This document shows, in pieces, positions 1-64,000 of a DNA stretch of 64,000 bases. Every line of letters begins with the position of its first letter. The stretch's first letter is position 1. Made by a program: the position numbers and the translations under genes. The notes below the pieces were generated by a model. The model was not told where the DNA came from. It did not search any database and saw only the letters and a list, made by a program, of their open reading frames with translations. This DNA is from an uncultured bacterium (GTDB lineage: Bacteria > JAGOEH01): positions 1-64,000 of the forward strand of contig CAZWDO010000016.1 in NCBI GenBank assembly GCA_964632485.1, read 5' to 3'.

Positions 1-67
1 ACTCTGGTTTACAAATTGGTGTCAAATTAATTTCCAAGAGTTCAGGTTCTCTGAGCTTGCGGTTCAT
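1..67 (-). CDS. 5' fragment of a gene running off the left edge (MNRKLREPELLEINLTPICKPE...)
   Basis: ATG at 67 on the minus strand preceded by AGGGAG; frame stays open to position 1. Confidence 0.45.
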   Translation of the reverse strand, partial: MNRKLREPELLEINLTPICKPE

Positions 68-131
68 TCGTTTCTCCCTGTGAAAAGCATGAAACAAAAC
101 GGTTGTTTTGCTCAAGGATGATCCCCTGAGC

Positions 132-821
132 TCAGGAATCCGTGTAGGCGCTCCGGTGTTGGTAAACATACACGCTCAGCGCGGTGCTGATCAGTCCCAG
201 AGCGAGGACGGCCATTGCCCATTCCCCGTGACGGAACGCAGCCCGTAAATAGGGGTTTATTACTACGAAGCGAGTGATGTTGCCCTTGATTTGATCCGGC
301 GGTATCATCAATAGTACGACATTTAAATAGAGTCTGGTAATAATCAGCGCTATCGAAACGGAAAGGAAGCCCTGGAACCATCGGGGAAGTCTGAGATAGC
401 GGATATCCAGGACCAGATGAATCATGGCATTGACCAGCAGCATGAGGCTGTTGATCGTGATGAATGGAACGAATGCGGCTGATCGGAGAATTTCCTGGGT
501 AAACATCATGGCGACAAACGGCAATTCAGCGAGAAACCAGAAGGCCGGGAAGAGCAGAAGCCGGATCAGCGCAATCTGTCGCCGTTTGAACGGTATTGCT
601 TCATAGAATCGAATCGAGTGAGAGTGATAGGACTCCAACTTTATGGATAGCAGTACGATGCCGCCGGTGATAATGAAAAGCGCAGCAAAAAGGGAGAGCT
701 GGCGATGGCTGGTCAAATCCCCCCACCCCATAAACGCTAAAGTCAGAGGGATGAGGATGGAAGCCCCCAGATAGAGTTTGAATTGATGATAGGCAAGGTC
801 GGTTTTGAGTAATGAGAACAT
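132..821 (-). CDS. multi-pass membrane protein, probable ABC-2-type permease of the ytrA-like operon
   Basis: 229 aa, about 6 hydrophobic segments; 'FYEAIPFKRRQI' resembles the ABC-2 'LP.sR' motif; downstream of the ABC ATPase. Confidence 0.7.
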   Translation of the reverse strand: MFSLLKTDLAYHQFKLYLGASILIPLTLAFMGWGDLTSHRQLSLFAALFIITGGIVLLSIKLESYHSHSIRFYEAIPFKRRQIALIRLLLFPAFWFLAELPFVAMMFTQEILRSAAFVPFITINSLMLLVNAMIHLVLDIRYLRLPRWFQGFLSVSIALIITRLYLNVVLLMIPPDQIKGNITRFVVINPYLRAAFRHGEWAMAVLALGLISTALSVYVYQHRSAYTDS

Positions 822-832
822 GATCGCTTCCT

Positions 833-1507
833 TTATTCCAGGTACTGGGGTTTATGTTGAAAGCTTTTCAGCGAGAGCAGTGCGGTAATCACCGTCAGCG
901 CCAACAGGGTCAGATGTCCGTTTAACCCGGTAAACGGCCAGTTATGGATAATCCAATCAAAGGCTCGCCCGATGAATCCGGGTTGGGTGAACAGGACGAT
1001 AAAGCCCAGAAGATTGATCACCAGTAGGGTAATGACCAGAATGGTCTTGGTTTTTTCTTTATTAATGTGGAATCGGTGCCGGAATAGATAGAGCAGGGTA
1101 TCCCGGCAAATGAAATAGATGAAGAAAAACATGGGCAGATACAATACGATATCCAGACTGCTTCTGATGATGCCGGAAGAGAACTCGTGACCGAGGAGAA
1201 ACGAAATCAGTGTGTAGGTTAAAATATTCAGGAGCGCTCCAGTTAGCGCCGTCATCAGGCAAATCCAGATTCGCAGCCGGGCGAAATCAGCGCGCCTAAT
1301 CGGCAGTTGAATATCCTGGAGCAGACGATTTTCTTTTACCAGACTGAAAATGTTCCAATAATAGATAGCGATAAAGGTTAACACATAATGATGAATAATA
1401 AAAAAATCTTTATAAAAATAAAGCCCTGAAACTGCGATTGACAGCGTGATATAACCGATGAAAATCCACAGATTGTACCGAATTTCACTGATGATCAGTG
1501 TTCCCAT
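833..1507 (-). CDS. multi-pass membrane protein, probable ABC-2-type permease
   Basis: about 6 TM segments; 'QLPIRRADF' motif; likely start ATG at 1507 with GGAG RBS, overlapping the ATPase stop. Confidence 0.7.
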   Translation of the reverse strand: MGTLIISEIRYNLWIFIGYITLSIAVSGLYFYKDFFIIHHYVLTFIAIYYWNIFSLVKENRLLQDIQLPIRRADFARLRIWICLMTALTGALLNILTYTLISFLLGHEFSSGIIRSSLDIVLYLPMFFFIYFICRDTLLYLFRHRFHINKEKTKTILVITLLVINLLGFIVLFTQPGFIGRAFDWIIHNWPFTGLNGHLTLLALTVITALLSLKSFQHKPQYLE

Positions 1508-2375
1508 GGGAGTCTCCTTTGAGTATTTGAACAGCGATTTCATCGATAGTCAGCCGAAAAATTTCGATATTTTCCGCTCCAAATTCCCGCATGGCCTGGA
1601 CACTTTTTTCAAAATCGGAGCTTAACGCCAAATAGTGATGATTCTCTTGTTGTAATCGTTCGATTGCCGGAAGATTGGGCATGATTTCGGGAGTTGTGAA
1701 TGATATTTTACGCCAGCGATTGATCATTTCATCCTTATATTCTCTTAGAATTAATTGTCCGTTTTTGATGAAAGCCAATTCATCCGCCAGTCGGCTGATA
1801 TCGGAAAGGATATGAGTAGAGTAGAAAATGGATCGTCGGCTATCTTCCAAAACTTCGAAAAGGGCATCCAGCACTTCAGCGCGGATGACAGGGTCCAGGC
1901 CGGCAGTGGGTTCATCCAGCAACAAGAGTTGTGGTGAATAGCTCAAAGCTTTGACCAGAGCTAATTTGACGCGGTTGCCTTTGGATAGGGATTTTACTTT
2001 TTTGTTGCGGTCCAGTTCGAAGCGACGGCATAATTCCTGTTCCTTGTCGCGTGACCAATTCGGATAGAAGCGGGAAAAACAGGCAAGATTTTGTTCGACG
2101 CTCCAACGTTCATAATAGGCATGCGATTCTCCAACGAAACCGACTTGCTGCTTCCAATCCGTTTGTTCCGGATCGTTTTCAAGGCCATTGAAGTGGATAG
2201 AGCCCTCGTCCCGGCGAATCAGACCCATCATGGCGTGCAGGGTGGTTGTTTTTCCAGCGCCATTGGGGCCGATAAAACCAAGAACCATTCCCGGCTCCAA
2301 AGACAAATCCAAGGGTCCTAAAGTAAAGTCCGAATACTTTTTTACAAGATGATTCGTCTCAAATGCCATTTTCAT
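1485..2375 (-). CDS. ABC transporter ATP-binding protein (YtrB-like)
   Basis: Walker A GPNGAGKTT, signature LSKGN, Walker B LLLLDEP, H-loop STH; GGAGG RBS before ATG 2375. Confidence 0.92.
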   Translation of the reverse strand: MKMAFETNHLVKKYSDFTLGPLDLSLEPGMVLGFIGPNGAGKTTTLHAMMGLIRRDEGSIHFNGLENDPEQTDWKQQVGFVGESHAYYERWSVEQNLACFSRFYPNWSRDKEQELCRRFELDRNKKVKSLSKGNRVKLALVKALSYSPQLLLLDEPTAGLDPVIRAEVLDALFEVLEDSRRSIFYSTHILSDISRLADELAFIKNGQLILREYKDEMINRWRKISFTTPEIMPNLPAIERLQQENHHYLALSSDFEKSVQAMREFGAENIEIFRLTIDEIAVQILKGDSHGNTDHQ

Positions 2376-2769
2376 GGATTTCCTCCGTTTCATTTATGAG
2401 TTGTTCAATGATTTCGTGACTGATTTGCCGGATCGACTGAGCGGGTAATCCTTCATTCAATGCCCGCTGATAGATAGACGGTAGTTGGTTCTTTAAATTT
2501 TTTTCGGCTAATTGTCGCTTTTCAGCCGAAGTAGTCGCTGAGACGAAATAGCCTTTCCCGCGCCGGGCATAGATCAATTCATCATCCAACAGCGCTTCAT
2601 AAGCCCGTTGGACCGTAATGACGCTGACGCGCGCCTGGCTGGCCAGTTCACGAATCGAAGGCAGGTCGGCGTGAGCCGGGAGTTCGCCCGATAGGATATG
2701 CGCCCGGATTTGACGAATGATTTGCTGTTGCAATGGTTCGTCCGAAAGATCGGTTAAATGCAGAAGCAT
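2359..2769 (-). CDS. GntR family, YtrA-subfamily transcriptional regulator
   Basis: LPSIRELA...VSVITVQRAY...GKGYFV winged HTH with a short C-terminal domain; upstream of ABC genes. Confidence 0.92.
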   Translation of the reverse strand: MLLHLTDLSDEPLQQQIIRQIRAHILSGELPAHADLPSIRELASQARVSVITVQRAYEALLDDELIYARRGKGYFVSATTSAEKRQLAEKNLKNQLPSIYQRALNEGLPAQSIRQISHEIIEQLINETEEIHENGI

Positions 2770-2781
2770 GAAATTATCCCT

Positions 2782-4278
2782 TTAAATTTTCAGGATTAAT
2801 ACAGTGCAGTCGTCTTGTAACGATTCGTCGCCGGAAAAATAATTCAGGTCCTGAATGAGATTTTCTATTATCTGATGCGGATCAAGATCATGATATTGGA
2901 GGGCAAACTGTTGCAGACGCGTTTCTCCATATTCGCATTCCCGGCGATCCATCATTTCCGTAATCCCATCAGTATAACAGAAAATAAGATCACCGTTGGC
3001 CAGAACCAATGATTCGGATTGATATTGATAATTGGTGATAATGCCCAGGGCCGCGCCGCCCTGTTTCAGCGCGGTCAGGGAACCCTCACTGCTGATTCGG
3101 AACGGGTAGTTATGACCAGCATTGACGTATTCGAGTTGACGGGTGGCTTTGTCATAAATACCGATGAAAAGAGTAATAAAACTTCCAGACGGCGTGAATG
3201 CGACAAATTGTTGGTTGATCTCCCCGATCAATTGAGTGAGAGATGCAAAACCAGAAAGCTTTGCTTTAAATATTGCTTGTACCTGGGAGATCATCATTGC
3301 CGCAGGCAGTCCCTTGCCGCTGGCGTCGCCGATAATGATTGCTACCCGTTGAGAATCGATCTCGATGAAATCGTAAAAATCGCCGCCCACCGCATAATAG
3401 GGTTTGAAATAAGCGGCTACGGTAAAATGTTCGCTGCAAGGAAGCGCTTTGGGGAGTAATTGGGATTGAATATTGCGCGCCATGATCAATTCATCTTCCA
3501 ATCTGCGTTTTTCTAAAGAGTCGAAGTAATAGGAAGCCGTCAGATAGGCCACGCAAAACTGATTGATCAAAACCGACAGGATTTCCAATTCATTGTGGAG
3601 CGTATCATTTATTTGTCCCTGCCGAATGGCAATAAATCCAAAAAGTCTGAAATTTTCATGTAATGGGAAAACCAGGGTGATTTTATGTTCCGTCATAAAC
3701 TCCCATAATTGTCCCCGTGGATGGATAGCTATCAATTCTTTAACTAATAAAACGGATTTCGATTTGCGAATTTGTTCAAATATTGGGTCCCCGACATCCA
3801 GAGGAATCTCTGTTTCTCCCTTTTTAAGTGTCATAACCTGGCTGTTTTGATGCGAAAATGCGAAAAAAACTCGTGAACCCGGATTGATGCTTTTAATAAC
3901 CTGAAGGAGTATGTTTTTTAATTTCTGCTGATCAAAAACTGATTTAAGCTGATTGGAAAAAGTATCAATGAGTGTCACCGCGCTATTTCGTTCGTAATTT
4001 CGTCGTGTTGCCAACTCATTGCGTTTTTCTTCACTTAAAGAGAGGCAAATATAGCTCTCTGCGGCTTTTTTTTGGAAAATACCCATGTCGACCAGTTTTT
4101 CATAAACCTGGTTGACCGTGTGAACATTAATATGATGGAGCCGGGCAAATTCCCGAACAGATGGGATTTCAGAACCGGCTTTGATTTCCCGGGCAATTAT
4201 CCGGTCTAAAAAATAATTTTCCAATTGCTGGTTTAACGAAATATCGCTGATTTCGGTAAAATTGAACATGGGATTCAC
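2782..4278 (-). CDS. GntR-HTH / GAF-like / SpoIIE(RsbU)-type PP2C phosphatase fusion protein
   Basis: N-terminal IPSVREFA..INVHTVNQVY HTH; central GAF-like 'LVFPL...LFGFIAI'; C-terminal VGGDFYD, IIGDASGKG, NAGH, YTDGITE, QDDCT. Confidence 0.85.
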   Translation of the reverse strand: MNPMFNFTEISDISLNQQLENYFLDRIIAREIKAGSEIPSVREFARLHHINVHTVNQVYEKLVDMGIFQKKAAESYICLSLSEEKRNELATRRNYERNSAVTLIDTFSNQLKSVFDQQKLKNILLQVIKSINPGSRVFFAFSHQNSQVMTLKKGETEIPLDVGDPIFEQIRKSKSVLLVKELIAIHPRGQLWEFMTEHKITLVFPLHENFRLFGFIAIRQGQINDTLHNELEILSVLINQFCVAYLTASYYFDSLEKRRLEDELIMARNIQSQLLPKALPCSEHFTVAAYFKPYYAVGGDFYDFIEIDSQRVAIIIGDASGKGLPAAMMISQVQAIFKAKLSGFASLTQLIGEINQQFVAFTPSGSFITLFIGIYDKATRQLEYVNAGHNYPFRISSEGSLTALKQGGAALGIITNYQYQSESLVLANGDLIFCYTDGITEMMDRRECEYGETRLQQFALQYHDLDPHQIIENLIQDLNYFSGDESLQDDCTVLILKI

Positions 4279-4289
4279 TCCTTTTCGTC

Positions 4290-4318
4290 TTATTGTATAT
4301 ACGCAATATGTACAATAA
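4290..4318. promoter_or_regulatory. YtrA-type GntR operator (inverted repeat TGTA-N13-TACA)
   Basis: TTATTGTA-tatacgcaatatg-TACAATAA immediately upstream of the operon's GTG start at 4278. Confidence 0.7.
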
Positions 4319-4709
4319 TGCTTCAGATATCCTTGCTAAAATCGTAAGTATTCAAAAGGTGATCTTAAAAATTTGACGATTTAAAATCCTATATTTTTGC
4401 GTACTTGAATTGGAATCCAGGGGTCATCCCTCCCTATTCCTGCTTGTAATTTTTAAAGGGAGACTATACTCCTCATCTGGATGTTTATCTTTGTAGCCAC
4501 TACCTTCAGGTTATATGATATGCAACTACTTTGCGCCTTTATGGATCATATCGCCAAACGCGGATGAGAGAGCGCATCTGTTATGGTTTTTTTGCCGATG
4601 ATGTCCGGCAATACTGTCTGGGGAAGAATGCAGGGCTTATTGCAAGTCGGATAACGGATGAGCGATCTACAAGTGTGTCAGATGATTAGGGATAATGCTG
4701 ATTTTAAAA

Positions 4710-5441
4710 TTACAGATCGAAGTTTTCGCCTAAGTAGTGTTGCCGGGCTTTTTCATCGTTGGTGATCTGTTCCGGCGTACCGTGGATCAGGATTTCCCCA
4801 TGGGCCATGATATAGGAACGGTCGGTAATGCGCAAAGTTTCGCGCACATTGTGATCCGTAATTAGAACGCCGATGTTTTTATCCCGCAGGGTGAGCACAA
4901 TCCGTTGAATATCTTCGACCGCAATTGGATCCACGCCCGCGAAGGGTTCGTCTAACAGGATAAAGGTGGGATTTGTGACCAGGGATCGGGCGATTTCAAC
5001 TCGGCGCCGTTCGCCTCCGGAGAGAGTATAGGCCTTATTTTTGGCCAGTCGGGTGATACCCAGTTCCTCCATTGCCGTGGTTAGCTTTTCCTGCCGTCCA
5101 TGTCGACTGAGTTTTTGAAACTGTAAAATCGCCATAATATTCTGTTCCACCGTCAACTTGGTGAAGATCGAGGGTTCCTGGGCAAGATAGCTGATGCCCA
5201 GGCGCGCTCGCTTGTACATTGGGAGTTGTGTAATTTTTTTATCGTCCAGGAAAATATGGCCATTACTGGGTTTGATCAAACCCACGATCATATAGAATGA
5301 CGTTGTTTTGCCAGCGCCATTGGAACCCAATAATCCAACGATTTCGCCCTGTTCAATCGAGATTGAAATTTTGTTGACGACACAGCGTTTGCCATAGATT
5401 TTTACGATCTGGTCGGTTTTTAATACTTGTCCTTCAGTCAT
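4710..5441 (-). CDS. lptB: LPS export ABC transporter ATP-binding protein
   Basis: GSNGAGKTT, LPMYKRARLGISYLAQEPSIF, LSGGERRRVEIAR, LLDEPFAGVDP, ITDHNVRETL, YLGENF. Confidence 0.95.
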   Translation of the reverse strand: MTEGQVLKTDQIVKIYGKRCVVNKISISIEQGEIVGLLGSNGAGKTTSFYMIVGLIKPSNGHIFLDDKKITQLPMYKRARLGISYLAQEPSIFTKLTVEQNIMAILQFQKLSRHGRQEKLTTAMEELGITRLAKNKAYTLSGGERRRVEIARSLVTNPTFILLDEPFAGVDPIAVEDIQRIVLTLRDKNIGVLITDHNVRETLRITDRSYIMAHGEILIHGTPEQITNDEKARQHYLGENFDL

Positions 5442-6454
5442 TATTCTTCCTTTACCTTGTATTGATAGCGCTCATAGACTCCTTCGATTCCCTGAATAAC
5501 CCGGATTGATCGTAGGGAATCGTTCTCGATCCGAAGTTCGATTTCATTGCCAGTTAATCGGTTGAATCCCCGTTCCTTTTTTTCAGCGTTCCAGGCGCTG
5601 TAATCCGCTGCGGCATTTTGAAAAATGCCGATACGTCTGGGTTTGTTATCTTTCAAGTGAAATACGATTTTTTTCCCCGAAAAAATAGTAGAGGATGAGT
5701 CTGCTTTTAGGGTATCTTCATGAATAAATCGGCCTTTGGCATAGGGTAACACCCATAAACTGTCAATTTTTTGTTTGGTATAAAAAATTTCAGCTCCGTC
5801 GCCATTCAACCGGCTTTTTTGAAATATAAATTCGGTTGGCTTCGAACAGACGATATGAGCGGCTTTTTTATACCACTGCGCTTCGTTTGTATGAATTAAT
5901 ATTTCTTTTTTTTGAATCTCAATATTATTCCACAAAAGTACTGAATCAAACCGACCGAAAACCAGCGCTGAATCCGCTTTAATTTGATACTCTTCATAAT
6001 CGATTTTTAAATCTCCGTAGAACCAGGTCTGATTGGTCAGATGGTGATGGATGGCTCGCTTCCCCTGTACAACCAACTTAAGGGCTGTATCTTTAAAAAT
6101 AAAAAAGGGAGTAAAGATAAACACTTCACGGTCAAGATGAATGATGAGAGAATCGCTGTAAATATCGCGATGGCGGTCAGTAAGATGCACCCGCTGCGTC
6201 AACTGCGCTATTTTACGCAATTCGTTTTGATATCCCATGCGAGCGGTCGCAACCAGTGTATCCATTGCGATTTGCACGCTATCACTCCATCTTGTAACGA
6301 GTTCATCATCAGAAATTCTTTCGACACTTAGTCTTCCGGCATATTGAAGCCGGATTTCACGAGTTTCATTGGCTATTTGACCTAAGGCAGAATAAACAGA
6401 AAGAAACATAAAATAGAGGAATGTAGCGATAGTAAGTTTAATTTTTATTGACAT
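5441..6454 (-). CDS. LptA/OstA-like beta-jellyroll protein (exported)
   Basis: signal-like N-terminus from MSIKIK; repeated 'I.ADS' beta-taco motifs; coupled to lptB; start could be 6493. Confidence 0.65.
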   Translation of the reverse strand: MSIKIKLTIATFLYFMFLSVYSALGQIANETREIRLQYAGRLSVERISDDELVTRWSDSVQIAMDTLVATARMGYQNELRKIAQLTQRVHLTDRHRDIYSDSLIIHLDREVFIFTPFFIFKDTALKLVVQGKRAIHHHLTNQTWFYGDLKIDYEEYQIKADSALVFGRFDSVLLWNNIEIQKKEILIHTNEAQWYKKAAHIVCSKPTEFIFQKSRLNGDGAEIFYTKQKIDSLWVLPYAKGRFIHEDTLKADSSSTIFSGKKIVFHLKDNKPRRIGIFQNAAADYSAWNAEKKERGFNRLTGNEIELRIENDSLRSIRVIQGIEGVYERYQYKVKEE

Positions 6455-6687
6455 TGTTGATTTTTTATTGCGGGTTTGTGGCATCGGGTCCATGGGTTCC
6501 TTGAATGCTCATTAATCAGGGGCTCGGTTATCTTTTGCCGAATCAGTCTGGTGGATGATCGTTGGGGTGTTGATATGGTTCCCCGGGGTGATCACCCAAC
6601 CGATTCTGCGAGAGGTTAAGGATTTAAAAACGTTATAATGCAAAAAATCAACACGTTAACAATTGTGAGTTTTGCGCGGATTGGACT

Positions 6688-6724
6688 AAAAAAAAAGGAG
6701 GAACTAACGGGTTAGTTCCTCCTT
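6688..6724 (-). terminator. Rho-independent terminator of the exbBDD-tonB operon
   Basis: AAGGAGGAACTAAC-gg-GTTAGTTCCTCCTT hairpin followed by a T run on the minus strand. Confidence 0.85.
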
Positions 6725-6742
6725 AGTGGTATTAAGGACGGG

Positions 6743-7396
6743 TTAACGTTCTTTCAACCGAAATTTAAAGGGAAGCGATACCCAAACGCGCACCGGTCGG
6801 TCGCGTTGATAAGCCGGGGAGAACTTGTAGTTCTTCGCGGCTTCAATGGCAGCTTCTACGCAACCGGAATTTCCAGTTGAGTTTTTTACAACCTTAATTT
6901 TACTGGCAATCACCGTTCCGTTGGTATCGACGGGAACGCGAAGCCATACATCACCTTCAACGCCGGCTCGGCGAGCAATTTCCGGGTATTCTGTGGCAAC
7001 CTGTTTAACCACTTCCGGCGCCTTATCGTAAGCTACAAATTCCGGTATTTCATCATCTTCAGCAGCAGGCGCCGGTGGCGCCACATTTTCTTCAGTAAAA
7101 TCAATCGTAGTCGAAGTAATCGTCACGTCATCCGGTAGATCTTCATCTTCACTTTCGATAGGAACCGCAGGTCGTTCAGGTGGAGGTGCGGCCGTTGACT
7201 GTTGGGTTTGCGGTATATTTTCGACCTGGATTTCGATTCTGGGTTTGGATACGGGGATGAGTTCAACGTCAAAATTTACCCAGGTAATGATTGCCAGGAG
7301 AAATGTAGCGAAAATAACACACAAACTGACTGTCTGCCATTTGGCATTGATGGCACGAAGATCATAGGCAGGATTTTTCTTTATCAATGGTACCAC
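6743..7396 (-). CDS. tonB: energy transducer TonB
   Basis: N-terminal TM, Pro/Glu-rich linker, YPEIARRAGVEG...FSPA...PVRVWVSLPFKF TonB C-terminal domain. Confidence 0.9.
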   Translation of the reverse strand: MVPLIKKNPAYDLRAINAKWQTVSLCVIFATFLLAIITWVNFDVELIPVSKPRIEIQVENIPQTQQSTAAPPPERPAVPIESEDEDLPDDVTITSTTIDFTEENVAPPAPAAEDDEIPEFVAYDKAPEVVKQVATEYPEIARRAGVEGDVWLRVPVDTNGTVIASKIKVVKNSTGNSGCVEAAIEAAKNYKFSPAYQRDRPVRVWVSLPFKFRLKER

Positions 7397-7408
7397 CTTT
7401 GCATATTA

Positions 7409-7825
7409 TTATCCTTTATTTGAGCGACGGGTTGTCGAGAAGTTCACTTTTAACCCGTTACCTTTGCGTAATTCTTCCAGCAAAGTGTTCACTCTGCCAT
7501 ACTGTAACTTTTCGTCGATTTTTAAAGAAAAAATCAAACGTGGATTTTCCATCAGTTTCTGGTTGACAATTTTGTGGACCGAATAGGGTTCCATTAATTT
7601 GTCATCGATTGAAATAATTCCGCTGCGATCCGCATAAACATGCGTGATATTACGTTTAGTTGGAACTTTTTCGGAAATCGTACTTGCAGGTAGTCGTACT
7701 TTCAATCCCTGAAACTGTTTAAAGGTGGTGGACACCATAAAGAAAAGCAGTAATAGGAAAACAATATCAGACATCGATGAGGTAGGAATCGCTACCTTGG
7801 CTCCACTTTTTTTCTTGACTTTCAT
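7409..7825 (-). CDS. exbD: biopolymer transporter ExbD
   Basis: SMSDIVFLLLLFFMV TM with the conserved Asp. Confidence 0.9.
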   Translation of the reverse strand: MKVKKKSGAKVAIPTSSMSDIVFLLLLFFMVSTTFKQFQGLKVRLPASTISEKVPTKRNITHVYADRSGIISIDDKLMEPYSVHKIVNQKLMENPRLIFSLKIDEKLQYGRVNTLLEELRKGNGLKVNFSTTRRSNKG

Positions 7826-7836
7826 GGTCCACTCCT

Positions 7837-8235
7837 TTAACGCTCATAATTGGCAATTGAGATACGTTCACAACCTGTCTGTTTCAGTTCATCGAAAACG
7901 GAAATAAACATGCCATATTCGGTATCTTCATTGGCTTTTAGAGAAACGATCAGATTGGGGTTTTCATCCAGCCGTTTTTTGACTCGATTTTTAACTTCCC
8001 GGGCTGATACAATCTCATCGTCCACTAAAACGTCACCCTGAGCATTGACAGAAACATTGCAGATATTCTTTTTAGGAATCTCTTTTGCTTCGCCGGTTGG
8101 CGGCAATACAATGCCCAAGCCTTTATCTTTGTTCATGGTTGTGGTAACCAGAAAGAAGATAATGAGCAGGAAAACGATGTCTGATAATGAAGCTGTTGGT
8201 ATTTCAGGTGTTTCCCGCTTTTTTTCTTTCAACAT
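7837..8235 (-). CDS. exbD: biopolymer transporter ExbD
   Basis: SLSDIVFLLIIFFLV TM with the conserved Asp. Confidence 0.9.
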   Translation of the reverse strand: MLKEKKRETPEIPTASLSDIVFLLIIFFLVTTTMNKDKGLGIVLPPTGEAKEIPKKNICNVSVNAQGDVLVDDEIVSAREVKNRVKKRLDENPNLIVSLKANEDTEYGMFISVFDELKQTGCERISIANYER

Positions 8236-8280
8236 GGATTCATCTCCTTTCTATCCGGTTTCCGGTACATTGGTTCGAAA

Positions 8281-8901
8281 TTATTTCTGTTTGTCCAGAT
8301 TCATTTCGATCAAAGTATCGATCAAAGCCGTGGAGCTTTCTTCCATATCGATGACCATACGGTCAATACGGGAAACAAAATAATTGTAAGCAGCCTGAAT
8401 CGGGATGGCGATAATCAAACCCGCCATGGTTGTAATCAGAGCTTCGGAGATACCGCTTGCAACGATCACCGGTTCCACATCGCCGGCAGCGGCAATGGCG
8501 TCAAAGGCGTTCACCATACCGGAAACGGTACCAAGAAATCCCAACATCGGAGCCAACGCAATAACGGTGGCCATCCAGACTAAACCTTTTTCCAGAAAAG
8601 CCATTTCAATAGCGCCTGCTTCATCAATCGCTTTTTCTACATGGCTCAGTCCACGGTCCAAACGTGTCAGACCGGAATAAAAAATGCTGGCTAAGGGGCC
8701 GCGGGTATTCATGCATACTTCCATGGCCTTTTGGACGCCGCCTTCACGTAATGCTTCCCGCACCCGTGAAATAAATTTCTTGGTATTGACTCGGGCACGC
8801 ATCAGCACGATAAAACGTTCTACCGTTATGCCCAATCCAAGCAACGCCACAAAAAGCAGTGGGTACATGAATGCTCCACCCTTCTGAAACCAATTCCACA
8901 T
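8281..8901 (-). CDS. exbB: MotA/TolQ/ExbB proton channel protein
   Basis: APMLGFLGTVSGM, GISEALITTMAGLIIAIP; AAGGAG RBS before ATG 8901. Confidence 0.9.
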   Translation of the reverse strand: MWNWFQKGGAFMYPLLFVALLGLGITVERFIVLMRARVNTKKFISRVREALREGGVQKAMEVCMNTRGPLASIFYSGLTRLDRGLSHVEKAIDEAGAIEMAFLEKGLVWMATVIALAPMLGFLGTVSGMVNAFDAIAAAGDVEPVIVASGISEALITTMAGLIIAIPIQAAYNYFVSRIDRMVIDMEESSTALIDTLIEMNLDKQK

Positions 8902-9040
8902 AAATTTGACTCCTTTGTTAGTGGTTTTTGCCATTTTAATCAGCGTTCTTTTCTAACAAATAATAAAGCTTTTTTACTCGCTTGTCAAGTCAAAATTTTA
9001 TTTTTCATAAAAATTATTTCTTTTCTCTTTAAAAAACAGC

Positions 9041-9069
9041 TTGACTTTTTTTAAATTTACTGTTATATT
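9041..9069 (+). promoter_or_regulatory. sigma-70-type promoter of tRNA-Gln
   Basis: TTGACT-N17-TATATT with an extended TG. Confidence 0.65.
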
Positions 9070-9081
9070 CTGTAAAACTAA

Positions 9082-9153
9082 TGGGATGTAGCCAAGCGGT
9101 AAGGCAGCGGGTTTTGGTCCCGCCACCCGGGGGTTCGAATCCTCCCATCCCAG
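9082..9153 (+). tRNA. tRNA-Gln (anticodon TTG), CCA not encoded
   Basis: acceptor TGGGATG/CATCCCA, D-arm GCCAAGCGGTAAGGC, anticodon arm GCGGG-TT-TTG-GT-CCCGC, T-loop GTTCGAATCC. Confidence 0.95.
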
Positions 9154-9154
9154 A

Positions 9155-9940
9155 TTGAAGCCTATATCGCGAATTATAATATTTTATAGTGTCACTTTTT
9201 TTTTTACCATATTGTTTTTATTATATTTTTATAAGAGTCGGTCTCTAAGTGTTGTAGATGTCATTGATGGCGATACTGTCATTCTGTCTAACCAGGAAAA
9301 AGTCCGCTTACTGGGGATCGACTCACCGGAACTCCATGCGCCTAATATTCCAATCCAGTTTTACGCCCAAATTGCGAAGGATTCGCTGGCTTTTTGGGCT
9401 CTCCATCAGAGTGTCAAACTGACGTATGAGCGCCATCGCCGGGATCAGTATGATCGGTTGTTGGCTTATGTCACTCTTGCCGGAGAGGATACCAGTTTAA
9501 ACCAAAAAATGGTCCGATCCGGTCTCGCTTTTGTATATACCCGTTTCCCTTTCGGTAAATCGGCTGAATTCCTTGAAACTCAATCTGAAGCGCTTCAAGC
9601 GGAGCGGGGGATTTGGCAATCGCAATTTTATGATTCTCTGCTGACAATCACTAACAAACGGGATATTATCAAACAGGCATTTAAACATTCTAATCGTGTT
9701 TGGCCCCCACACCCGCCCCAACCCACTCCCCAGCTTGAATCGCCGCTTCCACAGCAGGCGGAAGCGCACGGTAAACCCTCCAGACACTACATAGGAAACA
9801 GTAATTCAAAAGTAGTTCATCGTTTTGATTGTTCTTCAATTCAGCGTACAAAGGAAAAGAACCGCGTCTATTTCAACGATTTGGATAGCGCTCTTCAACA
9901 AGGATATAAAAAATGTTCCCGATGCCTGAAAAAAAAGTAA
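9155..9940 (+). CDS. membrane-anchored thermonuclease (SNase) with Pro-rich linker and C-terminal Ada-like metal-binding domain
   Basis: VIDGDT, VRLLGIDSPE, DQYDRLLAYV, RGIW; C-terminal YIGNSNSKVVH..C...GYKKCSRC. Confidence 0.88.
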   Translation: MKPISRIIIFYSVTFFFTILFLLYFYKSRSLSVVDVIDGDTVILSNQEKVRLLGIDSPELHAPNIPIQFYAQIAKDSLAFWALHQSVKLTYERHRRDQYDRLLAYVTLAGEDTSLNQKMVRSGLAFVYTRFPFGKSAEFLETQSEALQAERGIWQSQFYDSLLTITNKRDIIKQAFKHSNRVWPPHPPQPTPQLESPLPQQAEAHGKPSRHYIGNSNSKVVHRFDCSSIQRTKEKNRVYFNDLDSALQQGYKKCSRCLKKK

Positions 9941-10638
9941 AACTGACGGAAGCTGCATTTATCAATGTCTTGGGGTTTCCGCCCTCTGAATGTCCGGAAT
10001 TGATTGTTTTTTCGCCCATTGTCTCCATGAAAACCCTGATCCGGGAATTAGCGCCGCTTAAGATTTATCAAACAATTTGGAGTCGATCTGTTTTGTTCGA
10101 ATCTGGCGGAAAGAGGGCCCTGTTTTTTAAAACAGCTCCCGGAGCCTATGCTCATCTTGAATTGATTAATTTTCTCACCCTGCGCCCTGTCCGGCATATC
10201 TGTTTCCTTGGAGCCTGCGGTTTACTTGATGATAATATTCAAAAATACCGGCTATTTTCCATTGATCGAATGGCTTTGCTTGATATGGCTTTCCCGGATT
10301 TTTCGACGGAACTTCGCTTTTTACCGCCTCAATTGCCATCTCTCTCACTTCCTTCTGTATCAGCTTTATCGACTCATTTGATTTCATTAGAATCTGAAGA
10401 ACTTTTACGGCAGTGGAAACAACTGGGTATTGAGGCAATCGATATGGAAATCGGCTATATTCACGCGTATTGTCTGAATCAGGGTATCACTTTTTCCCCT
10501 TTTGTCTTTGGAACTGATTATCCACTACAGGGAGAAACTTTTTTATTGAAGGATGAAGATATCCGGGGACGACTTGTTCTGATATTGGCAGAGTTTATCG
10601 AGCTTTTCAGGGCAATAGCCCACGCGCCCGGTCCTTAA
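9922..10638 (+). CDS. nucleoside phosphorylase-like protein (PNP/UDP fold)
   Basis: FLGACGLL, GIEAIDMEIG, FGTDY motifs. Confidence 0.65.
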   Translation: MPEKKVKLTEAAFINVLGFPPSECPELIVFSPIVSMKTLIRELAPLKIYQTIWSRSVLFESGGKRALFFKTAPGAYAHLELINFLTLRPVRHICFLGACGLLDDNIQKYRLFSIDRMALLDMAFPDFSTELRFLPPQLPSLSLPSVSALSTHLISLESEELLRQWKQLGIEAIDMEIGYIHAYCLNQGITFSPFVFGTDYPLQGETFLLKDEDIRGRLVLILAEFIELFRAIAHAPGP

Positions 10639-10768
10639 GCGCATAGAGGCTGATCAGATACGAATACTTTTTTATTTTGGTAAATGATTATCAGGGATGA
10701 AACATTGACAGAGGGTCGAAGGCCAATAGAGATTGCGATCAAGGAACAGCGTCGTTAAAAAGGGCCTT

Positions 10769-11953
10769 TTAATCCCCAAGCTGAAAGAAGATTGATTTTA
10801 AATACTGGGTCTCAGAATGAAACAAGGAAATGGGGTGATCGTAAGCCTGAAGGCCTTTATGGAGCAGGTGAGGGGTTCGATGATTCTGATGGGCGGTTTG
10901 TTGGACAATTTCGATTAATTTGTCCTCCCTCAGGTGATAGGAACAACTGCAACTGACCAGGATGCCGCCAGGTTTAAGCAATTGCATTCCCAGCAGATTC
11001 AGGTGATAGTACCCTTCCAGTCCTTCTTTTACTTTTTTGCGGCTTTTAATGAAGGCGGGTGGATCCAAGATGATGCAATCGAACAGTTTGTGTTGTTTTT
11101 TCAACGATTTTAGCGACTCAAAGGCATCTTCATTGATATAATTCCATATTTGGTGAAATCCATTTTCCTGCATCTGTAAACGAATCAGGTCGGCGATCAT
11201 TAAAGTTCGATCGATAAATGTAATTTCATGCGCGCCACAATGGGCCGCATATAGCCCCCAGGCGCCGGTATAGCTGAACACATCCAAAACCGAGTCATTT
11301 TTTTTAATAAATCGTCTTAAAAGATTACGGTTTTCGCGCTGGTCATAGAAAAATCCGGTTTTTTGTCCATCTACCAGTGGGATAGCAAACCGGATGCCAT
11401 TCTCTTCGATCCAGACGATATCCGGGCTTGGTAGTTTTCCCCAAATAAGTCCGGGCGTTTCTGTTATCTGTTCCAAGTCGAGTGAATGGTGGTCGGAACG
11501 AAGGATAATACCAGACGGATTGAATTTTTCAAGCAGATAATCAATGATTGGTTGCTGAAATTGACGAATTCCTGCCGTATTTAGCTGAATCACGAAATAA
11601 TCTTCATAGCGATCAATGATCAATCCCGGGAGTCCGTCGCTTTCACTGTAACAAAATCGCAGCGAACGGCAGGAAGGGTACCAGTATTCTCTGAGTTCCC
11701 GGCAATGATCCAGTTTTTGATACAGCCAGTTGTCAAGTGTTGTTGAAATCGGGCGTATGTCCATAACTCGTACTGCAATCAGCGCGTCGGGATTATAGTA
11801 ACCCCAGGCAATAAACTGGTGTTCCTGGTCTATCAGTTCAACCGGGGATCCGCGCTCCAAGCGGGGGTGTTCTCTCAATTCGTTGCTGAATACCCAACGA
11901 TAACCATGTCGAAGATGGAATTTAGCCTGGCTATTGATCTGTAAGCGGTTCAT
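10769..11953 (-). CDS. rlmI: RlmI-like class I SAM-dependent rRNA methyltransferase
   Basis: PUA-like WVFSNE, SESDGLPGLIIDRY, GQKTGFFYDQRENR, VLDVFSYTG, ILDPPAF, CSCS. Confidence 0.85.
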   Translation of the reverse strand: MNRLQINSQAKFHLRHGYRWVFSNELREHPRLERGSPVELIDQEHQFIAWGYYNPDALIAVRVMDIRPISTTLDNWLYQKLDHCRELREYWYPSCRSLRFCYSESDGLPGLIIDRYEDYFVIQLNTAGIRQFQQPIIDYLLEKFNPSGIILRSDHHSLDLEQITETPGLIWGKLPSPDIVWIEENGIRFAIPLVDGQKTGFFYDQRENRNLLRRFIKKNDSVLDVFSYTGAWGLYAAHCGAHEITFIDRTLMIADLIRLQMQENGFHQIWNYINEDAFESLKSLKKQHKLFDCIILDPPAFIKSRKKVKEGLEGYYHLNLLGMQLLKPGGILVSCSCSYHLREDKLIEIVQQTAHQNHRTPHLLHKGLQAYDHPISLFHSETQYLKSIFFQLGD

Positions 11954-12335
11954 GATGTGTTGTTGGAATGTTCAATTCAATCCATCGATTGCTATATAGA
12001 TCGCGAATAAACCATACAAAACGATCTAAAAGCTTGTCTTCGTGGCTGAATTTTTGGAGAAAAATTTCATAAATTGTTCCGAGAGGGGTTTGATCATCCA
12101 GCAGTTGCCAGATACAGGACCCTTTTTCATCCAGATGGAGTCTGAAAAATGCCCGCTGGGGTGAAATTTGGGGCTGGAGCCACTTTTTAAAAAATCGATT
12201 GGAAAATTTTGGTACAAGCAAGGTGGTTTTTAGCGTATCAGGGTCAGTAATCGCAGTAATTTTACGTTTGGGTATCATATCGAGAAGGTTGAGATGATCC
12301 CAAGGATTTTGGGTTTTACGAAAAAAGGGTATCAT
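11931..12335 (-). CDS. PqqD-family (RRE-fold) protein
   Basis: [15 protein letters not shown]...LG.I...F...L winged-helix pattern. Confidence 0.65.
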
Positions 12336-13948
12336 TCGTTAATCTGGAAATCCTGGATAATTTCTTTGAGTTGTTGACTTAATTGCTGAAGATTTTTTGC
12401 GGCCCCGGCCAGTTCCTCCGAAGCCATCGAATTTTGTTCAACGACCGACGAAACGGTGGAGATGGCTTTGGCAACTTCATGAGAAGTCGTCGATTGTTCC
12501 TGCGATGCCAATGTGATCTGAGTGACAGCGTCAGTGGTGGCTGAAACTTCAGTGATGATTTTCTTGAAGGTTTCATTAACGATCGCGAAGCGCTGGCTAC
12601 CGTCATTAACGTGCTGGCTGCTGGATTTGATAAGTTGAGTGATTTCGCTGGCAGCCTGAGAAACGCTTTCGGCCAGTTTGCGTACTTCGCTGGCAACGAC
12701 GGCGAATCCTTTGCCGTGCTCGCCTGCCCGAGCTGCTTCTACCGTGGCATTCAGGGCCAATAAATGAGTCTGGCTGGCAATTGAAATGATGGTCTGAATG
12801 ATTTTAGCAATCGCTTTGGAAGAGCTTGAAATCAGATTCATGCTCTCAACCTGCGAATCAATGAGGGTTTGTCCGCTTTGGGCCGAGCCGGAGGTTTGGA
12901 TTGCTAATTGGTTGGTTTCTTTAGCTTTTCCGGCGACTTCGCTGATCGATGCTGTCAATTCTTCAATAGCCGCGCTGATTTCTTCAACTGTCGCCGCCTG
13001 GTTTTGAGCGCCATCCGACACATCCTGGGCGCCTTTTGATATTTCATACGCTGCCGTCGCCAATTCATCTGAACTATACTTAAGCCGTCGAATTACTTCA
13101 CTTAAATGATCGATCATTTCATTGAAGGCCAGGCTTAAAACCCCGATTTCATCCTGGCTGATCTGCTCGATTTTCTCCCGGAAATCAAAACGGGCAATGG
13201 CGTCGGCCCGTTCGACCATGTGATCCACTGCCAGCATCACTCGCTTGAGAACAAGAAACGATATGATAATCGAAATGATAATCAACAGGATCACAATAAG
13301 CGTTATAAAACGAGTGGTCCGTTTTATCGCTTGGTCCATGGGTTCAAGTGAGCTGATAATCTCAAAAGCTCCGTGAATTTCCCCGCTTTTCCATCCCTCC
13401 ATATTTCCCCCGGTGATATCCTTGCCATCGCTGCGGCCCCAATATTGTTGAGAATTAGCGGGGTCGCCATGACAAAGTAGACATCCGTCATTGAGACGAA
13501 CCGATCGAAATGAACGTAAACTATTGGTTGTTTTATCAATAAACCAGTAATTGTTCTGATTGCTTTTAGCAAGCTGTTTAAGTATAACGCTTTCCATGCT
13601 ATCCGGCTGGTTTTCAGGATTGCGAGGCTGGAATTTTGGAACTCTGAATTGGTAATTCCCTTCTCTGGCCCGTTCCCGCATGACGTTTATGGAGGTTATA
13701 ACCGGAATGGATTCCATAATTTTTGCAATATCGTTCTGTTTTGTCAGTTCACCAAATAATCCGATATCATATTTTTTCCCCATTTGGAGCATGATCTCTT
13801 CACCATTGGCCAAAATCGCATTCGCTTTTTCACGATAGCTATTGATCGCGTAATTGTGAATTTGTTGATAACTGACCCAGATTGTAAAAATACCCAGAGA
13901 GAATAAGGAAATCGCGCTGATACTCATGATTTTGCTTTTAAGTTTCAT
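12332..13948 (-). CDS. methyl-accepting chemotaxis protein with periplasmic c-type heme (Tll0287/DUF3365-like) sensor and HAMP domain
   Basis: two TMs; PRNPENQPD and CLLCH in the sensor; [48 protein letters not shown] signalling tip. Confidence 0.92.
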
Positions 13949-14031
13949 ATTTATCTCCTTAGGGTGTCTGCCAATAATCCACGCGAAATACCGAATTTCA
14001 TGTATGAATCGGGTTTTAATTTCTTTTTTAC

Positions 14032-14060
14032 AATATACTAATGATTTTTAATCAAGTCAA
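14032..14060 (-). promoter_or_regulatory. sigma-70-type promoter of the MCP operon
   Basis: minus-strand TTGACT-N17-TATATT. Confidence 0.55.
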
Positions 14061-14081
14061 GATTTTTTTTTGTATGATCCT

Positions 14082-14108
14082 TAAAGTTTTTCTACATTAA
14101 GTCGATAA
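14082..14108 (+). promoter_or_regulatory. sigma-28 (FliA/SigD)-type promoter
   Basis: TAAAGTTT...GTCGATAA with exactly 15 nt between TAAA and GTCGATAA (consensus TAAA-N15-GCCGATAA, one mismatch). Confidence 0.65.
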
Positions 14109-14168
14109 TAAAACTGAATATGTCAGTTAGTTGATATTTTTGGGATACAGCTAATCAGAAAGGTCTAT

Positions 14169-15308
14169 ATGATTGATCGTGTATCGCAACGCTACAGCAT
14201 CCTCCGGGATTATACCGAAAGAATGTCCGATCCCAATCGTTTTTCAATGGAGGAAGTGCAACGCAAGATTGAAGATAGTTTTACAAGTTCATTGTTTAGC
14301 GCGTTTGATCCTTCTTCTCAATCCTCAATCGGGTCTTTTATTAATCAATTCTATTCCGGGATGAGTTCGGAATCGCAGCAATTTGGCTCATTAACAGTTC
14401 CGCTATCCACCAGCGCGATGGCGGATATTCCTACACCTGCAACAATGGCAACGCCGACTCCTTACTTGAGTGGATCCGTTTTCGTTGATTTGCAGTATGG
14501 AACGGTCGAGATCAAACCTTACGACCAGGATTATGATATCAATCAGTCCGGGCAGATTGGCAATTACGATAATTGGGGTGATGATATTGATATTAGCGCC
14601 GGCCAACATGATTATGACTTCAATAATGATGGCAGGGCAGATGGAAGGCGAACTGATATCGACAGTTTGGTCCAATCTATCCAAGCGAATCGCTATCTAC
14701 AGAAATCGGAAGCGGCTATTGCTGGGAAATTGGGATTGCGGGGTTCATCCAATTTAAAAATTGAGCTATATTTCAGTGATCGGATTATGCCCAACTCATC
14801 GGCTGATGGGATTACCGGTTTAACGGTTTCAACGGATTCACCGAAAATTATGATCGATTTGGATGAAGTTTTCACAAAAAAACGGGGATTTGATCTGAAA
14901 GTATTGACTCATGAGATGACTCATGCCCTGATGTACGATAAACTGAAAAATGACAATCAGTCGGCCTGGTTTATGGAAGGGGCTGCGGTATATAGCGCCG
15001 GACAGGGGCAGGAGAAAATTAGCGCCGCCTTCCGTTCCGGGGGGCTTAAACTACGCGGACTCGACTCGTTGAACCAATCTGTCGGCGATATCAGCGGGTA
15101 CGCGGAAAGCTACCTGGCGTTTGAGTATATTGATCAATTCTATGGTTCCGCCAAAGTTAAGGAATTTATCAATAATACCTTGATATTAGAAAATGTTGCC
15201 AAAGGTATAGAGAAAACTTTCAACATTTCAAGCAATCTTTTCAATCAGCGGACGCGCGATTATGCCAAGGCCTGGCTAAATCATAATAAGATGGATTTAT
15301 ACGCTTGA
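14169..15308 (+). CDS. gluzincin-type zinc metallopeptidase (flagellinolysin/BSP-like), no Sec signal
   Basis: LTHEMTHALM plus WFMEGAAVY third ligand; Ser-rich N-terminus; DFNNDG and DINQSG Ca-binding-like loops. Confidence 0.75.
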   Translation: MIDRVSQRYSILRDYTERMSDPNRFSMEEVQRKIEDSFTSSLFSAFDPSSQSSIGSFINQFYSGMSSESQQFGSLTVPLSTSAMADIPTPATMATPTPYLSGSVFVDLQYGTVEIKPYDQDYDINQSGQIGNYDNWGDDIDISAGQHDYDFNNDGRADGRRTDIDSLVQSIQANRYLQKSEAAIAGKLGLRGSSNLKIELYFSDRIMPNSSADGITGLTVSTDSPKIMIDLDEVFTKKRGFDLKVLTHEMTHALMYDKLKNDNQSAWFMEGAAVYSAGQGQEKISAAFRSGGLKLRGLDSLNQSVGDISGYAESYLAFEYIDQFYGSAKVKEFINNTLILENVAKGIEKTFNISSNLFNQRTRDYAKAWLNHNKMDLYA

Positions 15309-15323
15309 TTTTGCTACCAGTGG

Positions 15324-15707
15324 TTATAAAACGTTTTTAACATTTTTGAGTTTGTTTTCGCTTTCAGCCGTTTTTTTCTTAATTTCCACCAATTCCTTGC
15401 GCAACTCTTTCACTTCGTTTTGCAATGACGACATTAACAAATAATTGTTACTGATTTCAGATAAAATTTTAGTATTCAGCGCCGAGATTTGCTTAATCAT
15501 TTCAGTTTTGTTATTCTCAATCCGCTGTTCAATTTTATCGGTCATATTAATTTCAGTCGTTTTTGAACGGTTATCAATATAGTTTTTCAGTTCCTGGTTT
15601 TTGCTATTGATATATTCTATCAATTCTTTTTTCAAATTAGCGTTACTGGAATCGATATATCCTTTAATTTGAATAAGAAAACTATTGATGTCGTCACGTG
15701 TTAGCAT
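15324..15707 (-). CDS. hypothetical coiled-coil protein
   Basis: 127 aa, heptad-rich in K/E/N/I; GGAG RBS; follows dapF. Confidence 0.6.
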   Translation of the reverse strand: MLTRDDINSFLIQIKGYIDSSNANLKKELIEYINSKNQELKNYIDNRSKTTEINMTDKIEQRIENNKTEMIKQISALNTKILSEISNNYLLMSSLQNEVKELRKELVEIKKKTAESENKLKNVKNVL

Positions 15708-15717
15708 AAAAAACTCC

Positions 15718-16575
15718 TTAAGAATAAATTTTTAAAAGAAAGTCAGGATTAAAATCACCATTAAATACTTCATGAGCGGGACCGGTCATAATCAGGTCAT
15801 TGTTTTGATAGGATATTTCCAAAACTCCCCCGGGAGAGCGAATGGTAGCTATGTGATCACAGAGTCCCAATTTGTGGGCGCAAGCAAAAATAGCCGTAGA
15901 ACCTGTTCCGCATGCCTGGGTTTCACCGCTGCCACGTTCCCATGTTCGTTGAAGAATTAAGTTGCGGTTAACACAATAGGCAAAATTTATATTTGCGCGT
16001 TGGGGAAAGAGCGGATGATTTTCCAAGAGGGGTCCCAGTTGTTCAACTGGGAAATTTTTGGGTTCCTGTGTCAGAAATATGACGATATGGGGGACGCCGG
16101 TATTGATGCAATTGAGTTCTAACGGGTAGCCATTAACGGTAAGGGGAAGCCGCAGGGCTTCCGCGCCATTAAAATCAACTGGGATCAGCTCGGGGGACCA
16201 GATTGGGGGACCCATATTAATTGCAATCTGTTGGACCCCGCCATCGCCAACTTCCAGTATTTCAATTGTCTTGGGACCAGCGCCCGTTTCGACGTGGAAT
16301 CGGCGCTCCTTTACCAATCCATGATCAAATGCGTATTTAGCTAAACAGCGTAAACCATTGCCGCACATTTCGCCTTCAAGACCGTCGGCATTGAACATGC
16401 GCATTGAAAGGGGAGCGTTGCGACCCGGTCCGATCAGAATCAAGCCGTCCCCGCCAACTCCCAGATGACGGTCTGAAAGAATGCGGCTTAAACGGTTGGG
16501 CTGTTCTACTTTCTCACGAAATGTATCAATATAGATATAATCATTGCCATTGGCTTGTAATTTAGTAAAATGCAT
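15718..16575 (-). CDS. dapF: diaminopimelate epimerase
   Basis: GNDY, GVGGDGLI, FNADG.EGEMCGNGLRC, ERGSGETQACGTG. Confidence 0.95.
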   Translation of the reverse strand: MHFTKLQANGNDYIYIDTFREKVEQPNRLSRILSDRHLGVGGDGLILIGPGRNAPLSMRMFNADGLEGEMCGNGLRCLAKYAFDHGLVKERRFHVETGAGPKTIEILEVGDGGVQQIAINMGPPIWSPELIPVDFNGAEALRLPLTVNGYPLELNCINTGVPHIVIFLTQEPKNFPVEQLGPLLENHPLFPQRANINFAYCVNRNLILQRTWERGSGETQACGTGSTAIFACAHKLGLCDHIATIRSPGGVLEISYQNNDLIMTGPAHEVFNGDFNPDFLLKIYS

Positions 16576-17555
16576 TAGCGTGGCCCGATCATCTTGTCAA
16601 TAAGAGGCAATAGCTCTTCCCATTCCTTGTTGGAGAGTTTCGGTCCGATGTGGGATACAACCCGGGATGCGATCAGACTGCCTATGGCGCCGCAAATTGA
16701 TAAGGGCTGCGAATTTAAAAATCCGTAAATAAATCCGGCCGCATAACTGTCTCCGGCTCCGGTAGTATCGATTGCAGTAACCGGAATGGGTGAAACCGTT
16801 ACTACCTCAGAACCCCGGCCGATGATCGAACCTTTTGCTCCCAGTTTAATCACGATAATCGGGGTTTTGGTTCTTAATTCGCAAATGCTTTCATAAGGAG
16901 GGAGTCCGGTAAGTTCAAAAATCTCTTCTTCATTTGCAAAAAGAATACCAATGCCGGCATCGATGATGGATCGCAGGTAATCCCGATTGGCAGCCACCAG
17001 ATTGAAACTTGAGAGGTCCATTGCCACCGCAGCTTGATTGTTTTTTGCCAACTGAATGCTGCGATTGATTAACTCCTGATTATGAATCAAGTATCCTTCA
17101 ATATATACAACGCCGATGTTTTCAAAAAAATGGGGAGAAAGCTCATTCACATCCAGTTCTACTGCTGCCCCTAAATACGTCAGCAGAGTGCGTTCCCGAT
17201 CGGGCGTAATCAGTGAGCAACAGATTCCTGTGGGTTTATTGCCATGGATGACAAAGGGTTGAACACCCCGATGCTTCATGTCTTCCAGGTAGAAAACACC
17301 CAAATCATCATCGCCGATTTTTCCAATAAATTTTGATTCGATGCCGAGCTCGCCCAGTGCGCAAATTGAATTACTGGCGCTGCCGCCGGATGATTGCTCA
17401 AAGTTTTTTAATTGAGTGATGATGCGGCTGGCCTCTTTCCAGTCCACTAATTGCATACTTCCTTTGGGGTACCCGGTCGTTTGTACGAAAGTGTCTTCAA
17501 CATGGGAGAGTACATCGACTAAAGCGTTGCCGATTCCGAGCACAGTTTTTTTCAT
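16575..17555 (-). CDS. PfkB-family (adenosine/sugar) kinase
   Basis: GIGNALVD, GGSASN, FANEEE, DTTGAGDSYAAG. Confidence 0.9.
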   Translation of the reverse strand: MKKTVLGIGNALVDVLSHVEDTFVQTTGYPKGSMQLVDWKEASRIITQLKNFEQSSGGSASNSICALGELGIESKFIGKIGDDDLGVFYLEDMKHRGVQPFVIHGNKPTGICCSLITPDRERTLLTYLGAAVELDVNELSPHFFENIGVVYIEGYLIHNQELINRSIQLAKNNQAAVAMDLSSFNLVAANRDYLRSIIDAGIGILFANEEEIFELTGLPPYESICELRTKTPIIVIKLGAKGSIIGRGSEVVTVSPIPVTAIDTTGAGDSYAAGFIYGFLNSQPLSICGAIGSLIASRVVSHIGPKLSNKEWEELLPLIDKMIGPR

Positions 17556-17576
17556 GGGAACTCCTAATTCGGTTGT

Positions 17577-18671
17577 TTATCTCGATAATAATTTTTTTCG
17601 GGTATTTCGCAGAAAAGCATATAGTAAAGCCATGATCAGTACAATGGTTATTCCAACTCGAACGGGAGTAATCTGCCACTCAAGTCGGGTTTTATTTTTG
17701 AATTTATCACGGTATCGTGATTCAATCAATGAACTTATTTTTGAATCAAGATGCCCGGTCAGCCAAAAATGATTGTAGCCGGCGCTAAAGGTTTTTGTTT
17801 CCTGCATGATTGTCGGGAAAATTGATAATTGGGGATGTTCAAAATTTTCAAGCTCAACCATCTCTTGGGGTATAACCGCCTGAATAAACAAGCGAGCGCC
17901 GCTGAAATAGCGGATAAGATGCATTAGCCGTTTAGCGTCGATTAACAAACCCGCATCCATGGTTTCGATACCGTTTGTCATGAATACAAGAGGTTTGAAG
18001 TCGGCCATGAGCAGGTTATCCAGAGTAGCCTGGTAACTGTGGGGTATCCAAACTCCGCTGGATTGAATTGTAGCCGGGGGTTCCGATTTAATTGCCGTTG
18101 TCGAAGATTCTATGCTGAGCGATTGGATCAACTGATCTGCCTGCAACCAGTCCAGCCTTTGAAGCTTGAAATTTTTTGAATCAATGATCAAATTGAGCCT
18201 GGCCTCGCTAAACACCTGATGGCTGATCATCAATTCCAGAGTAGAATCATTGATCTCCTGTGAATCAAAAAGGGAAGCGCGGATCAAGATATCCCAGGCA
18301 GTCGGTAGCCAAATCCATTCGATATTCGAAAATAAATGGAGCAACATCAACTGATCGGCCTGGACAATCGCTTGGGCAGAATTCATTTGAAAAGAAGATC
18401 CGTTCCGCTGATAGCTGATCCACTCGTCGTTACGATATTGTAATTGAAGGGTATAACTATCCCGGGATGGTTTTTGGATAATTACCAGATAAGGGTGATA
18501 GACGTTATCGGGGGTGAGCAATGTCAGATTACCCGACCATTGGTGGGGAGTATGATCTAATTCCTGTCTAATTAACTGGATTAATTCACGGTAGGTATTC
18601 TGGGCATGGGTCCATGAACAAATTCCCAACCAAACCAGACTAAATAAGAGAAATTTTCTGCTTGTTTTCAT
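17577..18671 (-). CDS. exported hypothetical protein with C-terminal membrane anchor
   Basis: signal peptide MKTSRKFLLFSLVWLGICSWTHA; C-terminal TM followed by a basic tail. Confidence 0.6.
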   Translation of the reverse strand: MKTSRKFLLFSLVWLGICSWTHAQNTYRELIQLIRQELDHTPHQWSGNLTLLTPDNVYHPYLVIIQKPSRDSYTLQLQYRNDEWISYQRNGSSFQMNSAQAIVQADQLMLLHLFSNIEWIWLPTAWDILIRASLFDSQEINDSTLELMISHQVFSEARLNLIIDSKNFKLQRLDWLQADQLIQSLSIESSTTAIKSEPPATIQSSGVWIPHSYQATLDNLLMADFKPLVFMTNGIETMDAGLLIDAKRLMHLIRYFSGARLFIQAVIPQEMVELENFEHPQLSIFPTIMQETKTFSAGYNHFWLTGHLDSKISSLIESRYRDKFKNKTRLEWQITPVRVGITIVLIMALLYAFLRNTRKKLLSR

Positions 18672-18942
18672 CGCTGGAAGGTCGATAGAGCAAAATCGTA
18701 TGGCCAATTGAGCGGATGATTCTGGCGCCCAATTGATCCGTAATCAATTGATTCAGTTCTTGTATATCGACTTCGCTATTATTGTTAATTTTAATTTTTA
18801 TCAATTCATGATCATCAAGGGCTTTGTCTATTCCCTTTTGCACTTGTTCAGTCAGCGATAATTTACCGATTTGGATCACCGGATGTAATTGATGGCCTAA
18901 TTGTTTGAGTCTACGAATTTGTCGGGCTGTCAGTTGGATCAT
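18640..18942 (-). CDS. yhbY: ribosome assembly RNA-binding protein (CRM domain)
   Basis: LHPVIQIGK, HELIKIK, IGHTILLYRPS. Confidence 0.92.
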   Translation of the reverse strand: MIQLTARQIRRLKQLGHQLHPVIQIGKLSLTEQVQKGIDKALDDHELIKIKINNNSEVDIQELNQLITDQLGARIIRSIGHTILLYRPSSDENKQKISLI

Positions 18943-18944
18943 AT

Positions 18945-19862
18945 TCAGTCCAGGATATAAGGTAGTGGGTTGATCTGTTCGAAATTTCCGTTAATTTTCA
19001 TTCTGATTTCATAATGCAAATGATTGTTAGTGGATCGGCCGGTAGAACCGACATAGCCAATCAGATCATAGCGTTTGAGGGTTTGTCCGATTTGGACATC
19101 AATTTTATGCAGGTGTCCATAGAGGGTCATAAATCGGTTATTATGATTAATTTCAATGACATTGCCATATCCGTTTTTCCAACCGGCATAGGTGACGATG
19201 CCATCCGCGGAGCTCAGCACCGGCGCTCCCTTGGGGGCAACGATATCCAGCCCGGGGTGGAATTCAATAGCTGAAGTAAATGGGCTGCGCCGCTTTCCAA
19301 AATAGGAAGAGTACCATCCGCGCGTAGGTTTGATGTAGGGTGTGTAATTAATTTCAACTTTTAATGCGGAAAGTTTTTTTTCGATTTCATTAAAGCTTTC
19401 GATTTCAACGCGGCTTTCGCGTAACATAAACTCGATACGGGAAGTCAGTTGGACCAGATTTTCACGGGTATCCAAATCCAATACTTCCAGTTCATGGTTG
19501 GTAATCTGGTTGGTTCCGCCAAATCCGGCCATACGAATGTCTTCGGATAGTTCCGGTAAACCGGCAAACGTTCGCAGTTGCTTCTCATTCTTGACTAATT
19601 TGGTTATCGCGGTTTCAAAGGTTTTGATTTTTGTTTGCAATTGTTCAATTTCCTGATAGAATACTGAACTTTTTTTGCGCAAATGATCCAGCTCGAAGCT
19701 TTGAAAGAACTGGAAAATTCCGAATATGATTAAAAATACCAGGATAACTCCGATAACCGAAGAACCGATAATTATCCGTTTAAAAAACTGTTGAGATATA
19801 TTAAACTGTACTGGAGTCTGGTTGTTGTCGCTCAATAAAATCAGTGTAAATTTTTTTGGCAT
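18945..19862 (-). CDS. M23 family peptidoglycan endopeptidase
   Basis: TM plus coiled coil; FHPGLD, GYGN, YGHL, TGRSTNNHLHYE. Confidence 0.9.
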   Translation of the reverse strand: MPKKFTLILLSDNNQTPVQFNISQQFFKRIIIGSSVIGVILVFLIIFGIFQFFQSFELDHLRKKSSVFYQEIEQLQTKIKTFETAITKLVKNEKQLRTFAGLPELSEDIRMAGFGGTNQITNHELEVLDLDTRENLVQLTSRIEFMLRESRVEIESFNEIEKKLSALKVEINYTPYIKPTRGWYSSYFGKRRSPFTSAIEFHPGLDIVAPKGAPVLSSADGIVTYAGWKNGYGNVIEINHNNRFMTLYGHLHKIDVQIGQTLKRYDLIGYVGSTGRSTNNHLHYEIRMKINGNFEQINPLPYILD

Positions 19863-20012
19863 TCCCGTCCTTTCGTTTTTCGTTCGTTTAACCGTTAGTA
19901 TTCTATATTTTGACGTGTGACCCATTTGGGGGCACATCTAAAATTATAATAAAAAAAAAAAAGAGAATTGTCAACATATTTTTTTTATAAACTAATTTTT
20001 TTTAAGCTTATC

Positions 20013-20041
20013 TTGACTCACATAACAATTTTATATATATT
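20013..20041 (+). promoter_or_regulatory. sigma-70-type promoter of glnA
   Basis: TTGACT-N17-TATATT upstream of GGAGG RBS. Confidence 0.55.
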
Positions 20042-20068
20042 TGATTAAACTAACTATCGGAGGATCAA

Positions 20069-21490
20069 ATGATCACGTTTCAAACTGTTTCCGAGGTTCA
20101 AGCGTATGTACGAGAACAAGCCATCCAGTTTATCTCATTTTATGTTTCGGATATCGATGGACGTTTGCGTAATGTAACGATACCCGCGCAAAATTTTTCT
20201 CAACGCATTATCGAAGAAGGAATTGGTTTTGATGCCTCTAATCTGGGCTTTGCGGCGATACACAGTTCGGATATGATTCTTAAACCCGATTTAAATTGCG
20301 GTTTTAAGGACCCGGTAGAAACGGAAGTTCCGGTTCTGTATTTTTTATGTTATATGCTGGAAACCCATAACCGTTCCAATTTCGATCAGGATTTAAGGCA
20401 CATGGTTCAGAAAGCTTTGCGGGCCTTTATGGAAGAGGGGGTAATTGATGAAATTCATATCGGTTTGGAATTGGAATTTAATATTTTAGACGAATTATAT
20501 AGCCGGATGACCCCGCGCGAAGTTTCTTATCGTTTGCATAGCAGTGAATTCGCCAGCCCCTCTTCCGGGGAGGAGATTTACCGGATTGCGACGAATCGCG
20601 GATATTTCCGTTCCGAGCCGAATGATCATTTGTTTAAAATCCGCAATGAAATTGTGAATGCGATTGAATCTCTGGGATTTGGAGTGAAATATCATCACCA
20701 TGAAGTGGGTAGTTCCCAATGTGAAATTGAATTTAAATTTGCTTCTGTTGATGAGATGGCGGATGCGACGGTGTTGGCAAAAAATATTTGTCATCGGGTC
20801 GCCCGCAAATATGGTAAAATTGCAACATTTTTACCGAAAATTATTCCGGGCGAGGCAGGTAATGGTATGCATATCCATCAATTCGGATTAAAAAACGGGA
20901 AAAATGTGTTTCATGATCCGAAAGGACTTTATCAATTGAGTGATATTGCGTTGTATTATATTGGCGGAATTTTGTTTCATTCTTCGTCATTACTGGCTAT
21001 AACCAATCCGACCACCAATTCCTATCGTCGATTGATTCCCGGGTTTGAAGCGCCGGTCAATGCCGTCTTCGCCGAAGCGAACCGTTCTGCCGCCATCCGG
21101 ATTCCCGGTTATATTCAAAACGATCAGGAACGCCGGTTCGAGTTCCGAACGATTGATGCAACCTGTAATCCCTATTTGGCTTATTCGGCTATGCTCATGG
21201 CGGGCCTGGACGGTATCCGCCGTAAGATTGACCCTCGTGAGCATGGTTTTGGACCCTATGAATCCAATCTTTATCAACTCTCTCCACAGGAGCTGAGTAA
21301 AATTAAAGCCTTTCCGGCATCTTTGGAAGACGCTTTAAATGCTTTACGTGAGGATTATGAATATTTGACCTGGCAAAACGTGTTTGCAAAGCCACTCATC
21401 GAAAAATGGATCGAAGTGAAACAGAAAGATATTAACGAAATGCGGCGAATTCCTCATCCCTGGGAAGTCGCCCGATACTATGATTTATAG
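20069..21490 (+). CDS. glnA: glutamine synthetase type I
   Basis: GLELEF, HHHEVG..QCEI, GNGMHIH, NSYRRLIPGFEAP, NRSAAIRIP, CNPYLA, NLY adenylylation-site-like motif. Confidence 0.93.
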   Translation: MITFQTVSEVQAYVREQAIQFISFYVSDIDGRLRNVTIPAQNFSQRIIEEGIGFDASNLGFAAIHSSDMILKPDLNCGFKDPVETEVPVLYFLCYMLETHNRSNFDQDLRHMVQKALRAFMEEGVIDEIHIGLELEFNILDELYSRMTPREVSYRLHSSEFASPSSGEEIYRIATNRGYFRSEPNDHLFKIRNEIVNAIESLGFGVKYHHHEVGSSQCEIEFKFASVDEMADATVLAKNICHRVARKYGKIATFLPKIIPGEAGNGMHIHQFGLKNGKNVFHDPKGLYQLSDIALYYIGGILFHSSSLLAITNPTTNSYRRLIPGFEAPVNAVFAEANRSAAIRIPGYIQNDQERRFEFRTIDATCNPYLAYSAMLMAGLDGIRRKIDPREHGFGPYESNLYQLSPQELSKIKAFPASLEDALNALREDYEYLTWQNVFAKPLIEKWIEVKQKDINEMRRIPHPWEVARYYDL

Positions 21491-21498
21491 GAGTTCAA

Positions 21499-23121
21499 AT
21501 GAGTACTATCAGCCACTATCCCGGTAACCAATTGTTTTCAACCTATCGCGCGATTGTTGAAAGCTGTTTTTACGGAAACAATGTTAAGGACCTGCCGACC
21601 GTTCAATCAGCTTATCACCATGCTTGTCAGTCGCCAGGAACCATTCAAACCAATATTCCCCTCCATCAGCCGTTAGCGAACGGGTTTCCAGCCGATGCGA
21701 CCATTCTTGTGTTTAATGATGGTGAAGTGGTGGGTCGATCCGCGCAATCACGCGTATTGGCGAATATGAAAAATCTTGACATTAGGAAATTCAGCGCTGT
21801 ATTGCGCGAGGCCGCTTATGAAATACGCTTCCATACCATGTATCATTGCCAGGCAATCATCGGATTGCATGAGAATATGATGATTAAAGGACATCTCCTT
21901 ATTAGCCGGGATTTTGAAAATCTCGCCTTGAATTGGATGATCAACTTCCAGCCCATAACACCGGAATATCAGGACCGTTATACGAATTCACAGCCCATGG
22001 AGGAACCCGATATCCTGCTGATTTCTTATCCGCAGTGGAAACATCCTGATTTTCCTTTAGGATTGGCATTCTTTGATCCGGATCATAACTGTGGAATGCT
22101 GCTGGGTATGCGTTATTTTGGCGAGCATAAAAAAGGGACCCTGACTTTGGGATGGAATATTGCTAATCGCAATGGATATGCCGCCTGCCATGGGGGATTG
22201 AAACGCTATGATGATAACCAGTTTGTTCTGGCTGCATTCGGACTCTCGGGCTCGGGTAAATCCACGATTACTCATTCTCGGCATAACGGCAAGTATGATA
22301 TTACTATTCTCCATGATGATGCGTTTGTGATTAATACCGGTGATTTTTCTTCGATTGCTATGGAACCGACTTATTTCGATAAAACCAGTGATTATCAGAT
22401 CGGCGCTGATGACAATCAGTATATTTTAACGGCTCAAAATGTCGGGGTCAGCCAGGATAGCGAAGGGCATCATCTGTTGGTCACGGAAGATATCCGCAAT
22501 GCTAATGGTCGGGCTATCAAGTCACGTTTTTGGTCCCCTAAACGCATCGATTACATGCCGAACCCCATCAACGCCATTTGCTGGTTGATGAAAGATCCCA
22601 CTTTGCCCCCGGTTATAAAACTGACCGATCCGGTGCTCGCTTCCGTCATGGGCGCAACGTTGGCGACAAAACGCACCAGCGCGGAACGAGTCTCGGCTGA
22701 GGATATGTTAAAACTGGTGGTTGAACCCTATGCCAATCCGTTTCGGACCTATCCATTACAACAGGATTACTTCAAATTCAAACAATTGATCGAAAACGGA
22801 ATTTCCTGCTACATTCTCAATACCGGCGATTTCATGGGGCGTAAGGTCACCAAGGAAATCACGATCGGTATTATCGAAAAAATCGTGGAAGGCAATGCTG
22901 AATTCATCCCCTGGCCACCATTTGAGAATTTTATGCAGATCATGGATATAGAAGGCTTTATTCCCGATATGAACGATCAGCTCTATGTCAATTCTTTACG
23001 CGCTCGCTTCCAGGATCGGTTGGATTTTATCCGTTCCCGCGCTACTGAGCAAGAAGGGTTCGATGCCTTACCGGCTGAAGCGGAAAAAATCATCCAGCTC
23101 CTGATCCAGAAACTGCATTGA
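21499..23121 (+). CDS. pckA: phosphoenolpyruvate carboxykinase (ATP) family protein
   Basis: YFGEHKKG, CHGG, FGLSGSGKST P-loop, LHDD, YANPF, YILNTG. Confidence 0.8.
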   Translation: MSTISHYPGNQLFSTYRAIVESCFYGNNVKDLPTVQSAYHHACQSPGTIQTNIPLHQPLANGFPADATILVFNDGEVVGRSAQSRVLANMKNLDIRKFSAVLREAAYEIRFHTMYHCQAIIGLHENMMIKGHLLISRDFENLALNWMINFQPITPEYQDRYTNSQPMEEPDILLISYPQWKHPDFPLGLAFFDPDHNCGMLLGMRYFGEHKKGTLTLGWNIANRNGYAACHGGLKRYDDNQFVLAAFGLSGSGKSTITHSRHNGKYDITILHDDAFVINTGDFSSIAMEPTYFDKTSDYQIGADDNQYILTAQNVGVSQDSEGHHLLVTEDIRNANGRAIKSRFWSPKRIDYMPNPINAICWLMKDPTLPPVIKLTDPVLASVMGATLATKRTSAERVSAEDMLKLVVEPYANPFRTYPLQQDYFKFKQLIENGISCYILNTGDFMGRKVTKEITIGIIEKIVEGNAEFIPWPPFENFMQIMDIEGFIPDMNDQLYVNSLRARFQDRLDFIRSRATEQEGFDALPAEAEKIIQLLIQKLH

Positions 23122-23881
23122 GAGGTTCCGGAGAAATTTTAGGGCTCACTCCTTCTGACACAGCGCGGATTAACCAGCTTATCAGCAAAACGGCGAGCCA
23201 GTTTGTCGTTAAAGCGATTCGATTTCCGGGAATGAGATACATCCCACAAGCTATCTTGATATAGGAGACTTCAATGGACCGCGCAGTAAAATCTTCGAGA
23301 ATTCGTTATCGTTTGTCTTGAAAAATTTGCATAACTTGGCTGCGGATGAGATTCAGGCGTTTTATCAGCGGTTTCGAATCTTTTTCGGCGATGAGATCAT
23401 GGGCAGAACGAAATTGATCCGGGATTATTCCATCCGTCGATAAGTCACGAACGATCTTTCTTTCCAGCCATAATTTGAACCATAATGCCGACATTTAAAT
23501 TTTTTTCTATATATTGAATAACACTTATTAAACTGTACTGGTCATTCATCAGTTTTTTTGATTCCCGATTTGGAAACAAAAGGAATTTTAATTGAGAAGA
23601 AAAATAGAGAAGTCAGAATCCATACGGCAGCTTCATGTTCAGTGCAAGTGCCGTGTTATTCATACTATAGAATTCATTTATGCTTTTTATATGGATAGTG
23701 GGCAGGCTGAATGATGATTCCGAAAGGAGAATATATCGGTTATCGATACTGAGGTTCATGTCAGGCCCATCTCTTAAATCAGCTGTTTAATGATGCTAAG
23801 TGCAGTATCAGGATTATTTTGTAAAACAAGCTTAATAGTGAATTGTATAGGCAATGATGTTTTAATAATGGAGCTGGTAGA

Positions 23882-24280
23882 ATGAAAAAGCAAATTGAAG
23901 AAATTATTCAAAAAAATTTTACTGATCCGAATTTTAATGTTACAGTACTGTATGAAAAAATTGGATATTGTGAATCCCGATCATTTGAAATGATTTATAA
24001 GTATTTCGGCATGAATGCTCAGCAATTAATCGAATCATTCCGCTTGCATCAGGCGCTAAATATGTTGGCAGAAGGGAATTTGGTTCACAAAATATATGGA
24101 AAGGTCGGGTATGCTAATGTCCGAACATTCCGTTTCGCATTTAAAAAGCGTTTTAAACTGAGTTGCTGCAAGTGCCGGGAGAAGCTGTTGGGTTGTGATT
24201 GTTCAATAATTGAACTTGAACAGTTTTATTCAACATTATGGATGAGAGAGCAAAACGAGACTATAAAAAATTCAGAGTAA
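23882..24280 (+). CDS. AraC-family HTH protein (DNA-binding domain only) with Cys-rich tail
   Basis: NFTDPNFNV, RLHQALNML, KVGYANVRTFRFAFKKRF; tail CCKC...CDC; GGAG RBS. Confidence 0.8.
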   Translation: MKKQIEEIIQKNFTDPNFNVTVLYEKIGYCESRSFEMIYKYFGMNAQQLIESFRLHQALNMLAEGNLVHKIYGKVGYANVRTFRFAFKKRFKLSCCKCREKLLGCDCSIIELEQFYSTLWMREQNETIKNSE

Positions 24281-24410
24281 AGGTTAATTTCAGATTTTAT
24301 TCAGGATAAAAGTTTTAAAGTGGACGTGTTAGGGGGGGTGTCAGCCCCACTGAAATATTAAAATATAGAGTATATTAATGAATTAATTTATAATAATGAA
24401 TAGGTAATAA

Positions 24411-24683
24411 TATAACCGGCGATTATAACCGGCGATTAGTTCCGGCGATTATAACCGGCGATTAGTTCCGGCGATTAGTTCCGGCGATTAGTTCCGGCGA
24501 TTAGTTCCGGCGATTNNNNNNNNNNNNNNNNNNNNNNNNNNNNNNNNNNNNNNNNNNNNNNNNNNNNNNNNNNNNNNNNNNNNNNNNNNNNNNNNNNNNN
24601 NNNNNNNNNNNNNNNATTAGTTCCGGCGATTAGTTCCGGCGATTAGTTCCGGCGATTAGTTCCGGCGATTAGTTCCGGCGATT
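24411..24683. repeat. 13-bp tandem repeat array (CCGGCGATT-AGTT / CCGGCGATT-ATAA) spanning a scaffold gap
   Basis: 8 CCGGCGATT cores before the N-run; 5 full plus 1 partial after it. Confidence 0.95.
24516..24615. other. assembly gap (100 N)
   Basis: run of N inside the tandem repeat. Confidence 1.
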
Positions 24684-24788
24684 TTGGTACTTGACAATTT
24701 TTTATTTTTTTTTATTTTTTATTAGATTAATTATTTTAGTTTTAAAACTTACTGGAATTTAATCAAATATTAGAGAAAGGAATTGTTC

Positions 24789-25939
24789 ATGAAACGTAGG
24801 CGTTCAAATTCTGATCTAACATTGTTAAAACGAAAAAATTCATTGTTAAATTCTTTGTATTTTTGGTATATAGAGCGTTGACGAGGGACAGGATTTAGTA
24901 TGAGTTGGATACTTTGGGATGGAATCCATCTATTTCGGCGGATCAACGGAACGAAGCTGAAGCGTATGATAGCGTTTTTGTTCTTATTCAGTCTGGCCGG
25001 ATCTATTTGCGCGTTATTTTATTCTTCTGGACGTATTGAAACCCATCGAAAAATTTCTACAATCTGTAAAGATAAAATCGGCAGAAAATTTATTTCTTTC
25101 TGTTTGCCACAAGTCAATTATAACATTTTGGGAAATAGTGAGATATGCCTGCCGGATTATCAAAATCATACACGTACGGCACTGATTGTTTACTATAATT
25201 TTTGTCCTTCATGTCGCATTTTGCTTCAAAATCTCGATAAAATCAACCGGATTGATACGTTGGTCAATACTCGCATTATCGCTTATTCATGGGGGAATTC
25301 CCAAGACGGCATTCATATCGATGATACCGCCACCTATCGCAGTACCATGGAATTGATTGATGAATACAATTTTTCTTTTCCTTTTGTTTTAAATCGACAA
25401 GATGTTTTTGAATCTGTTAAACGCATGTTCCCCCGCTTTCCGAAACCGGCAGTTTTTTTCTGGATAGTGAACTATCGATTCTTTACGTTTTCAGCGGATT
25501 GGGTAACTTTGAAGAAGTACGACGTCTGATTAAGGAATTCGATGCAAATGGTGAAATCACATCTATTGGACGTAATATACTTCCTGATACAGTGCGCCAT
25601 GAATCCATTAATCAGCAAATAGGCGCAGCGGATTGCTATCTGTTTTTACAAAAGACACGGAATTTAATTTTGCTGGATTCAGCGGTTTCGGAATTCATGA
25701 ATGAATATCTCTTCGATACAAGTTTCTGGTATGAAGATTTGAACTTATGTAAAGAGTCTGGTCAAATTCAATTGCGATATTCGGTTATCGGCAAAACCTG
25801 CGATTGTCCCGAAAAGTCAGGCAAATATAATAGTTTTACGATTACCCGCAATCTGGATTCATTGAAAATTTTTGAGAAAAAATTTATCATAGGGGAATCG
25901 AAAAACGTATGTATTCGCGCGGCGAAGGGAGAAGAGTGA
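24789..25939 (+). pseudogene. membrane-anchored thioredoxin-like (CPSC) protein, interrupted by an in-frame TGA (24879) and a -1 frameshift (T7 run, 25453-25459); pseudogene, recoded gene or assembly error
   Basis: ATG 24789 with AAAGGA RBS is in frame with ORF 24900; YNFCPSCR motif; a -1 shift gives PAVFFLDSELSILYVFSG and joins ORF 25499..25939. Confidence 0.6.
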
Positions 25940-26499
25940 TTATACGCCTATTGAAGCAAACTTTAGAAGTAAGGATTGCCGTATTTCTTTTCTTATTCAT
26001 TTTCTTAGCGATTCCCTTTGGTGTGTTAGCTGGGATATCTCATTTGTTAATCAGACCGGACCTAAATAAAAAAATATATGCCTGGTGGCATGGCGCTCAA
26101 TTCACTGGAACTGAAGGAGTGATCCTGCAGGATAAATTTAATAATTGTGGACCAGCGGCCATGAAAATGGTATTAATGCAGTTCGGAATAAAAACCTCCT
26201 TGGCCGATATTGAACGTCTTGCAGGAACGGATGCTCGGGGTACATCGATGCTGGGATTGAAACAGATGGCGGAAAGTTGTGGATTACGAGCGGAAGGCTG
26301 GCGGTTTGTTTGGGAAGATTTTCGAAAAATCGACTTGCCGGCCATTCTTTTTGTCAATGGTGATCATTATGTGACGGCACTCGAGTTTATTGGTAAGGAT
26401 ACGTTAATTTTAGCCGATCCCGCGATCGGAAAACTTAAGATATGTCAGCGAAACCTGAAGAAAATCTGGAAAGGGGAAACGCTGGTTTTGAGTAAATAG
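25936..26499 (+). CDS. stand-alone membrane-anchored peptidase C39 (double-glycine leader peptidase)
   Basis: LQDKFNNCGPAAMKM, GTSMLGL, DHYV, LADPAIG, W.G..L; N-terminal TM; GTGA overlap with the upstream stop. Confidence 0.9.
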   Translation: MIIRLLKQTLEVRIAVFLFLFIFLAIPFGVLAGISHLLIRPDLNKKIYAWWHGAQFTGTEGVILQDKFNNCGPAAMKMVLMQFGIKTSLADIERLAGTDARGTSMLGLKQMAESCGLRAEGWRFVWEDFRKIDLPAILFVNGDHYVTALEFIGKDTLILADPAIGKLKICQRNLKKIWKGETLVLSK

Positions 26500-26628
26500 C
26501 GCTTTTGGACGGCCGTCCCGGTGATCAGGCCTTGAGCCGCGGCAAATCATCGGTTTTTTAGATACGTTGTGTGTTGATTGCGTACGCTAAAATATGTCAA
26601 CTTTAATGAATGATTGGAGTAAAAACTC

Positions 26629-26919
26629 ATGTTCAAGAAAACCATCGTAATGATCGTTGTCTGCGCACTATTGTTTATGTGTATTCAAGTAAGCGCTCAA
26701 CCGATAATTAAAACTACTCATCTTTCAATTGAAAGCATGCAAATTAATTATGGCGGTCTCTCTTTTTCATGTATCCTAATGCTTTCAGGTTATGCCGCTG
26801 CTTGGGGTACTGCAATTACTGCAACAGCTCTTTCGGCTGGAGCAGCAGCTTGGACAATTCTTGGTCTTTATGCTGCTTCTGCAGGTATTGGTATAATGTT
26901 TCAGGAATGCTTCGGTTAA
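26629..26919 (+). CDS. putative bacteriocin/RiPP precursor: Sec signal, double-glycine leader, 53-aa hydrophobic core with two Cys
   Basis: MFKK plus hydrophobic h-region and VSA|Q; LSIESMQINYGG|; core LSFSC...AAAWG...ECFG; GGAG RBS; followed by a terminator; adjacent to C39. Confidence 0.75.
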   Translation: MFKKTIVMIVVCALLFMCIQVSAQPIIKTTHLSIESMQINYGGLSFSCILMLSGYAAAWGTAITATALSAGAAAWTILGLYAASAGIGIMFQECFG

Positions 26920-26931
26920 TTAATTAAATCA

Positions 26932-26962
26932 AAAAGGAAGGTATATTACATACCTTCCTTTT
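26932..26962 (+). terminator. Rho-independent terminator/stabilising hairpin after the precursor
   Basis: AAAAGGAAGGTAT-attac-ATACCTTCCTTTT, perfect 13-bp stem. Confidence 0.85.
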
Positions 26963-26988
26963 ATTAAGCCCCAAATGAAAGCAATAAT

Positions 26989-27738
26989 ATGAAACTAAAA
27001 TTGATGCATATTTTTGAGATTAATAAAAAACTATCAAAGAGAATAAATAAAGGTGTTCCATATCCGATTACTATAGGTCTATTTTCAATTTTGATAGCAA
27101 TGTTTACAATGCTAATAAATAATGAAATTTTAAATAATAGCATTTTGAGTAAAAAATCAAGTTTTATTGCATTGATAACTGTATTGATGTGTTTGGTGTT
27201 TTTGTTCAGTGTACTACCATTAATTATCAAAATTGACCATAAAATGTTCTATTCAACAAAACCATTGAATATTTTTCCGATATCTGCCCGGAAAATCTAT
27301 CATTTACAAATCATTAGCATTTTAATGGATTTTCGACTGGTTTTGTATTGCTCATCTTTTATTCTTTCAACAATTTTTTTCTTTTTAGGGGTTTCGTATA
27401 AAGTGGGTGTGATTTCCGGACTAATTTTTATCCTAACAAGTATGACTTATGAAACCCTCATAAGCAATTTAAGTATTTTGCTGATCAATTTTCCAAAATT
27501 TTCTGTGAGGAATTTGTTGTTTATTCCAATTTTTTCCCCGATATTAATAAAACTGCTAAAATTGAAAGAGGATTTTTTTATCCACATTCCATTATTTTCA
27601 TGGCCTGGGTGGGCCATTTATCATTTTCATCATGGAGACTATTTGAATTCTTTTCTCTATGTTTTCTTTTTGATACTGTTAAGTGTTGCCGTCTACATCT
27701 CCGGTTATTATCTTACACAACACCTGGCCAGGGATTAG
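26989..27738 (+). CDS. multi-pass membrane protein, probable ABC-2-type permease/immunity
   Basis: about 6 TMs; 'IFPISARKI' motif; very AT-rich. Confidence 0.65.
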   Translation: MKLKLMHIFEINKKLSKRINKGVPYPITIGLFSILIAMFTMLINNEILNNSILSKKSSFIALITVLMCLVFLFSVLPLIIKIDHKMFYSTKPLNIFPISARKIYHLQIISILMDFRLVLYCSSFILSTIFFFLGVSYKVGVISGLIFILTSMTYETLISNLSILLINFPKFSVRNLLFIPIFSPILIKLLKLKEDFFIHIPLFSWPGWAIYHFHHGDYLNSFLYVFFLILLSVAVYISGYYLTQHLARD

Positions 27739-27765
27739 TAAATCGATATCTGAAGCGGGATTTAA

Positions 27766-28458
27766 ATGAAACTAAGTAGCAACTGTTGTCAAAAAACGTT
27801 CTGGGTTTTGATCCAAAATGACATGAAACTGCTAACAATATACCACAAAATCCACTATATCCTCCTGTCGGCCATAGTTATGGTGCTTCTGATCGGAAAG
27901 TTTGTCAATCGTCATTTGCCATTCTATAATTATCAATCGGCGATCTGGATTGCCTTGCTCAGTTTTGAACCCTTCATCAACAACATGCTGGCAAGATTTC
28001 CTCGTGAGTGCGCTTCTTATCGAATTTTCCCTATTCCGACCAACTCCTTGTTGTTGGCCAAATTATCCCTTAATCTGATCACCATCTTTACTGCGCTAAT
28101 TGGGATATTTATCATGTTGGCAGTATTTTTGAAAATCAATACTCTCGAATTGACAGCGCTCATTCAGATATACTTGCCCGCTATGGTTTTGATTCAGGCC
28201 ATCGGGGTCGTACGTTCCATTCAGGCCCAAAGTGGAAAGAACAAACGCGTGGCCATAATCTCATTTTTTAATGTCTTTTGGATGTCGTTGATCATATTGG
28301 TGATAAATCTATTGGTCGATTTCTTCCATCGGATTGCTTATCGCTGGATTTGGTATTGGTTTATCGTTGTTATTATTTTTTTGATCAGTTATTATCTGTT
28401 ACGATTTGCATTGGGATTATTCAATAAAAACCAGTTTTCCATCCTGGAGGATGAATGA
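27766..28458 (+). CDS. multi-pass membrane protein, probable ABC-2-type permease/immunity
   Basis: about 6 TMs; 'YRIFPI...LLLAK' motif; ATGA overlap with the ATPase. Confidence 0.65.
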   Translation: MKLSSNCCQKTFWVLIQNDMKLLTIYHKIHYILLSAIVMVLLIGKFVNRHLPFYNYQSAIWIALLSFEPFINNMLARFPRECASYRIFPIPTNSLLLAKLSLNLITIFTALIGIFIMLAVFLKINTLELTALIQIYLPAMVLIQAIGVVRSIQAQSGKNKRVAIISFFNVFWMSLIILVINLLVDFFHRIAYRWIWYWFIVVIIFLISYYLLRFALGLFNKNQFSILEDE

Positions 28459-29231
28459 AAAGCATCGAAATCAAAAACTTCAGCAAGGTATATAAAAAGT
28501 CAATCAAAGCAGTTGATAATTTGAGTTTGAATATCCCGAGAGGGTGCTTTTTCGGATTGTTAGGGTTGAACGGCGCCGGAAAAACTACAACTGTCAACTT
28601 TATTGCCGGGTTAATTCGGAGGAGCTCAGGAGAACTTTATATTCAGGGAGAAGCAATTACCGACTCCAGCTATATGTATAAGGCTAAAATGGGTTTTGTT
28701 TTGGACCGTCCGCTATATATCGAAAAATTTACCGTTAAAGAATATCTAAGTTTCGCTGGTCAGATGTATGGTTTGGATTCCTCTGCCACGGAACGTCGAA
28801 GTGAAGAGTTACTTGAATTTATGGAACTTGGTGAAAAACGCAATGAATTGATTGAAACTTATTCAGCGGGAATGAAAAAGAAAGTCTCACTTAGCGCGGC
28901 TTTGATCCACAATCCAGAGATATTGATTCTTGATGAGCCGTTTGAGGGAATTGATCCCGTATCATCGAAAAAAATACGGGAAGTGCTTTTGGATTTGGTG
29001 AAAAAAGGGAAAACGATTGTGCTAACCTCTCATATTTTGGAAATCGTCGAAAAATTGTGTAATGAAGTAGCTATTATGAACAAAGGAAAATTGATCTTCC
29101 AGGATCGGATTGAAAACATACAAACTTATATCAAGGAAGGAAACGAACAAACATATTATCAAGGATTGGAAGAACTCTTTCATCATCTTGTCGGTCAAAA
29201 TGATCTTCCGTCCACATTGTCATGGATGTGA
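28455..29231 (+). CDS. ABC transporter ATP-binding protein
   Basis: GLNGAGKTT, YSAGMKKK, ILDEPFEGIDP, TSH. Confidence 0.92.
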   Translation: MKSIEIKNFSKVYKKSIKAVDNLSLNIPRGCFFGLLGLNGAGKTTTVNFIAGLIRRSSGELYIQGEAITDSSYMYKAKMGFVLDRPLYIEKFTVKEYLSFAGQMYGLDSSATERRSEELLEFMELGEKRNELIETYSAGMKKKVSLSAALIHNPEILILDEPFEGIDPVSSKKIREVLLDLVKKGKTIVLTSHILEIVEKLCNEVAIMNKGKLIFQDRIENIQTYIKEGNEQTYYQGLEELFHHLVGQNDLPSTLSWM

Positions 29232-29309
29232 ATTTGAAGGATTATATTGTCAGGAATAACCTGTTTTTTTGGCGTAATTAAGTTTTAGCAACACTCCAAG
29301 GAGGATTGT

Positions 29310-29675
29310 GTGAAAAAAACGTTGTTGATCATTGTCCTGGTCGTTATCGTCATAATTCTTGCCCTCGTCGCGATCTGCTATACCCAGAAAGACAAACTGG
29401 TTCAGATAGGTATGGAAAAAGCTATGCAGTCTGTTGAATCAGTGATCGTAAAGAACCTGCCCTCATCTATTGAAGAGGATAGTGCCAAAACCATTGTCCG
29501 CGAATTTTTTGCCAACACACAGGCGCAAAAAATACCTCCTGCGGCACTGCAAGCCGTTATGACTCAGTTTCAAACCAGTTTTGCGGATCAGAAACTGGAT
29601 TCTGCTGAAGTGACCGATATTCTGAGTCGCATGAAAGCGGCCAGTCACCCTAAAGCGGAGGATGCTCAACAATGA
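29310..29675 (+). CDS. small membrane-anchored hypothetical protein
   Basis: AAGGAGG RBS, GTG start, single N-terminal TM, helical body. Confidence 0.7.
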   Translation: MKKTLLIIVLVVIVIILALVAICYTQKDKLVQIGMEKAMQSVESVIVKNLPSSIEEDSAKTIVREFFANTQAQKIPPAALQAVMTQFQTSFADQKLDSAEVTDILSRMKAASHPKAEDAQQ

Positions 29676-30349
29676 ATACGATTAAACTATTAATTGATCC
29701 CCAAAACGTATGTCTCGATATTAAGCAGAACCCTCGCTGGATTCAGGCATTTATCTTAATCAGCGTACTGGGCATTCTATCGGGCGCTCTAACTCTGCCC
29801 TTCAGTATGCAATTGGCGGCGGCTAAAATGGGAGTCATCCCTGCGGGTCAGATGGAACGAGTTAAGGATATGAGCCAAATGTTCGGATATGTCGGTTTGG
29901 TTTTTGTTCCGATCGCTCTATTGATTAAATGGGCTGTCATGGGATTTTTTCTGTATTTGCTGGGTATTCTTTTTCGGAGTGAAATGAAATTTAAATCTCT
30001 TTTTTCATTGCTTGCCCATGCCAATATCATCCTGATCGTTTCATCCCTGGTTAATATTCTGATTTTATTCATCAAAGGGCCTGAATCGATTCAGCATCCC
30101 CTGGATTTAAATGTGATCGGATTGCATATTCTTTTTGATTTCGAAAGCATGAATCATTCGCTATATTATTTTTTCTCTTTGATCAATGTTTTCGAAATCT
30201 GGTATTTGGTTGTTCTGTTCATGGGTCTGGAATTGATATTTGATTTGGATCGGGCAAAATCAGCGGCAATCATTGGCGTGTATTGGCTAATTTCCATCTC
30301 AGCCATGACGGGCTTCGCTTCTTTCTCGGAAAAATTTCAACAATTTTAA
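29672..30349 (+). CDS. Yip1-domain membrane protein (YknW/As-48E-like)
   Basis: 'LIDPQ...IKQNPRW' start, about 5 TMs, 'NVFEIWY..L..GL' Yip1 motif. Confidence 0.8.
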   Translation: MNTIKLLIDPQNVCLDIKQNPRWIQAFILISVLGILSGALTLPFSMQLAAAKMGVIPAGQMERVKDMSQMFGYVGLVFVPIALLIKWAVMGFFLYLLGILFRSEMKFKSLFSLLAHANIILIVSSLVNILILFIKGPESIQHPLDLNVIGLHILFDFESMNHSLYYFFSLINVFEIWYLVVLFMGLELIFDLDRAKSAAIIGVYWLISISAMTGFASFSEKFQQF

Positions 30350-30366
30350 CGGTATGTAATAACAGG

Positions 30367-31551
30367 ATGATAAAACGTATACTTATTGCCATTTCGGTTT
30401 TAATAGGAATTGGATTGATTATTATTGGTAATTTGCGTCAACGAAAACATTATTTGACGGTGGATGTGGAACCGGTTGAAAAAGGCAGAATCACCCGTAC
30501 CGTGGCTGTTTATGGTAAAATATTGCCGCGGACAATGGCTAAAATTTCTTCCGATCTCAATGGCAGAATCGAAGATATCACCGTAAAAGAAGGGGATACG
30601 GTAAAAAAAGGCGAACTTTTGGCTCAAATCAACAAGGAATGGCATATCGCCTCACTGGATAAAGCCCAATCCAATTTGAAATCCGCAGAGCTGGAGCTGG
30701 AAATTGCTCAACTACAAAAAGAACAATCGGAACGAACTGTTAAACGCTTGCATGAATTGGTATCCAACCAGTTTGAAGCGAAACTCAAACTGGAGGATGC
30801 GGCCAGCGACTATGAAATTAAGCAGATTCAGCATCGCTCGGCCATTGAGCGTAATAACCAGGCGCGGGCCGCGTTGCGCCAGGCCCGTAACGATCTGCTT
30901 AAAACTGAGATTTTCGCTCCCTTCAATGGTACTGTGATTCAAATTAATAAGGAAATCGGAGAAATGACTACTGGCTCTCAGTTTCAGGAAGATGTGATTA
31001 TGATTCTGGCTGATACTGATACCATGGAATTAATCGCTAAAATCGATGAAAATGATGTAGTTCTGACTCATGTGGGAGACACGGCCAAAATTTTTCTGGA
31101 CGCGTTTCCCGATTCCATTTATTGGGGCTTTGTTGACCATATTCGCAATTTTTCTTCTTCTCCCCGACTGGGAGTAAATGAAGGATCCTCTGATTTTGAA
31201 GCGAAAATCGTACTCACCACCAAACCTGCTGATATCCGGCCGAATATGACTGCCTATGCCGAAATTTTAGCAGAAACGCATGGCCATGCCATTGTTATTC
31301 CGATTCAATGTGTGACCACACGTGAAGGTACGGAGAAGAAGAAGGAATCAGTGGTTTTCGTTGCAATTGGTGATTCGGCTGTCCAAAAACCAGTTAAAAT
31401 GGGACTAAATAGCGATACTCATTATGAAATTCTTCAGGGACTTGATGTTGGCGAACATGTGATCACTGGCGATTATGAGGCCATCCATACAAGGTTGAAA
31501 CAGGGCATGTTGATCAAGGTGAAGCCAACCGAAATGGAGAAAACGCTATGA
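30367..31551 (+). CDS. efflux RND/ABC periplasmic adaptor (membrane fusion protein, MacA/YknX-like)
   Basis: N-terminal TM; GRIEDITVKEGDTVKKGELL and IFAPFNGTV lipoyl halves, coiled coil, IRPNMTA. Confidence 0.9.
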   Translation: MIKRILIAISVLIGIGLIIIGNLRQRKHYLTVDVEPVEKGRITRTVAVYGKILPRTMAKISSDLNGRIEDITVKEGDTVKKGELLAQINKEWHIASLDKAQSNLKSAELELEIAQLQKEQSERTVKRLHELVSNQFEAKLKLEDAASDYEIKQIQHRSAIERNNQARAALRQARNDLLKTEIFAPFNGTVIQINKEIGEMTTGSQFQEDVIMILADTDTMELIAKIDENDVVLTHVGDTAKIFLDAFPDSIYWGFVDHIRNFSSSPRLGVNEGSSDFEAKIVLTTKPADIRPNMTAYAEILAETHGHAIVIPIQCVTTREGTEKKKESVVFVAIGDSAVQKPVKMGLNSDTHYEILQGLDVGEHVITGDYEAIHTRLKQGMLIKVKPTEMEKTL

Positions 31552-32237
31552 GTTTGATCAGTATGCGCAATATTTCTCGCACGTTTCAGATGAAAACCGT
31601 TAGTATCGACGCATTACGGAATATCTCGCTAAACGTCGGAAAAGGCGAGTATGTCAGTATTATGGGTCCGTCCGGTTCGGGGAAATCGACGTTGATGAAT
31701 CTGCTGGGGTGTCTTGATCGGCCCTCTTCCGGCGAGTATTTTCTTGGAGAACGCAACGTCCATCAATTTAATAAACTTGAATTAGCCCGCATACGCAACC
31801 GGGAGATCGGTTTTATCTTTCAAACCTTTCAATTGCTTCCCCGGGCAAATGCGAGGCAAAATGTTGAGCTTCCTCTGATCTATGCCGGAATTTCGGCCCG
31901 GGAGCGGAGAGATCGGGTTTCCCGCGCCCTGGTACGGGTGGGCTTAAGCGATCGGATGTTGCATAAACCAGGAGAACTCTCCGGGGGACAATGCCAGCGG
32001 GTGGCAATCGCCCGCGCGATTGTTAATCAACCCTCAATCATTTTGGCCGATGAACCGACCGGTAATCTAGATTCTGCCACCGGCAGGGAGATTTTGGATA
32101 TTTTCCGTGAGTTGCACCATGAGGGTCATACTATCATTATGATTACCCACGATGAAACCGTGGCCGATGAAACGATCCACCGGATTAAAATTAAAGATGG
32201 AAGAATTGTCGAAGATACTCATGAGACTTCTGCCTGA
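31548..32237 (+). CDS. MacB/LolD-type ABC ATP-binding protein (YknY-like)
   Basis: GPSGSGKST, IGFIFQTFQLL, LSGGQCQRVAIARA, LADEPTGNLD. Confidence 0.93.
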   Translation: MSLISMRNISRTFQMKTVSIDALRNISLNVGKGEYVSIMGPSGSGKSTLMNLLGCLDRPSSGEYFLGERNVHQFNKLELARIRNREIGFIFQTFQLLPRANARQNVELPLIYAGISARERRDRVSRALVRVGLSDRMLHKPGELSGGQCQRVAIARAIVNQPSIILADEPTGNLDSATGREILDIFRELHHEGHTIIMITHDETVADETIHRIKIKDGRIVEDTHETSA

Positions 32238-33435
32238 ATACGTTATAATTGCTATCCATGCTTTTATGGAATATAAAACTCAGTTTTTATTGTCTATGAT
32301 CGGTATTATTATTGGTATCTTTACAATCAGTACGATGGTTGCTATCATCAATGGACTCAATCGGGCATTCGATCAACAGATTTCTTCCCTTGGCGCTCAA
32401 TCGTTATATGTCTCCAAATTTCCATGGTTGATGACAGAAGAACCCTGGGCCTATCAAAAGCGAAAAAATATCACCTGGCGACAGTTTCAACAACTCAAAA
32501 ATAGATTATTGGGAACGTTTATTCTCATACCGCAATTGACTGTGAATTTGCCACTAACCAGGGGACGTGAAAAAATGAAATCGGTTCGGGTGATCGCGAC
32601 GGATGAGAATTATTTTCAGGGTTCCTCGTCCGGGAAAATCCGGCAGGGACGTTCGATCATTAAGACGGACCGCGAAACTAATAAAGCCGTAACCGTGATC
32701 GGAACGGAAATCGCGGATAAATTGTTTCCTTCCTGTAATCCCCTCGGAGAAAGAATCTCAGTGGACGGTCGTGTTTATAAAATAATTGGGATTATGGAAA
32801 AACAGGGGACATTTTTTGGTCAAAACAATGATCAGGCAATTGTAGTTCCCATTACTACTGTGTTAAAACAGGTTGGCCCCCATCAATCTCTGGATATTCA
32901 AGTAACATATCCGGCAAATTGTCCATTCGAGCAAGCCGAACGTGAAATTACCACGATGATGCGTCGGGTTCGTGGGCTAAAACCTAACGTGCGGGAAGAT
33001 TTTGCCATTAATCGGCAAGATATGCTTAAACATGCCTATCAATCGCTAACCGGTTCGATATATGCCGCGGGAATCCTGATCGCTTTGATTTCCATCATGG
33101 TTGGCGGCATTAATATTATGAATACTATTCTGATGTCCGTGAAACAACGAACCCGGGAAATCGGTATCCGTAAAGCTTTCGGTGCTACGGAAGGCGGAAT
33201 CATTTTGCAATTTGTGATCGAATCCGTTTTAATTTGTATCTGCGGGGGAGTGATCGGTATTGGAGCTTCTCGTTGTTTCGAGTATTGGCTTGAAAGTCAG
33301 TTGCCGGTTCAATTCACAGTATTCAACCTATTGCTAAGTGTAGGATGTTCGGCGCTTGTTGGTTTATTTTTTGGTATTTTCCCTGCATTCCAGGCAGCCA
33401 AATGCGATCCGGTCGAATCCCTGCGCTATGAATAA
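32221..33435 (+). CDS. MacB/FtsX-type ABC permease (YknZ-like)
   Basis: LSMIGIIIGI, VGGINIMN..LMSV.QRTREIGIRKAFGA, GIFPA..AA..DPVESLRYE. Confidence 0.92.
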   Translation: MRLLPEYVIIAIHAFMEYKTQFLLSMIGIIIGIFTISTMVAIINGLNRAFDQQISSLGAQSLYVSKFPWLMTEEPWAYQKRKNITWRQFQQLKNRLLGTFILIPQLTVNLPLTRGREKMKSVRVIATDENYFQGSSSGKIRQGRSIIKTDRETNKAVTVIGTEIADKLFPSCNPLGERISVDGRVYKIIGIMEKQGTFFGQNNDQAIVVPITTVLKQVGPHQSLDIQVTYPANCPFEQAEREITTMMRRVRGLKPNVREDFAINRQDMLKHAYQSLTGSIYAAGILIALISIMVGGINIMNTILMSVKQRTREIGIRKAFGATEGGIILQFVIESVLICICGGVIGIGASRCFEYWLESQLPVQFTVFNLLLSVGCSALVGLFFGIFPAFQAAKCDPVESLRYE

Positions 33436-33450
33436 TCGGAGAATCGATAG

Positions 33451-34665
33451 ATGTTGATTGAGATGATCTATATCGCCTTTCAAAATATTATGGCTCATAA
33501 ACTGCGATCATTCTTGACTCTCTTGGGGATTATCATTGGCATTTCGACTATTATTTCCATCCGAATCGTGATGGGCAGCATCGAATACATCATGAAAGAC
33601 AGTTTTAAATTATTTGGAGCCAATATGTTTCAGATATTTAATCAGAGCATTGTTCATGCCGGACATGAGGAAGAACTCAAACGGCCGAATATTACCTGGC
33701 GGGAAGGACAGCAATTAAACAATAGAATTGATAATGCCGATTATGTCAGTACTGAATTAACCCGCGGCCAAATTTCCGTCATTTATAAAAGCAAATCCAC
33801 ACCACCGAACGTAATGGTCTTGGGTGGAACCCCGGAGTCAGCTCCCAACAATCATTACACAATTCAAACCGGCCGATTTATCAATGAACATGATATCCGC
33901 TTCAATCTTAATCATGCTGTTATCGGCCGAAGGGTCAGCGACCTGCTGTTTGATGAGGGTAACGGTTTAGGCGAATCCATTCGCATCGGACGGGTTCGCT
34001 TTAAGGTCATCGGTATTTTGAGTTCGATGGGCAATAGTCTAGGCATCAATCTGGATAATCTGGTGGTAATTCCAATTTCTACTTATATTCAAACCTTTGG
34101 TAAAAATGAATCGGCAGTGATCAAGGTTCAGGTATCAGAAGAATATGCGACGGCATCTGTGATTGACAAAGCGCGGCTATTGTTGCGCATACTCCGTTGC
34201 CTGCGCCCCGCTCAAGACGATAATTTTGAAATATTTTCCAGTGATTTTATTCAAAAATTACTGGATAATTTGATCAGAAAAATGAATATAGCCGCAATCG
34301 GTATCAGTTCAATTGCCTTTTTGATTGCGGGGATCGGTATTATGAATGTCATGTTTATTTCCATTCTGGAACGCAGAAATGAAATCGGCATCCGCAACGC
34401 TTTCGGAGCAAGTATGATGCATATTTTATTGCAATTTTCCGCTGAAGCGGTAATATTAACGCAATTGGGAGCTGTTGTTGGTATTTTTATCGGCATTGTG
34501 TTTGGAGTGTTTGTCCAGATCATGATTTTTCGCATTCCGTTAACTCTGCCTTACCTGTGGATCGGCTTTAGTCTGGGGGTCTGCACTATTTTGGGATTGC
34601 TGTTCGGATTATGGCCTGCGCTGAGGGCCGCTCGGCTTGATCCTATAGAAGCTCTGAGGAAATAG
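33451..34665 (+). CDS. MacB/FtsX-type ABC permease (second paralogue)
   Basis: KLRSFLTLLGIIIGI, GIGIMNVM..SILERRNEIGIR, WPALRAARLDPIEALR. Confidence 0.92.
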   Translation: MLIEMIYIAFQNIMAHKLRSFLTLLGIIIGISTIISIRIVMGSIEYIMKDSFKLFGANMFQIFNQSIVHAGHEEELKRPNITWREGQQLNNRIDNADYVSTELTRGQISVIYKSKSTPPNVMVLGGTPESAPNNHYTIQTGRFINEHDIRFNLNHAVIGRRVSDLLFDEGNGLGESIRIGRVRFKVIGILSSMGNSLGINLDNLVVIPISTYIQTFGKNESAVIKVQVSEEYATASVIDKARLLLRILRCLRPAQDDNFEIFSSDFIQKLLDNLIRKMNIAAIGISSIAFLIAGIGIMNVMFISILERRNEIGIRNAFGASMMHILLQFSAEAVILTQLGAVVGIFIGIVFGVFVQIMIFRIPLTLPYLWIGFSLGVCTILGLLFGLWPALRAARLDPIEALRK

Positions 34666-34670
34666 TGATA

Positions 34671-37034
34671 ATGACTGCTAACCGCTCCCGGATCGATTTC
34701 TGGCAAGCTTTTTTAATTATTTTCACTTTATTGGCCGGTATTTTTATTTTGCCGGAAACATTACCTTTTTTATTCGGGGTTAATTTTTATTTGATGGCGC
34801 AACAAATCCGCCGGGAGCATCTCTCTTTATTTTCCAATAGTTTCTATTGGCTATTCATATTGTTGATTGCTTTGGCAATGACCAATCTGCGCTCCAGCAT
34901 TTATTTCAATAATAGTGTCGAGTTCATTCAGAAATTGTTCTATTTGTTATTGTATATCAACTTGATTCGATTAGTATCTCTTTCAGATGATGCTAAACGA
35001 ATGATCGCTTATATTGTCACTATCTTGGGTGTTCTTTTGGCTCTCTTTACAATTGCTGTTTTAGCAATATTCTATATGATGATTTGGATGCAAGGCTTTG
35101 TTCGGGTTCTTGATTTCCGTTTTATGATCAATCCGTTTGGGATTCCTCTAAATGAATGGACCACGCAATTCATCCTTTTTTTTCCGTTTTCAGCAATCGC
35201 AATCTATCGGTGCCGAGAAGATAAATCGTTCCGATTTTGTTTTTTTTGTGGTGGGATTTTGCTAATCCTTCCCATGGTTTTATCTTTTTCCCGGGGAATC
35301 TATCTTGCGTTGGGCTTTATGATGATTGCCATTTCACTATTCGTCATTAAATTCAAATTAATTCCATGGAAAAAAGTAGCTTTGACCGCCCTGGTGTTTT
35401 CAGTGATTTCAATTGCCGCCATTTTACCGGCACGGTTATCTTTTGTATCCACTTTGCATGGCAATAAGACCATTTCTCAGCAGCGCAGCAGAGAGGGCAG
35501 GATAAAATTATGGAAAAAAGCATTGACTATTCCCGGAGAGCGCTTGCTGACCGGTGTGGGCGCCTATAATTTCAGTATGAGATATGTTTCAGAGAAAGAC
35601 CGAACGGAAGATACAGCGTTTACCAGTCAATCGGCAAACTTATTCGTGTTGGTATTTGTTGAACATGGGGTTGCGGGTTTGCTGATTTTTATTGCTTTGT
35701 TCGCTTTGGGAATAATGGGATTTATATCCCGCCTAAAGCGTCCTAAAGTTGAAAAAATTGAACTGATTTTTTTCTCTTGCTCCATAGCCGCTCTAATATT
35801 ACGGGAAATGACTTTTTCTTCCCTTATGAATAATAATCTGATGATTTTGCTGTGTGGGTTAATAATCGGTTTATTATCCTATCCAATTCAAGGTTATTTA
35901 CAAATAAAAAAATTGGATTATCTGATTTTGATCTTGTTGTCCCTTGCATTTGGATTTATCTATTGGCATACTTTTAAAATAGAGAAAGCAAAAAAACATC
36001 ATTGTGATTGTATAGCGAGTTATCATGCCGGCCAATGGGCGGAAGCGCAAAAAAGCTTGCGAAAAGCAATCGAATGGAATCCGCAGCAGGCGCTTTATTA
36101 TAGTGATATGGCGCTGATGAGTTATCAGTTACTGGACACTTGCCCATACTTTGACAAGTCGGCGTTATTTATTGACAGGGGAGATATGGATTGTTACCGT
36201 TATCTGGATATCATCCAATTTTATCAATCGGCATTGCAATTCAATCCTGCGGACGATGGATATCATTTCAATCTGGGTTGGATTTATTGGTTGATGGGAG
36301 ATGACGAACAGGCGCTGATTCATTTCAATGAAGCAATCCGGATTGAACCAAATTTTGCGATTTACCATATCGGACTGGGGCTTCTCCATGAAAAACTGAA
36401 GCATCCCATATCGGCTGTTAGCGAATATCTGAACGCTATCCGCCTATCACCGGATATATTAGATTCCCCTTTTTATCAGGGATTGAGTGCTTCGTATCGA
36501 ATTTCCATCGAGAATTCAATCGGAAACTTGATTGCCGAATTGGAACAGAAAGGCGATAGTCCGATCTATCATGGGCGGCTGGCTAAATTATATCTATATC
36601 AAGGACGGTTGAATGAAGCTGAATCGCTATTAGTACGGCTTACGACCCAAGTTCCCAATCTTTCCCGTCCATGGCTTTGGTTGGGGATAGTCCATCGACA
36701 AAGGCGCCAGTTTGGAGCAATGATCCGTTGTTGTCAAAAATCGGCCTTTGTCAATTCCCATGATTATTTACCGTGTTGGGTGATGGGCCAGTACTATGCA
36801 TCGGTCGATGACGAGCAGGATGCTGATTATTGTTTTCTCCAGGTCAGGAAAAAAATTAAGGAACAGTATTCTGAACATTATTTTCGAGCTCAATATATCT
36901 ATCGTATGGCTGGGATTAAAAAAGACTGGATTCCAAATGGATTGTATGAATACATCAGTCCGATGATGGCAGATGTAACTCAGAAATATCCCGATGAGAT
37001 GAAGGATAATTCTCTGGGAGAAATGATTCAATGA
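34671..37034 (+). CDS. O-antigen ligase (Wzy_C)-family membrane protein with C-terminal TPR repeats
   Basis: about 12 TMs; LSFSRG, R..LW......LTGVG..NF, SAN.F..V.VE.G..G; several TPR units (e.g. YHFNLGWIYWLMGD.EQA..HFNEAIRIEP). Confidence 0.8.
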   Translation: MTANRSRIDFWQAFLIIFTLLAGIFILPETLPFLFGVNFYLMAQQIRREHLSLFSNSFYWLFILLIALAMTNLRSSIYFNNSVEFIQKLFYLLLYINLIRLVSLSDDAKRMIAYIVTILGVLLALFTIAVLAIFYMMIWMQGFVRVLDFRFMINPFGIPLNEWTTQFILFFPFSAIAIYRCREDKSFRFCFFCGGILLILPMVLSFSRGIYLALGFMMIAISLFVIKFKLIPWKKVALTALVFSVISIAAILPARLSFVSTLHGNKTISQQRSREGRIKLWKKALTIPGERLLTGVGAYNFSMRYVSEKDRTEDTAFTSQSANLFVLVFVEHGVAGLLIFIALFALGIMGFISRLKRPKVEKIELIFFSCSIAALILREMTFSSLMNNNLMILLCGLIIGLLSYPIQGYLQIKKLDYLILILLSLAFGFIYWHTFKIEKAKKHHCDCIASYHAGQWAEAQKSLRKAIEWNPQQALYYSDMALMSYQLLDTCPYFDKSALFIDRGDMDCYRYLDIIQFYQSALQFNPADDGYHFNLGWIYWLMGDDEQALIHFNEAIRIEPNFAIYHIGLGLLHEKLKHPISAVSEYLNAIRLSPDILDSPFYQGLSASYRISIENSIGNLIAELEQKGDSPIYHGRLAKLYLYQGRLNEAESLLVRLTTQVPNLSRPWLWLGIVHRQRRQFGAMIRCCQKSAFVNSHDYLPCWVMGQYYASVDDEQDADYCFLQVRKKIKEQYSEHYFRAQYIYRMAGIKKDWIPNGLYEYISPMMADVTQKYPDEMKDNSLGEMIQ

Positions 37035-37588
37035 GATTGAATAATAGGTTGACTAGTAAGCATTCTCTTGTTAACGTTTGTTTAGTTATAATAGTATTTT
37101 TCCAATTTTCGATACTTTGTAAACAAAATCGGCGAATCAATGCGCTAACTTCAATGATTACACAGCATGAAAAAGAATTTATAGGAGATGGGTATTCATC
37201 CCGAAATCTGAGGCTTTTAGAGAGTCGCATGTTAAATCCAGAAACAAAAATGAATCTGATTTATTTTTTGATCAATGACGACAATTCCAGTACCTATCAA
37301 ACAGAACTTCACTTTTTAGAAGAGAGATACAAATGCGCCCCATCCGTGTTGCGGGTAGTCAGTTTCAGACTACAACCAGCTCTTGACAGTTTGGGGATTT
37401 TGTATGATTTGATTTCGCCCAGACGAATTTTATTTAATGAATCTATCATGACATTTTCTTCTCTGGCTATGTTGGCTGATCTTGATGGGAATATCCATAC
37501 TGTTTATTATTTGAACCCGTATCAAGTGGTGGATGCTATGGTGAAAATCGAACGGATCAAATCGCTGATGGAATCCTTGGAACCATGA
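37031..37588 (+). CDS. membrane-anchored hypothetical protein (possibly degenerate thioredoxin-like fold)
   Basis: N-terminal TM; 'MLADLDGNIHTVY' strand motif; ATGA overlap with the upstream gene. Confidence 0.6.
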   Translation: MRLNNRLTSKHSLVNVCLVIIVFFQFSILCKQNRRINALTSMITQHEKEFIGDGYSSRNLRLLESRMLNPETKMNLIYFLINDDNSSTYQTELHFLEERYKCAPSVLRVVSFRLQPALDSLGILYDLISPRRILFNESIMTFSSLAMLADLDGNIHTVYYLNPYQVVDAMVKIERIKSLMESLEP

Positions 37589-37683
37589 AACAGTTCAGTC
37601 TATTCGTAGAATTGCCTGGCTTGATATTGTTTATTTTGATTGTACTCATGCTGTTGTTCATCATTCAGACAACTGACCGCTAA
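37585..37683 (+). CDS. putative 32-aa single-TM small protein (MKQFSLFVELPGLILFILIVLMLLFIIQTTDR)
   Basis: ATGA overlap with the preceding stop; strongly hydrophobic helix; below the ORF track cut-off. Confidence 0.45.
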   Translation: MKQFSLFVELPGLILFILIVLMLLFIIQTTDR

Positions 37684-37800
37684 ACTGTCATTAATTGCCT
37701 GAACTGCTATAAATGCAGGGAACTGTTGTTTCAATATCCGTGTCTGTAAAAAATAGCAGAAATTGATAGAAATAGTGTGGATTAGTGGGAAGATATGGAA

Positions 37801-40209
37801 TTAGAAACTAAAATCCACTGTAAGATTGATGGTGCGGGGAAGCAGATGGTTTTTAATCGGAATGACACGGCCTTCCATATCGGCAACATATTGGTAGAAT
37901 TGGACATTCTGACGGTCGAAAATATTGATGAATTGGATTGAAAAAGTGAGTGTCGAGCCGCTTTTAAGAATAATGTCGCGGTAAATTCCGATATCTAACC
38001 GGAAATAAAAGGGGAAATGATCACTCAGTCGTTTATTGTCAGTTAAATACCAGATATTCCGCTGTGAGTCAAAAGTCTTTTTTTTATAAAAATTGGAAAT
38101 GCCTGAACCCAACAGGAGTTTAAGTGTCGTGCGCCATTCTGGATGATTCTTGATCTGGTCCTGAGCAAAAAAAGTAAGGGTATGATTTTGTTCGGAAGGC
38201 CGGGGTAAAAATCCCAATCCGTCACCATTAATATTCTCACGGGTGATGAGATAACTGTAAGTAATCCATGAATAGAGACTATCGACCAGATTCCCCCCCA
38301 TATAGAGGTCAAAACCGGTGGCGTATCCGCGCGCATTGTTTTGGCCGGTATAAACCAACTGCATGTCATTTAGATAATACGGGATTAAATTGTATTGGTC
38401 TTTATAGAAGAATTCAATTTTTATAATGCGCCGCGCCGATGACATGGTTTTAAACCCCCCGATATATTCGATCGATTTTTGGGATTTAAGTTTTTTGATG
38501 CGATCAAGATCAAAGGGGAATCCGGCTTCGCGATAGGTGGGGGGTTGCGCGTGGAAGCCTACACTGGTATAGAGGGTCAACCCGTTTGAAAGAGTAATTT
38601 CGGTTTTAAGGCGAGGCTGAAGAATATTTTCCCGGTTGATGAATGAATAGAAGTACCGCAGCCCGAGTGTAATTTTAAGTTGTTGCCATAACGCATGGCT
38701 ATAGGCGCCATAAAGGGCAATCTTATTGGTATTCAAGGTAAAATAATCGCTAAATTCGTATTGTTCGGTTAACTCAATCCGCTGATCGTAGTCATGATTG
38801 CTTTCCTCAATGTTGTCCGTTACCTGGTCAAGACTGAGTTCAAAACCTAACTTGAAAGCTTGCCGCCAGTTCCAGTCGCTGTGATACTGCCATTGGGAAT
38901 ATCGAAATTGATTGTGAATAATATGATGATTACGCGCATCATATTCCATTGTGTCCGTATCGATTTCCCCGGAATCTCTGACGGGCGCGATACTTTGTGT
39001 CAGCGAATCGAAGAAATTTTCGGTGATTTCATAACGTGTAACAATATCGCTATTCATTTTTTCCTGGCTGATATAGCGGTTCAGTGTATGCCGCCATTGC
39101 CATTCTTTGTGGGTAGGGCGCCAATTAAGTTCAATACTTTGCACAAAGGTGTTGAATTTGGTCTCTTCGGAACCGGCGAAATCAAAATAGACGGTACGGA
39201 AATTGAAGAGATAGGTATCCTGGAAAACAACCCATTTGGATTCGGGAGCCAGATAAAAAGAGCGCCAATTGTTGATCGTAATAAAATTCAACTGCAGAGC
39301 GGAACTGGGTTGGTAGTTCAGGCTCAGTTGGAAATCATAGAGGTCCGGCGTGTATTGCCCTTTCAGCTTATTTCCATTAAAAAAATGAGTCAGCCGATTG
39401 CGCCTGAAGCCGGCAATTAAATGCAGCCGTCGATCAATCTGACTATTGAGCACCCCGTTAAAATCCATCAAACTGGCGTGTATGTATCCTCCAATCGCTT
39501 TTTCAATCTGGTCAAAATATTGGATGTTCAGTACTGAAGACAATTTATCGCCATAACTGACGTCCATGCCGCCTGAACTGAAATTGAATTCTTTGACCAT
39601 ATAGGGATTTGGCAAGCCAGCGTTTTCCTGAATCGCTTTACGTAAGATAAATGGTTGCGTAATTTCAATCTGGTTGATATAGATCAGATTTTCATTAAAA
39701 TTTCCACCCCGGACCCAGTAGCTATTCGATAGTTCATTATTGGAAATGACGCCGGGTAAAACTTTGACTATATGGTAGATATTGGAATAGGCGAATGGCA
39801 TGCGTGTATGAAGTTCAGCCGTAAGCCGGTAACCGTCGGCGCTAATGACCGGGTCCTGCGATCGGGATATCTCCACCGGCGCCATATCGAAGGTCTTTGG
39901 CTGTAGATACACCGTGTCCGGCATCTGATCTGACAATTCCAGTTTCAACTCCTCGAAGGCAATATGAGCAAAAGTGCAGATTCCCCTGTATTCGGAAACT
40001 TTGAAACGGCCCAATGAATCCGATAGAATCGTTTTTTCTTGAGTTTTAATATGAACGCTGGGAATCGGCTCACTGGAATATCGGTCGCACACAATTGCCT
40101 GCCAGGCACTTATACGTTGAAATGCTATTATTATATAAATAATTATTTGTATTAATCGCCAATTGTTTGAAAACAAAACCAACTCCTTAAAGTTAGATTT
40201 TTTAACCAC
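37801..40209 (-). CDS. TonB-dependent receptor
   Basis: N-terminal carboxypeptidase-regulatory-like domain, plug LPGV...VRGG...EN..YINQ.E, YGDKLSSVL, C-terminal NIFDRQN...PRTINLTVDFSF ending in Phe; exact start uncertain. Confidence 0.88.
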   Translation of the reverse strand: MVKKSNFKELVLFSNNWRLIQIIIYIIIAFQRISAWQAIVCDRYSSEPIPSVHIKTQEKTILSDSLGRFKVSEYRGICTFAHIAFEELKLELSDQMPDTVYLQPKTFDMAPVEISRSQDPVISADGYRLTAELHTRMPFAYSNIYHIVKVLPGVISNNELSNSYWVRGGNFNENLIYINQIEITQPFILRKAIQENAGLPNPYMVKEFNFSSGGMDVSYGDKLSSVLNIQYFDQIEKAIGGYIHASLMDFNGVLNSQIDRRLHLIAGFRRNRLTHFFNGNKLKGQYTPDLYDFQLSLNYQPSSALQLNFITINNWRSFYLAPESKWVVFQDTYLFNFRTVYFDFAGSEETKFNTFVQSIELNWRPTHKEWQWRHTLNRYISQEKMNSDIVTRYEITENFFDSLTQSIAPVRDSGEIDTDTMEYDARNHHIIHNQFRYSQWQYHSDWNWRQAFKLGFELSLDQVTDNIEESNHDYDQRIELTEQYEFSDYFTLNTNKIALYGAYSHALWQQLKITLGLRYFYSFINRENILQPRLKTEITLSNGLTLYTSVGFHAQPPTYREAGFPFDLDRIKKLKSQKSIEYIGGFKTMSSARRIIKIEFFYKDQYNLIPYYLNDMQLVYTGQNNARGYATGFDLYMGGNLVDSLYSWITYSYLITRENINGDGLGFLPRPSEQNHTLTFFAQDQIKNHPEWRTTLKLLLGSGISNFYKKKTFDSQRNIWYLTDNKRLSDHFPFYFRLDIGIYRDIILKSGSTLTFSIQFINIFDRQNVQFYQYVADMEGRVIPIKNHLLPRTINLTVDFSF

Positions 40210-40398
40210 CGTCTATCCATATATCAACACTTGAAAAATGGATATTCGCGCGGTTTCTTCATCACTTTACATTTTGACTACCTAAAAATGATATATTATA
40301 CCATTGTCCGGTTACAAAGATGCAAAAATGATACCTTTTTTCAAAGGTTTTGTAACAAACTAACTGGATTCGCTAGATATCTCCATGTCTGGGGTTGA

Positions 40399-40471
40399 TG
40401 AGGGTAGAAGGATTCGAACCTTCGACCAACAGCTTAAAAGGCTGCTGCTCTACCGTCTGAGCTATACCCCC
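40399..40471 (-). tRNA. tRNA-Lys (anticodon TTT), CCA not encoded
   Basis: GGGGGTATAGCTCAGACGGTAGAGCAGCAGCCTTTTAAGCTGTTGGTCGAAGGTTCGAATCCTTCTACCCTCA; upstream TTGACT-N17-TATATT at 40486-40514. Confidence 0.95.
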
Positions 40472-40522
40472 ACTTTGGTTCAAACAATATACATTTTTTT
40501 CATAAAAAAGTCAATACTTTTT

Positions 40523-40990
40523 TTAGGACTCGGAATTTTTTTTCAATTTTGGGTACTTGAGAACAAAAACCGAGCGGTTGGATTTGCGAACCACTTTTTC
40601 AGTAACAGATCCCAGTAGCGCGAATATGGAAAATGTATGGCCATGGGAACCCATAACAATCAAATCGACATCTTCTTCAATTTCTGTTTGCAGGATTTCC
40701 TCAAAGGGGTTGCCTTCATTGATGCGGAATCGAATCGCCGGATACTCTTTGTAGGTTTCGATTAAATTAGCCAATCGTTTTTGCACAACTTCCCGAATTT
40801 CATCGATTTTTTCATAGTACAAGATCGGCGCGAGATTGTTTCCATAAGCGTCATAGGCATGATGAATTTCGATGACATGAAGGATGATAAGCTCTGCATT
40901 ATGTTGGCGGGCATATTCGACTGTATCTTGTAACGCCTTTTCAGAATAGATGGAAAAATCGGTGGGGAAGAGAATTTTGCTGATTTTCAT
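40523..40990 (-). CDS. universal stress protein (UspA family)
   Basis: KILFPTDFS, DLIVMGSHG, LLGSVTEKVVR. Confidence 0.93.
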   Translation of the reverse strand: MKISKILFPTDFSIYSEKALQDTVEYARQHNAELIILHVIEIHHAYDAYGNNLAPILYYEKIDEIREVVQKRLANLIETYKEYPAIRFRINEGNPFEEILQTEIEEDVDLIVMGSHGHTFSIFALLGSVTEKVVRKSNRSVFVLKYPKLKKNSES

Positions 40991-42120
40991 GATAGACCCT
41001 CCATTTTTTTTAAAACAATCGTTTTGACGTAGGGAGAAGTCGATAAAGCGAGCAGCGCGCCATAACCGGGTATGAAACGGAGGATGGAACCAACAGCCAG
41101 GGGAGTTTTGCTATCGGAAACATCGACAATCAGGTGGTCTGAGCTGGCGCCGAGAAGGATATGCCCCGGATCGCAGGGTATCAGGTCTTCAAATTTCACA
41201 TCTTGCCGCCCCAAAGCCAGGATTGCCCGTTGGCGGATCCCGCGATCCACAAATCCGGTGTTTTCTCCAAATGCGTTTTGACCCGTATTGCCTAAAGGAA
41301 TCGAAGGTTTTTCCCGGAGTTCGATGATTTCTGATTCGCAATACACGGCATCCTGGTGTGTGCCGGGCAAGTTACTGCGGTCAATCACATTTTTACCCAG
41401 GATAATGCTTTCCCCTAAACGGAAAGAGTTAATGCCCTGCGGCATCTGCTGACGGATCAGTAGGGGAACAGCGCTTGAATTGCCGCCGGAAACGATCTCA
41501 AATTGGGTGTCAAGTTCTTCCTCCAGCCAGGATTTCAGTTCAGCAAAATTGCTCATATTTTCCTGGTCAGGAATGACCCCCCCATAACAGGCGAGATTCA
41601 AACCGATCCCCATGATTTTTAAATGGGGGAGAGCTAGCGCTTCACGGAAAAAAACCAGAATATCGTTCCAGTTTTCCCGGCTTCCACTCCAAAGTCCTTC
41701 ACGCAGGTCTCCCATGTCAACCATAATAATTGCCTGGTGGATTTTATTCTGCGCTTCGGCAGCGCAATTCAATGCCCGGAGTGTCGTCATTTCCGAATTA
41801 AGGCTGATATCGGCGCCGGCTACTACCTCTTCGCACTCACTGAGGGCTGGCAGCCGTAACAGCAAGAGTGGGGGGTTCAGCTCCGGGGTAGATTGAGTTA
41901 GGTAATCGCGTATGCGGGCCAGGTTGTCGATGCGTGAATCGGCAATGCCCAGGCATCCATTTCGCAGCATCGTGGCTGCAACTAAAGGGTGGCCGCAAAG
42001 TACTTTTGTTACTCCGAATATATGGGCATTATGATTTTTTTTCGCCCAAGCGCATAATTGACGGGTATTAAACGCAATTTTTTCCAAATCGATAATCAAA
42101 CGTGGATATTCTCTTTTCAT
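40987..42120 (-). CDS. orr: ornithine racemase (PLP, alanine-racemase fold)
   Basis: GVTKVLCG, ADSRI.N, MVDMGDLREG, NLACYGG, SGGNSS, GASSDH; near the ornithine cluster. Confidence 0.85.
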   Translation of the reverse strand: MKREYPRLIIDLEKIAFNTRQLCAWAKKNHNAHIFGVTKVLCGHPLVAATMLRNGCLGIADSRIDNLARIRDYLTQSTPELNPPLLLLRLPALSECEEVVAGADISLNSEMTTLRALNCAAEAQNKIHQAIIMVDMGDLREGLWSGSRENWNDILVFFREALALPHLKIMGIGLNLACYGGVIPDQENMSNFAELKSWLEEELDTQFEIVSGGNSSAVPLLIRQQMPQGINSFRLGESIILGKNVIDRSNLPGTHQDAVYCESEIIELREKPSIPLGNTGQNAFGENTGFVDRGIRQRAILALGRQDVKFEDLIPCDPGHILLGASSDHLIVDVSDSKTPLAVGSILRFIPGYGALLALSTSPYVKTIVLKKMEGLS

Positions 42121-42125
42121 CGCTT

Positions 42126-42500
42126 TTATTCTGCTTCCTCATCCTTGATTTGGATATCGATCTGCCATTCTTCTTTCAACCAGGTTAAAAGCTCTTGTTC
42201 CATGGGTTCGCTAATACTTAAATCGGACAATGATTCTTCATAGACAGTAGCAAAAATTAAATTCCTGGCTTCTTGTCGCGTGATGGTTTTCAAATGATTA
42301 ATCAGGTCCATCGGTTCCTGAAATTTATTGTCCGCCTCAACCATCAACGTCTTGTATTCGTCTTCCCCATCCAACATTTTAACCAGAGAGTCCACTTCGT
42401 CGATTTCTTTGCCTTTCAGCATACCATCGGCCATCAAAATGGCATTGGATAATCCGGTCAGCGCTAATTTTTCATCATAATTCAGTTCTTTCAGTTGCAT
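42126..42500 (-). CDS. TerB-like small acidic protein
   Basis: 'MADG.L..KE' and 'SD.SISE..EQELL..L...W' TerB-type helical repeats. Confidence 0.55.
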   Translation of the reverse strand: MQLKELNYDEKLALTGLSNAILMADGMLKGKEIDEVDSLVKMLDGEDEYKTLMVEADNKFQEPMDLINHLKTITRQEARNLIFATVYEESLSDLSISEPMEQELLTWLKEEWQIDIQIKDEEAE

Positions 42501-45500
42501 GAGTTTCCTCCTGTAAAGTGGATATTTTGTCGATAGGGAGAATCACTTCGAATGTTGATCCTACACCTTTTTGGCTCTGAACGTGAATTTCTCCTTTATG
42601 TAATTCAATGATACGCTTGCAGATAGCAAGGCCAAGCCCGTTGCTGGCTTCGCCTTCAGTCGGCTTTGAACTGAGTTTTTTGAAACTTTGGAACAAATAC
42701 TGCTGCTCGTCGATACTGATACCCTGGCCATTATCCGTAACCCCGATAATAATTTCCTGTTTGTCTTGTTTGCAAAAAAGAGTGATTTGTCCTTGCGGAT
42801 AGGTAAACTTAATGGCATTGCTGATGATATTATCGATGACCTGTTCGATGCGGTTTCGATCGATCCATAGTTCCGGCAACAATTCAGGGATTTGGAGTTG
42901 GAAATGGATTTGTTTATTGTTGGCCAGTGGAGTGTACAGTTCAGTGATCTCCTTGAGTATGGGGAGCAGGGATTCATGCTGTATTTGGATCGTCATTTTC
43001 CCGGCTTCAATAGCGGATATGTCGGTTAAATCATTGATTAATCTTAACATGCGGTTTCCCACATTTAAAACCTGTTCCAAATTTTTTTGGATTTTTGAAT
43101 CCTGGTATGTCCCCTCAAAACTTTGCTTTATCAAGCGAATGTATCCAATAATTCCGCTGAGCGGATTACGTAGATCATGAGCTGTAATACCTAAAATTGC
43201 ATTTTTCTGTTTGACTAATTGTAACAGCTCGTCCAGCATTTTGGCTTTAATAAACGCAGAGAGAATATTTTCCTGGAGTGAATCGAAGATATCGATTTCC
43301 TGGGGGGTGAACGAACCGTTTCGGGCCTGCCGACCAAAAATCAAATAGCCATGCAAATGGTTCTCTGCGCAAATCGGCATGATGATATAAGCTTGAGGGC
43401 ATTCTTTTTCAGGAAGTTCAAGAGGCTGCCAGCATTCGGCTGATGCCAGATTGCTATAATAATTTTTTTTAAGCTGGATGTTGTTTTCTGGAATAAGAGT
43501 TCCGATCCATGAGCGATCAACGCGGACAGGTTTAAATAATGAATTGTGGGCATACATGCGCGCCAGATACCGTTTTTTTTCGTCAGGTTCCACCACTGCT
43601 ATGATCAAATCGATAACCAGCAGGTGTTCAATGTGCTTGAAGATAAACTGCAAGAGATTATCAAAGCTGAGTTCATTGTTCATTTGGCTTACAAAATGAT
43701 GGATTTCCTGCAGAAGGTTTGTTTTTTCCTGTAATTGATATGTTTTTTGCGCGACTAATTTTTCCAGCTCTTGCTTGTTTTTTTTAATTGCGACAAAGCG
43801 TCTGTAAATAATCAATCCTGCTAAAAGAGAAACGAAGAGCATAAATGCCAGTTGGATATCTTTTCGTTTCCAGAATGGTGGGACGATGATCAGTTCAATT
43901 CGAGCGGGATGGGGATTCCAAATCCCATCGGCATTCGATCCGATCACTTCAAAGGTATAAGTGCCCGCATTAAGGTTAGTATAGCTGGCATAGTGTCGCG
44001 TTCCGCTTTTTCGCCATTGATTATCGAAGTTTACTAATCGATAGGCATACTGATTTTTTGAGGGCGCGGAAAAATCAAGTGCAGAAAATTCAAATGCTAT
44101 AAAATTGGATGAGTAAGACAATTCAATTTTTTCTACCTCCCACATCGGTTTGTCAAATTTCACGATTTCATCGAACATTTTAAAAGCGGTGATTTGAATG
44201 GGTGGGACATAGGACGATCGCATGAGCGAGTCCGGGTAAAAGCTCGTTAAGCCATTCATGGAGCCAAAATAAAAATTACCTTTATGCCCTTTGAAGCAGG
44301 ATGCCTGGTTGAACTCCATTTCAGGTAATCCGTTGTAAATGTCGTAATTGGTAAAATAATTGCTATCCGGTTCAAACGATGAGATGCCACTGTTAGTACT
44401 CAACCATAATCGGCCCGAATCATCTTCGATGATGCTATAGATCACATTGTTCGGCAAACCGTTTTTAATCGTGTAAATTTTAAAGGTCTCTTTTTCGCGA
44501 TCAAAGCAATTCAATCCATCATTCGTACCGACCCAGAATCGCTGTTTGGAATCTTCATAGATATAGCGTACCAGGTTGTTACTCAGTGATGTTGTGTCTC
44601 CGGGAATATTGGAATATCTTCGATAGCGATATGTTTTATAATCAAAGGCAATCAAACCCAGATCGGTGCCGAACCAGCTATCACCCCGAGAATCGATCAT
44701 CATTCTTCGAAAACTGTTTTGCTTAAGAGCTTCCGGGGTTTTAGGGTCATAGGAATTTAAATAGGAAGTCAATCGGTTTTCACGGCGTTGCCAATGCGTG
44801 ATTCCCTGGAGGGTCATTAACCACAGATCGTGTTCCGCATCTTCGTAAATACTCCAAATATGATTGTCACTCAATGAATAGCGGTTTCCACTTTCATGGT
44901 AGGAGCATTCAAAGTTATCTTTCGTCGGATTGTAGCGGTTGAGTCCATTCGCCGTGGCGATCCATATTACTCCCTGTGAGTCTTCGAAAATAGACCAGAT
45001 GTGGTTGTCTGAAAGTGAATGAGGGTCATTAAAATCTGTAGTATAATGCATATAAGTACCGCTATGCAAATCAATTCGGTTAAGACCGTAACCATTGGTT
45101 CCTACCCATAAATAACCGCGGCTGTCTTCGCAAATTCCAAAGACATTGTTATCGGACAAGCTATTTAAATCCAGGGGCGAATGCTGATAATTGGTGAAAT
45201 TTCGATGGTTGAACTTAAGAATGCTTATCCCTCTGTTCATTGTGCCGATCCAGATATTTCGGCTATTATCGATATAGAGTGAATTGACTTTATTTTCACT
45301 CAGGCTTTGAGACTGAAAATTGATTTTTTTGTATTGCGTAAGTTTATGTAAATTAGGTTGATAGTAATAGAGGCCGCTTTCCCATGTACCAATATAGAGA
45401 TTATTTAAACTATCCTGCGCGATCGCTGTTATGCTTTCCTGGTCTAATACCTGGCATGCCGGATCATATTGAGAAACAGGAATAAATGTGGCGCTCAGGG

Positions 45501-46236
45501 AATTGCGGATGAATAACCCATTTTCTGTTCCGCACCAAATATTATGCTGTGTGTCTTCGAGTAAACCCCAAACGATAGTGTTGGTTAATTTATATTTCTG
45601 AAAAATATCGCGCTCTCTGTCGTAACTAAAAAGACCAAATACTGTTCCCAGCCAAATTGTGTTTTCCCTGTCTTCAATGATTACCAGAACCGACTTGGCT
45701 GATGTCTGTTTCTGAGTAGAAGTGATGTTTTTATGTGTGACGCGTTCACTGACAGGATCATAGATGTCCAATCCATTCTGCGTGCCGAACCAGACATGAC
45801 CCGTATGGTCTTCATATATGGCCCAGGTTGTGTTGCTGGAAATCTTGTAGGTAGAGTGGCTGCTGGTGAATTGAGTTATTTGATCAGTGGTAAGATCAAT
45901 GCGGTTGATTCCGCCATAATTTGTCGCGACCCATAAGTTGTGTTTACTGTCGGTGGTTATAAAACGGATATGATTATCCGATAATGAATTAGGATTGTTT
46001 AATTCCTTGCGGTAAACGGTAAATGTATATCCGTCGTAACGGTTTAGGCCATCTTGCGTGCCGATCCATAGAAATCCGTTTTGATCCTGAATCATGGCGG
46101 AGATCGAATTTTGGGATAATCCCTGGGCGGATGTGAGATGATCAAAGTGTTGGTTTTTTATCAGTTGGGGAGATTCTGCGCAAACCCGGGAAATCCAAAC
46201 AAGAGAAAGTATGATCCAAAGATACGCTTGATTCAT
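42475..46236 (-). CDS. membrane sensor histidine kinase: beta-propeller repeats, Y_Y_Y, TM, GAF, HisKA, HATPase
   Basis: repeated LS.N.I..I.ED..G.LW.GT..GL; YAYRL..FD..W; TAHDLRNPL; NIISNAIKF, DNGQG, GLGLAIC; no receiver domain. Confidence 0.92.
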   Translation of the reverse strand: MNQAYLWIILSLVWISRVCAESPQLIKNQHFDHLTSAQGLSQNSISAMIQDQNGFLWIGTQDGLNRYDGYTFTVYRKELNNPNSLSDNHIRFITTDSKHNLWVATNYGGINRIDLTTDQITQFTSSHSTYKISSNTTWAIYEDHTGHVWFGTQNGLDIYDPVSERVTHKNITSTQKQTSAKSVLVIIEDRENTIWLGTVFGLFSYDRERDIFQKYKLTNTIVWGLLEDTQHNIWCGTENGLFIRNSLSATFIPVSQYDPACQVLDQESITAIAQDSLNNLYIGTWESGLYYYQPNLHKLTQYKKINFQSQSLSENKVNSLYIDNSRNIWIGTMNRGISILKFNHRNFTNYQHSPLDLNSLSDNNVFGICEDSRGYLWVGTNGYGLNRIDLHSGTYMHYTTDFNDPHSLSDNHIWSIFEDSQGVIWIATANGLNRYNPTKDNFECSYHESGNRYSLSDNHIWSIYEDAEHDLWLMTLQGITHWQRRENRLTSYLNSYDPKTPEALKQNSFRRMMIDSRGDSWFGTDLGLIAFDYKTYRYRRYSNIPGDTTSLSNNLVRYIYEDSKQRFWVGTNDGLNCFDREKETFKIYTIKNGLPNNVIYSIIEDDSGRLWLSTNSGISSFEPDSNYFTNYDIYNGLPEMEFNQASCFKGHKGNFYFGSMNGLTSFYPDSLMRSSYVPPIQITAFKMFDEIVKFDKPMWEVEKIELSYSSNFIAFEFSALDFSAPSKNQYAYRLVNFDNQWRKSGTRHYASYTNLNAGTYTFEVIGSNADGIWNPHPARIELIIVPPFWKRKDIQLAFMLFVSLLAGLIIYRRFVAIKKNKQELEKLVAQKTYQLQEKTNLLQEIHHFVSQMNNELSFDNLLQFIFKHIEHLLVIDLIIAVVEPDEKKRYLARMYAHNSLFKPVRVDRSWIGTLIPENNIQLKKNYYSNLASAECWQPLELPEKECPQAYIIMPICAENHLHGYLIFGRQARNGSFTPQEIDIFDSLQENILSAFIKAKMLDELLQLVKQKNAILGITAHDLRNPLSGIIGYIRLIKQSFEGTYQDSKIQKNLEQVLNVGNRMLRLINDLTDISAIEAGKMTIQIQHESLLPILKEITELYTPLANNKQIHFQLQIPELLPELWIDRNRIEQVIDNIISNAIKFTYPQGQITLFCKQDKQEIIIGVTDNGQGISIDEQQYLFQSFKKLSSKPTEGEASNGLGLAICKRIIELHKGEIHVQSQKGVGSTFEVILPIDKISTLQEETHATERTEL

Positions 46237-46491
46237 TGTTTTCCTTGTTTATTATTTAATGCCTGGCCCGTGGCATCCAATCGCGCTTTAAATAGAGGGA
46301 CTGTTGTCGGGATATCCCTCGCTAATCCGCTCGTCAAATATCAATTATATTTGATGCGGAATTTCAGATTGATCCGCAAGACGCTTCCGTTGGGCAAAGA
46401 GCGAGACATCGGTTAAAATCATGAAAATAGTGCCAAACGATCATCTACAGTATAAATATAAAAGGATTTATTTAAATGTCAAGAAATAAAT

Positions 46492-47844
46492 TTAATAAAA
46501 TCCAATGCTTTTTTTTGCCAGTTTGCAGGCAATATCCGGCGCATAATCAATCAGTGTGCCGCAACTGCTGAAAATATAGCGCTGATCGATATAGGTCTGA
46601 GCCGTCGGGGGGGGGAGGGCGATTTTCCGGGCATTTTTCGATTTTACCTCTTCCAGTATTTCCTTCCCTTTTTCCAGGCGAGTTAGGGCGCCTCCGGTGC
46701 CGATGATGTGCTTGATTGCCGTTAAATCTTTTCCGGATAGTGTTTTGTTAGTGTCGCTTAATGAAATATTTGTTGCGAATCGGCCCGCATGACGGCGGAC
46801 TGCGATGCGGACTGCTTTTTCAGTCAGGCTTCTTGAAAGGTAAATTTCATTTTCTGAAGACGGCATCGGTTTTAATAATGTCAGATCGTAGGGATTTGTG
46901 TCATAGGGATTGGATTCGTCGAAGATGGTTTTCACGTTTTCCGCATTGATATAAACACCCAGATCACCTTCTACCGTACGCTTTGAGCGAGGTTCTGGCG
47001 AAGCCAGGAAACGAATGTTTGCGGGTTCTCCTTCGGTCACGCTATGAATGTCGGTAGTTGCACCCCCTACGTCAATGACCAGTATATCATCCATATCGCT
47101 TTCCGCTAAAGCTTCCGTGATTCTTAAAACAGCAAGAGGAGTAGGAATAATCGGGCTGATTATTGTTTCCTGCAGGCGACTCATGCCTTTGGCATGGATA
47201 ATATGCTCCTGGAATATTTTTTGGATGATATGCCGGGCCGGTAGAATATTGAACTGGTCAACTGCCGGGAATACATTATCGGCAATATAAAGTTTGAATT
47301 GAGTGGAGGAAAAAATTGCCCGGATTTCATCTGCAAGAATGCAATTTCCGGCGTATAACAGCGGTATTGGGAGATTGAGTTTCTTGAGTTGTTCGGCATT
47401 CTGAAGCGTAATATCACTTTCGCCGTAATCAACTCCCCCGGAAAGCAGCAGCAAATTGGGTTGCGTTTTTTCGATTTGCTTTAAATCGCGGTCAGTAATT
47501 TTTCCAGCGGTCAGATATCGGACAACCGCCCCGGCGCCGAGGCTGGCTTCTTTGGCCGCTCGAGCGGTCATATCCTTAGTCAATCCGTGAACCGTCATTT
47601 TAAGTCCCCCGGCCGCCGATGAATTTGCTAATCTCTGGCCAATGGTGAGTTGCCGGCCTAAGCGCTGATGCAGGTCTTCAACCGCCAAGTTTACGCCCAG
47701 CATGATATCAGTATCTACCGTTGTCAAAGAGGAACCCTGTCCTAAATGACAGGGTTCACTTTGATCAAATCCGCCAAACGCGTTGACCTTTGTAATTGTG
47801 GAACCGATTTCGATGACCAGTATATCGACGGTTAATTTACTCAT
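46492..47844 (-). CDS. GlmL/MutL-like reactivating factor of ornithine aminomutase
   Basis: EIGSTITK, SSAAGGL, GGVDYG, DVGGATTDIHS, RTVEGDLG; directly after oraE. Confidence 0.88.
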   Translation of the reverse strand: MSKLTVDILVIEIGSTITKVNAFGGFDQSEPCHLGQGSSLTTVDTDIMLGVNLAVEDLHQRLGRQLTIGQRLANSSAAGGLKMTVHGLTKDMTARAAKEASLGAGAVVRYLTAGKITDRDLKQIEKTQPNLLLLSGGVDYGESDITLQNAEQLKKLNLPIPLLYAGNCILADEIRAIFSSTQFKLYIADNVFPAVDQFNILPARHIIQKIFQEHIIHAKGMSRLQETIISPIIPTPLAVLRITEALAESDMDDILVIDVGGATTDIHSVTEGEPANIRFLASPEPRSKRTVEGDLGVYINAENVKTIFDESNPYDTNPYDLTLLKPMPSSENEIYLSRSLTEKAVRIAVRRHAGRFATNISLSDTNKTLSGKDLTAIKHIIGTGGALTRLEKGKEILEEVKSKNARKIALPPPTAQTYIDQRYIFSSCGTLIDYAPDIACKLAKKSIGFY

Positions 47845-50038
47845 AACCCATACTTTTCAGTTTTTTCACAACAAAACTGGCAACTTCGTGGCCTTTAGTT
47901 CCCCGCCCAAAGCCGGCATCCATGCCTTCGGCTTTCGCGATTTCATTGGTCACCTGGGTGCCGCCGGCTATTAGAACCAGTTTTTCGCGCACACCTTTTT
48001 CCACGCAAATATCATGTAGTTTGCGCATGTTGATACGGTGAATGTCTCCGTGCGAGATGATCGTCGAAGCGCCGATCAACTGGGCGCCGATCTCCTGAGC
48101 GGCATCGACCAGCTTATTTAATGGTACTGATGTACCCAGATAGAAACATTCGAACCCGAATTTTTCCAATCCGCCATGCTTGATATCCATCACTTCCTGC
48201 ATACCGACGCTATGTTCATCCTCACCCACTGTACCACCTACGAATTTTAAATTATGGCGGGTTACGAAATGTCGGATCTCTTCAATATCGAGCAGTTCTT
48301 CTTTTTCAGGAATCACAAGCTCGTGTTCATTCACACTATGATCAACGCGTCCTTTAACTTCCAGGAATGAACCCTCTTGCGGGTGTTGTATGACCATATT
48401 GATCACTTCAGGGTCATGTAATCCCATTTTCAGAGCCAGATCGAGAGCGGCATAGGGAGCTTTTTCCTGGCTGGTCGGCAGGAACATTTGCACGACCACA
48501 TACCCATCGCCGTGCCATTGCACTTCGGGTTTGATGCGGCCTTCGGCATGATCGTGGATATAACTTTCCAAACGGTTAGCGCAATTGTCTTCTTCGTCCA
48601 GTTCATCGATATAGACAATTTTTTCAGGTACGCATAAGGTGCATCCGTCAATCGCATCGCATGGTTTGCCCGTAGGGTCGGGTAAATGGTTGTGGCCGAA
48701 ATGGGCGCATACCGGGGCATAATAGTCGGCTTCGCGCGGAACAATGGAACCTGCCGCGATGCCGCCGAGTTGTTCGCGGGCAATACCGTCGCCCATACGT
48801 TCCGGGTAGTAACCGGAATCAACGAAATAGCCTTTTTCTACTGATGGGAAATAACCCCCTTGTTCGATAATCTCTTCCATAAAAAGGATTGCCCGTTCTT
48901 TGAGTTCCCTGACTTTTTGCGGGACAATACCGTCCTTTTTAATCTCGAGCATTTCTTTAATGCGGTCGAGGCCGTTAAAGGTCTGTTTGGCGGCATCGAC
49001 CGCTTTTATGTTATTGTAATGCCAGGGGACATTTCGTCCCTCATCAGGCGTAATCGTACTCTGAATGTCAGCTCGCGTCAGGGCGGAGATCAACATATCG
49101 ATTACATGCGTAATCGTCGCTTCATCTGAATCGCTTTCGATATAGCGCGTATTCTGCTGGGCCCTCATCTTGTACTCCTCAAACAAGTCGCGCAGAGCAA
49201 CGGCATAGGGGAAATCAAAGAAAAATTTTGGGCCCGGGGTGGATGTGGGCGGCACTGTAGATAGGCCGATGTTTTCTTTTTTCATTCCCGACTTAACCGA
49301 GAAAATGCAGTTGATGGCATGTTGTACCATAAGCTCGGGCATGACCTTCCATGCTTTTTTTGCAGTAGCGTTGGCGTTATGAGCGCCGTCGATTTGAAAT
49401 ATGCCGGCCCAGGCCATGATCTTTTTAGCTTCCGCCGCATCGATAAAAGAGCGGTACATATTAATATTACGGTAAAGGATATTGTATTGAGGGTCCTGGT
49501 GGGCGCCATTGACGCCTTCTTCGGCGAAAAGTACCGCAATTTCAGGTCCGGCTACACCCGAGACGTAAGAATGGAAATTGATAGGCCGCCCGACTTCGTC
49601 TTCAATTAAATCGCAGGCTTTGCGGGAAGCGCGAATCTGTTTGCGAGTGATTGGCACCCCGCCGATTCCTTCGGGCGTTCCTTCGATCAATCCGTCGAAA
49701 TGGGATTGTCCGGTTGTACGAATAACCATAAGATGATCGGCGCCATGCCAGGCGGCCATCCGCATGCGTCGTATATCGTCTTCAAATCGACCTGAAGCGA
49801 TCTCGGTTGTAATTACTGGACCGGGTTGCGGATCAATATGGGCAAAATGCTTGCTGGCAGGTAACGGGACTGAATGTTGTAAGGGTTCACTGTGGTCATG
49901 GAAGATAAAATCCGCCATAGCCAGGGAGTTCACTTTTTTCCGCCAGCTCCAACCCCGACGGCGAGGACGATACGTATCCAGATTTTTCAATAGTTCCGGA
50001 ATATCCATCTTTTTATTTATATCCAAACGCATAGACAA
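47837..50038 (-). CDS. oraE: D-ornithine 4,5-aminomutase beta subunit (B12/PLP)
   Basis: EIASGRFEDDIRRMRMAAWHGADH, DEHSVG cobalamin-binding motif, DIKHGG PLP Lys, DAGFGRG. Confidence 0.95.
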   Translation of the reverse strand: MSMRLDINKKMDIPELLKNLDTYRPRRRGWSWRKKVNSLAMADFIFHDHSEPLQHSVPLPASKHFAHIDPQPGPVITTEIASGRFEDDIRRMRMAAWHGADHLMVIRTTGQSHFDGLIEGTPEGIGGVPITRKQIRASRKACDLIEDEVGRPINFHSYVSGVAGPEIAVLFAEEGVNGAHQDPQYNILYRNINMYRSFIDAAEAKKIMAWAGIFQIDGAHNANATAKKAWKVMPELMVQHAINCIFSVKSGMKKENIGLSTVPPTSTPGPKFFFDFPYAVALRDLFEEYKMRAQQNTRYIESDSDEATITHVIDMLISALTRADIQSTITPDEGRNVPWHYNNIKAVDAAKQTFNGLDRIKEMLEIKKDGIVPQKVRELKERAILFMEEIIEQGGYFPSVEKGYFVDSGYYPERMGDGIAREQLGGIAAGSIVPREADYYAPVCAHFGHNHLPDPTGKPCDAIDGCTLCVPEKIVYIDELDEEDNCANRLESYIHDHAEGRIKPEVQWHGDGYVVVQMFLPTSQEKAPYAALDLALKMGLHDPEVINMVIQHPQEGSFLEVKGRVDHSVNEHELVIPEKEELLDIEEIRHFVTRHNLKFVGGTVGEDEHSVGMQEVMDIKHGGLEKFGFECFYLGTSVPLNKLVDAAQEIGAQLIGASTIISHGDIHRINMRKLHDICVEKGVREKLVLIAGGTQVTNEIAKAEGMDAGFGRGTKGHEVASFVVKKLKSMGYE

Positions 50039-50069
50039 CTCCTTTGGGTAGACGCTTCGGCCGATTGGG

Positions 50070-50447
50070 CTATTGTAATGTTGACACGCTAAAATTCAGG
50101 GTCTCGATGGGATATCCTTCCATTATTTTTTTTCCGGCTTCAGTATAACTGATATCCAATTTTTCTGCTAATTTAATTAATATATGTCCGGCGCCGTGAC
50201 CCAGTAAATGGCGATCTTCGATTTGTTTAACAATCGATTTCGCATCCAGCGAACTGAATCCCATACGCAAAACGATACTCCGTTCAATCGCCGGGGAGGT
50301 ATGATTTTTAGCTAAATGGATCATCGGGTCAACAATTTTCTCTGCTAAGCTCCAGAATCGCTGATGGAGTTCTTTATCGGACAGATTTTTTAAATTTTCG
50401 TGGCGTCGATTGAAATCGTCTTCACGGGCTTTAAGCCGTTCACTCAT
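50070..50447 (-). CDS. oraS: D-ornithine 4,5-aminomutase alpha subunit
   Basis: REDDF..R..LK.LSD.EL..RFW, HTSPAIERS.VLRMGFSS, LLGHGAGH. Confidence 0.92.
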   Translation of the reverse strand: MSERLKAREDDFNRRHENLKNLSDKELHQRFWSLAEKIVDPMIHLAKNHTSPAIERSIVLRMGFSSLDAKSIVKQIEDRHLLGHGAGHILIKLAEKLDISYTEAGKKIMEGYPIETLNFSVSTLQ

Positions 50448-50460
50448 AGTTACCTCATTT

Positions 50461-51873
50461 CTATCCGTGATGGATCAGGTTGATTTCGTCCTCAACACGC
50501 TTGAAATCCCAACGAAGCTCCTGGCGCAGAAATTCCCTGTCCAACTCCGTTAGAATATCCAGAGGATAATTTTTTTTAAGATTTTTCAGGTAGGATCGTT
50601 TCAGATCGTCCAGATTGAGTTCAATGGCGTTTAACTGGTTGATTTCATGTGGAATGGCAATGATTTTCCCGGGTACGTTTTCTTCAGGCAATCCCTGGCG
50701 GACTTCGATCCCTTTTTGTTTAGCCAATTTGAGTTGAGCCAGCGGGTGTTTTCCGGCGCCGGTATATTCCGTTTCCTGAACGACCACGATTTCATCAGTT
50801 GGCAATTCCCTGGCCAGAGAGATAGCTGCAGCGAGCGAGATATTGCCGGCGGGTCCCCGTTCAATCCCTTCTACCCGCGATAACAGTTCCGTGGCGAAAA
50901 ATACTTCGCCCTGGGTGACTGTATAGAGCGCGTCTAAGTAGCGCAGGGGGCGCGCGGCGTTGCGGGGAACGTCGGAACGATCCGGCCAGGTCGCAAATGG
51001 AATTCCGAATCCGGTGTGACCGGTGGTGAATGATTTCATATTGAAATCGCGGTCGCTGGCCATGTGAAGACCACTTAAATCAACACTGGCTCCGATCATG
51101 CGGCATGAAGTAGCGCCGGCTTTGATGGCGCCGCGGGCGGTACCTGTAACATTGCCCCCTCCGGCATGCGTTATGACGATCGCGGCCGGTTCCTTGCCAT
51201 ATTTACGCTGGATATCTGTGATGAGTTCATGTCCCAGTGTTTCGATACCCGCGATACTATAGGGGGTATAAAGCGATGAATTGAAGAATCCGGTATCCTC
51301 AAGGGTTAAGAGCAGATTGTAAAAGAGTTCGGGGCCAACCGTACACATGTGGACTTCCGCGCCGAAGGCTTCACATTTGCGAGCTTTTTCGATGATTTCG
51401 GGTTGCCCTTCATGCCGGGAATCGAATACTTCCTGAATAATGATGCATGAGAGTCCTTGCTGAGCTGCCTGGGAAGCGACCGCTGCGCCATAATTGCCGC
51501 TGGTAGCTGCAATTACGCCGCGATATCCGCGTTTTTTTGCCTCGTAAACTGATAAACTTGCGCGTCGCGCTTTAAAAGAGCCGGAAGCATTCGCCGCTTC
51601 GTCCTTCAATAAAATCCGCGCTCCATATCCCTGACGACTTATACTGCGAACTAATTCCGTGATATTTTTTAATTCAAATAATGGAGTGTTTCCAACTTTA
51701 CTTTGAGATTGAACGTGGGCAATTTCTTCTAAAGTATAACCTACAGCATTCATCATCTTCTCATAATCGAAACTGAGAGATGCAGTTTCGAACTGAAGAT
51801 AGTCAAGTCCCAATGCTTGTTTCATAATTTCATTTTTACGAGCCATAACGGCGTTGTAACTTCTATCCGACAT
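50461..51873 (-). CDS. ortB: 2-amino-4-oxopentanoate thiolase beta subunit (PLP)
   Basis: SYNAVMARKNEIMK, KDEA.NASGSFKARRA, ATSGNYGAAVASQAA, QETEYTGAGKH. Confidence 0.93.
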   Translation of the reverse strand: MSDRSYNAVMARKNEIMKQALGLDYLQFETASLSFDYEKMMNAVGYTLEEIAHVQSQSKVGNTPLFELKNITELVRSISRQGYGARILLKDEAANASGSFKARRASLSVYEAKKRGYRGVIAATSGNYGAAVASQAAQQGLSCIIIQEVFDSRHEGQPEIIEKARKCEAFGAEVHMCTVGPELFYNLLLTLEDTGFFNSSLYTPYSIAGIETLGHELITDIQRKYGKEPAAIVITHAGGGNVTGTARGAIKAGATSCRMIGASVDLSGLHMASDRDFNMKSFTTGHTGFGIPFATWPDRSDVPRNAARPLRYLDALYTVTQGEVFFATELLSRVEGIERGPAGNISLAAAISLARELPTDEIVVVQETEYTGAGKHPLAQLKLAKQKGIEVRQGLPEENVPGKIIAIPHEINQLNAIELNLDDLKRSYLKNLKKNYPLDILTELDREFLRQELRWDFKRVEDEINLIHHG

Positions 51874-51877
51874 TTCT

Positions 51878-52180
51878 CTATCCCTTCGTTCGGGAATGAA
51901 CCCGTGTTTCAATTTTCAGTAGTTCGTTAAGCTGGGGTCCAAAGGAATGAGTGAATTCTGGCTGGATACTATAGAGCTCTCCCTCCAGGGATCGGCCAAT
52001 ACGCGTCTCAATGGTCACAAAATCTCCGGTTCGAGCCCGTTCGTTTTTTAAAAAACCATTAATAAATGTTTGATAATGAGTTTTTCGAGTCTCTTCAGGA
52101 ATTGCCGCCGTTCGTTCTTGCGGTTCAAGAATGGCGCGACGAATTTGAACATAGTCGCCCCGTAACGCTACATTTTCCAC
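51878..52180 (-). CDS. ortA: 2-amino-4-oxopentanoate thiolase alpha subunit
   Basis: GD.V.I...ILEP.ER...IPEET, G.L, IETRIGR..EG.L...P.F.HSFG. Confidence 0.88.
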   Translation of the reverse strand: MENVALRGDYVQIRRAILEPQERTAAIPEETRKTHYQTFINGFLKNERARTGDFVTIETRIGRSLEGELYSIQPEFTHSFGPQLNELLKIETRVHSRTKG

Positions 52181-52346
52181 GGATGCTCCTTTGCTGACGG
52201 ATATAAAGTAATTAAGTGGCGCTTGAATTTACCCGGCGTTGAATTCTCAGATAATTTTTTACTTCCAAAAAAATAGAGCTCTGTTTTTTGCAGTGAAACG
52301 CAATCTTCTCATCTGCCGGGTATGGAGAACGGGCCTTGTTGCGCCA

Positions 52347-52370
52347 TAAAAGGGGCCGATGCCCCTTTTA
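52347..52370 (-). terminator. hairpin/terminator after ord
   Basis: TAAAAGGGGC-cgat-GCCCCTTTTA, perfect 10-bp stem. Confidence 0.75.
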
Positions 52371-52373
52371 AAA

Positions 52374-53390
52374 TCAATTGACAATCGCGTGGACCATTGG
52401 CAGGTCGGCCATGGTCTTGAAACCGGGTTCGGCTTCATACACCATGGGAATAATATTGACGGCAGTCGCCATCGTGCCAATACCGCCGGGAATCTCGGGG
52501 CTGTTGGCAACATTGATATTGGGCGTTCCCTTGATAGTAATATAATCGCCCGTTTTCACATCAGCCATGCCCGGGTGTATCTGCTGGGGATGAATCAATT
52601 TAATTTTTATTTTACCGTCAACCCAACCCTCAGCTATATGGCGGCATCCGGCAACCCCGCCTTTAGGGACTTTGACACAGGAGGTTTCACGTTCTACTTC
52701 GGTGATGATCGGTTCACGGGTCTGGGTAATCTTTTCGATTTTCCATCCCAGAGCTTTGGCAATCATGTGGATCGATTCTTCAAAACCAATATGGCCGACG
52801 ATCGTCCCCTCTTCAATCCCTTTTTTAAACTCTTCTACAGTCGTTCCGACACCCTGAGTTTTCATAACGGTGGGTCCAAAAGGAGATAGATCATTGATAC
52901 GCGACGCTTCGATTGATTCAACATCCAAACATGCGCCGCTGAGTAAAATTACCAGACTGTCCAGTACAAAACCCGGATTCACGCCAGTTCCTACAAGGCT
53001 AATTCCGTTTTGTTTGGCTAATTGGTCCAGACGATCGGCGATTTCGGGAGCGTTGGCCCATGGATAAGCAGCCTGTTCGGCGATTGTTACTATATTAATT
53101 TTATTTTCTATAATACGCGTCAATTCACCTTCAATTTCTTTCATAAATGATCCGGTTGCGTGAACGATCACATCGGGTTTGACGGTGGCAATTGCATCTT
53201 CAAATTTTGTATAGACAACCGCATTGCTATTACCTGTTCCAAGTATATCGCTGATTTTTTTTCCGGCTAATTCTTTTTGATGATTGACAATTACTCCGGT
53301 CAGTTCAAATTTTTGCTTACTTAAAATCCCCTTGACAATTCCTTTTCCCATATTGCCAAAACCCCATACGACGACCTTGATTTTCGACAT
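52374..53390 (-). CDS. ord: 2,4-diaminopentanoate dehydrogenase
   Basis: WGFGNMG, GTGVNPGFVLD, RINDLSPFG.TVM..QGVG, GHIGFEES, EIPGGIGT. Confidence 0.93.
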   Translation of the reverse strand: MSKIKVVVWGFGNMGKGIVKGILSKQKFELTGVIVNHQKELAGKKISDILGTGNSNAVVYTKFEDAIATVKPDVIVHATGSFMKEIEGELTRIIENKINIVTIAEQAAYPWANAPEIADRLDQLAKQNGISLVGTGVNPGFVLDSLVILLSGACLDVESIEASRINDLSPFGPTVMKTQGVGTTVEEFKKGIEEGTIVGHIGFEESIHMIAKALGWKIEKITQTREPIITEVERETSCVKVPKGGVAGCRHIAEGWVDGKIKIKLIHPQQIHPGMADVKTGDYITIKGTPNINVANSPEIPGGIGTMATAVNIIPMVYEAEPGFKTMADLPMVHAIVN

Positions 53391-53845
53391 TCGTTGGCTC
53401 CTTCGATTAACTGGTTAATTGACGATTTCTTATATCGCGACGCTCGCGAACGATAGTGGATATTTAGAAAAAAATGAAAAAAAAGTCAAGCTGTTGCTCA
53501 AAAAATTTTAAGTTTGAAATTTTTTTTCATAAAATTAGTTTGATAAAAGTTTTTTTTCATCGGCAGGTTTAAGAGGATTTCCAAAAGCGCCGTACTGATG
53601 CCAATTTGCTACGAAAAAAATCGGGTATTCAGGGGTATCAAATGCGTATATATCAATGAATGGTTGTTAATATCTTCAATGGGGAGTTTATTATAGTGGA
53701 AGTTTGAATATTTTAGAATAAAAATCATTGGATAATCAAAATATGATTAAAAATTGTTAAAATTTAAAAAATTTAAAAAAATACTTGTTTTTTATTTTAG
53801 AACAGTTTATTATTATTATTATTAACTCAGGAAAGGAGTGATAAC

Positions 53846-54808
53846 ATGGTGTTAAAAAAAGTGGATAAGGCCGCAGAGATTGCCATACGGGATTGTATGG
53901 GAGCTCAAGAAGGCGAAAAGATTTTAATTGTTACTGATGAGAACAAATTAGAAATGGCGCGTACTTTGTATGTGAATGCTCAGCGTTTAGGGTATGATGC
54001 TTTAATGGTAGAGATGAAGTCCCGTAAAGGAAATGGTGAAGAACCACCGGCTGAGATAGCTGAAATGATGAAGTTGTTTCAGATCGTATTTTGTGTTACT
54101 ACAAAATCGCTTACGCATACAGATGCGCGGCGCAATGCTTCAGCGGCAGGGGTTCGCGTGGCGAGTCTTCCGGGCATCACTCGTGAGGTATTTGTGCGGG
54201 GTTTGAGCGCCAATTATCACGAAATTGCCGCTTTGAGTATTAAACTGAAGGGAATATTGGAAAAAGGGAAAATTATCAGAGTGCTTTCCCGTACTGGAAC
54301 GAATCTCACCATGAAGATTGCCGGTCGTAAGGTGATTGCCAGCAAGGGGTTGTTTCATGCTCCCGGGGAAAGCGGCAATTTGCCGACCGGGGAAACCTAT
54401 TTGTCTCCAGTGGAAGGATCCTCTCAGGGAACACTCGTGATCGACGGGTCAATGGCCGGTTTGGGTATCATGAAACGTTCAGTGATACGAATCGTAGTCA
54501 AAGATGGGTTTGCCACCAAAATTACGGGTGGATTTGAAGCCCGCAAATTAATCAGATTGTTGAGCCAATATGGACCAGAGGCGTATAATATTGCTGAATT
54601 TGGTATCGGAACTAATCCTAATGCTCGTATCAGCGGGGTTGTTCTGGAAGATGAAAAAGTGATGGGAACAGTCCATGTCGCTCTCGGTGACAATCAATCT
54701 ATGGGGGGCTCGGTGGCAGTGCCCAGTCATCTTGATGGTGTTCTTCGCCAGCCGACCTTTTATATGGATGAGAAACTGATGATGCGGGATGGAGTTTTGT
54801 TAATCTGA
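53846..54808 (+). CDS. M29-family (thermophilic metallo-) aminopeptidase
   Basis: GEEPP, SLTHT, GNLPTGE, IAEFGIGTN, LEDEKVMGTVHVALG, SHLD. Confidence 0.88.
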   Translation: MVLKKVDKAAEIAIRDCMGAQEGEKILIVTDENKLEMARTLYVNAQRLGYDALMVEMKSRKGNGEEPPAEIAEMMKLFQIVFCVTTKSLTHTDARRNASAAGVRVASLPGITREVFVRGLSANYHEIAALSIKLKGILEKGKIIRVLSRTGTNLTMKIAGRKVIASKGLFHAPGESGNLPTGETYLSPVEGSSQGTLVIDGSMAGLGIMKRSVIRIVVKDGFATKITGGFEARKLIRLLSQYGPEAYNIAEFGIGTNPNARISGVVLEDEKVMGTVHVALGDNQSMGGSVAVPSHLDGVLRQPTFYMDEKLMMRDGVLLI

Positions 54809-54830
54809 CGATCTATTTGTTGAACAATTG

Positions 54831-55484
54831 CTAAAGTAGAGGATCGGATATGCCGGCAAGTTCAAATCCCCGTTTGCGAAGCAGGCAGCTATCGCATTGT
54901 CCGCAAGGTTGATCTTCATTTTGATAGCAAGACCAGGTGAGTTTGAACGGAACTCTCAGACGGATGCCCCACTCAACAATTTCCTTTTTTGATAGTTGCA
55001 CGAGCGGGGTTTCTATCGTTAAATTGCCTTGGACAGTGCCAACCCGCAGAGCCTGGTTGAAAGCCTGATAAAATTCTGCCCGGCAATCGGGATAACCGGA
55101 ACTGTCAGTTTCAACAGCGGCGATATAAATATGCGTAGCCTGCATGACTTCCGCAAGAGCTACGCTGTAGGATAGAAAAATGCCATTGCGAAAAGGAACA
55201 TAGGTCGAGGGTATTTCGTGGGCATGAAGAGTGTTTTTGGGGATTGCCATCGCGGGATCGGTCAGGCTGGAGTGACCTAACTGTTTCAGGAAATCGAAGG
55301 AAATAATCTGTTTGTGTTGGATTCCATAGTATTCTGCCAGCGAATGGAAACACTGTTCTTCTTTTTTTTCTGTGAGTTGGCCGTAATTGAAATGGATAAA
55401 CATGACTTGTGGGTGTTTTTCCATGGCAATTGCGGCAGCCACTGCGGAATCCATTCCGCCGCTGACTAAAATGATGGCATTCAT
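54831..55484 (-). CDS. queC: 7-cyano-7-deazaguanine synthase
   Basis: SGGMDS, YVPFRN, GYPDCR, TWSCY...CGQCDSC. Confidence 0.95.
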   Translation of the reverse strand: MNAIILVSGGMDSAVAAAIAMEKHPQVMFIHFNYGQLTEKKEEQCFHSLAEYYGIQHKQIISFDFLKQLGHSSLTDPAMAIPKNTLHAHEIPSTYVPFRNGIFLSYSVALAEVMQATHIYIAAVETDSSGYPDCRAEFYQAFNQALRVGTVQGNLTIETPLVQLSKKEIVEWGIRLRVPFKLTWSCYQNEDQPCGQCDSCLLRKRGFELAGISDPLL

Positions 55485-55485
55485 T

Positions 55486-56136
55486 TTATACTCCTCTGGT
55501 TTGCAGGGGCCATATTATCCGGTGTAATTGCAGTTGAAGGCGACCAGAAACGTGGTCCCGCAACATCCATTCCGCCAATAATGCGGGTTCAAGTCTGCCT
55601 TGGACGGGTGAAAACAGGATTTCGGCCGGTAATTGATGCGTTTGGCTCCGAATAAAATCCAGGGCATAGCTCCAATCTTTTTCATCGGCAATCAGAAATT
55701 TCAGTTGGTCTTGGCGCGGATTGATGTAAGTCCAATTTTCTTCCAGGAAACTTCCGCTTTCTCCGCTGGAAGGGGGTTTTATGTCAATAATTTTAATAAT
55801 CTCGGCAGGAATGGGGGAGAGTGAGAGTGAGCCATTGGTTTCCAATAGTACTGTATAGGAAAGATGCAAAAGGATATTCATTAAATGCGCGACAGTGGGA
55901 GCCTGGAGCAAGGGTTCGCCGCCGGTAAGCGAGACCAACCGGCAGTTGAAGGGTTCAATTTGTGTTGGAATCAATTCCGGCGCTATGAGTTCCCCCGGTT
56001 CTTCATTAGCATAACGCGTATCGCACCAATGGCAGTTCAGATTGCATCCACTGGTTCGAATGAAAATGCAAGGGCGGCCCATATAGCTGGTTTCGCCCTG
56101 GATACTATAGAATATTTCGTTAATGCGTAGTTTCAT
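55486..56136 (-). CDS. queE: 7-carboxy-7-deazaguanine synthase (radical SAM)
   Basis: EIFYSIQGE, CNLNCHWCDT, TGGEP, LETNG, QLQLH. Confidence 0.93.
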   Translation of the reverse strand: MKLRINEIFYSIQGETSYMGRPCIFIRTSGCNLNCHWCDTRYANEEPGELIAPELIPTQIEPFNCRLVSLTGGEPLLQAPTVAHLMNILLHLSYTVLLETNGSLSLSPIPAEIIKIIDIKPPSSGESGSFLEENWTYINPRQDQLKFLIADEKDWSYALDFIRSQTHQLPAEILFSPVQGRLEPALLAEWMLRDHVSGRLQLQLHRIIWPLQTRGV

Positions 56137-56497
56137 CGCGATAAATCACGGAATAATTATCGGATTCAAACACTTCAATCTCGTAAATTTTTACATTGGG
56201 GAGGTTCATTTCTGCCAATATGCGAAACAATACCAGCGCAATGTGTTCCGCTGTCGGATTTTGATCTTTGAATTCGGGGAGTTCATTCAGGTAACAATGG
56301 TCAAAATGAGCAATTGTTTTTTGTACTTGCTGTTTAAGCTCCCGAAAATCAAGTCCCATGCCCAGGCTATCCAATTGTTCGACACGGAATATAATTTTCA
56401 GCTTCCAATTGTGGCCGTGCAGCCGGGAGCAATCACCCGGGTACTCCTGCAAATGATGGGCGGCTGAAAAATGGGATCGAATTGTGAGATAGAGCAT
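56120..56497 (-). CDS. queD: 6-carboxytetrahydropterin synthase
   Basis: FSAAH, CSRLHGHNW, DH.YLN, NPTAE, FES. Confidence 0.93.
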   Translation of the reverse strand: MLYLTIRSHFSAAHHLQEYPGDCSRLHGHNWKLKIIFRVEQLDSLGMGLDFRELKQQVQKTIAHFDHCYLNELPEFKDQNPTAEHIALVLFRILAEMNLPNVKIYEIEVFESDNYSVIYRDETTH

Positions 56498-56499
56498 CT

Positions 56500-58569
56500 T
56501 TATTCCTTGGATAATAAACGATAAAAATAGTAGTCTCGCCAAACAGTTTTCGTATAGTAACGGGTTTCCCGATAGGGAATCAATTCAATAAATGAGTAAA
56601 GGTCTTTATAGGGTCGATTTTCCAGCCAGCGTTTGACCGCATTGGGACCCGCGTTATAGGAAGCGATCCCCGGCGCGATAAAAGGCTGATGCCGGTTTAA
56701 CAGGTCGTTGAGGTAAACAGTTCCGAGCGTGATATTATACTCCGCATCAAATAGTTTCGAAATGTGATAGGTGAGTTTCTTTTTTTTTGCCAGGCTTTTA
56801 GCGGTTGTGGGCATCAATTGCATTAGGCCCCGGGCATTGGCGACCGATACTGCTTCATGGTTGAAACGTGATTCAGAGTTAATAATACTATAAACCAAGG
56901 CTTGGCTGAGGGGTGTATCGATTATTATTCGATCCAATTGCGATTGAAGGGGTTGAGGAAAAATCAGCGCTAACAATTCGCGGTCGGTCTGTAAACCATA
57001 CCGATAGAGGGAGTCCATCAGATACAAACGCGCAGTGTTAGCGGAATGATAATAGCGCTTGTTTTAGCGATGGAGATTGGTTAACAGCCAGGCGCTGAAA
57101 ACGCTTTTATTGGTTTCAAGGAAATATTGCGCATGGCGCGAAGCCAGATCGTCCAGCCCGGCATGGTAATAAAACATAATTTTTTTTACTAAGACGAGTT
57201 GATTCGGTTTTTTTTCCCAAACAAACGGTTTCATGCGCGCTATCGTGTCTATTTGGCATTTTCCCTGGCTTTCAAGGCCGTAAAAACTACCGGGAATGAG
57301 CGCGGCTGCCTGTTGGAAAAACGATTTCGCCGCGGTAGTATCTTTTAATTTCTCCCGGATAAGTCCATTAAAAAACAGAACTTGTTGGGCTTCAAAAGGA
57401 GTACTTTTAAAACAATCACTAAGTGCGAGATATTCAGCGGCTGTTTTCAGGTTTTCCCGGTAAAAAAGAGTGACGGCATGGCGGAAAATCTGGGTAAAAG
57501 CGTCCGGCCATGGGCGCGCTTCGATTTCGCGAAAAGGCGCAAGGTGGTTTTGAGCGGTGGCGATATCATCCCTGGAGAGATAATAATCGGCGAGTTTCAG
57601 ATGAAATTTCAGTTTTTCCTGGGGATAATTCGCGTTTTGCAAATATGATTCCATGAGTTTTTCGTTTTTTGCCTGCCGGGCAATCTGAAAGAGTTTCTCC
57701 CTCGTTTTTTCAGCAATGCGTGTCTTCGGCTCTTTTTTTATAATTTCAGTCCACTCCTGAATTGCCGCCCGTTGTTGCTTTTTCTTGTATTTTAGTTCTG
57801 CGGAACAATATCGATAGAGGGCTTTATCTTCGGTTGATTTCGCAAGTGGCCGCATATCAGCCAATATTTTTTTTGCCTTTAAAAGATTTTTCTGGGAGAT
57901 AAAGGATTGAAAACGATGATGTAACACATTAAACCATAGATCTTGATCGTTCAATTTTATGCGTTTGGCGCTCGTTTCAATGAATGCCGAAGGTGTTTGC
58001 CGTGTGGCAATGGCATATAACAGTGAATTGGATTTGGATGCGCTGTCAGTTTTCTCATAAGCCAGAGCCAGAATGTATTGAAGCGAGTCCTCTGGAACAT
58101 AGGGATGAGATTGGCGTTGAAGTTGTTCCAATCGGGTGATTGCTTGCGAAAAATTATTTTCTTGAAAATCAGCAACGGCTTTGCGGAACATAAACCATGG
58201 ATAAAACATAGATGAATCCGGGTCAGGAATGGGATTCTCCGGGTTTCTGGAGTTATCCAGGGATTGATAATAGGCCAGTAAATCCGAAATCAAAGTTCCG
58301 GAGCAATCCATCAAGGCCATCCAGGCGCTATCAATGCGTCCTTTTTCTCTCAGTTCAAGGGCTTCCCGAACCTTTTGCGCTATTTTTTCTTCTGCTCGCG
58401 TCAGGGTGTATTTTTGAGAAAATTGGTCCCATGTTGAATATGTTTCTGCTTCCGGCGTTCTTCGGGTTTGACCCGGGGAGTGTGTCGAATGCTCGCCTGA
58501 TTGGCACTGACTCACTCCCGTCAATGATAAAATAATTAATAGTAGAATATTTTTGAATATATTCAGCAA
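56500..58569 (-). pseudogene. slt: Slt70-like soluble lytic transglycosylase split by an in-frame TAA at 57064-57066
   Basis: TPR-rich 501-aa ORF continues in frame past TAA (HR*NKRYYHSANTARLY...) into the SLT domain: SESRF, ARGLMQLMP, ASYNAGP, ETRYY. Confidence 0.75.
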
Positions 58570-58591
58570 TTTGATTATTTCCTCCGGGCTT

Positions 58592-59965
58592 TCAGGACAA
58601 AAATGGCGAACCCACGGCTAAATATTGGTATCCTTTTTCGAGCAATTGCGAGTAATCGGGAATCATACGGCGACCATCAATGACCAGAAACGGTGGTTGA
58701 GCAATTTTTTGGATTGTGGATGAAAGACCGCGGAACTCTTCCCAATCCGTTGTAATGAAGCAGGCATCTGCGCCTTGCAGCGCTTCGGTAACGGACTGGC
58801 TATACACAATTTTTTCATAGAGAATATTGTCTTGGGGATTGAAATACTTCCTGGCTTCCTCAGTCGCTAAGGGATCATAGGTTCGTATCTCAGCAACGCC
58901 TTTGCCCAGCAACCCTTCCACTACCTTTATCGATGAAGCATCCCGCATATCATTGGTCCGCTGTTTGAAAGCCAGGCCAAGCAAAGCGATTTTTTTGTTG
59001 TTAAAATTAAAACGGGCTTCATATACTGCCCGGTCGATCAGATAGACTTTCTGGTATTCATTAATATCATAAACTGATTGCAATAGGCTGGTATCCGCGC
59101 CGGCAAGTCGTAATTGGTAGATCAGGGATTGGATATCCTTTCCGAAACAACTGCCACCTGCGCCATTGGAAACATAGGAGCCCCAGGTTGAGATGCGTCC
59201 GTCGGACGTGACGCCCATTTTGAGTTTTTCCATATTGATATTGTCGATTTTTTCAGCCACCCGGGCGCCCACGCCGTTCCAAAATGAGATATATGTGAGT
59301 AATAGCGTATTAGAAATATATTTAATTGATTCCGCGGTCTCGGGTGTTGTCTCGATATACCGGATACGGACGTGATTATAAAAATGGCTATAGGTACGGC
59401 GGAGCAATTGGAAATCTTCATCATAATCGGCGCCAATGACAATGCGGTCAGGTCGGCGGGATTTTTCGACGGCATCGCCTTCGGGCAAAAACTCCGGGTT
59501 GGAGGCTACTCCGAAATTAATGACCTGATGCTTTTGCATGGTCCGTTGTAAATGCCGCGCTGTACCGATGGGTACTGTACTTTTATTCACTAATACGATT
59601 CGGTTTGGGTTTTGGCGTTTGGCCAGGCGTTTCGCTAAATCATTAGCCGCTTCGTTATAGTAGGTCATATTCGTCGAACCGTCTTTATTTGGCGGCGTGG
59701 GTAAACAAAGAAAAATAATCTCGGCGCCTTCCAGGAATTCATCAGGATTAGAAGAAAAAAACAGGTATTTCCCCTGAGTCTCCCGAATGATTTCAGCTAA
59801 AAAATTTTCATTCACAAACGATTCTATCTGTTCTTTTTCTCCGGAACGAAATGTCTCAATTTTGTTTTTATCAATATCATAAGCCCAGACTTCGTGTCCG
59901 TATTCAGACAATACCGCTGCATGAGTCAATCCGACAAAACCGGTACCAGCCACTACAATTTTCAT
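58592..59965 (-). CDS. ugd: UDP-glucose/GDP-mannose dehydrogenase
   Basis: GTGFVG, LPTP, KSTVPIG, NPEFL.EG, GGSCFGKD, GLAFK..T.DMR. Confidence 0.88.
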   Translation of the reverse strand: MKIVVAGTGFVGLTHAAVLSEYGHEVWAYDIDKNKIETFRSGEKEQIESFVNENFLAEIIRETQGKYLFFSSNPDEFLEGAEIIFLCLPTPPNKDGSTNMTYYNEAANDLAKRLAKRQNPNRIVLVNKSTVPIGTARHLQRTMQKHQVINFGVASNPEFLPEGDAVEKSRRPDRIVIGADYDEDFQLLRRTYSHFYNHVRIRYIETTPETAESIKYISNTLLLTYISFWNGVGARVAEKIDNINMEKLKMGVTSDGRISTWGSYVSNGAGGSCFGKDIQSLIYQLRLAGADTSLLQSVYDINEYQKVYLIDRAVYEARFNFNNKKIALLGLAFKQRTNDMRDASSIKVVEGLLGKGVAEIRTYDPLATEEARKYFNPQDNILYEKIVYSQSVTEALQGADACFITTDWEEFRGLSSTIQKIAQPPFLVIDGRRMIPDYSQLLEKGYQYLAVGSPFLS

Positions 59966-59993
59966 TTTTCAACTCCTTTTTTTAAAAATTATC

Positions 59994-60022
59994 TTGACAA
60001 TTAATTTTCCTTTGTTTATAAT
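59994..60022 (+). promoter_or_regulatory. consensus sigma-70 promoter of ilvE
   Basis: TTGACA-N17-TATAAT. Confidence 0.7.
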
Positions 60023-60101
60023 GCAACCATGATTAGTATAGTAATTATTTTGATAAATTTCAAGTCTTTTTTTATAAAATTAAACATGAAGGAGCAGGGA
60101 C

Positions 60102-61175
60102 ATGAAGATTGAAACAACCTTGTTGGGGCCAGATCAATTAAAGGCGTTGTATGACGATCCGATGCAACTGAATTTTGGGCGTTTGTTCACGGATTATATG
60201 TTTTTGATGCGATACAACCAAGAGCAGGGATGGCATCAGCCGCAAATCAAGAGCCATCAACCGTTGGCAATGGACCCGGGAGCGTTGATTTTCCATTATT
60301 GTCAGGAAGTGTTCGAGGGTTTAAAAGGCTATTTATCTCCCCAAGATGAAATTTTATTGTTTCGTCCGGAAGAAAACGCCCGCCGTATGATCCGTTCCAT
60401 GAAACGGATGTGTATCCCGGAATTTACGGAGGAAATTTTTTTAGAAGCGGTCGAAACTATTGTGAAGCTTGAAAAACGCTGGATACCGAATATGCGGGGA
60501 GCATCGCTTTATATTCGTCCGACTGTGATTGCCAGTGAAGTGGGAGTCGGTTTGCGTCCCTCCAATGAGTATTTGTTTTTTATTATCTTGTCGCCGGTGG
60601 GCCCTTATTATAAAAGTGGGTTTAACCCTGTGGGATTGCTGGTGTTGCCTGAATTTGTCCGGGCAGTTAAAGGCGGGGTGGGTGAAGCTAAAACCGGGGC
60701 CAACTATGCCGCAAGTTTACTCGCCGCTCGTATGGCTGGTCAAGCGGGCTTCGATCAGGTTCTCTGGCTTGACGCGATTGAACACCGGTATGTCGAAGAA
60801 GTTGGTTCTATGAATATCTTTTTTGTAATTAACAATAAATTAGTGACTCCGGCTCTTAACGGCAGTATACTACCTGGGATTACCCGCAAATCCGTACTGC
60901 AAATGGCTCCGGCACTGGGTTTGGAAGCCGAAGAACGCCCCATTAGTATTGATGAAGTTGTGGCCGGTATCAAAAGCGGCGAATTAAGCGAATCGTTCGG
61001 TTCCGGGACCGCGGCGGTTATCACTCCAGTAGGCCATATTCGCTACCAGGAGAAGACTTTTACTATAGGTGATAATAAAACCGGGAGCTGGACACAAAAA
61101 TTTTTCGACCAATTGACCTCGATTCAGTACGGTTTATCGCCCGATCCTTACCAATGGGTTCATAAAATCGTTTAA
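60102..61175 (+). CDS. ilvE: branched-chain amino acid aminotransferase
   Basis: HY.QEVFEGLK, LYIRP, AKTGANYAASL, EEVGSMN, ILPGITR, GTAAVITPV. Confidence 0.95.
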   Translation: MKIETTLLGPDQLKALYDDPMQLNFGRLFTDYMFLMRYNQEQGWHQPQIKSHQPLAMDPGALIFHYCQEVFEGLKGYLSPQDEILLFRPEENARRMIRSMKRMCIPEFTEEIFLEAVETIVKLEKRWIPNMRGASLYIRPTVIASEVGVGLRPSNEYLFFIILSPVGPYYKSGFNPVGLLVLPEFVRAVKGGVGEAKTGANYAASLLAARMAGQAGFDQVLWLDAIEHRYVEEVGSMNIFFVINNKLVTPALNGSILPGITRKSVLQMAPALGLEAEERPISIDEVVAGIKSGELSESFGSGTAAVITPVGHIRYQEKTFTIGDNKTGSWTQKFFDQLTSIQYGLSPDPYQWVHKIV

Positions 61176-61184
61176 TCGCTGGTT

Positions 61185-64000
61185 TTATTTTAGCAATACT
61201 ATTTTTCCTGTCTGGATTTCCGTTGGTGTAGTGAAGCGATATAAATATATCCCGGTTGATTGCTCTTCGGCATTCCAGCTTATTGTTGATTTCCCCTCTG
61301 CCGGCGTTTTTATTTCTTGCCGAAAAACCCGTTGACCCGCCATATTAAAAATTTCCATGGTTATGCTATGTCCGTTTTCTTGTTGAATTTGGAAATAGAT
61401 TTTTGAGTTGAACGGGTTGGGAGAATAACTGATGATTAAATTTTTGTGTAAATGATTTTCCTCCACAATTGATACCAATCCGTTCATTATTGTATCGGAT
61501 GAAACACTTTCCTGCATATCCCAATTGATGGCCGTCGTATAATAAAGCACATCTGAAAAGCGTTCGTCGATCCAGGACGTATCCTCGATTGGGCCTGCAA
61601 TCAGTTGAGCGTCTTCATTGTTGAATTGGCGAAACAGGTAATATCCGGCATCGGGCGCGGATGAACCGCCCGAATTCCAGCTAATTTTAACAAACTGCTC
61701 GGATAAGGGTTGCAAACCCATATTTCGGGGCGGCGCCGGGTATGCTGTTCCCGTATAAGGCGGAATAATAAACGAGGAGCTTTGGGTAGTCTGCCCGTAA
61801 ATATCGGACGAATAGACGGAGGCGCGATATTCGATGTCGTTTGCTAAATCGGTAATGAGCAGGCGATGGTTGCGCGTCAGATTCAAATTTCCAAAAAGCA
61901 TCGTGTCCTGATACGCCGGGTGGATATATTCCAAATAACTGGAGGAAAGTTCATCGGTTTGCCATTCAATTAGAGCTTTATCCTGACTTCGATATAGTAC
62001 CTTGGCCCCGCGCGTTATGATCGGGGCGTTTGTATCATGAGTTTCCCGTGTTGTAAAGCTTTCCGTTTGACCGGTCTGATTCTCCTTGTTGTACCAGCCA
62101 ATCTGGTCAACCCGGCAATTATAGTTTTGACCGGCAATCAGATTCGCCATGATAATGAAATGTTCGTTATCATAATAATTGTTGGAAAAGGTCCTGGAAA
62201 AATTGAAATTTACACCATATTGAAGATTGGGCATGAATATTCGATCATTTTTTAATCGGATGATCGCCATATCGGTCGATAAGTAATCGATCTGGGGCTG
62301 AATGTCTGTAAGAGTATCACTGAAAACCGTTTCAAAAGTTGTCAATTGTCCGATTCTGTTAAGTATCAACATATTCTGGTTGATATCGACCAATTTGAGT
62401 TCAAAGCAATAATGCTTGTCAGCGATCAGGTTGGAGAGGTTGTAATCGTGGAATTGAGTGAATTCGGCAATTTCGGTCGTGAAGTTTGAACTGTCTGATG
62501 AGGATAGATTCAGAATGCTGCGACTGGGCTCATTAGTCTGAAAGCGGATGATGGCTTCATTGCGATTGATAGAGAGAACATAGGGGCCATTGACGATACT
62601 GGGCGGCGTCCGATCAGCCATTGTATTCGTGGTGAATGAGTTGGTTGTTCCCGGCGGTTGACGTTTCAGGCGATGCTGGCTGCTCGTCCCGGATTCTGGC
62701 CATCGCAATGTATTGTTATTCATATCTATGATCTCAATTTCATATTGATAGGTCACATTGGGAGATAATTGCGTCAGGGTGAGCGAATGGCGGGTTTTAT
62801 ATTCCGATTGCGTATATTGTTTTGCTTCACCGGAAGAAGCGATCAGATCCAATATGACACGACACGGGCGGTCGAAGCTCATTGTAACTTGAACGGTTGT
62901 ATTGGTTTTATGGGTAATGGGGCCTTCTGTCAACATTGGGGATGTTTCTTCCTGGTTAATAAGGGTATGAAACGAATCGACCGCCGATTGGATTCCTGCT
63001 TTTTGAGCAATATCATTGATACTGACTTGATAGTACCAGGTTTGATCAGGGGCTAATCCATCAAGATAAAAACGGTGTTCTTGAGTGATAGTTTGACTTT
63101 CAATAATGGTCGGCCCGGAAAAAGTTGGCGATAGATCAATTTCAACGCGGGCTCGGGTGGGAAAGTTGGTGGCGCAATACAGCCAGGCATGGTTTGTCCC
63201 GGTTTCCTGGATGAGAGGCGGCATCGTAAATTCAGGTGGTTGAATATGTTGATCAAGATAACAGGTTTGTATCGGCGCCGTGCGTTTGTTGCCATATTTA
63301 TCGGTAATAATGATTTGATAAGTCAGAGGTTCATCGCCCGACGGCACGGCTATATTCAGAGTATGGCGGGGATTGAATATTTCGTCGTTTTCACGGTAAT
63401 TCATTGTTTCAGTTCCATATCCGTAGTTCATTTGAGCGGTTACCGGTCTGTTGCATTGAAAATAAATGCTGGCAATACCCGATTGAGTATTGAAAAAAGA
63501 GGGGCCGGAGATGAATTGGGGGGGAGTTACTTCCTTCTGGCTTAGCGTCGTAAATGAACCGGTGTAGGTTGTTCCCGCATTACCCGCTACATCGCGAAAC
63601 AGGGCTTCATAATAGTAGGTGGCGCCATTTTCCAGACTATCGATTAATAGCAGTGGAGAACGTGATATGGCAGAACGAATCGCGCGACTATAGTTGGCGC
63701 TTGACGTACCGATTCTTGTCTCCAAACAACCATTTTCATTGGAAAATGCTTCCAAATAGCAATCATAGGTGGAAATATAACGGATTTGCGGCGGAGCCAT
63801 TAGTTTCGGAGCAATCTGATCATCCTGTCCGGTGGTCATGAAATATAATTCCTGCTCGGTGATATACGTGTTACCGGATTGATCCGTACACCATATCTGG
63901 TATTGGTAGGATGAATTACTCTGAAGATTACGCAAAATCAACTGATGATTCATGCTAAAATAGTCTTCATTTTCTTCCACTTCGTCGTTAGAGCCGTCGT
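61185..64000 (-). CDS. large secreted protein with tandem FN3/purple-acid-phosphatase-N-like repeats and a C-terminal Por/T9SS-type (FlgD-like) sorting domain; 5' end lies beyond the window
   Basis: repeated W.T.E.....Y.....H...L..L.P...Y.Y.....D..GN units; C-terminus PNPFN...IFNMAGQRV...WNA...STGIYLY...KIVLLK. Confidence 0.85.
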   Translation of the reverse strand, partial: DGSNDEVEENEDYFSMNHQLILRNLQSNSSYQYQIWCTDQSGNTYITEQELYFMTTGQDDQIAPKLMAPPQIRYISTYDCYLEAFSNENGCLETRIGTSSANYSRAIRSAISRSPLLLIDSLENGATYYYEALFRDVAGNAGTTYTGSFTTLSQKEVTPPQFISGPSFFNTQSGIASIYFQCNRPVTAQMNYGYGTETMNYRENDEIFNPRHTLNIAVPSGDEPLTYQIIITDKYGNKRTAPIQTCYLDQHIQPPEFTMPPLIQETGTNHAWLYCATNFPTRARVEIDLSPTFSGPTIIESQTITQEHRFYLDGLAPDQTWYYQVSINDIAQKAGIQSAVDSFHTLINQEETSPMLTEGPITHKTNTTVQVTMSFDRPCRVILDLIASSGEAKQYTQSEYKTRHSLTLTQLSPNVTYQYEIEIIDMNNNTLRWPESGTSSQHRLKRQPPGTTNSFTTNTMADRTPPSIVNGPYVLSINRNEAIIRFQTNEPSRSILNLSSSDSSNFTTEIAEFTQFHDYNLSNLIADKHYCFELKLVDINQNMLILNRIGQLTTFETVFSDTLTDIQPQIDYLSTDMAIIRLKNDRIFMPNLQYGVNFNFSRTFSNNYYDNEHFIIMANLIAGQNYNCRVDQIGWYNKENQTGQTESFTTRETHDTNAPIITRGAKVLYRSQDKALIEWQTDELSSSYLEYIHPAYQDTMLFGNLNLTRNHRLLITDLANDIEYRASVYSSDIYGQTTQSSSFIIPPYTGTAYPAPPRNMGLQPLSEQFVKISWNSGGSSAPDAGYYLFRQFNNEDAQLIAGPIEDTSWIDERFSDVLYYTTAINWDMQESVSSDTIMNGLVSIVEENHLHKNLIISYSPNPFNSKIYFQIQQENGHSITMEIFNMAGQRVFRQEIKTPAEGKSTISWNAEEQSTGIYLYRFTTPTEIQTGKIVLLK

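Follow-up and report, generated by a model that had tools for sequence, protein, structure and literature searches.

A recurrent gene set that points to maturation of a double-glycine peptide outside the cytoplasm

Introduction

C39 domains cut after leaders of the GG or GA type, and GG leaders serve signalling peptides too, such as the competence pheromones. In the window analysed here (the whole stretch of 64,000 nt from an uncultured bacterium), a stand-alone C39 peptidase lies beside a short ORF that carries both a signal-peptide-like N-terminus and a GG motif, which raises the question of on which side of the inner membrane such a peptide would be matured and what it would be for. According to the available parts of the published accounts, the C39 domains of PCATs work on the cytoplasmic side, the FapD protein of the Pseudomonas Fap system is an active periplasmic stand-alone C39 and the product of that system is an amyloid (PMC5557850), and the Neisseria nap island also has a periplasmic stand-alone C39 (PMC11798529). 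An earlier note, made from the sequence of the window, had proposed a Sec-exported peptide that is matured outside the inner membrane.

Results

Organization of the island

The ORFs and domains named in the earlier note were all recovered where it had placed them (Table 1). They lie on a low-GC island of 14.7 kb that is inserted between two convergent genes, with a GC content of 0.35–0.40 at 24–30 kb against about 0.43–0.46 in the surroundings. In the only genome of the same family (G001, contig C206) the orthologues of the two flanking genes abut without the island, with ~10 nt separating the C-terminal codons of the 802-aa gene's counterpart from the end of the PEPCK-like one. The island is also missing from the nearest genomes searched, and no att-like repeat was found at its borders. 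We regard the entire block as an acquired island. An inserted low-GC setting of this kind is common for accessory competition loci.

Table 1. Features of the island and its flanks, with positions in the window
Feature	Position	Strand	Basis or remark
PEPCK-like gene	21499-23121	+	left island flank
Accessory island	23122..37800	.	whole interval from PEPCK-like gene to 802-aa gene
Small AraC-type HTH protein, 132 aa	23882..24280	+	HTH domain only; Pfam HTH_18, E 5.2e-10
13-nt tandem-repeat array, unit CCGGCGATTAGTT	24416..24683	.	broken by N run
Membrane-anchored thioredoxin-like oxidoreductase (CPSC) with C-terminal extension	24900..25939	+	split in assembly: ORFs 24900-25529 and 25499-25939
T7 homopolymer, frameshift site in thioredoxin-like gene	25453..25459	+	three-frame translation
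Stand-alone C39 cysteine peptidase, 196 aa, one N-terminal hydrophobic anchor	25909..26499	+	Pfam PF03412 Peptidase_C39, E 1.8e-28
Precursor ORF, 96 aa	26629-26919	+	signal-peptide-like N-terminus, stretch LSIESMQINYGG, Gly/Ala-rich core with two Cys
Predicted Sec-type signal peptide, precursor residues 1-23, ends VSA	26629..26697	+	sequence reading and heuristic rule
Double-glycine-type leader, residues 24-43, ends GG (G42 G43)	26698..26757	+	alignment of 15 precursors
Hydrophobic Gly/Ala-rich core, residues 44-96 and stop, Cys48 and Cys94	26758..26919	+	sequence; predicted two-helix hairpin
Stable hairpin 3' of precursor gene, 13 bp, terminator- or attenuator-like	26932..26962	+	-16.5 kcal/mol, z -4.53, 0/200 shuffles as stable
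Two polytopic membrane proteins, 249 and 230 aa	26989..28458	+	Pfam/NCBIfam: no match
ABC-2/DrrA-type ATPase	28455..29231	+	ABC_tran E 7.6e-26; TIGR01188 drrA E 1e-61, below its cut-off
121-aa protein, N-terminal hydrophobic segment, no family	29310..29675	+	no homologue in related loci
Yip1/YknW-like five-TM membrane protein	29672..30349	+	Pfam Yip1 E 8.6e-16
MacA-type MFP (likely start 30367), MacB-type ATPase, two MacB_PCD+FtsX permeases	30283..34665	+	domain matches
Wzy_C (O-antigen-ligase-like) and TPR membrane protein	34665..37034	+	domain matches
185-aa protein, N-terminal hydrophobic segment, no family	37031..37588	+	no homologue in related loci
802-aa gene	37801-40209	-	right island flank

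The block had been described as co-oriented and largely translationally coupled, and its gene junctions are indeed 1-4-nt overlaps or short gaps; the description fails for the AraC-type gene, a possible regulator, which is divided from the other genes by an assembly gap (N run at 24517-24615) within the repeat array and has an AraC-like counterpart upstream of the cassette in only one of 66 related loci (L015). It also has to be adjusted for the thioredoxin-like gene. Three-frame translation revealed that its second ORF ("orf146") carries on the thioredoxin-fold motif, the two ORFs being a single gene that a frameshift interrupts. At the frameshift site, a single contig in each of runs X2 and X3, from another sample and 90–99% alike, has T8 instead of T7, and the extra T is absent from run X1, the probable source. 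The shorter T7 run could reflect an error of assembly, or else the cassette could be impaired in this genome.

The precursor peptide and its relatives

The signal peptide was called by a charged n-region and a hydrophobic h-region, a simple heuristic rather than a trained predictor, and the precursors share a canonical n-h-c layout closing on small residues, for example VSA, VNA or LMA. Position G42 is the sole invariant column in the 15 aligned precursors. Among 46 family peptides, for which GG at -2/-1 was the selection criterion and not a finding, L is the leading residue at -7 (22 of 46), and acidic residues occur most often at -10 (D in 15, E in 13); the FCB-type alignment has an acidic or polar residue followed by M/L at -7. 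In the cores of these peptides, Ala accounts for 21%, Gly for 17% and charged residues (D+E+K+R) for 4.5%. Exactly two Cys were found in 36 of the 46; the median core position of the first Cys is 6, and the last lies a median of 2 residues from the C-terminus. The AlphaFold2 model of the precursor (mean pLDDT 67.6) predicts helices at 3-22, 34-41 (short), 46-68 and 73-95, the two core helices being divided by a 4-residue turn.

No homologue of the precursor was detectable among 5.8 billion proteins, against 19 for the C39 peptidase of the same block. Its Atlas likeness to class II bacteriocins scored 0.81, a value reached by a third of shuffled proteins and hence no more than a weak lead, and its Atlas structural look-alikes are pieces of polytopic membrane proteins. 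The hairpin 3' of the gene agrees with the earlier note, which had given the precursor a terminator of its own.

The C39 peptidase and its thioredoxin fusions

The C39 ORF, for which an alternative GTG start is possible at 25936, has residues Q74, C80, H153 and D170 that are invariant over 15 homologues. A search at E<=1e-30 gave 180 representative C39 clusters, and the best 150 of the 180 are all 110-345 aa long. In line with the claim that the peptidase stands alone, no C39-ABC fusion occurs in the block and none of the 66 locus homologues is ABC-fused (longest ORF 308 aa); one such fusion is encoded elsewhere in the genome (C12 92905-95097). Seven of the ten longer representatives tested are Redoxin/thioredoxin-C39 fusions, two of these thioredoxin matches being weak. 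The fusions with a complete N-terminus have a single N-terminal hydrophobic anchor after K/R, and the stretch that links their two domains has no hydrophobic segment, so that both domains lie in one compartment. TlpA/redoxin-type proteins with an N-terminal anchor work outside the cytoplasm.

Transporters and remaining genes

The two polytopic proteins that follow the precursor are likely halves of an ABC-2-type permease. At the same position, other loci have either a single ORF of 10-12 TM and ~510-640 aa or two of ~250 aa; the 249-aa protein aligns to the N-terminal part of the long-form profile (E 2.7e-4), and the 230-aa protein stays below significance against that profile (E 2). In the Atlas, the pair resembles ABC-2 permease clusters (structure TM 0.6-0.7, feature score 0.96), which we take as a lead only. 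The Yip1-like protein scores 75.3 bits against NCBIfam YknW_fam and does not reach the cut-off of 110.

The MFP and MacB module accompanies the cassette in only two of the 66 other loci (L014 and L038); in L014 a TolC-family OEP gene comes before it, which makes a complete TolC-MFP-MacB pump. An outer-membrane exit protein, either of the TolC family or a FapF-like barrel, was not found in the block of the window. The Wzy_C-TPR gene is putatively co-transcribed with the system and outside the conserved core. The glycosylation considered earlier loses its basis here, as the Wzy_C-TPR gene has no counterpart in the 66 loci beyond TPR-based matches, and the label RiPP was likewise not upheld, no modifying enzyme having been found in the block beyond the oxidoreductase and the protease. 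We count the AraC and Wzy_C-TPR genes, together with the genes of the two small anchored proteins, as passengers or accessories of the island, outside the core.

Recurrence of the cassette across related loci

The comparison covered 66 related loci that carry the labels of several Gram-negative phyla; as a single acidobacterial group supplied ~45 of them, the counts suggest more independence than there is. In 49 of the 66, the 4 kb downstream of C39 contain an ORF with a signal peptide, a GG motif and two or more Cys, which is the recurrence that the earlier note had named as support for a conserved system. Such ORFs make up 53 of 647 in the downstream zone versus 4 of the 5431 ORFs that these loci contain outside it. 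A CxxC thioredoxin-like ORF sits immediately upstream of C39 in 59/66 loci; the CPSC ORF of the window (24900-25529) gives a weak Pfam Thioredoxin_2 match (E 0.038), and same-position ORFs of other loci match AhpC-TSA/Redoxin, e.g., L012 at 3e-21. Downstream of C39, a homologue of the ABC-2 ATPase was found in 46 loci, of Yip1 in 51, and of one or both in 55.

Variation is seen around this pattern. The ABC-2 ATPase does not occur within 9 kb in 20 of the 66 loci, and the group of 18 loci nearer to the window (L005-L021, L025) has it in only 4 and Yip1 in 12. An architecture termed A combines a ~176-aa exported partner with Yip1 without any ABC protein. Several loci carry two or more differing peptides. 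In L010, L017 and L019 a GT2-TPR gene replaces the thioredoxin-like gene and the precursor cores have no Cys. The acidobacterial loci L030, L033 and L037 also encode GG-leader peptides without a signal peptide, a misfit with purely periplasmic processing. Across the 66 loci, neither a sensor kinase nor a receptor is kept alongside the cassette.

Discussion

From sequence comparison, we read the thioredoxin-like oxidoreductase, the anchored C39, the precursor, the ABC-2 transporter and Yip1 as the conserved core of a single functional cassette devoted to a Sec-dependent double-glycine peptide. Sec would export the 96-aa pre-pro-peptide and signal peptidase would take off residues 1-23. At the periplasmic face, the anchored thioredoxin-like enzyme would join Cys48 to Cys94, which lie at opposite ends of the predicted two-helix hydrophobic hairpin, and the anchored C39 would cleave after G42-G43, leaving a 53-residue disulfide-stapled hairpin peptide. 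The released product may have the character of a class II bacteriocin or microcin, and its hydrophobicity would drive it into the inner membrane of the producing cell itself, from which the ABC-2 transporter and Yip1 might extract or expel it, for self-protection and/or release. In this genome the extra YknWXYZ/MacAB-like pump would have the same role. The Yip1+MFP+MacB module of the block is of the YknWXYZ type, which shields B. subtilis from the disulfide-containing SDP peptide according to the available part of PMC4887032.

That the genes work as a unit, with the GG motif cut outside the cytoplasm, is suggested with good confidence; the Sec export and maturation outside the inner membrane proposed earlier gain comparative support from the signal-peptide and GG precursors, the anchored C39, the adjacent thioredoxin-like gene and the domain fusions. 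It is hardly credible that the genes adjoin by chance and that the 96-aa ORF has its signal peptide and GG motif by coincidence. The ORF is short and without a sequence homologue, as that explanation would have it, but the positions are conserved over the 66 loci with several phylum-level labels, the precursor-like ORFs are enriched downstream of C39, thioredoxin-C39 fusions exist, and the core Cys track the presence of the thioredoxin-like gene. A cytoplasmic C39 would fit the side on which PCAT C39 domains act (PMC5557850, available part), the ABC ATPase and permease that adjoin the precursor, and the GG peptides without a signal peptide; the precursor N-terminus would then be an uncleaved membrane-targeting anchor, with the leader cut at the inner face and the core exported by the ABC-2 transporter, which would amount to a PCAT in split form. 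This is improbable, however, since the fusions, whose one anchor follows K/R and which lack a further membrane segment, put C39 beside a disulfide-forming type of domain that would serve no purpose in a reducing cytoplasm. The canonical n-h-c signals, the loci without a nearby ABC-2 ATPase and architecture A also argue against it.

The function of the product is less firmly indicated. Processing could be periplasmic as proposed and the peptide still be no weapon, acting instead as a regulator or subunit of ABC-2/Yip1, as a surface-active or amyloid structural peptide, or as a Nap-like factor of autolysis or programmed death. Both published periplasmic C39 systems, as far as the available parts of their accounts go, are non-competitive (Fap amyloid, PMC5557850; Nap autolysis, PMC11798529). 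In the latter, the peptides promoted autolysis without killing competitors; toxicity toward other bacteria cannot be assumed. The nearly uncharged core resembles two transmembrane helices, the structural look-alikes are membrane protein fragments, and the block has no dedicated outer-membrane exit. Against these points, the cores diverge fast while the leader is retained, several loci hold different peptides, the cassette is on an acquired island, and L014 pairs it with a complete pump, all of which is typical of diversifying secreted peptides and not of housekeeping subunits; we regard a non-weapon role as rather unlikely. An exported pheromone, sensed by the AraC-type protein or another regulator, would have a precedent in GG-leader signalling, and a small AraC-type gene is present in the island and adjoins one other cassette. 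It is nevertheless highly improbable: no sensor is kept with the cassette, the AraC link is seen in a single related locus, a nearly uncharged two-helix hydrophobic product of ~40-55 residues is unlike known diffusible pheromones, and dedicated ABC-2/Yip1 partners suit protection better than sensing.

An antimicrobial, membrane-active toxin is proposed tentatively, at somewhat under an even chance. Taken as a whole, the available evidence is probably best explained by a helical-hairpin peptide, similar to class II bacteriocins, that is exported by Sec and then stapled by a disulfide and cut at GG in the periplasm, while the transporters provide for its extraction or for immunity. The closest published systems are the periplasmic C39 systems Fap and Nap (PMC5557850 and PMC11798529, available parts) and the bacteroidetocins. 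The gene set itself was not found described in the literature searched, and to that extent the earlier view that it belongs to no described class stands; it does not extend to the periplasmic C39 peptidase (PMC5557850, PMC11798529) or the YknWXYZ-type module (PMC4887032), which are published, as the available parts of these sources indicate. Recurring in several Gram-negative phyla, this gene set points to the maturation of a bacteriocin-like peptide outside the cytoplasm.

Gene Content of the Block

ORF listing, translation and Pfam/NCBIfam scans bore out the parts list drawn up in the earlier note, and the genes of the block are joined by overlaps of 1-4 nt or short gaps, as shown in the table below. 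The GC content falls to 0.35-0.40 at 24-30 kb of the window. The AraC gene had been counted as a member of the block; it is present, but an N run (24517-24615), set within an array of 13-nt tandem repeats, separates it from the cassette, so its linkage to the remaining genes depends on scaffolding. The array (24416-24683) comprises at least 13 copies of the unit CCGGCGATTAGTT, with the 99-N assembly gap inside.

Iterated phmmer/HMM searches over 84 loci returned no homologues of the second permease half, the two small anchored proteins (orf121 and orf185) or orf146 (25499-25939), and near related cassettes the Wzy_C-TPR protein gave TPR-based matches alone, with no counterpart. Only 3 of the 66 related loci have an adjacent GT2-TPR gene, and the glycosylation of the peptide that had been suggested is thus not borne out. 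The RiPP label was likewise dropped, since Pfam/NCBIfam revealed no modifying enzyme beyond the leader protease and disulfide formation among the 16 block ORFs. No Rfam family was detected within 23000-38000.

Genes of the block in the window and selected peptide and partner ORFs of related loci (L numbers)
Feature	Source	Positions	Remark
AraC-type HTH_18 protein	window	23882-24280	
CPSC thioredoxin-like ORF	window	24900-25529	
Stand-alone Peptidase_C39	window	25909-26499	E 1.8e-28; one N-terminal hydrophobic segment
96-aa precursor ORF	window	26629-26919	
Two polytopic membrane ORFs	window	26989-28458	
DrrA-type ABC ATPase	window	28455-29231	
Small anchored protein (orf121)	window	29310-29675	no family
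Yip1 protein	window	29672-30349	closest NCBIfam model YknW_fam
MacA-type MFP, MacB-type ATPase, two MacB_PCD+FtsX permeases	window	30283-34665	
Wzy_C+TPR protein	window	34665-37034	
Small anchored protein (orf185)	window	37031-37588	no family
Exported partner	L005	7552-8106	
Exported partner	L007	11485-11973	
Exported partner	L008	1823-2362 and 6704-7231	
Exported partner	L013	10956-11486	
Exported partner	L015	10967-11500	
Exported partner	L018	1032-1559	
Exported partner	L025	1349-2314	
GG-leader peptide lacking a signal peptide	L030	10810-10983	
GG-leader peptide lacking a signal peptide	L033	10750-10980	
GG-leader peptide lacking a signal peptide	L037	4596-4781	
Pro-/Cys-rich ORF	L037	4226-4555	
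Pro-/Cys-rich ORF	L063	10663-11025	
Pro-/Cys-rich ORF	L064	10456-10776	
Pro-/Cys-rich ORF	L069	10580-10906	

Distribution of the Stand-Alone C39 Peptidase

The C39 of the window is a protein of 196 aa with an N-terminal anchor preceded by K/R, and its residues Q74, C80, H153 and D170 are invariant in a 15-sequence alignment. A total of 19 stand-alone C39 homologues, ranging from 111 to 201 aa, were found in a collection of 5.8 billion proteins, while a profile of 15 C39s obtained 180 representative clusters at E<=1e-30, with the best 150 of the 180 being 110-345 aa in length. Scanning one genome per species with a 6-sequence alignment yielded 80 loci, 66 of which contain a close C39 homologue (BLASTP E<1e-15). 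These 66 loci are labelled Ignavibacteria, Bacteroidota, Latescibacterota, Poribacteria, Aminicenantia, Gemmatimonadota and Acidobacteriota, with the Acidobacteriota (Thermoanaerobaculia, Holophagales and 'Multivorans') contributing about 45. The earlier note had pointed out that the system has no C39-ABC fusion, and this holds across the set: none of the 66 locus homologues is ABC-fused, the longest ORF having 308 aa.

The genome of the window also harbors, on contig C12 (92069-98017), a HlyD-like ORF (274 aa), a 730-aa C39-ABC ORF of the PCAT type (a C39-ABC exporter fusion) and then a 977-aa ORF; inspection by eye found no convincing GG-leader ORF within 3 kb of this export set. An SNF2 helicase gene upstream of the cassette in the acidobacterial locus L039 was considered as a part of the system and rejected. 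Large upstream ORFs of similar length occur in other acidobacterial loci.

Precursor Peptides

The precursor begins with a signal-peptide-like N-terminus ending in VSA, followed by the stretch LSIESMQINYGG and a Gly/Ala-rich, hydrophobic core of 53 residues that contains Cys48 and Cys94. A 13-bp hairpin (-16.5 kcal/mol, z -4.5) is located 3' of the ORF. G42 is invariant among 15 aligned precursors, and the leaders of the FCB-type alignment resemble the classical double-glycine type in that they show S/T, a residue that is acidic or polar, M or L at -7, and GG. None of the 15 matches a curated NCBIfam precursor model, and in Pfam a single one marginally matches DUF5826 (E 0.0084), which is a domain of unknown function and no bacteriocin model. 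Searched against the 5.8 billion proteins, the precursor of the window retrieved itself as the sole match.

Short ORFs with a signal peptide and a GG leader end had been expected beside C39 homologues of a conserved system, and at least one with at least two Cys lies within 4 kb downstream in 49 of the 66 loci. To pass the filter, an ORF needed K/R in its n-region, a hydrophobic h-region free of charges, GG between residues 28 and 75 and, beyond GG, two or more Cys; among ORFs of 45-200 aa, 53 of 647 in the zone up to 4 kb downstream passed, versus 4 of 5431 elsewhere in the same loci. Signal peptides were judged by a simple heuristic rule rather than a trained predictor, and on this basis 20-25 residues that resemble a signal peptide stand ahead of the leader in the window and in 49 of the 66 loci. 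The filter overlooks real cases, such as L021, owing to the choice of start codon, and the GA-cut variants of L016 and L059.

Core and leader were then profiled in 46 peptides, drawn from 44 loci by a stricter selection that required GG at -2/-1. The cores have a median length of 43 residues and consist of 21% Ala and 17% Gly, with 4.5% charged residues. Exactly two Cys are present in 36 of the 46 peptides, the first being a median of 6 residues past the cut and the last a median of 2 from the C-terminus, and Leu is the commonest residue at leader position -7 (22/46). For the precursor of the window, AlphaFold2 (mean pLDDT 67.6) predicts one helix in the signal (3-22), a short one in the leader (34-41) and two in the core (46-68 and 73-95), the latter two joined by a four-residue turn, so that Cys48 and Cys94 would lie at the same end of the predicted hairpin. 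The complex prediction for C39 residues 60-196 with precursor residues 24-96 scored 0.02, the mark being 0.32, which weighs neither for nor against an interaction.

Short GG-leader peptides with 2-4 Cys and no signal peptide were observed beside signal-peptide-bearing ones in the acidobacterial loci L030, L033 and L037, which does not agree with processing solely in the periplasm. In several acidobacterial loci the C39 is directly followed by an ORF from another family with signal peptides, about 105-120 aa long and rich in Pro and Cys in its C-terminal half; the one member scanned with Pfam, from L037, had no match.

Thioredoxin-Like Gene and Side of the Membrane

A CxxC ORF, assigned to AhpC-TSA/Redoxin where scanned, ends just before the C39 in 59 of the 66 loci. 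Three of the seven exceptions (L010, L017 and L019), from two lineages only, carry a GT2+TPR gene in its place, together with 90-aa precursors that have a signal peptide, GG and Cys-free cores. In this variant of Poribacteria and Latescibacterota (e.g. L017, 7375-10850), the GT2+TPR protein is cytoplasmic-looking and the precursor core has a polar C-terminal tail.

When the 10 longest of the best 150 C39 representatives were scanned, seven proved to be Redoxin/thioredoxin-C39 fusions, two of these seven with weak thioredoxin matches. In the five fusions with a complete N-terminus, K/R and a single hydrophobic anchor come first, then a CxxC domain, and a linker lacking hydrophobic segments leads to the C39 domain. 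Given the single anchor and the absence of a hydrophobic segment from the linker, the redoxin and C39 domains would act on the same side of the membrane. Redoxin-type domains that are membrane-anchored and make or rearrange disulfides work outside the cytoplasm. Taken with substrates that bear signal peptides, this makes the periplasmic face the coherent reading, at the sequence level, for both the C39 and the oxidoreductase. Maturation outside the inner membrane, as envisaged in the earlier note, is thus favored by the signal peptides and the single-anchor fusions, but its glycosylation part was not supported.

The thioredoxin-like ORF and orf146 were considered as separate genes in the window, and this was rejected, as the thioredoxin-fold motif runs on in the next frame at a T7 run (25453-25459). 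Contigs from two runs of a different sample (90-99% alike) have one extra T at this run, and the probable source run has no extra T. The frameshift reflects an error of assembly or else a lesion particular to this strain, and the oxidoreductase gene in the genome of the window may be broken. Single contigs from the metagenome runs X3 and X2, again from the other sample, join 24764-25651 (886 nt, most of the thioredoxin-like gene removed) and 25383-26923 (1539 nt, C39 and precursor removed); with one contig each and short sides (34 and 23 nt), these joins may be artefacts or other strains.

Transporters and Locus Architectures

Downstream of the C39, an ABC-2-type ATPase was detected in 46 of the 66 loci and Yip1 in 51; 42 loci have the two together and 55 have at least one of them. 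Restricting the count to the 56 loci with at least 7 kb of downstream sequence gives 45, 49, 41 and 53. The interval between precursor and ATPase contains either one 10-12-TM ORF of about 510-640 aa or, as in the window, two of about 250 aa, with no Pfam match. The first permease half of the window aligns to the N-terminal part of the long-form profile (E 2.7e-4) and the second half is below significance. In the Atlas, the first half resembles ABC-2 permeases, among them one of lantibiotic type, which is a lead only. The ABC ATPase of the window is closest to TIGR01188 (208.9 bits vs a cut-off of 312). Its MFP+MacB module was found in 2 of 66 other loci, with L014 having a TolC-family gene before the module.

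Architecture A, observed in seven loci of Ignavibacteria/Bacteroidota, consists of thioredoxin-C39-precursor, an exported partner of about 176 aa and Yip1. Architecture B, which includes the window, L011, L012, L021 and Acidobacteriota, has thioredoxin-C39-precursor followed by ABC-2 permease and ATPase and Yip1, and architecture C has GT2-TPR-C39, a Cys-free precursor, a 4-TM protein and Yip1. The exported partner family, mostly about 165-185 aa in length and without a Pfam match, belongs to Ignavibacteria/Bacteroidota loci without ABC-2 genes and is absent from the genome of the window. Locus L008 (627-7231) contains two tandem cassettes. Each has a C39 (627-1247 and 5510-6214), after which come a precursor and a partner of its own, and between the two cassettes lie Yip1 and an 803-aa DUF5686 + CarboxypepD_reg protein; a DUF5686 protein is also present in the L018 cassette.

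Location on an Acquired Island

The lineage of the window is thinly sampled, the 40 relatives searched including a single genome from its family and a single one from its order. In a glutamine synthetase search, the best other match was 71% identical, and named matches at 62-69% were spread over many phyla. The block is flanked by a PEPCK-like gene (21499-23121) and an 802-aa gene (37801-40209), and in the same-family relative G001 the orthologues of both are convergent and about 10 nt apart: its contig C206 opens on the final 24 codons of the orthologue of the 802-aa gene, and that of the PEPCK-like gene stops at nt 89. The region 23122-37800 is therefore present in the window and absent in G001. 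The C39 query had no match in G001 or in the genome G002, and the island borders show no att-like repeats and no direct or inverted repeats of at least 12 nt. In the genome of the window, the cassette and additional genes for pump and envelope proteins sit together on an acquired island.

Compared with the DUF5686 proteins located after Yip1 in L008 and L018, the 802-aa flanking ORF was found not to be similar (E 0.29). The other flanking gene, of 540 aa, matches PEPCK_ATP weakly (54.6 bits over nearly the full model), so that it may not be a standard PEP carboxykinase but a divergent relative.

Comparison with Known Systems

The cassette is real and conserved, and is a variation on the double-glycine peptide theme. 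With the PCAT/AMS peptides (class II bacteriocins of Gram-positives and class II microcins) it has in common the GG leader end, a hydrophobic -7 residue, a C39 with a Gln/Cys/His/Asp active site, a small, hydrophobic, Gly/Ala-rich core with a disulfide (here predicted) and dedicated transporters nearby. Microcin V, for example, is a class II microcin with CvaAB-TolC. In PCAT/AMS systems, however, the leader is at the very N-terminus and the C39 is fused to the ABC exporter, whereas the leader of the window is preceded by a Sec-type signal (heuristic), the C39 is free-standing and anchored, and cleavage would occur outside the cytoplasm.

The bacteroidetocins share a Bacteroidota-type four-part logic with the cassette, the sections of Coyne et al. 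2019 (PMC6671954) that treat them describing a GG peptide with Cys, a thiol oxidoreductase proposed for disulfides and a multi-TM protein for activity; they use a peptidase-ABC transporter, whereas here Sec and a separate C39 would stand in for it, with ABC-2/Yip1 added. The PCAT-containing loci L072 and L076 showed no bacteroidetocin-like layout on inspection.

FapD of the Pseudomonas Fap system acts as a periplasmic C39 on Sec-exported substrates, in a class yet to be characterised, and its target "remains unclear" according to the FapD sections of Rouse et al. 2017 (PMC5557850). There, FapD is a soluble Sec-signal protein accompanied by the FapF outer-membrane barrel and amyloid subunits, whereas a thioredoxin-like partner and ABC-2/Yip1 take the place of barrel and amyloid in the window. 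Against the FapD model NF058616, the window's C39 reached 38.7 bits (cut-off 330), and no FapF/NapF-like barrel or amyloid-repeat protein was found among the block proteins with Pfam/NCBIfam.

The horizontally acquired nap island of Neisseria (Poncin et al. 2025, PMC11798529) encodes small bacteriocin-like peptides with a GG motif and the stand-alone C39 NapP, and its model has the peptides 'cleaved in the periplasm'. The Nap peptides are cationic, with export proposed via the FapF-like NapF and an inner-membrane route left open; in the main text of that paper the term 'signal peptide' occurs 0 times, and its sections on the island describe no thioredoxin, ABC-2 or Yip1 genes.

Yip1, HlyD_D23, ABC_tran and MacB_PCD+FtsX (Pfam) occur in consecutive genes (29672-34665) of the window. 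SdpC, the source of a toxin in B. subtilis, is itself Sec-exported and processed outside the cell. The adjacent Yip1-family protein, MFP, MacB-type ATPase and FtsX/MacB permease resemble the YknWXYZ module, which, in the parts of PMC4887032 on this module, protects B. subtilis against SDP, a 42-residue toxin with one intramolecular disulfide; SDP, however, is matured by SdpAB and not by a C39, and has no GG leader. The Yip1 of the window scored 75.3 bits against the YknW equivalog NF052650 (cut-off 110). Pre-pro-peptides of the E. coli heat-stable enterotoxin type involve Sec export, periplasmic disulfides, removal of a pro-region and MacAB-type exit. MacAB-TolC is 'implicated in enterotoxin secretion' in the passage of PMC4887032 that mentions it. 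This is a resemblance of mechanism only, the enterotoxin peptides being unrelated and having neither GG leader nor C39.

Full-text literature searches found no description of the combination in which a precursor with both Sec signal and GG leader is encoded next to a thioredoxin-like gene, an anchored C39 and ABC-2/Yip1. The view that the block belongs to no described class therefore stands for the gene set in the literature searched, but not for periplasmic C39s, which the FapD and NapP sections of PMC5557850 and PMC11798529 already present.

Proposed Working and Significance

In the proposed working, Sec would export the precursor and the signal peptide would be removed, after which the anchored oxidoreductase would staple the hairpin ends by a disulfide and the anchored C39 would cut after G42-G43. 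ABC-2/Yip1, here together with the YknWXYZ/MacAB-like pump, would then handle a product that would otherwise lodge in the inner membrane of the producer. A competition peptide is the best fit, since the cores diverge fast while leaders and enzymes are conserved, a locus may encode several peptides and the cassette is located on an island. We nevertheless rate the chance that the product is antimicrobial at slightly below even, because the Nap peptides promote autolysis rather than the killing of competitors in the experiments presented in PMC11798529, the block contains no outer-membrane exit and the likeness to class II bacteriocins is weak.

More broadly, we consider it an even bet that the cassettes represent a widespread diderm branch of double-glycine biology (Ignavibacteria/Bacteroidota, Acidobacteriota, Latescibacterota, Poribacteria and others), absent from the literature searched, in which Sec and an anchored periplasmic C39 beside a thioredoxin-like oxidase replace the PCAT, the products are two-helix hairpins stapled end to end by a disulfide, and Yip1, with or without ABC-2, is the extraction or immunity partner. 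If this is true, periplasmic C39 peptidases, whose substrates and recognition sequence are an open point in the field as the FapD discussion of PMC5557850 illustrates, would gain a defined substrate class and cut site, and bacterial Yip1 proteins would gain a function. The cassettes offer a simple testable pair, with one small peptide, one predicted post-GG cut and one protease, and they tie Yip1-family proteins and an uncharacterised family of 10-12-TM ABC-2-like permeases to envelope handling of hydrophobic peptides. The cassette is of clear interest for bacteriocin and secretion research. Such peptides would probably escape searches keyed to PCATs or to GG leaders at the N-terminus, and if they are antimicrobial, Gram-negative phyla that are poorly cultured would contain a large, so far untapped reserve of bacteriocin-like peptides.

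Follow-up and report, generated by a model that had tools for sequence, protein, structure and literature searches.

Predicted Sec signal and double-glycine leader within one precursor peptide encoded beside a stand-alone C39 peptidase

Introduction

Class II double-glycine (GG) bacteriocins and class IIa microcins, represented by the Blp/lactacin F family (PF10439), MccV, MccL and the bacteroidetocins, are exported by PCATs. In the described microcins, the PCAT cuts the precursor, and export then proceeds directly from the cytoplasm (PMC12219008). Mining tools and reviews, in their accessible parts, treat GG leaders as tags that are read by PCATs in the cytoplasm and Sec leaders as the alternative to them; the two are likewise alternative types in IIBacFinder (bioRxiv 10.1101/2024.07.15.603639). 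SdpC, the toxin precursor of the Bacillus subtilis SDP system, combines a signal peptide, a pro-region and a hydrophobic C-terminal toxin and is processed in two steps (PMC6818787). The E. coli peptide STII is exported by Sec, acquires its disulfide in the periplasm through DsbA and is ejected by MacAB-TolC (PMC5985334). That an active periplasmic C39 peptidase can exist is known from FapD, which acts outside the cytoplasm on Sec substrates and whose target is left unclear (PMC5557850). Furthermore, Yip1 proteins occur in bacteriocin clusters (PMC11580447), and YknWXYZ and As-48EFGH protect against peptide toxins (PMC5985334).

The gene cluster described here was found in a window of 64,000 nucleotides, the whole stretch of DNA that was analysed, from an uncultured bacterium. 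It has in common with the class II bacteriocins and microcins a GG leader with hydrophobic residues at positions -12 and -7, a C39 peptidase, an unmodified hydrophobic Gly/Ala-rich core with possible disulfides and, in three genomes, a sister form with a PCAT. Unlike in those systems, a Sec-type signal stands ahead of the GG leader, the window cluster contains no PCAT, and the C39 peptidase lacks the ABC part and is anchored by its own transmembrane (TM) helix. The cores are mostly neutral or anionic, unlike those of typical cationic bacteriocins.

An earlier note on this DNA had compared the locus with SdpC and FapD. These comparisons hold as analogies only; the closer kin is the canonical GG-leader/PCAT system, which has the same core and accessory genes. 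The likeness to the SDP toxin and YknWXYZ lies in the succession of signal, pro-region and hydrophobic C-terminal part and in the Yip1/YknW protein and adaptor/MacB module beside the window gene. However, SdpC is a protein of 203 residues that needs SdpAB and for which neither a GG leader nor a C39 is described in the accessible part of PMC6818787. The host here, whose genome carries Omp85 and TolC-like genes, is diderm, unlike B. subtilis, and Pfam and NCBIfam gave no SdpA/SdpB- or SdpI-like match among the window proteins scanned. With FapD of the Pseudomonas Fap amyloid system, the peptidase shares its stand-alone form and a predicted action outside the cytoplasm on Sec substrates, but it scores 38.7 bits with the C39_FapD model against a cut-off of 330, carries a TM anchor and has a canonical GG-leader candidate substrate encoded next door; neither amyloid repeats nor a FapF-like or barrel gene were found among the adjacent window genes scanned. 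STII offers an analogy of route only, a MacAB-like module being present in 2 of 29 clusters. Finally, AS-48-type circular/leaderless bacteriocin clusters also combine Yip1 with ABC immunity modules, whereas SpoIIM/DUF95 is nearly always not found in our clusters, and their precursors have a terminal Cys pair and two leaders.

Results

The precursor peptide and its parts

The open reading frame (ORF) at positions 26629 to 26919 is genuine and encodes a peptide of 96 residues; a GGAG sits 8 nt 5' of its ATG (26629). Its parts and the element that follows it are:

26629 to 26919, plus strand: whole precursor ORF, 96 aa
26629 to 26697, plus strand: predicted signal peptide, residues 1-23
26698 to 26757, plus strand: pro-segment with GG leader, residues 24-43
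26758 to 26916, plus strand: core, residues 44-96, with Cys48 and Cys94
26932 to 26962, no strand assigned: 13-bp stem-loop directly 3' of the precursor stop

Residues 5-23 are the sole segment of the precursor with a mean hydropathy above 1.6 (2.53); MFKK precedes this stretch and V21-S22-A23|Q24 follows it, an n/h/c signal pattern that we recognised from hydropathy and by eye. The window precursor has no lipobox, and 92 of 92 family sequences checked are without one; a -3/-1 signal check was passed by 92 of 92 as well, by a criterion too loose to be informative. Residues 32-43 read LSIESMQINYGG and fit the consensus LSxxELxxIxGG at five of seven positions (L at -12, S at -11, M at -7, G at -2 and -1). 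Ser at -8 and Asn at -4 depart from it, Ile standing at -5 instead, so the fit claimed in the earlier note is a partial one. Thirty-one residues, including the signal-like segment, stand ahead of this leader.

The core of 53 residues contains 13 Ala, 7 Gly, 1 Gln and no Asn, has a net charge of -1 and a GRAVY of 1.22; with 2 Trp, its former description as Ala/Gly/Trp-rich overstated the last of these. In an AF2 model of the precursor (mean pLDDT 73, pTM 0.38), a signal helix (3-22) and a short leader helix (34-40) precede a hairpin of two helices (46-68/73-95), at whose open end Cys48 and Cys94 are placed. Of the disulfide-clamped helical hairpin proposed before, the model supports the hairpin; indirect support for the disulfide comes from a CxxC oxidoreductase encoded in the cluster.

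A direct search with the precursor (62 candidates) returned only itself, Pfam and NCBIfam held no family for it, and Foldseek gave no match to its model; VIA-align found generic hairpins only (best Z 7.0, rmsd 2.8, 56 aligned). Sequence matches in the PDB proved to be signal peptides of constructs and revealed no family. The PF10439 and microcin profiles did not match the window (PF17508 reached E 0.064 in 1 of 29 members), and no convincing Pfam/NCBIfam bacteriocin family match was obtained for two-leader precursors. The nearest Atlas clusters were Blp/lactacin F class II bacteriocins at 0.81-0.82, which serves as a lead only; a PF10439 search of 301 genomes yielded 5 weak loci, a number insufficient for comparing profiles. 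BLB8/JUQZ-1 (NF053514) was rejected as a relative: its best E was 0.013, in 9 of 29 members, where the family calls for a score over 40 bits, the genome was unmatched, and the family consists of a hydrophilic protein of about 116 aa, its published peptides being hydrophilic (PMC11747845).

The stem-loop 3' of the precursor gene has a stability of -16.5 kcal/mol (z -5.99), a value reached by 0 of 200 shuffles, and is among the terminator-like sites on the minus strand; it is a candidate for a terminator-like or transcript-stabilising element.

The stand-alone C39 peptidase

25909 to 26499, plus strand: stand-alone C39 peptidase, 196 aa (PF03412, E 1.8e-28)

The peptidase has one N-terminal TM helix (23-41) and no ABC part. 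Residues C80, H153 and D170 are invariant in 19 of the 19 nearest C39 proteins, and Q74 is kept in at least 90%; among solved structures, PCAT protease domains come closest (6mpz, E 2.7e-23). By the positive-inside rule, the more positive side of a membrane anchor stays in the cytoplasm. Since the N side of the anchor is the more positive one in 14 of 17 C39s with a full N-terminus (3 of 17 lack a bias), the protease domain probably faces the periplasm. A modelled complex between the C39 domain and the pro-peptide scored 0.28 against a mark of 0.32 and is counted neither for nor against the proposed cleavage. The genome contains one other C39 match only, in an NHLP/radical SAM cluster on another contig. 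Read from translations, this separate NHLP-type cluster (L093, G000:C12:88000-100000) encodes a precursor with a Gly/Ser/Cys-rich core, a methyltransferase-radical SAM protein, an adaptor, a PCAT and a second ABC protein.

Oxidoreductase, pumps and accessory genes

23882 to 24280, plus strand: small AraC-type HTH protein (PF12833), upstream of the cluster
24900 to 25939, plus strand: membrane-anchored TlpA/thioredoxin-like oxidoreductase with CPSC (homologues AhpC-TSA/Redoxin)
26989 to 27738, plus strand: ABC-2-type permease A (AF2/Foldseek; weak ABC-2 matches in relatives)
27766 to 28458, plus strand: ABC-2-type permease B (PF13346 in relatives)
28455 to 29231, plus strand: ABC ATPase of the ABC-2 pump (PF00005)
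29310 to 29675, plus strand: 121-aa single-TM protein, unmatched in related loci
29672 to 30349, plus strand: Yip1/YknW-like membrane protein (PF04893 E 8.6e-16; YknW_fam E 4.5e-21, below cut-off)
30283 to 34665, plus strand: HlyD-type adaptor, ABC ATPase and two MacB/FtsX permeases (YknXYZ/As-48FGH/MacAB-like)

The conserved cluster consists of the CxxC thioredoxin, C39, the precursor, the ABC-2 pump and Yip1. The oxidoreductase, which an earlier reading of the locus had missed, is encoded directly 5' of C39 in 31 of 35 clusters by tblastn and also in the window, whose own divergent copy this search missed. Its commonest CxxC motif is CPHC, found in 18 of 52 loci with near-duplicates counted; CPHC is the motif of DsbA. 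In the window, a frameshift within a T run near 25452 breaks the gene into two ORFs, 24900-25529 and 25499-25939, both of which match halves of a 308-aa protein from a related locus, L043 (E 6e-7, 1e-6). Contigs from a second sample (runs X2 and X3) contain one extra T that restores the frame, and an X1 contig crosses the run without a gap; the run can also be read as a slippery T-TTT-TTC heptamer. The split can be a strain mutation, phase variation or an assembly slip, and, given the split gene in the assembly, the cluster of this strain may be impaired.

Permease A of the window is unmatched in Pfam. The top Foldseek matches to its AF2 model are, with few exceptions, type V ABC membrane domains (NosY, ABCG25, PmtCD, Wzm; E 0.11 or weaker). 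PF13346 was detected in 2 of 15 aligned relatives of permease B (best E 2.3e-6), the window protein itself being without a Pfam match, and a profile comparison of the two permeases was not significant (probability 2.7%). Their ABC ATPase is about 50% identical to its counterparts in many related loci. Among 29 clusters with at least 4 kb of downstream sequence, Yip1 was found in 21 by tblastn and in 26 when weaker BLAST matches are included, the ABC ATPase in 20, MauE in 4 and SpoIIM in 1 (the last three by tblastn, with one SpoIIM query). The adaptor/MacB module occurs in 2 of them and is accessory; one of the two, L019, has a TolC-like gene in addition.

No small immunity gene is conserved across the clusters. 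LanC, radical SAM, YcaO and glycosyltransferase proteins gave no match among the 16 window proteins scanned, and among 66 neighbours scanned a glycosyltransferase was found in L021 only. The AraC-type HTH protein possibly regulates the cluster; BLAST of the related loci for it was negative. Promoter-like sites were near chance (26 versus 20.9 +/- 4.9).

A family of two-leader precursors

Because the window precursor has neither a direct homologue nor a Pfam/NCBIfam family, relatives were sought through its neighbours. Scanning with a C39 alignment brought up 29 loci from genomes and 50 from metagenomes, from which 11 (L032-L036 and L081-L086; full PCATs, distant or partial matches) were dropped before counting; the 68 loci that remained, together with the window, fall into 47 clusters at 85% identity of C39. 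Bacteroidota, Ignavibacteria, Acidobacteriota and Latescibacterota are among the hosts named for these loci. In 38 of 39 clusters with at least 600 bases downstream, a precursor, scored by hand, lies 3' of C39; 36 are intact, and the two damaged ones carry a frameshift in the signal (L013) or lack the signal (L017). The two-leader architecture proposed in the earlier note is thereby borne out and conserved among homologues, as are the GG motif and the Cys pair.

Sixty precursors were hand-picked through filters that selected for a hydrophobic tail or a signal-like start, so their signals are not an independent count. With Gly at -2 fixed by the site finder, which misplaced about six sites, position -12 is L/M/I/V in 51 of the 60, -7 is M/L in 45, -4 is I/V/T in 36 (Asn in the window) and -1 is G/A in 50; GE, GQ, GS or GD replaces GG in some relatives. 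The family thus keeps M/L or L/M/I/V at -7 and -12, two of the three hydrophobic leader positions (-4/-7/-12) needed by LahT (PMC10885120). The leader-like GG segment is more than chance in the family, because an ad hoc leader score of at least 5, the value of the window precursor, was reached by 38 of the 60 precursors versus 4 of 575 signal-bearing ORFs of the host genome. A clear c-region of the signal is missing in some relatives (L043-L045, beta-type).

By a script count that includes the approximately six misplaced sites, 53 of the 60 cores have at least two Cys and 52 an even number of them. The two Cys-free cores (L021 and L022) both stem from loci without TlpA but with a glycosyltransferase-TPR gene. 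In an alignment of 29 hairpin-type members, Cys48 is invariant (29/29), and Gly42, Gly71 and Cys94 are kept in at least 90%. A profile built from these members picked out 99 representatives (50% identity) from 1.84 billion sequences, P0077 being the nearest to the window (38-39%); Cys48 and Cys94 are invariant across 60 of the 99, in a set for which the profile favours both. The core sequences are hypervariable (mean column identity 17-23%), net charges range from -5 to +4 and are mostly neutral or anionic, and the C-terminal ends are ragged, some with polar tails of 20 residues.

Three kinds of core share the machinery: hairpin, short 4-Cys and Cys-rich beta-type. The latter two occur in loci that are mostly without the ABC-2 pump; in 4 of 29 clusters, short 4-Cys cores adjoin DUF5686/CarboxypepD_reg genes, and the Cys-rich beta-type ones lie next to a gene for a secreted protein of about 170 aa. 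Precursors of the short 4-Cys kind, which frequently have one more Cys in the leader, were seen in L012, L014, L025, L048, L115 and L119, together with DUF5686/CarboxypepD_reg genes and a secreted protein of about 170 aa without a Pfam family. Acidobacteriota loci carry two to three different precursors in tandem and thereby resemble two-peptide bacteriocin loci. In L026-L031, L078 and L079 of this phylum, a secreted ORF of about 100-120 aa with a Pro/Phe-rich, Cys-containing tail (e.g., L028:8645-8950) directly follows C39 and precedes the two to three different hairpin precursors; these ORFs were left out of the 60 precursors. In a Latescibacterota variant (L021:2964-10595 and L022), a Cys-free two-leader precursor is accompanied by genes for a transglutaminase-like protein, a glycosyltransferase-TPR protein, an Rce1-like protease and Yip1, and the thioredoxin is absent; its product is possibly a modified peptide. 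In P0057 (234 aa), an anchored C39 that is shortened at its C-terminus runs on into a precursor without a signal; the protein is either a natural deletion-fusion or an assembly chimera.

Within the class of Ignavibacterium album, 22 of 401 genomes gave matches to the precursor profile, at 24 places; 17 of these places were retrieved, five already being among the known loci. The 12 new places comprise 8 complete two-leader precursors, with TlpA in 8 of 8 and a stand-alone C39 in 7 of 8, one orphan precursor with a decayed signal, and the three signal-less forms described below. In the host phylum, represented by three genomes, the system was not found in the 2 others searched.

A signal-less sister form with a PCAT

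Three genomes of the Ignavibacteria class encode peptides of 54-65 aa with the GG leader only. These align with the window precursor at G42, C48, G71 and C94, and they are the only peptides in which the leader stands at the very N-terminus; one of them reaches PF10439 with E 0.0055, under the cut-off. Their clusters contain a full PCAT, Yip1, MauE and a thioredoxin, with ABC-2-type genes or an ABC ATPase nearby. The stretches read of these clusters (L112, L116 and L122-L124; G498, G450 and G474) contain no adaptor gene, which suggests that this PCAT delivers to the periplasm. We regard the sister form as the strongest link to the canonical class II systems; judged by gene content, one peptide family with one accessory set would be served by two export routes.

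The stand-alone C39s are 30-33% identical to the sister-cluster PCATs and 27-32% to other PCATs. In one tree, from which four input rows were lost, they form one side of a branch against the PCATs (92/89), and in a second tree likewise (92). Descent of the stand-alone C39 from the sister-cluster PCAT was considered and is unsupported by the identities, and the second tree does not join the two. The swap of route may therefore have run either way, and the stand-alone C39 may have come from another source than the sister PCAT.

A structured RNA before the precursor gene in related loci

Between C39 and the precursor, many Bacteroidota and Ignavibacteria loci contain a structured RNA of about 104 nt with strong covariation (L009:5699-5804, L014:1250-1353 and 6217-6320, L063:825-926 and about 25 further loci), which ends about 35-70 nt, and up to about 120 nt, 5' of the precursor start codon. 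With a hand-drawn structure and 22 sequences, 87.7% of the cells are paired and 28 of 39 pairs have changes on both sides; 0 of 500 shuffles came up to this, and slid controls gave 34-47%. There are signs of a loop-to-junction pseudoknot, with three pairs counted, one of them with changes on both sides. The element is unmatched in Rfam. With a model built from it, two more copies were detected, in both cases ahead of a two-leader precursor, and none in the window or the host genome (150 of 881 candidates scored); the exact pattern had no match in viral contigs. Candidate roles are those of a stabiliser, a processing site or a switch. In L120:3628-4153, a copy of the element is followed by an ORF that reads as an insertion sequence, with no precursor.

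Discussion

The sequences themselves establish the two-leader architecture, its conservation, the linkage of the genes and the existence of a signal-less PCAT sister form. As the probable explanation we favour a class II double-glycine bacteriocin- or microcin-like system whose export would have moved from a PCAT to Sec and whose precursor would be oxidised, and cut by C39, in the periplasm; the two-step processing alone can be put forward with considerable confidence. Residues 1-23 would carry the precursor through Sec, and signal peptidase would probably cut after Ala23, or the segment may remain as a tether. The anchored CxxC thioredoxin, in some loci together with MauE, would then form or shuffle the Cys48-Cys94 bond, which would clamp the hydrophobic helical hairpin. 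In a third step, the anchored, periplasm-facing C39 would bind leader helix 34-40 and cut after Gly42-Gly43; with this cut placed in the periplasm, the core would be freed only outside the cytoplasm. The weakest step is the subsequent one, in which the ABC-2 pump and Yip1 might lift the core from the inner membrane of the producer and thus provide release and immunity; in the window, the MacAB-like pump may push the core through a TolC encoded elsewhere. By analogy, the core might ultimately insert into the membranes of competitor bacteria. A candidate pump for passage of the outer membrane is present only in the window and L019; this passage is unexplained in most loci, because the adaptor/MacB module occurs in only 2 of 29 clusters. 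Further points that count against the favoured explanation are the mostly neutral or anionic cores, Asn at -4 in the window leader, the lack of a conserved small immunity gene and the split thioredoxin gene of this assembly.

The same two-step processing might yield a product that is not a weapon but an envelope or surface component or a peptide pheromone, for instance a hydrophobin-, pilin- or Fap-like subunit or the partner of an outer-membrane barrel, which the ABC-2 pump and Yip1 would move out of the membrane for assembly. We consider this unlikely, even though the cores are neutral or anionic, the characterised periplasmic C39 that our literature searches found, FapD, serves an amyloid system, and one machinery handles unrelated cores (hairpin, 4-Cys, Cys-rich beta). 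The stem-loop after the gene here and the structured RNA before it elsewhere also hint at a high output. Hypervariable cores and a patchy distribution, however, are what is seen in competition genes, the core has no N/Q-rich amyloid repeat, no FapF-like partner was seen among the adjacent window genes scanned, and the sister form is a standard GG/PCAT locus.

It is quite improbable that the GG segment is a vestige or spacer and that C39 acts in the cytoplasm or on another protein, leaving residues 24-96 as the mature product. The imperfect window leader (Ser at -8, Asn at -4), the substitutions of GG in some relatives, the unclear FapD target and a C39 topology deduced from charge bias only would be compatible with such a state; nevertheless, positions -12, -7 and -2 of the leader are conserved in several phyla despite the divergence of the core, C39 is catalytically intact and adjacent in 38 of 39 clusters, and a GG cut in the cytoplasm would strip off the signal peptide before export. 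A head-to-tail circular bacteriocin is extremely unlikely: Yip1 and AS-48-type pumps are known in circular bacteriocin clusters, an As-48EFGH-like module is present here, the core is hydrophobic and of 40-60 aa, and L043 has a SpoIIM/DUF95 gene, but SpoIIM occurs in 1 of 29 clusters and had no Pfam match among the 16 window proteins scanned, the C-terminal ends are ragged, the cores are not cationic, and the modelled two-helix hairpin (pTM 0.38) differs from the four-to-five-helix fold of that class.

The rerouted class II-like system that we favour is likely new in its arrangement of two leaders and a stand-alone C39. In the open full texts that we searched, among them PMC10352776 and the accessible part of PMC8277102, the combination of Sec signal, GG leader and stand-alone C39 is undescribed; subscription papers lay outside this scope. 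The supplementary lists of IIBacFinder might contain family members under the GG label. If our explanation is true, about 100 distinct sequence clusters, mostly from uncultured diderm phyla, would represent an overlooked pool of disulfide-clamped peptides. It makes testable which substrates periplasmic C39 peptidases cut, puts on offer the small soluble GG proteases that a 2023 review hoped for as tools (PMC10885120), and provides, with the PCAT and Sec versions of one peptide family, a natural pair for studying swaps of the export route.

A broader reading, plausible though somewhat short of probable in our view, sees here a general platform for the maturation of peptides in the periplasm, made up of a Sec signal on a GG leader, an anchored C39 that faces the periplasm, an oxidoreductase of its own and Yip1. 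Such a platform would be spread over Bacteroidota, Ignavibacteria, Acidobacteriota, Latescibacterota and candidate phyla. The unrelated disulfide-rich scaffolds that it matures would number at least three (hairpin, 4-Cys helical and Cys-rich beta), it would be interchangeable with PCAT export, and in many loci an undescribed pseudoknotted RNA ahead of the precursor would exert control. Were this so, unmodified bacteriocins would possess a third export logic that is missed by tools built on GG or Sec leaders, and periplasmic C39s would gain a defined substrate.

Surroundings of the cluster and strain variation

Two tRNA genes, at 9082-9153 (plus strand) and 40399-40471 (minus strand), lie in the window, neither adjoining the cluster. 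Over 23500-30500, runs X2 and X3 reveal diverged strains in the second sample, with up to 150 differences in 2074 bases, and their joints omit parts of the C39-precursor region, hinting at strain-level variation; a loose X2 contig end did not map to the window. The cluster is followed, at 34665-37034, by an O-antigen-ligase-like and TPR protein gene, similar to one in L017 and L050.
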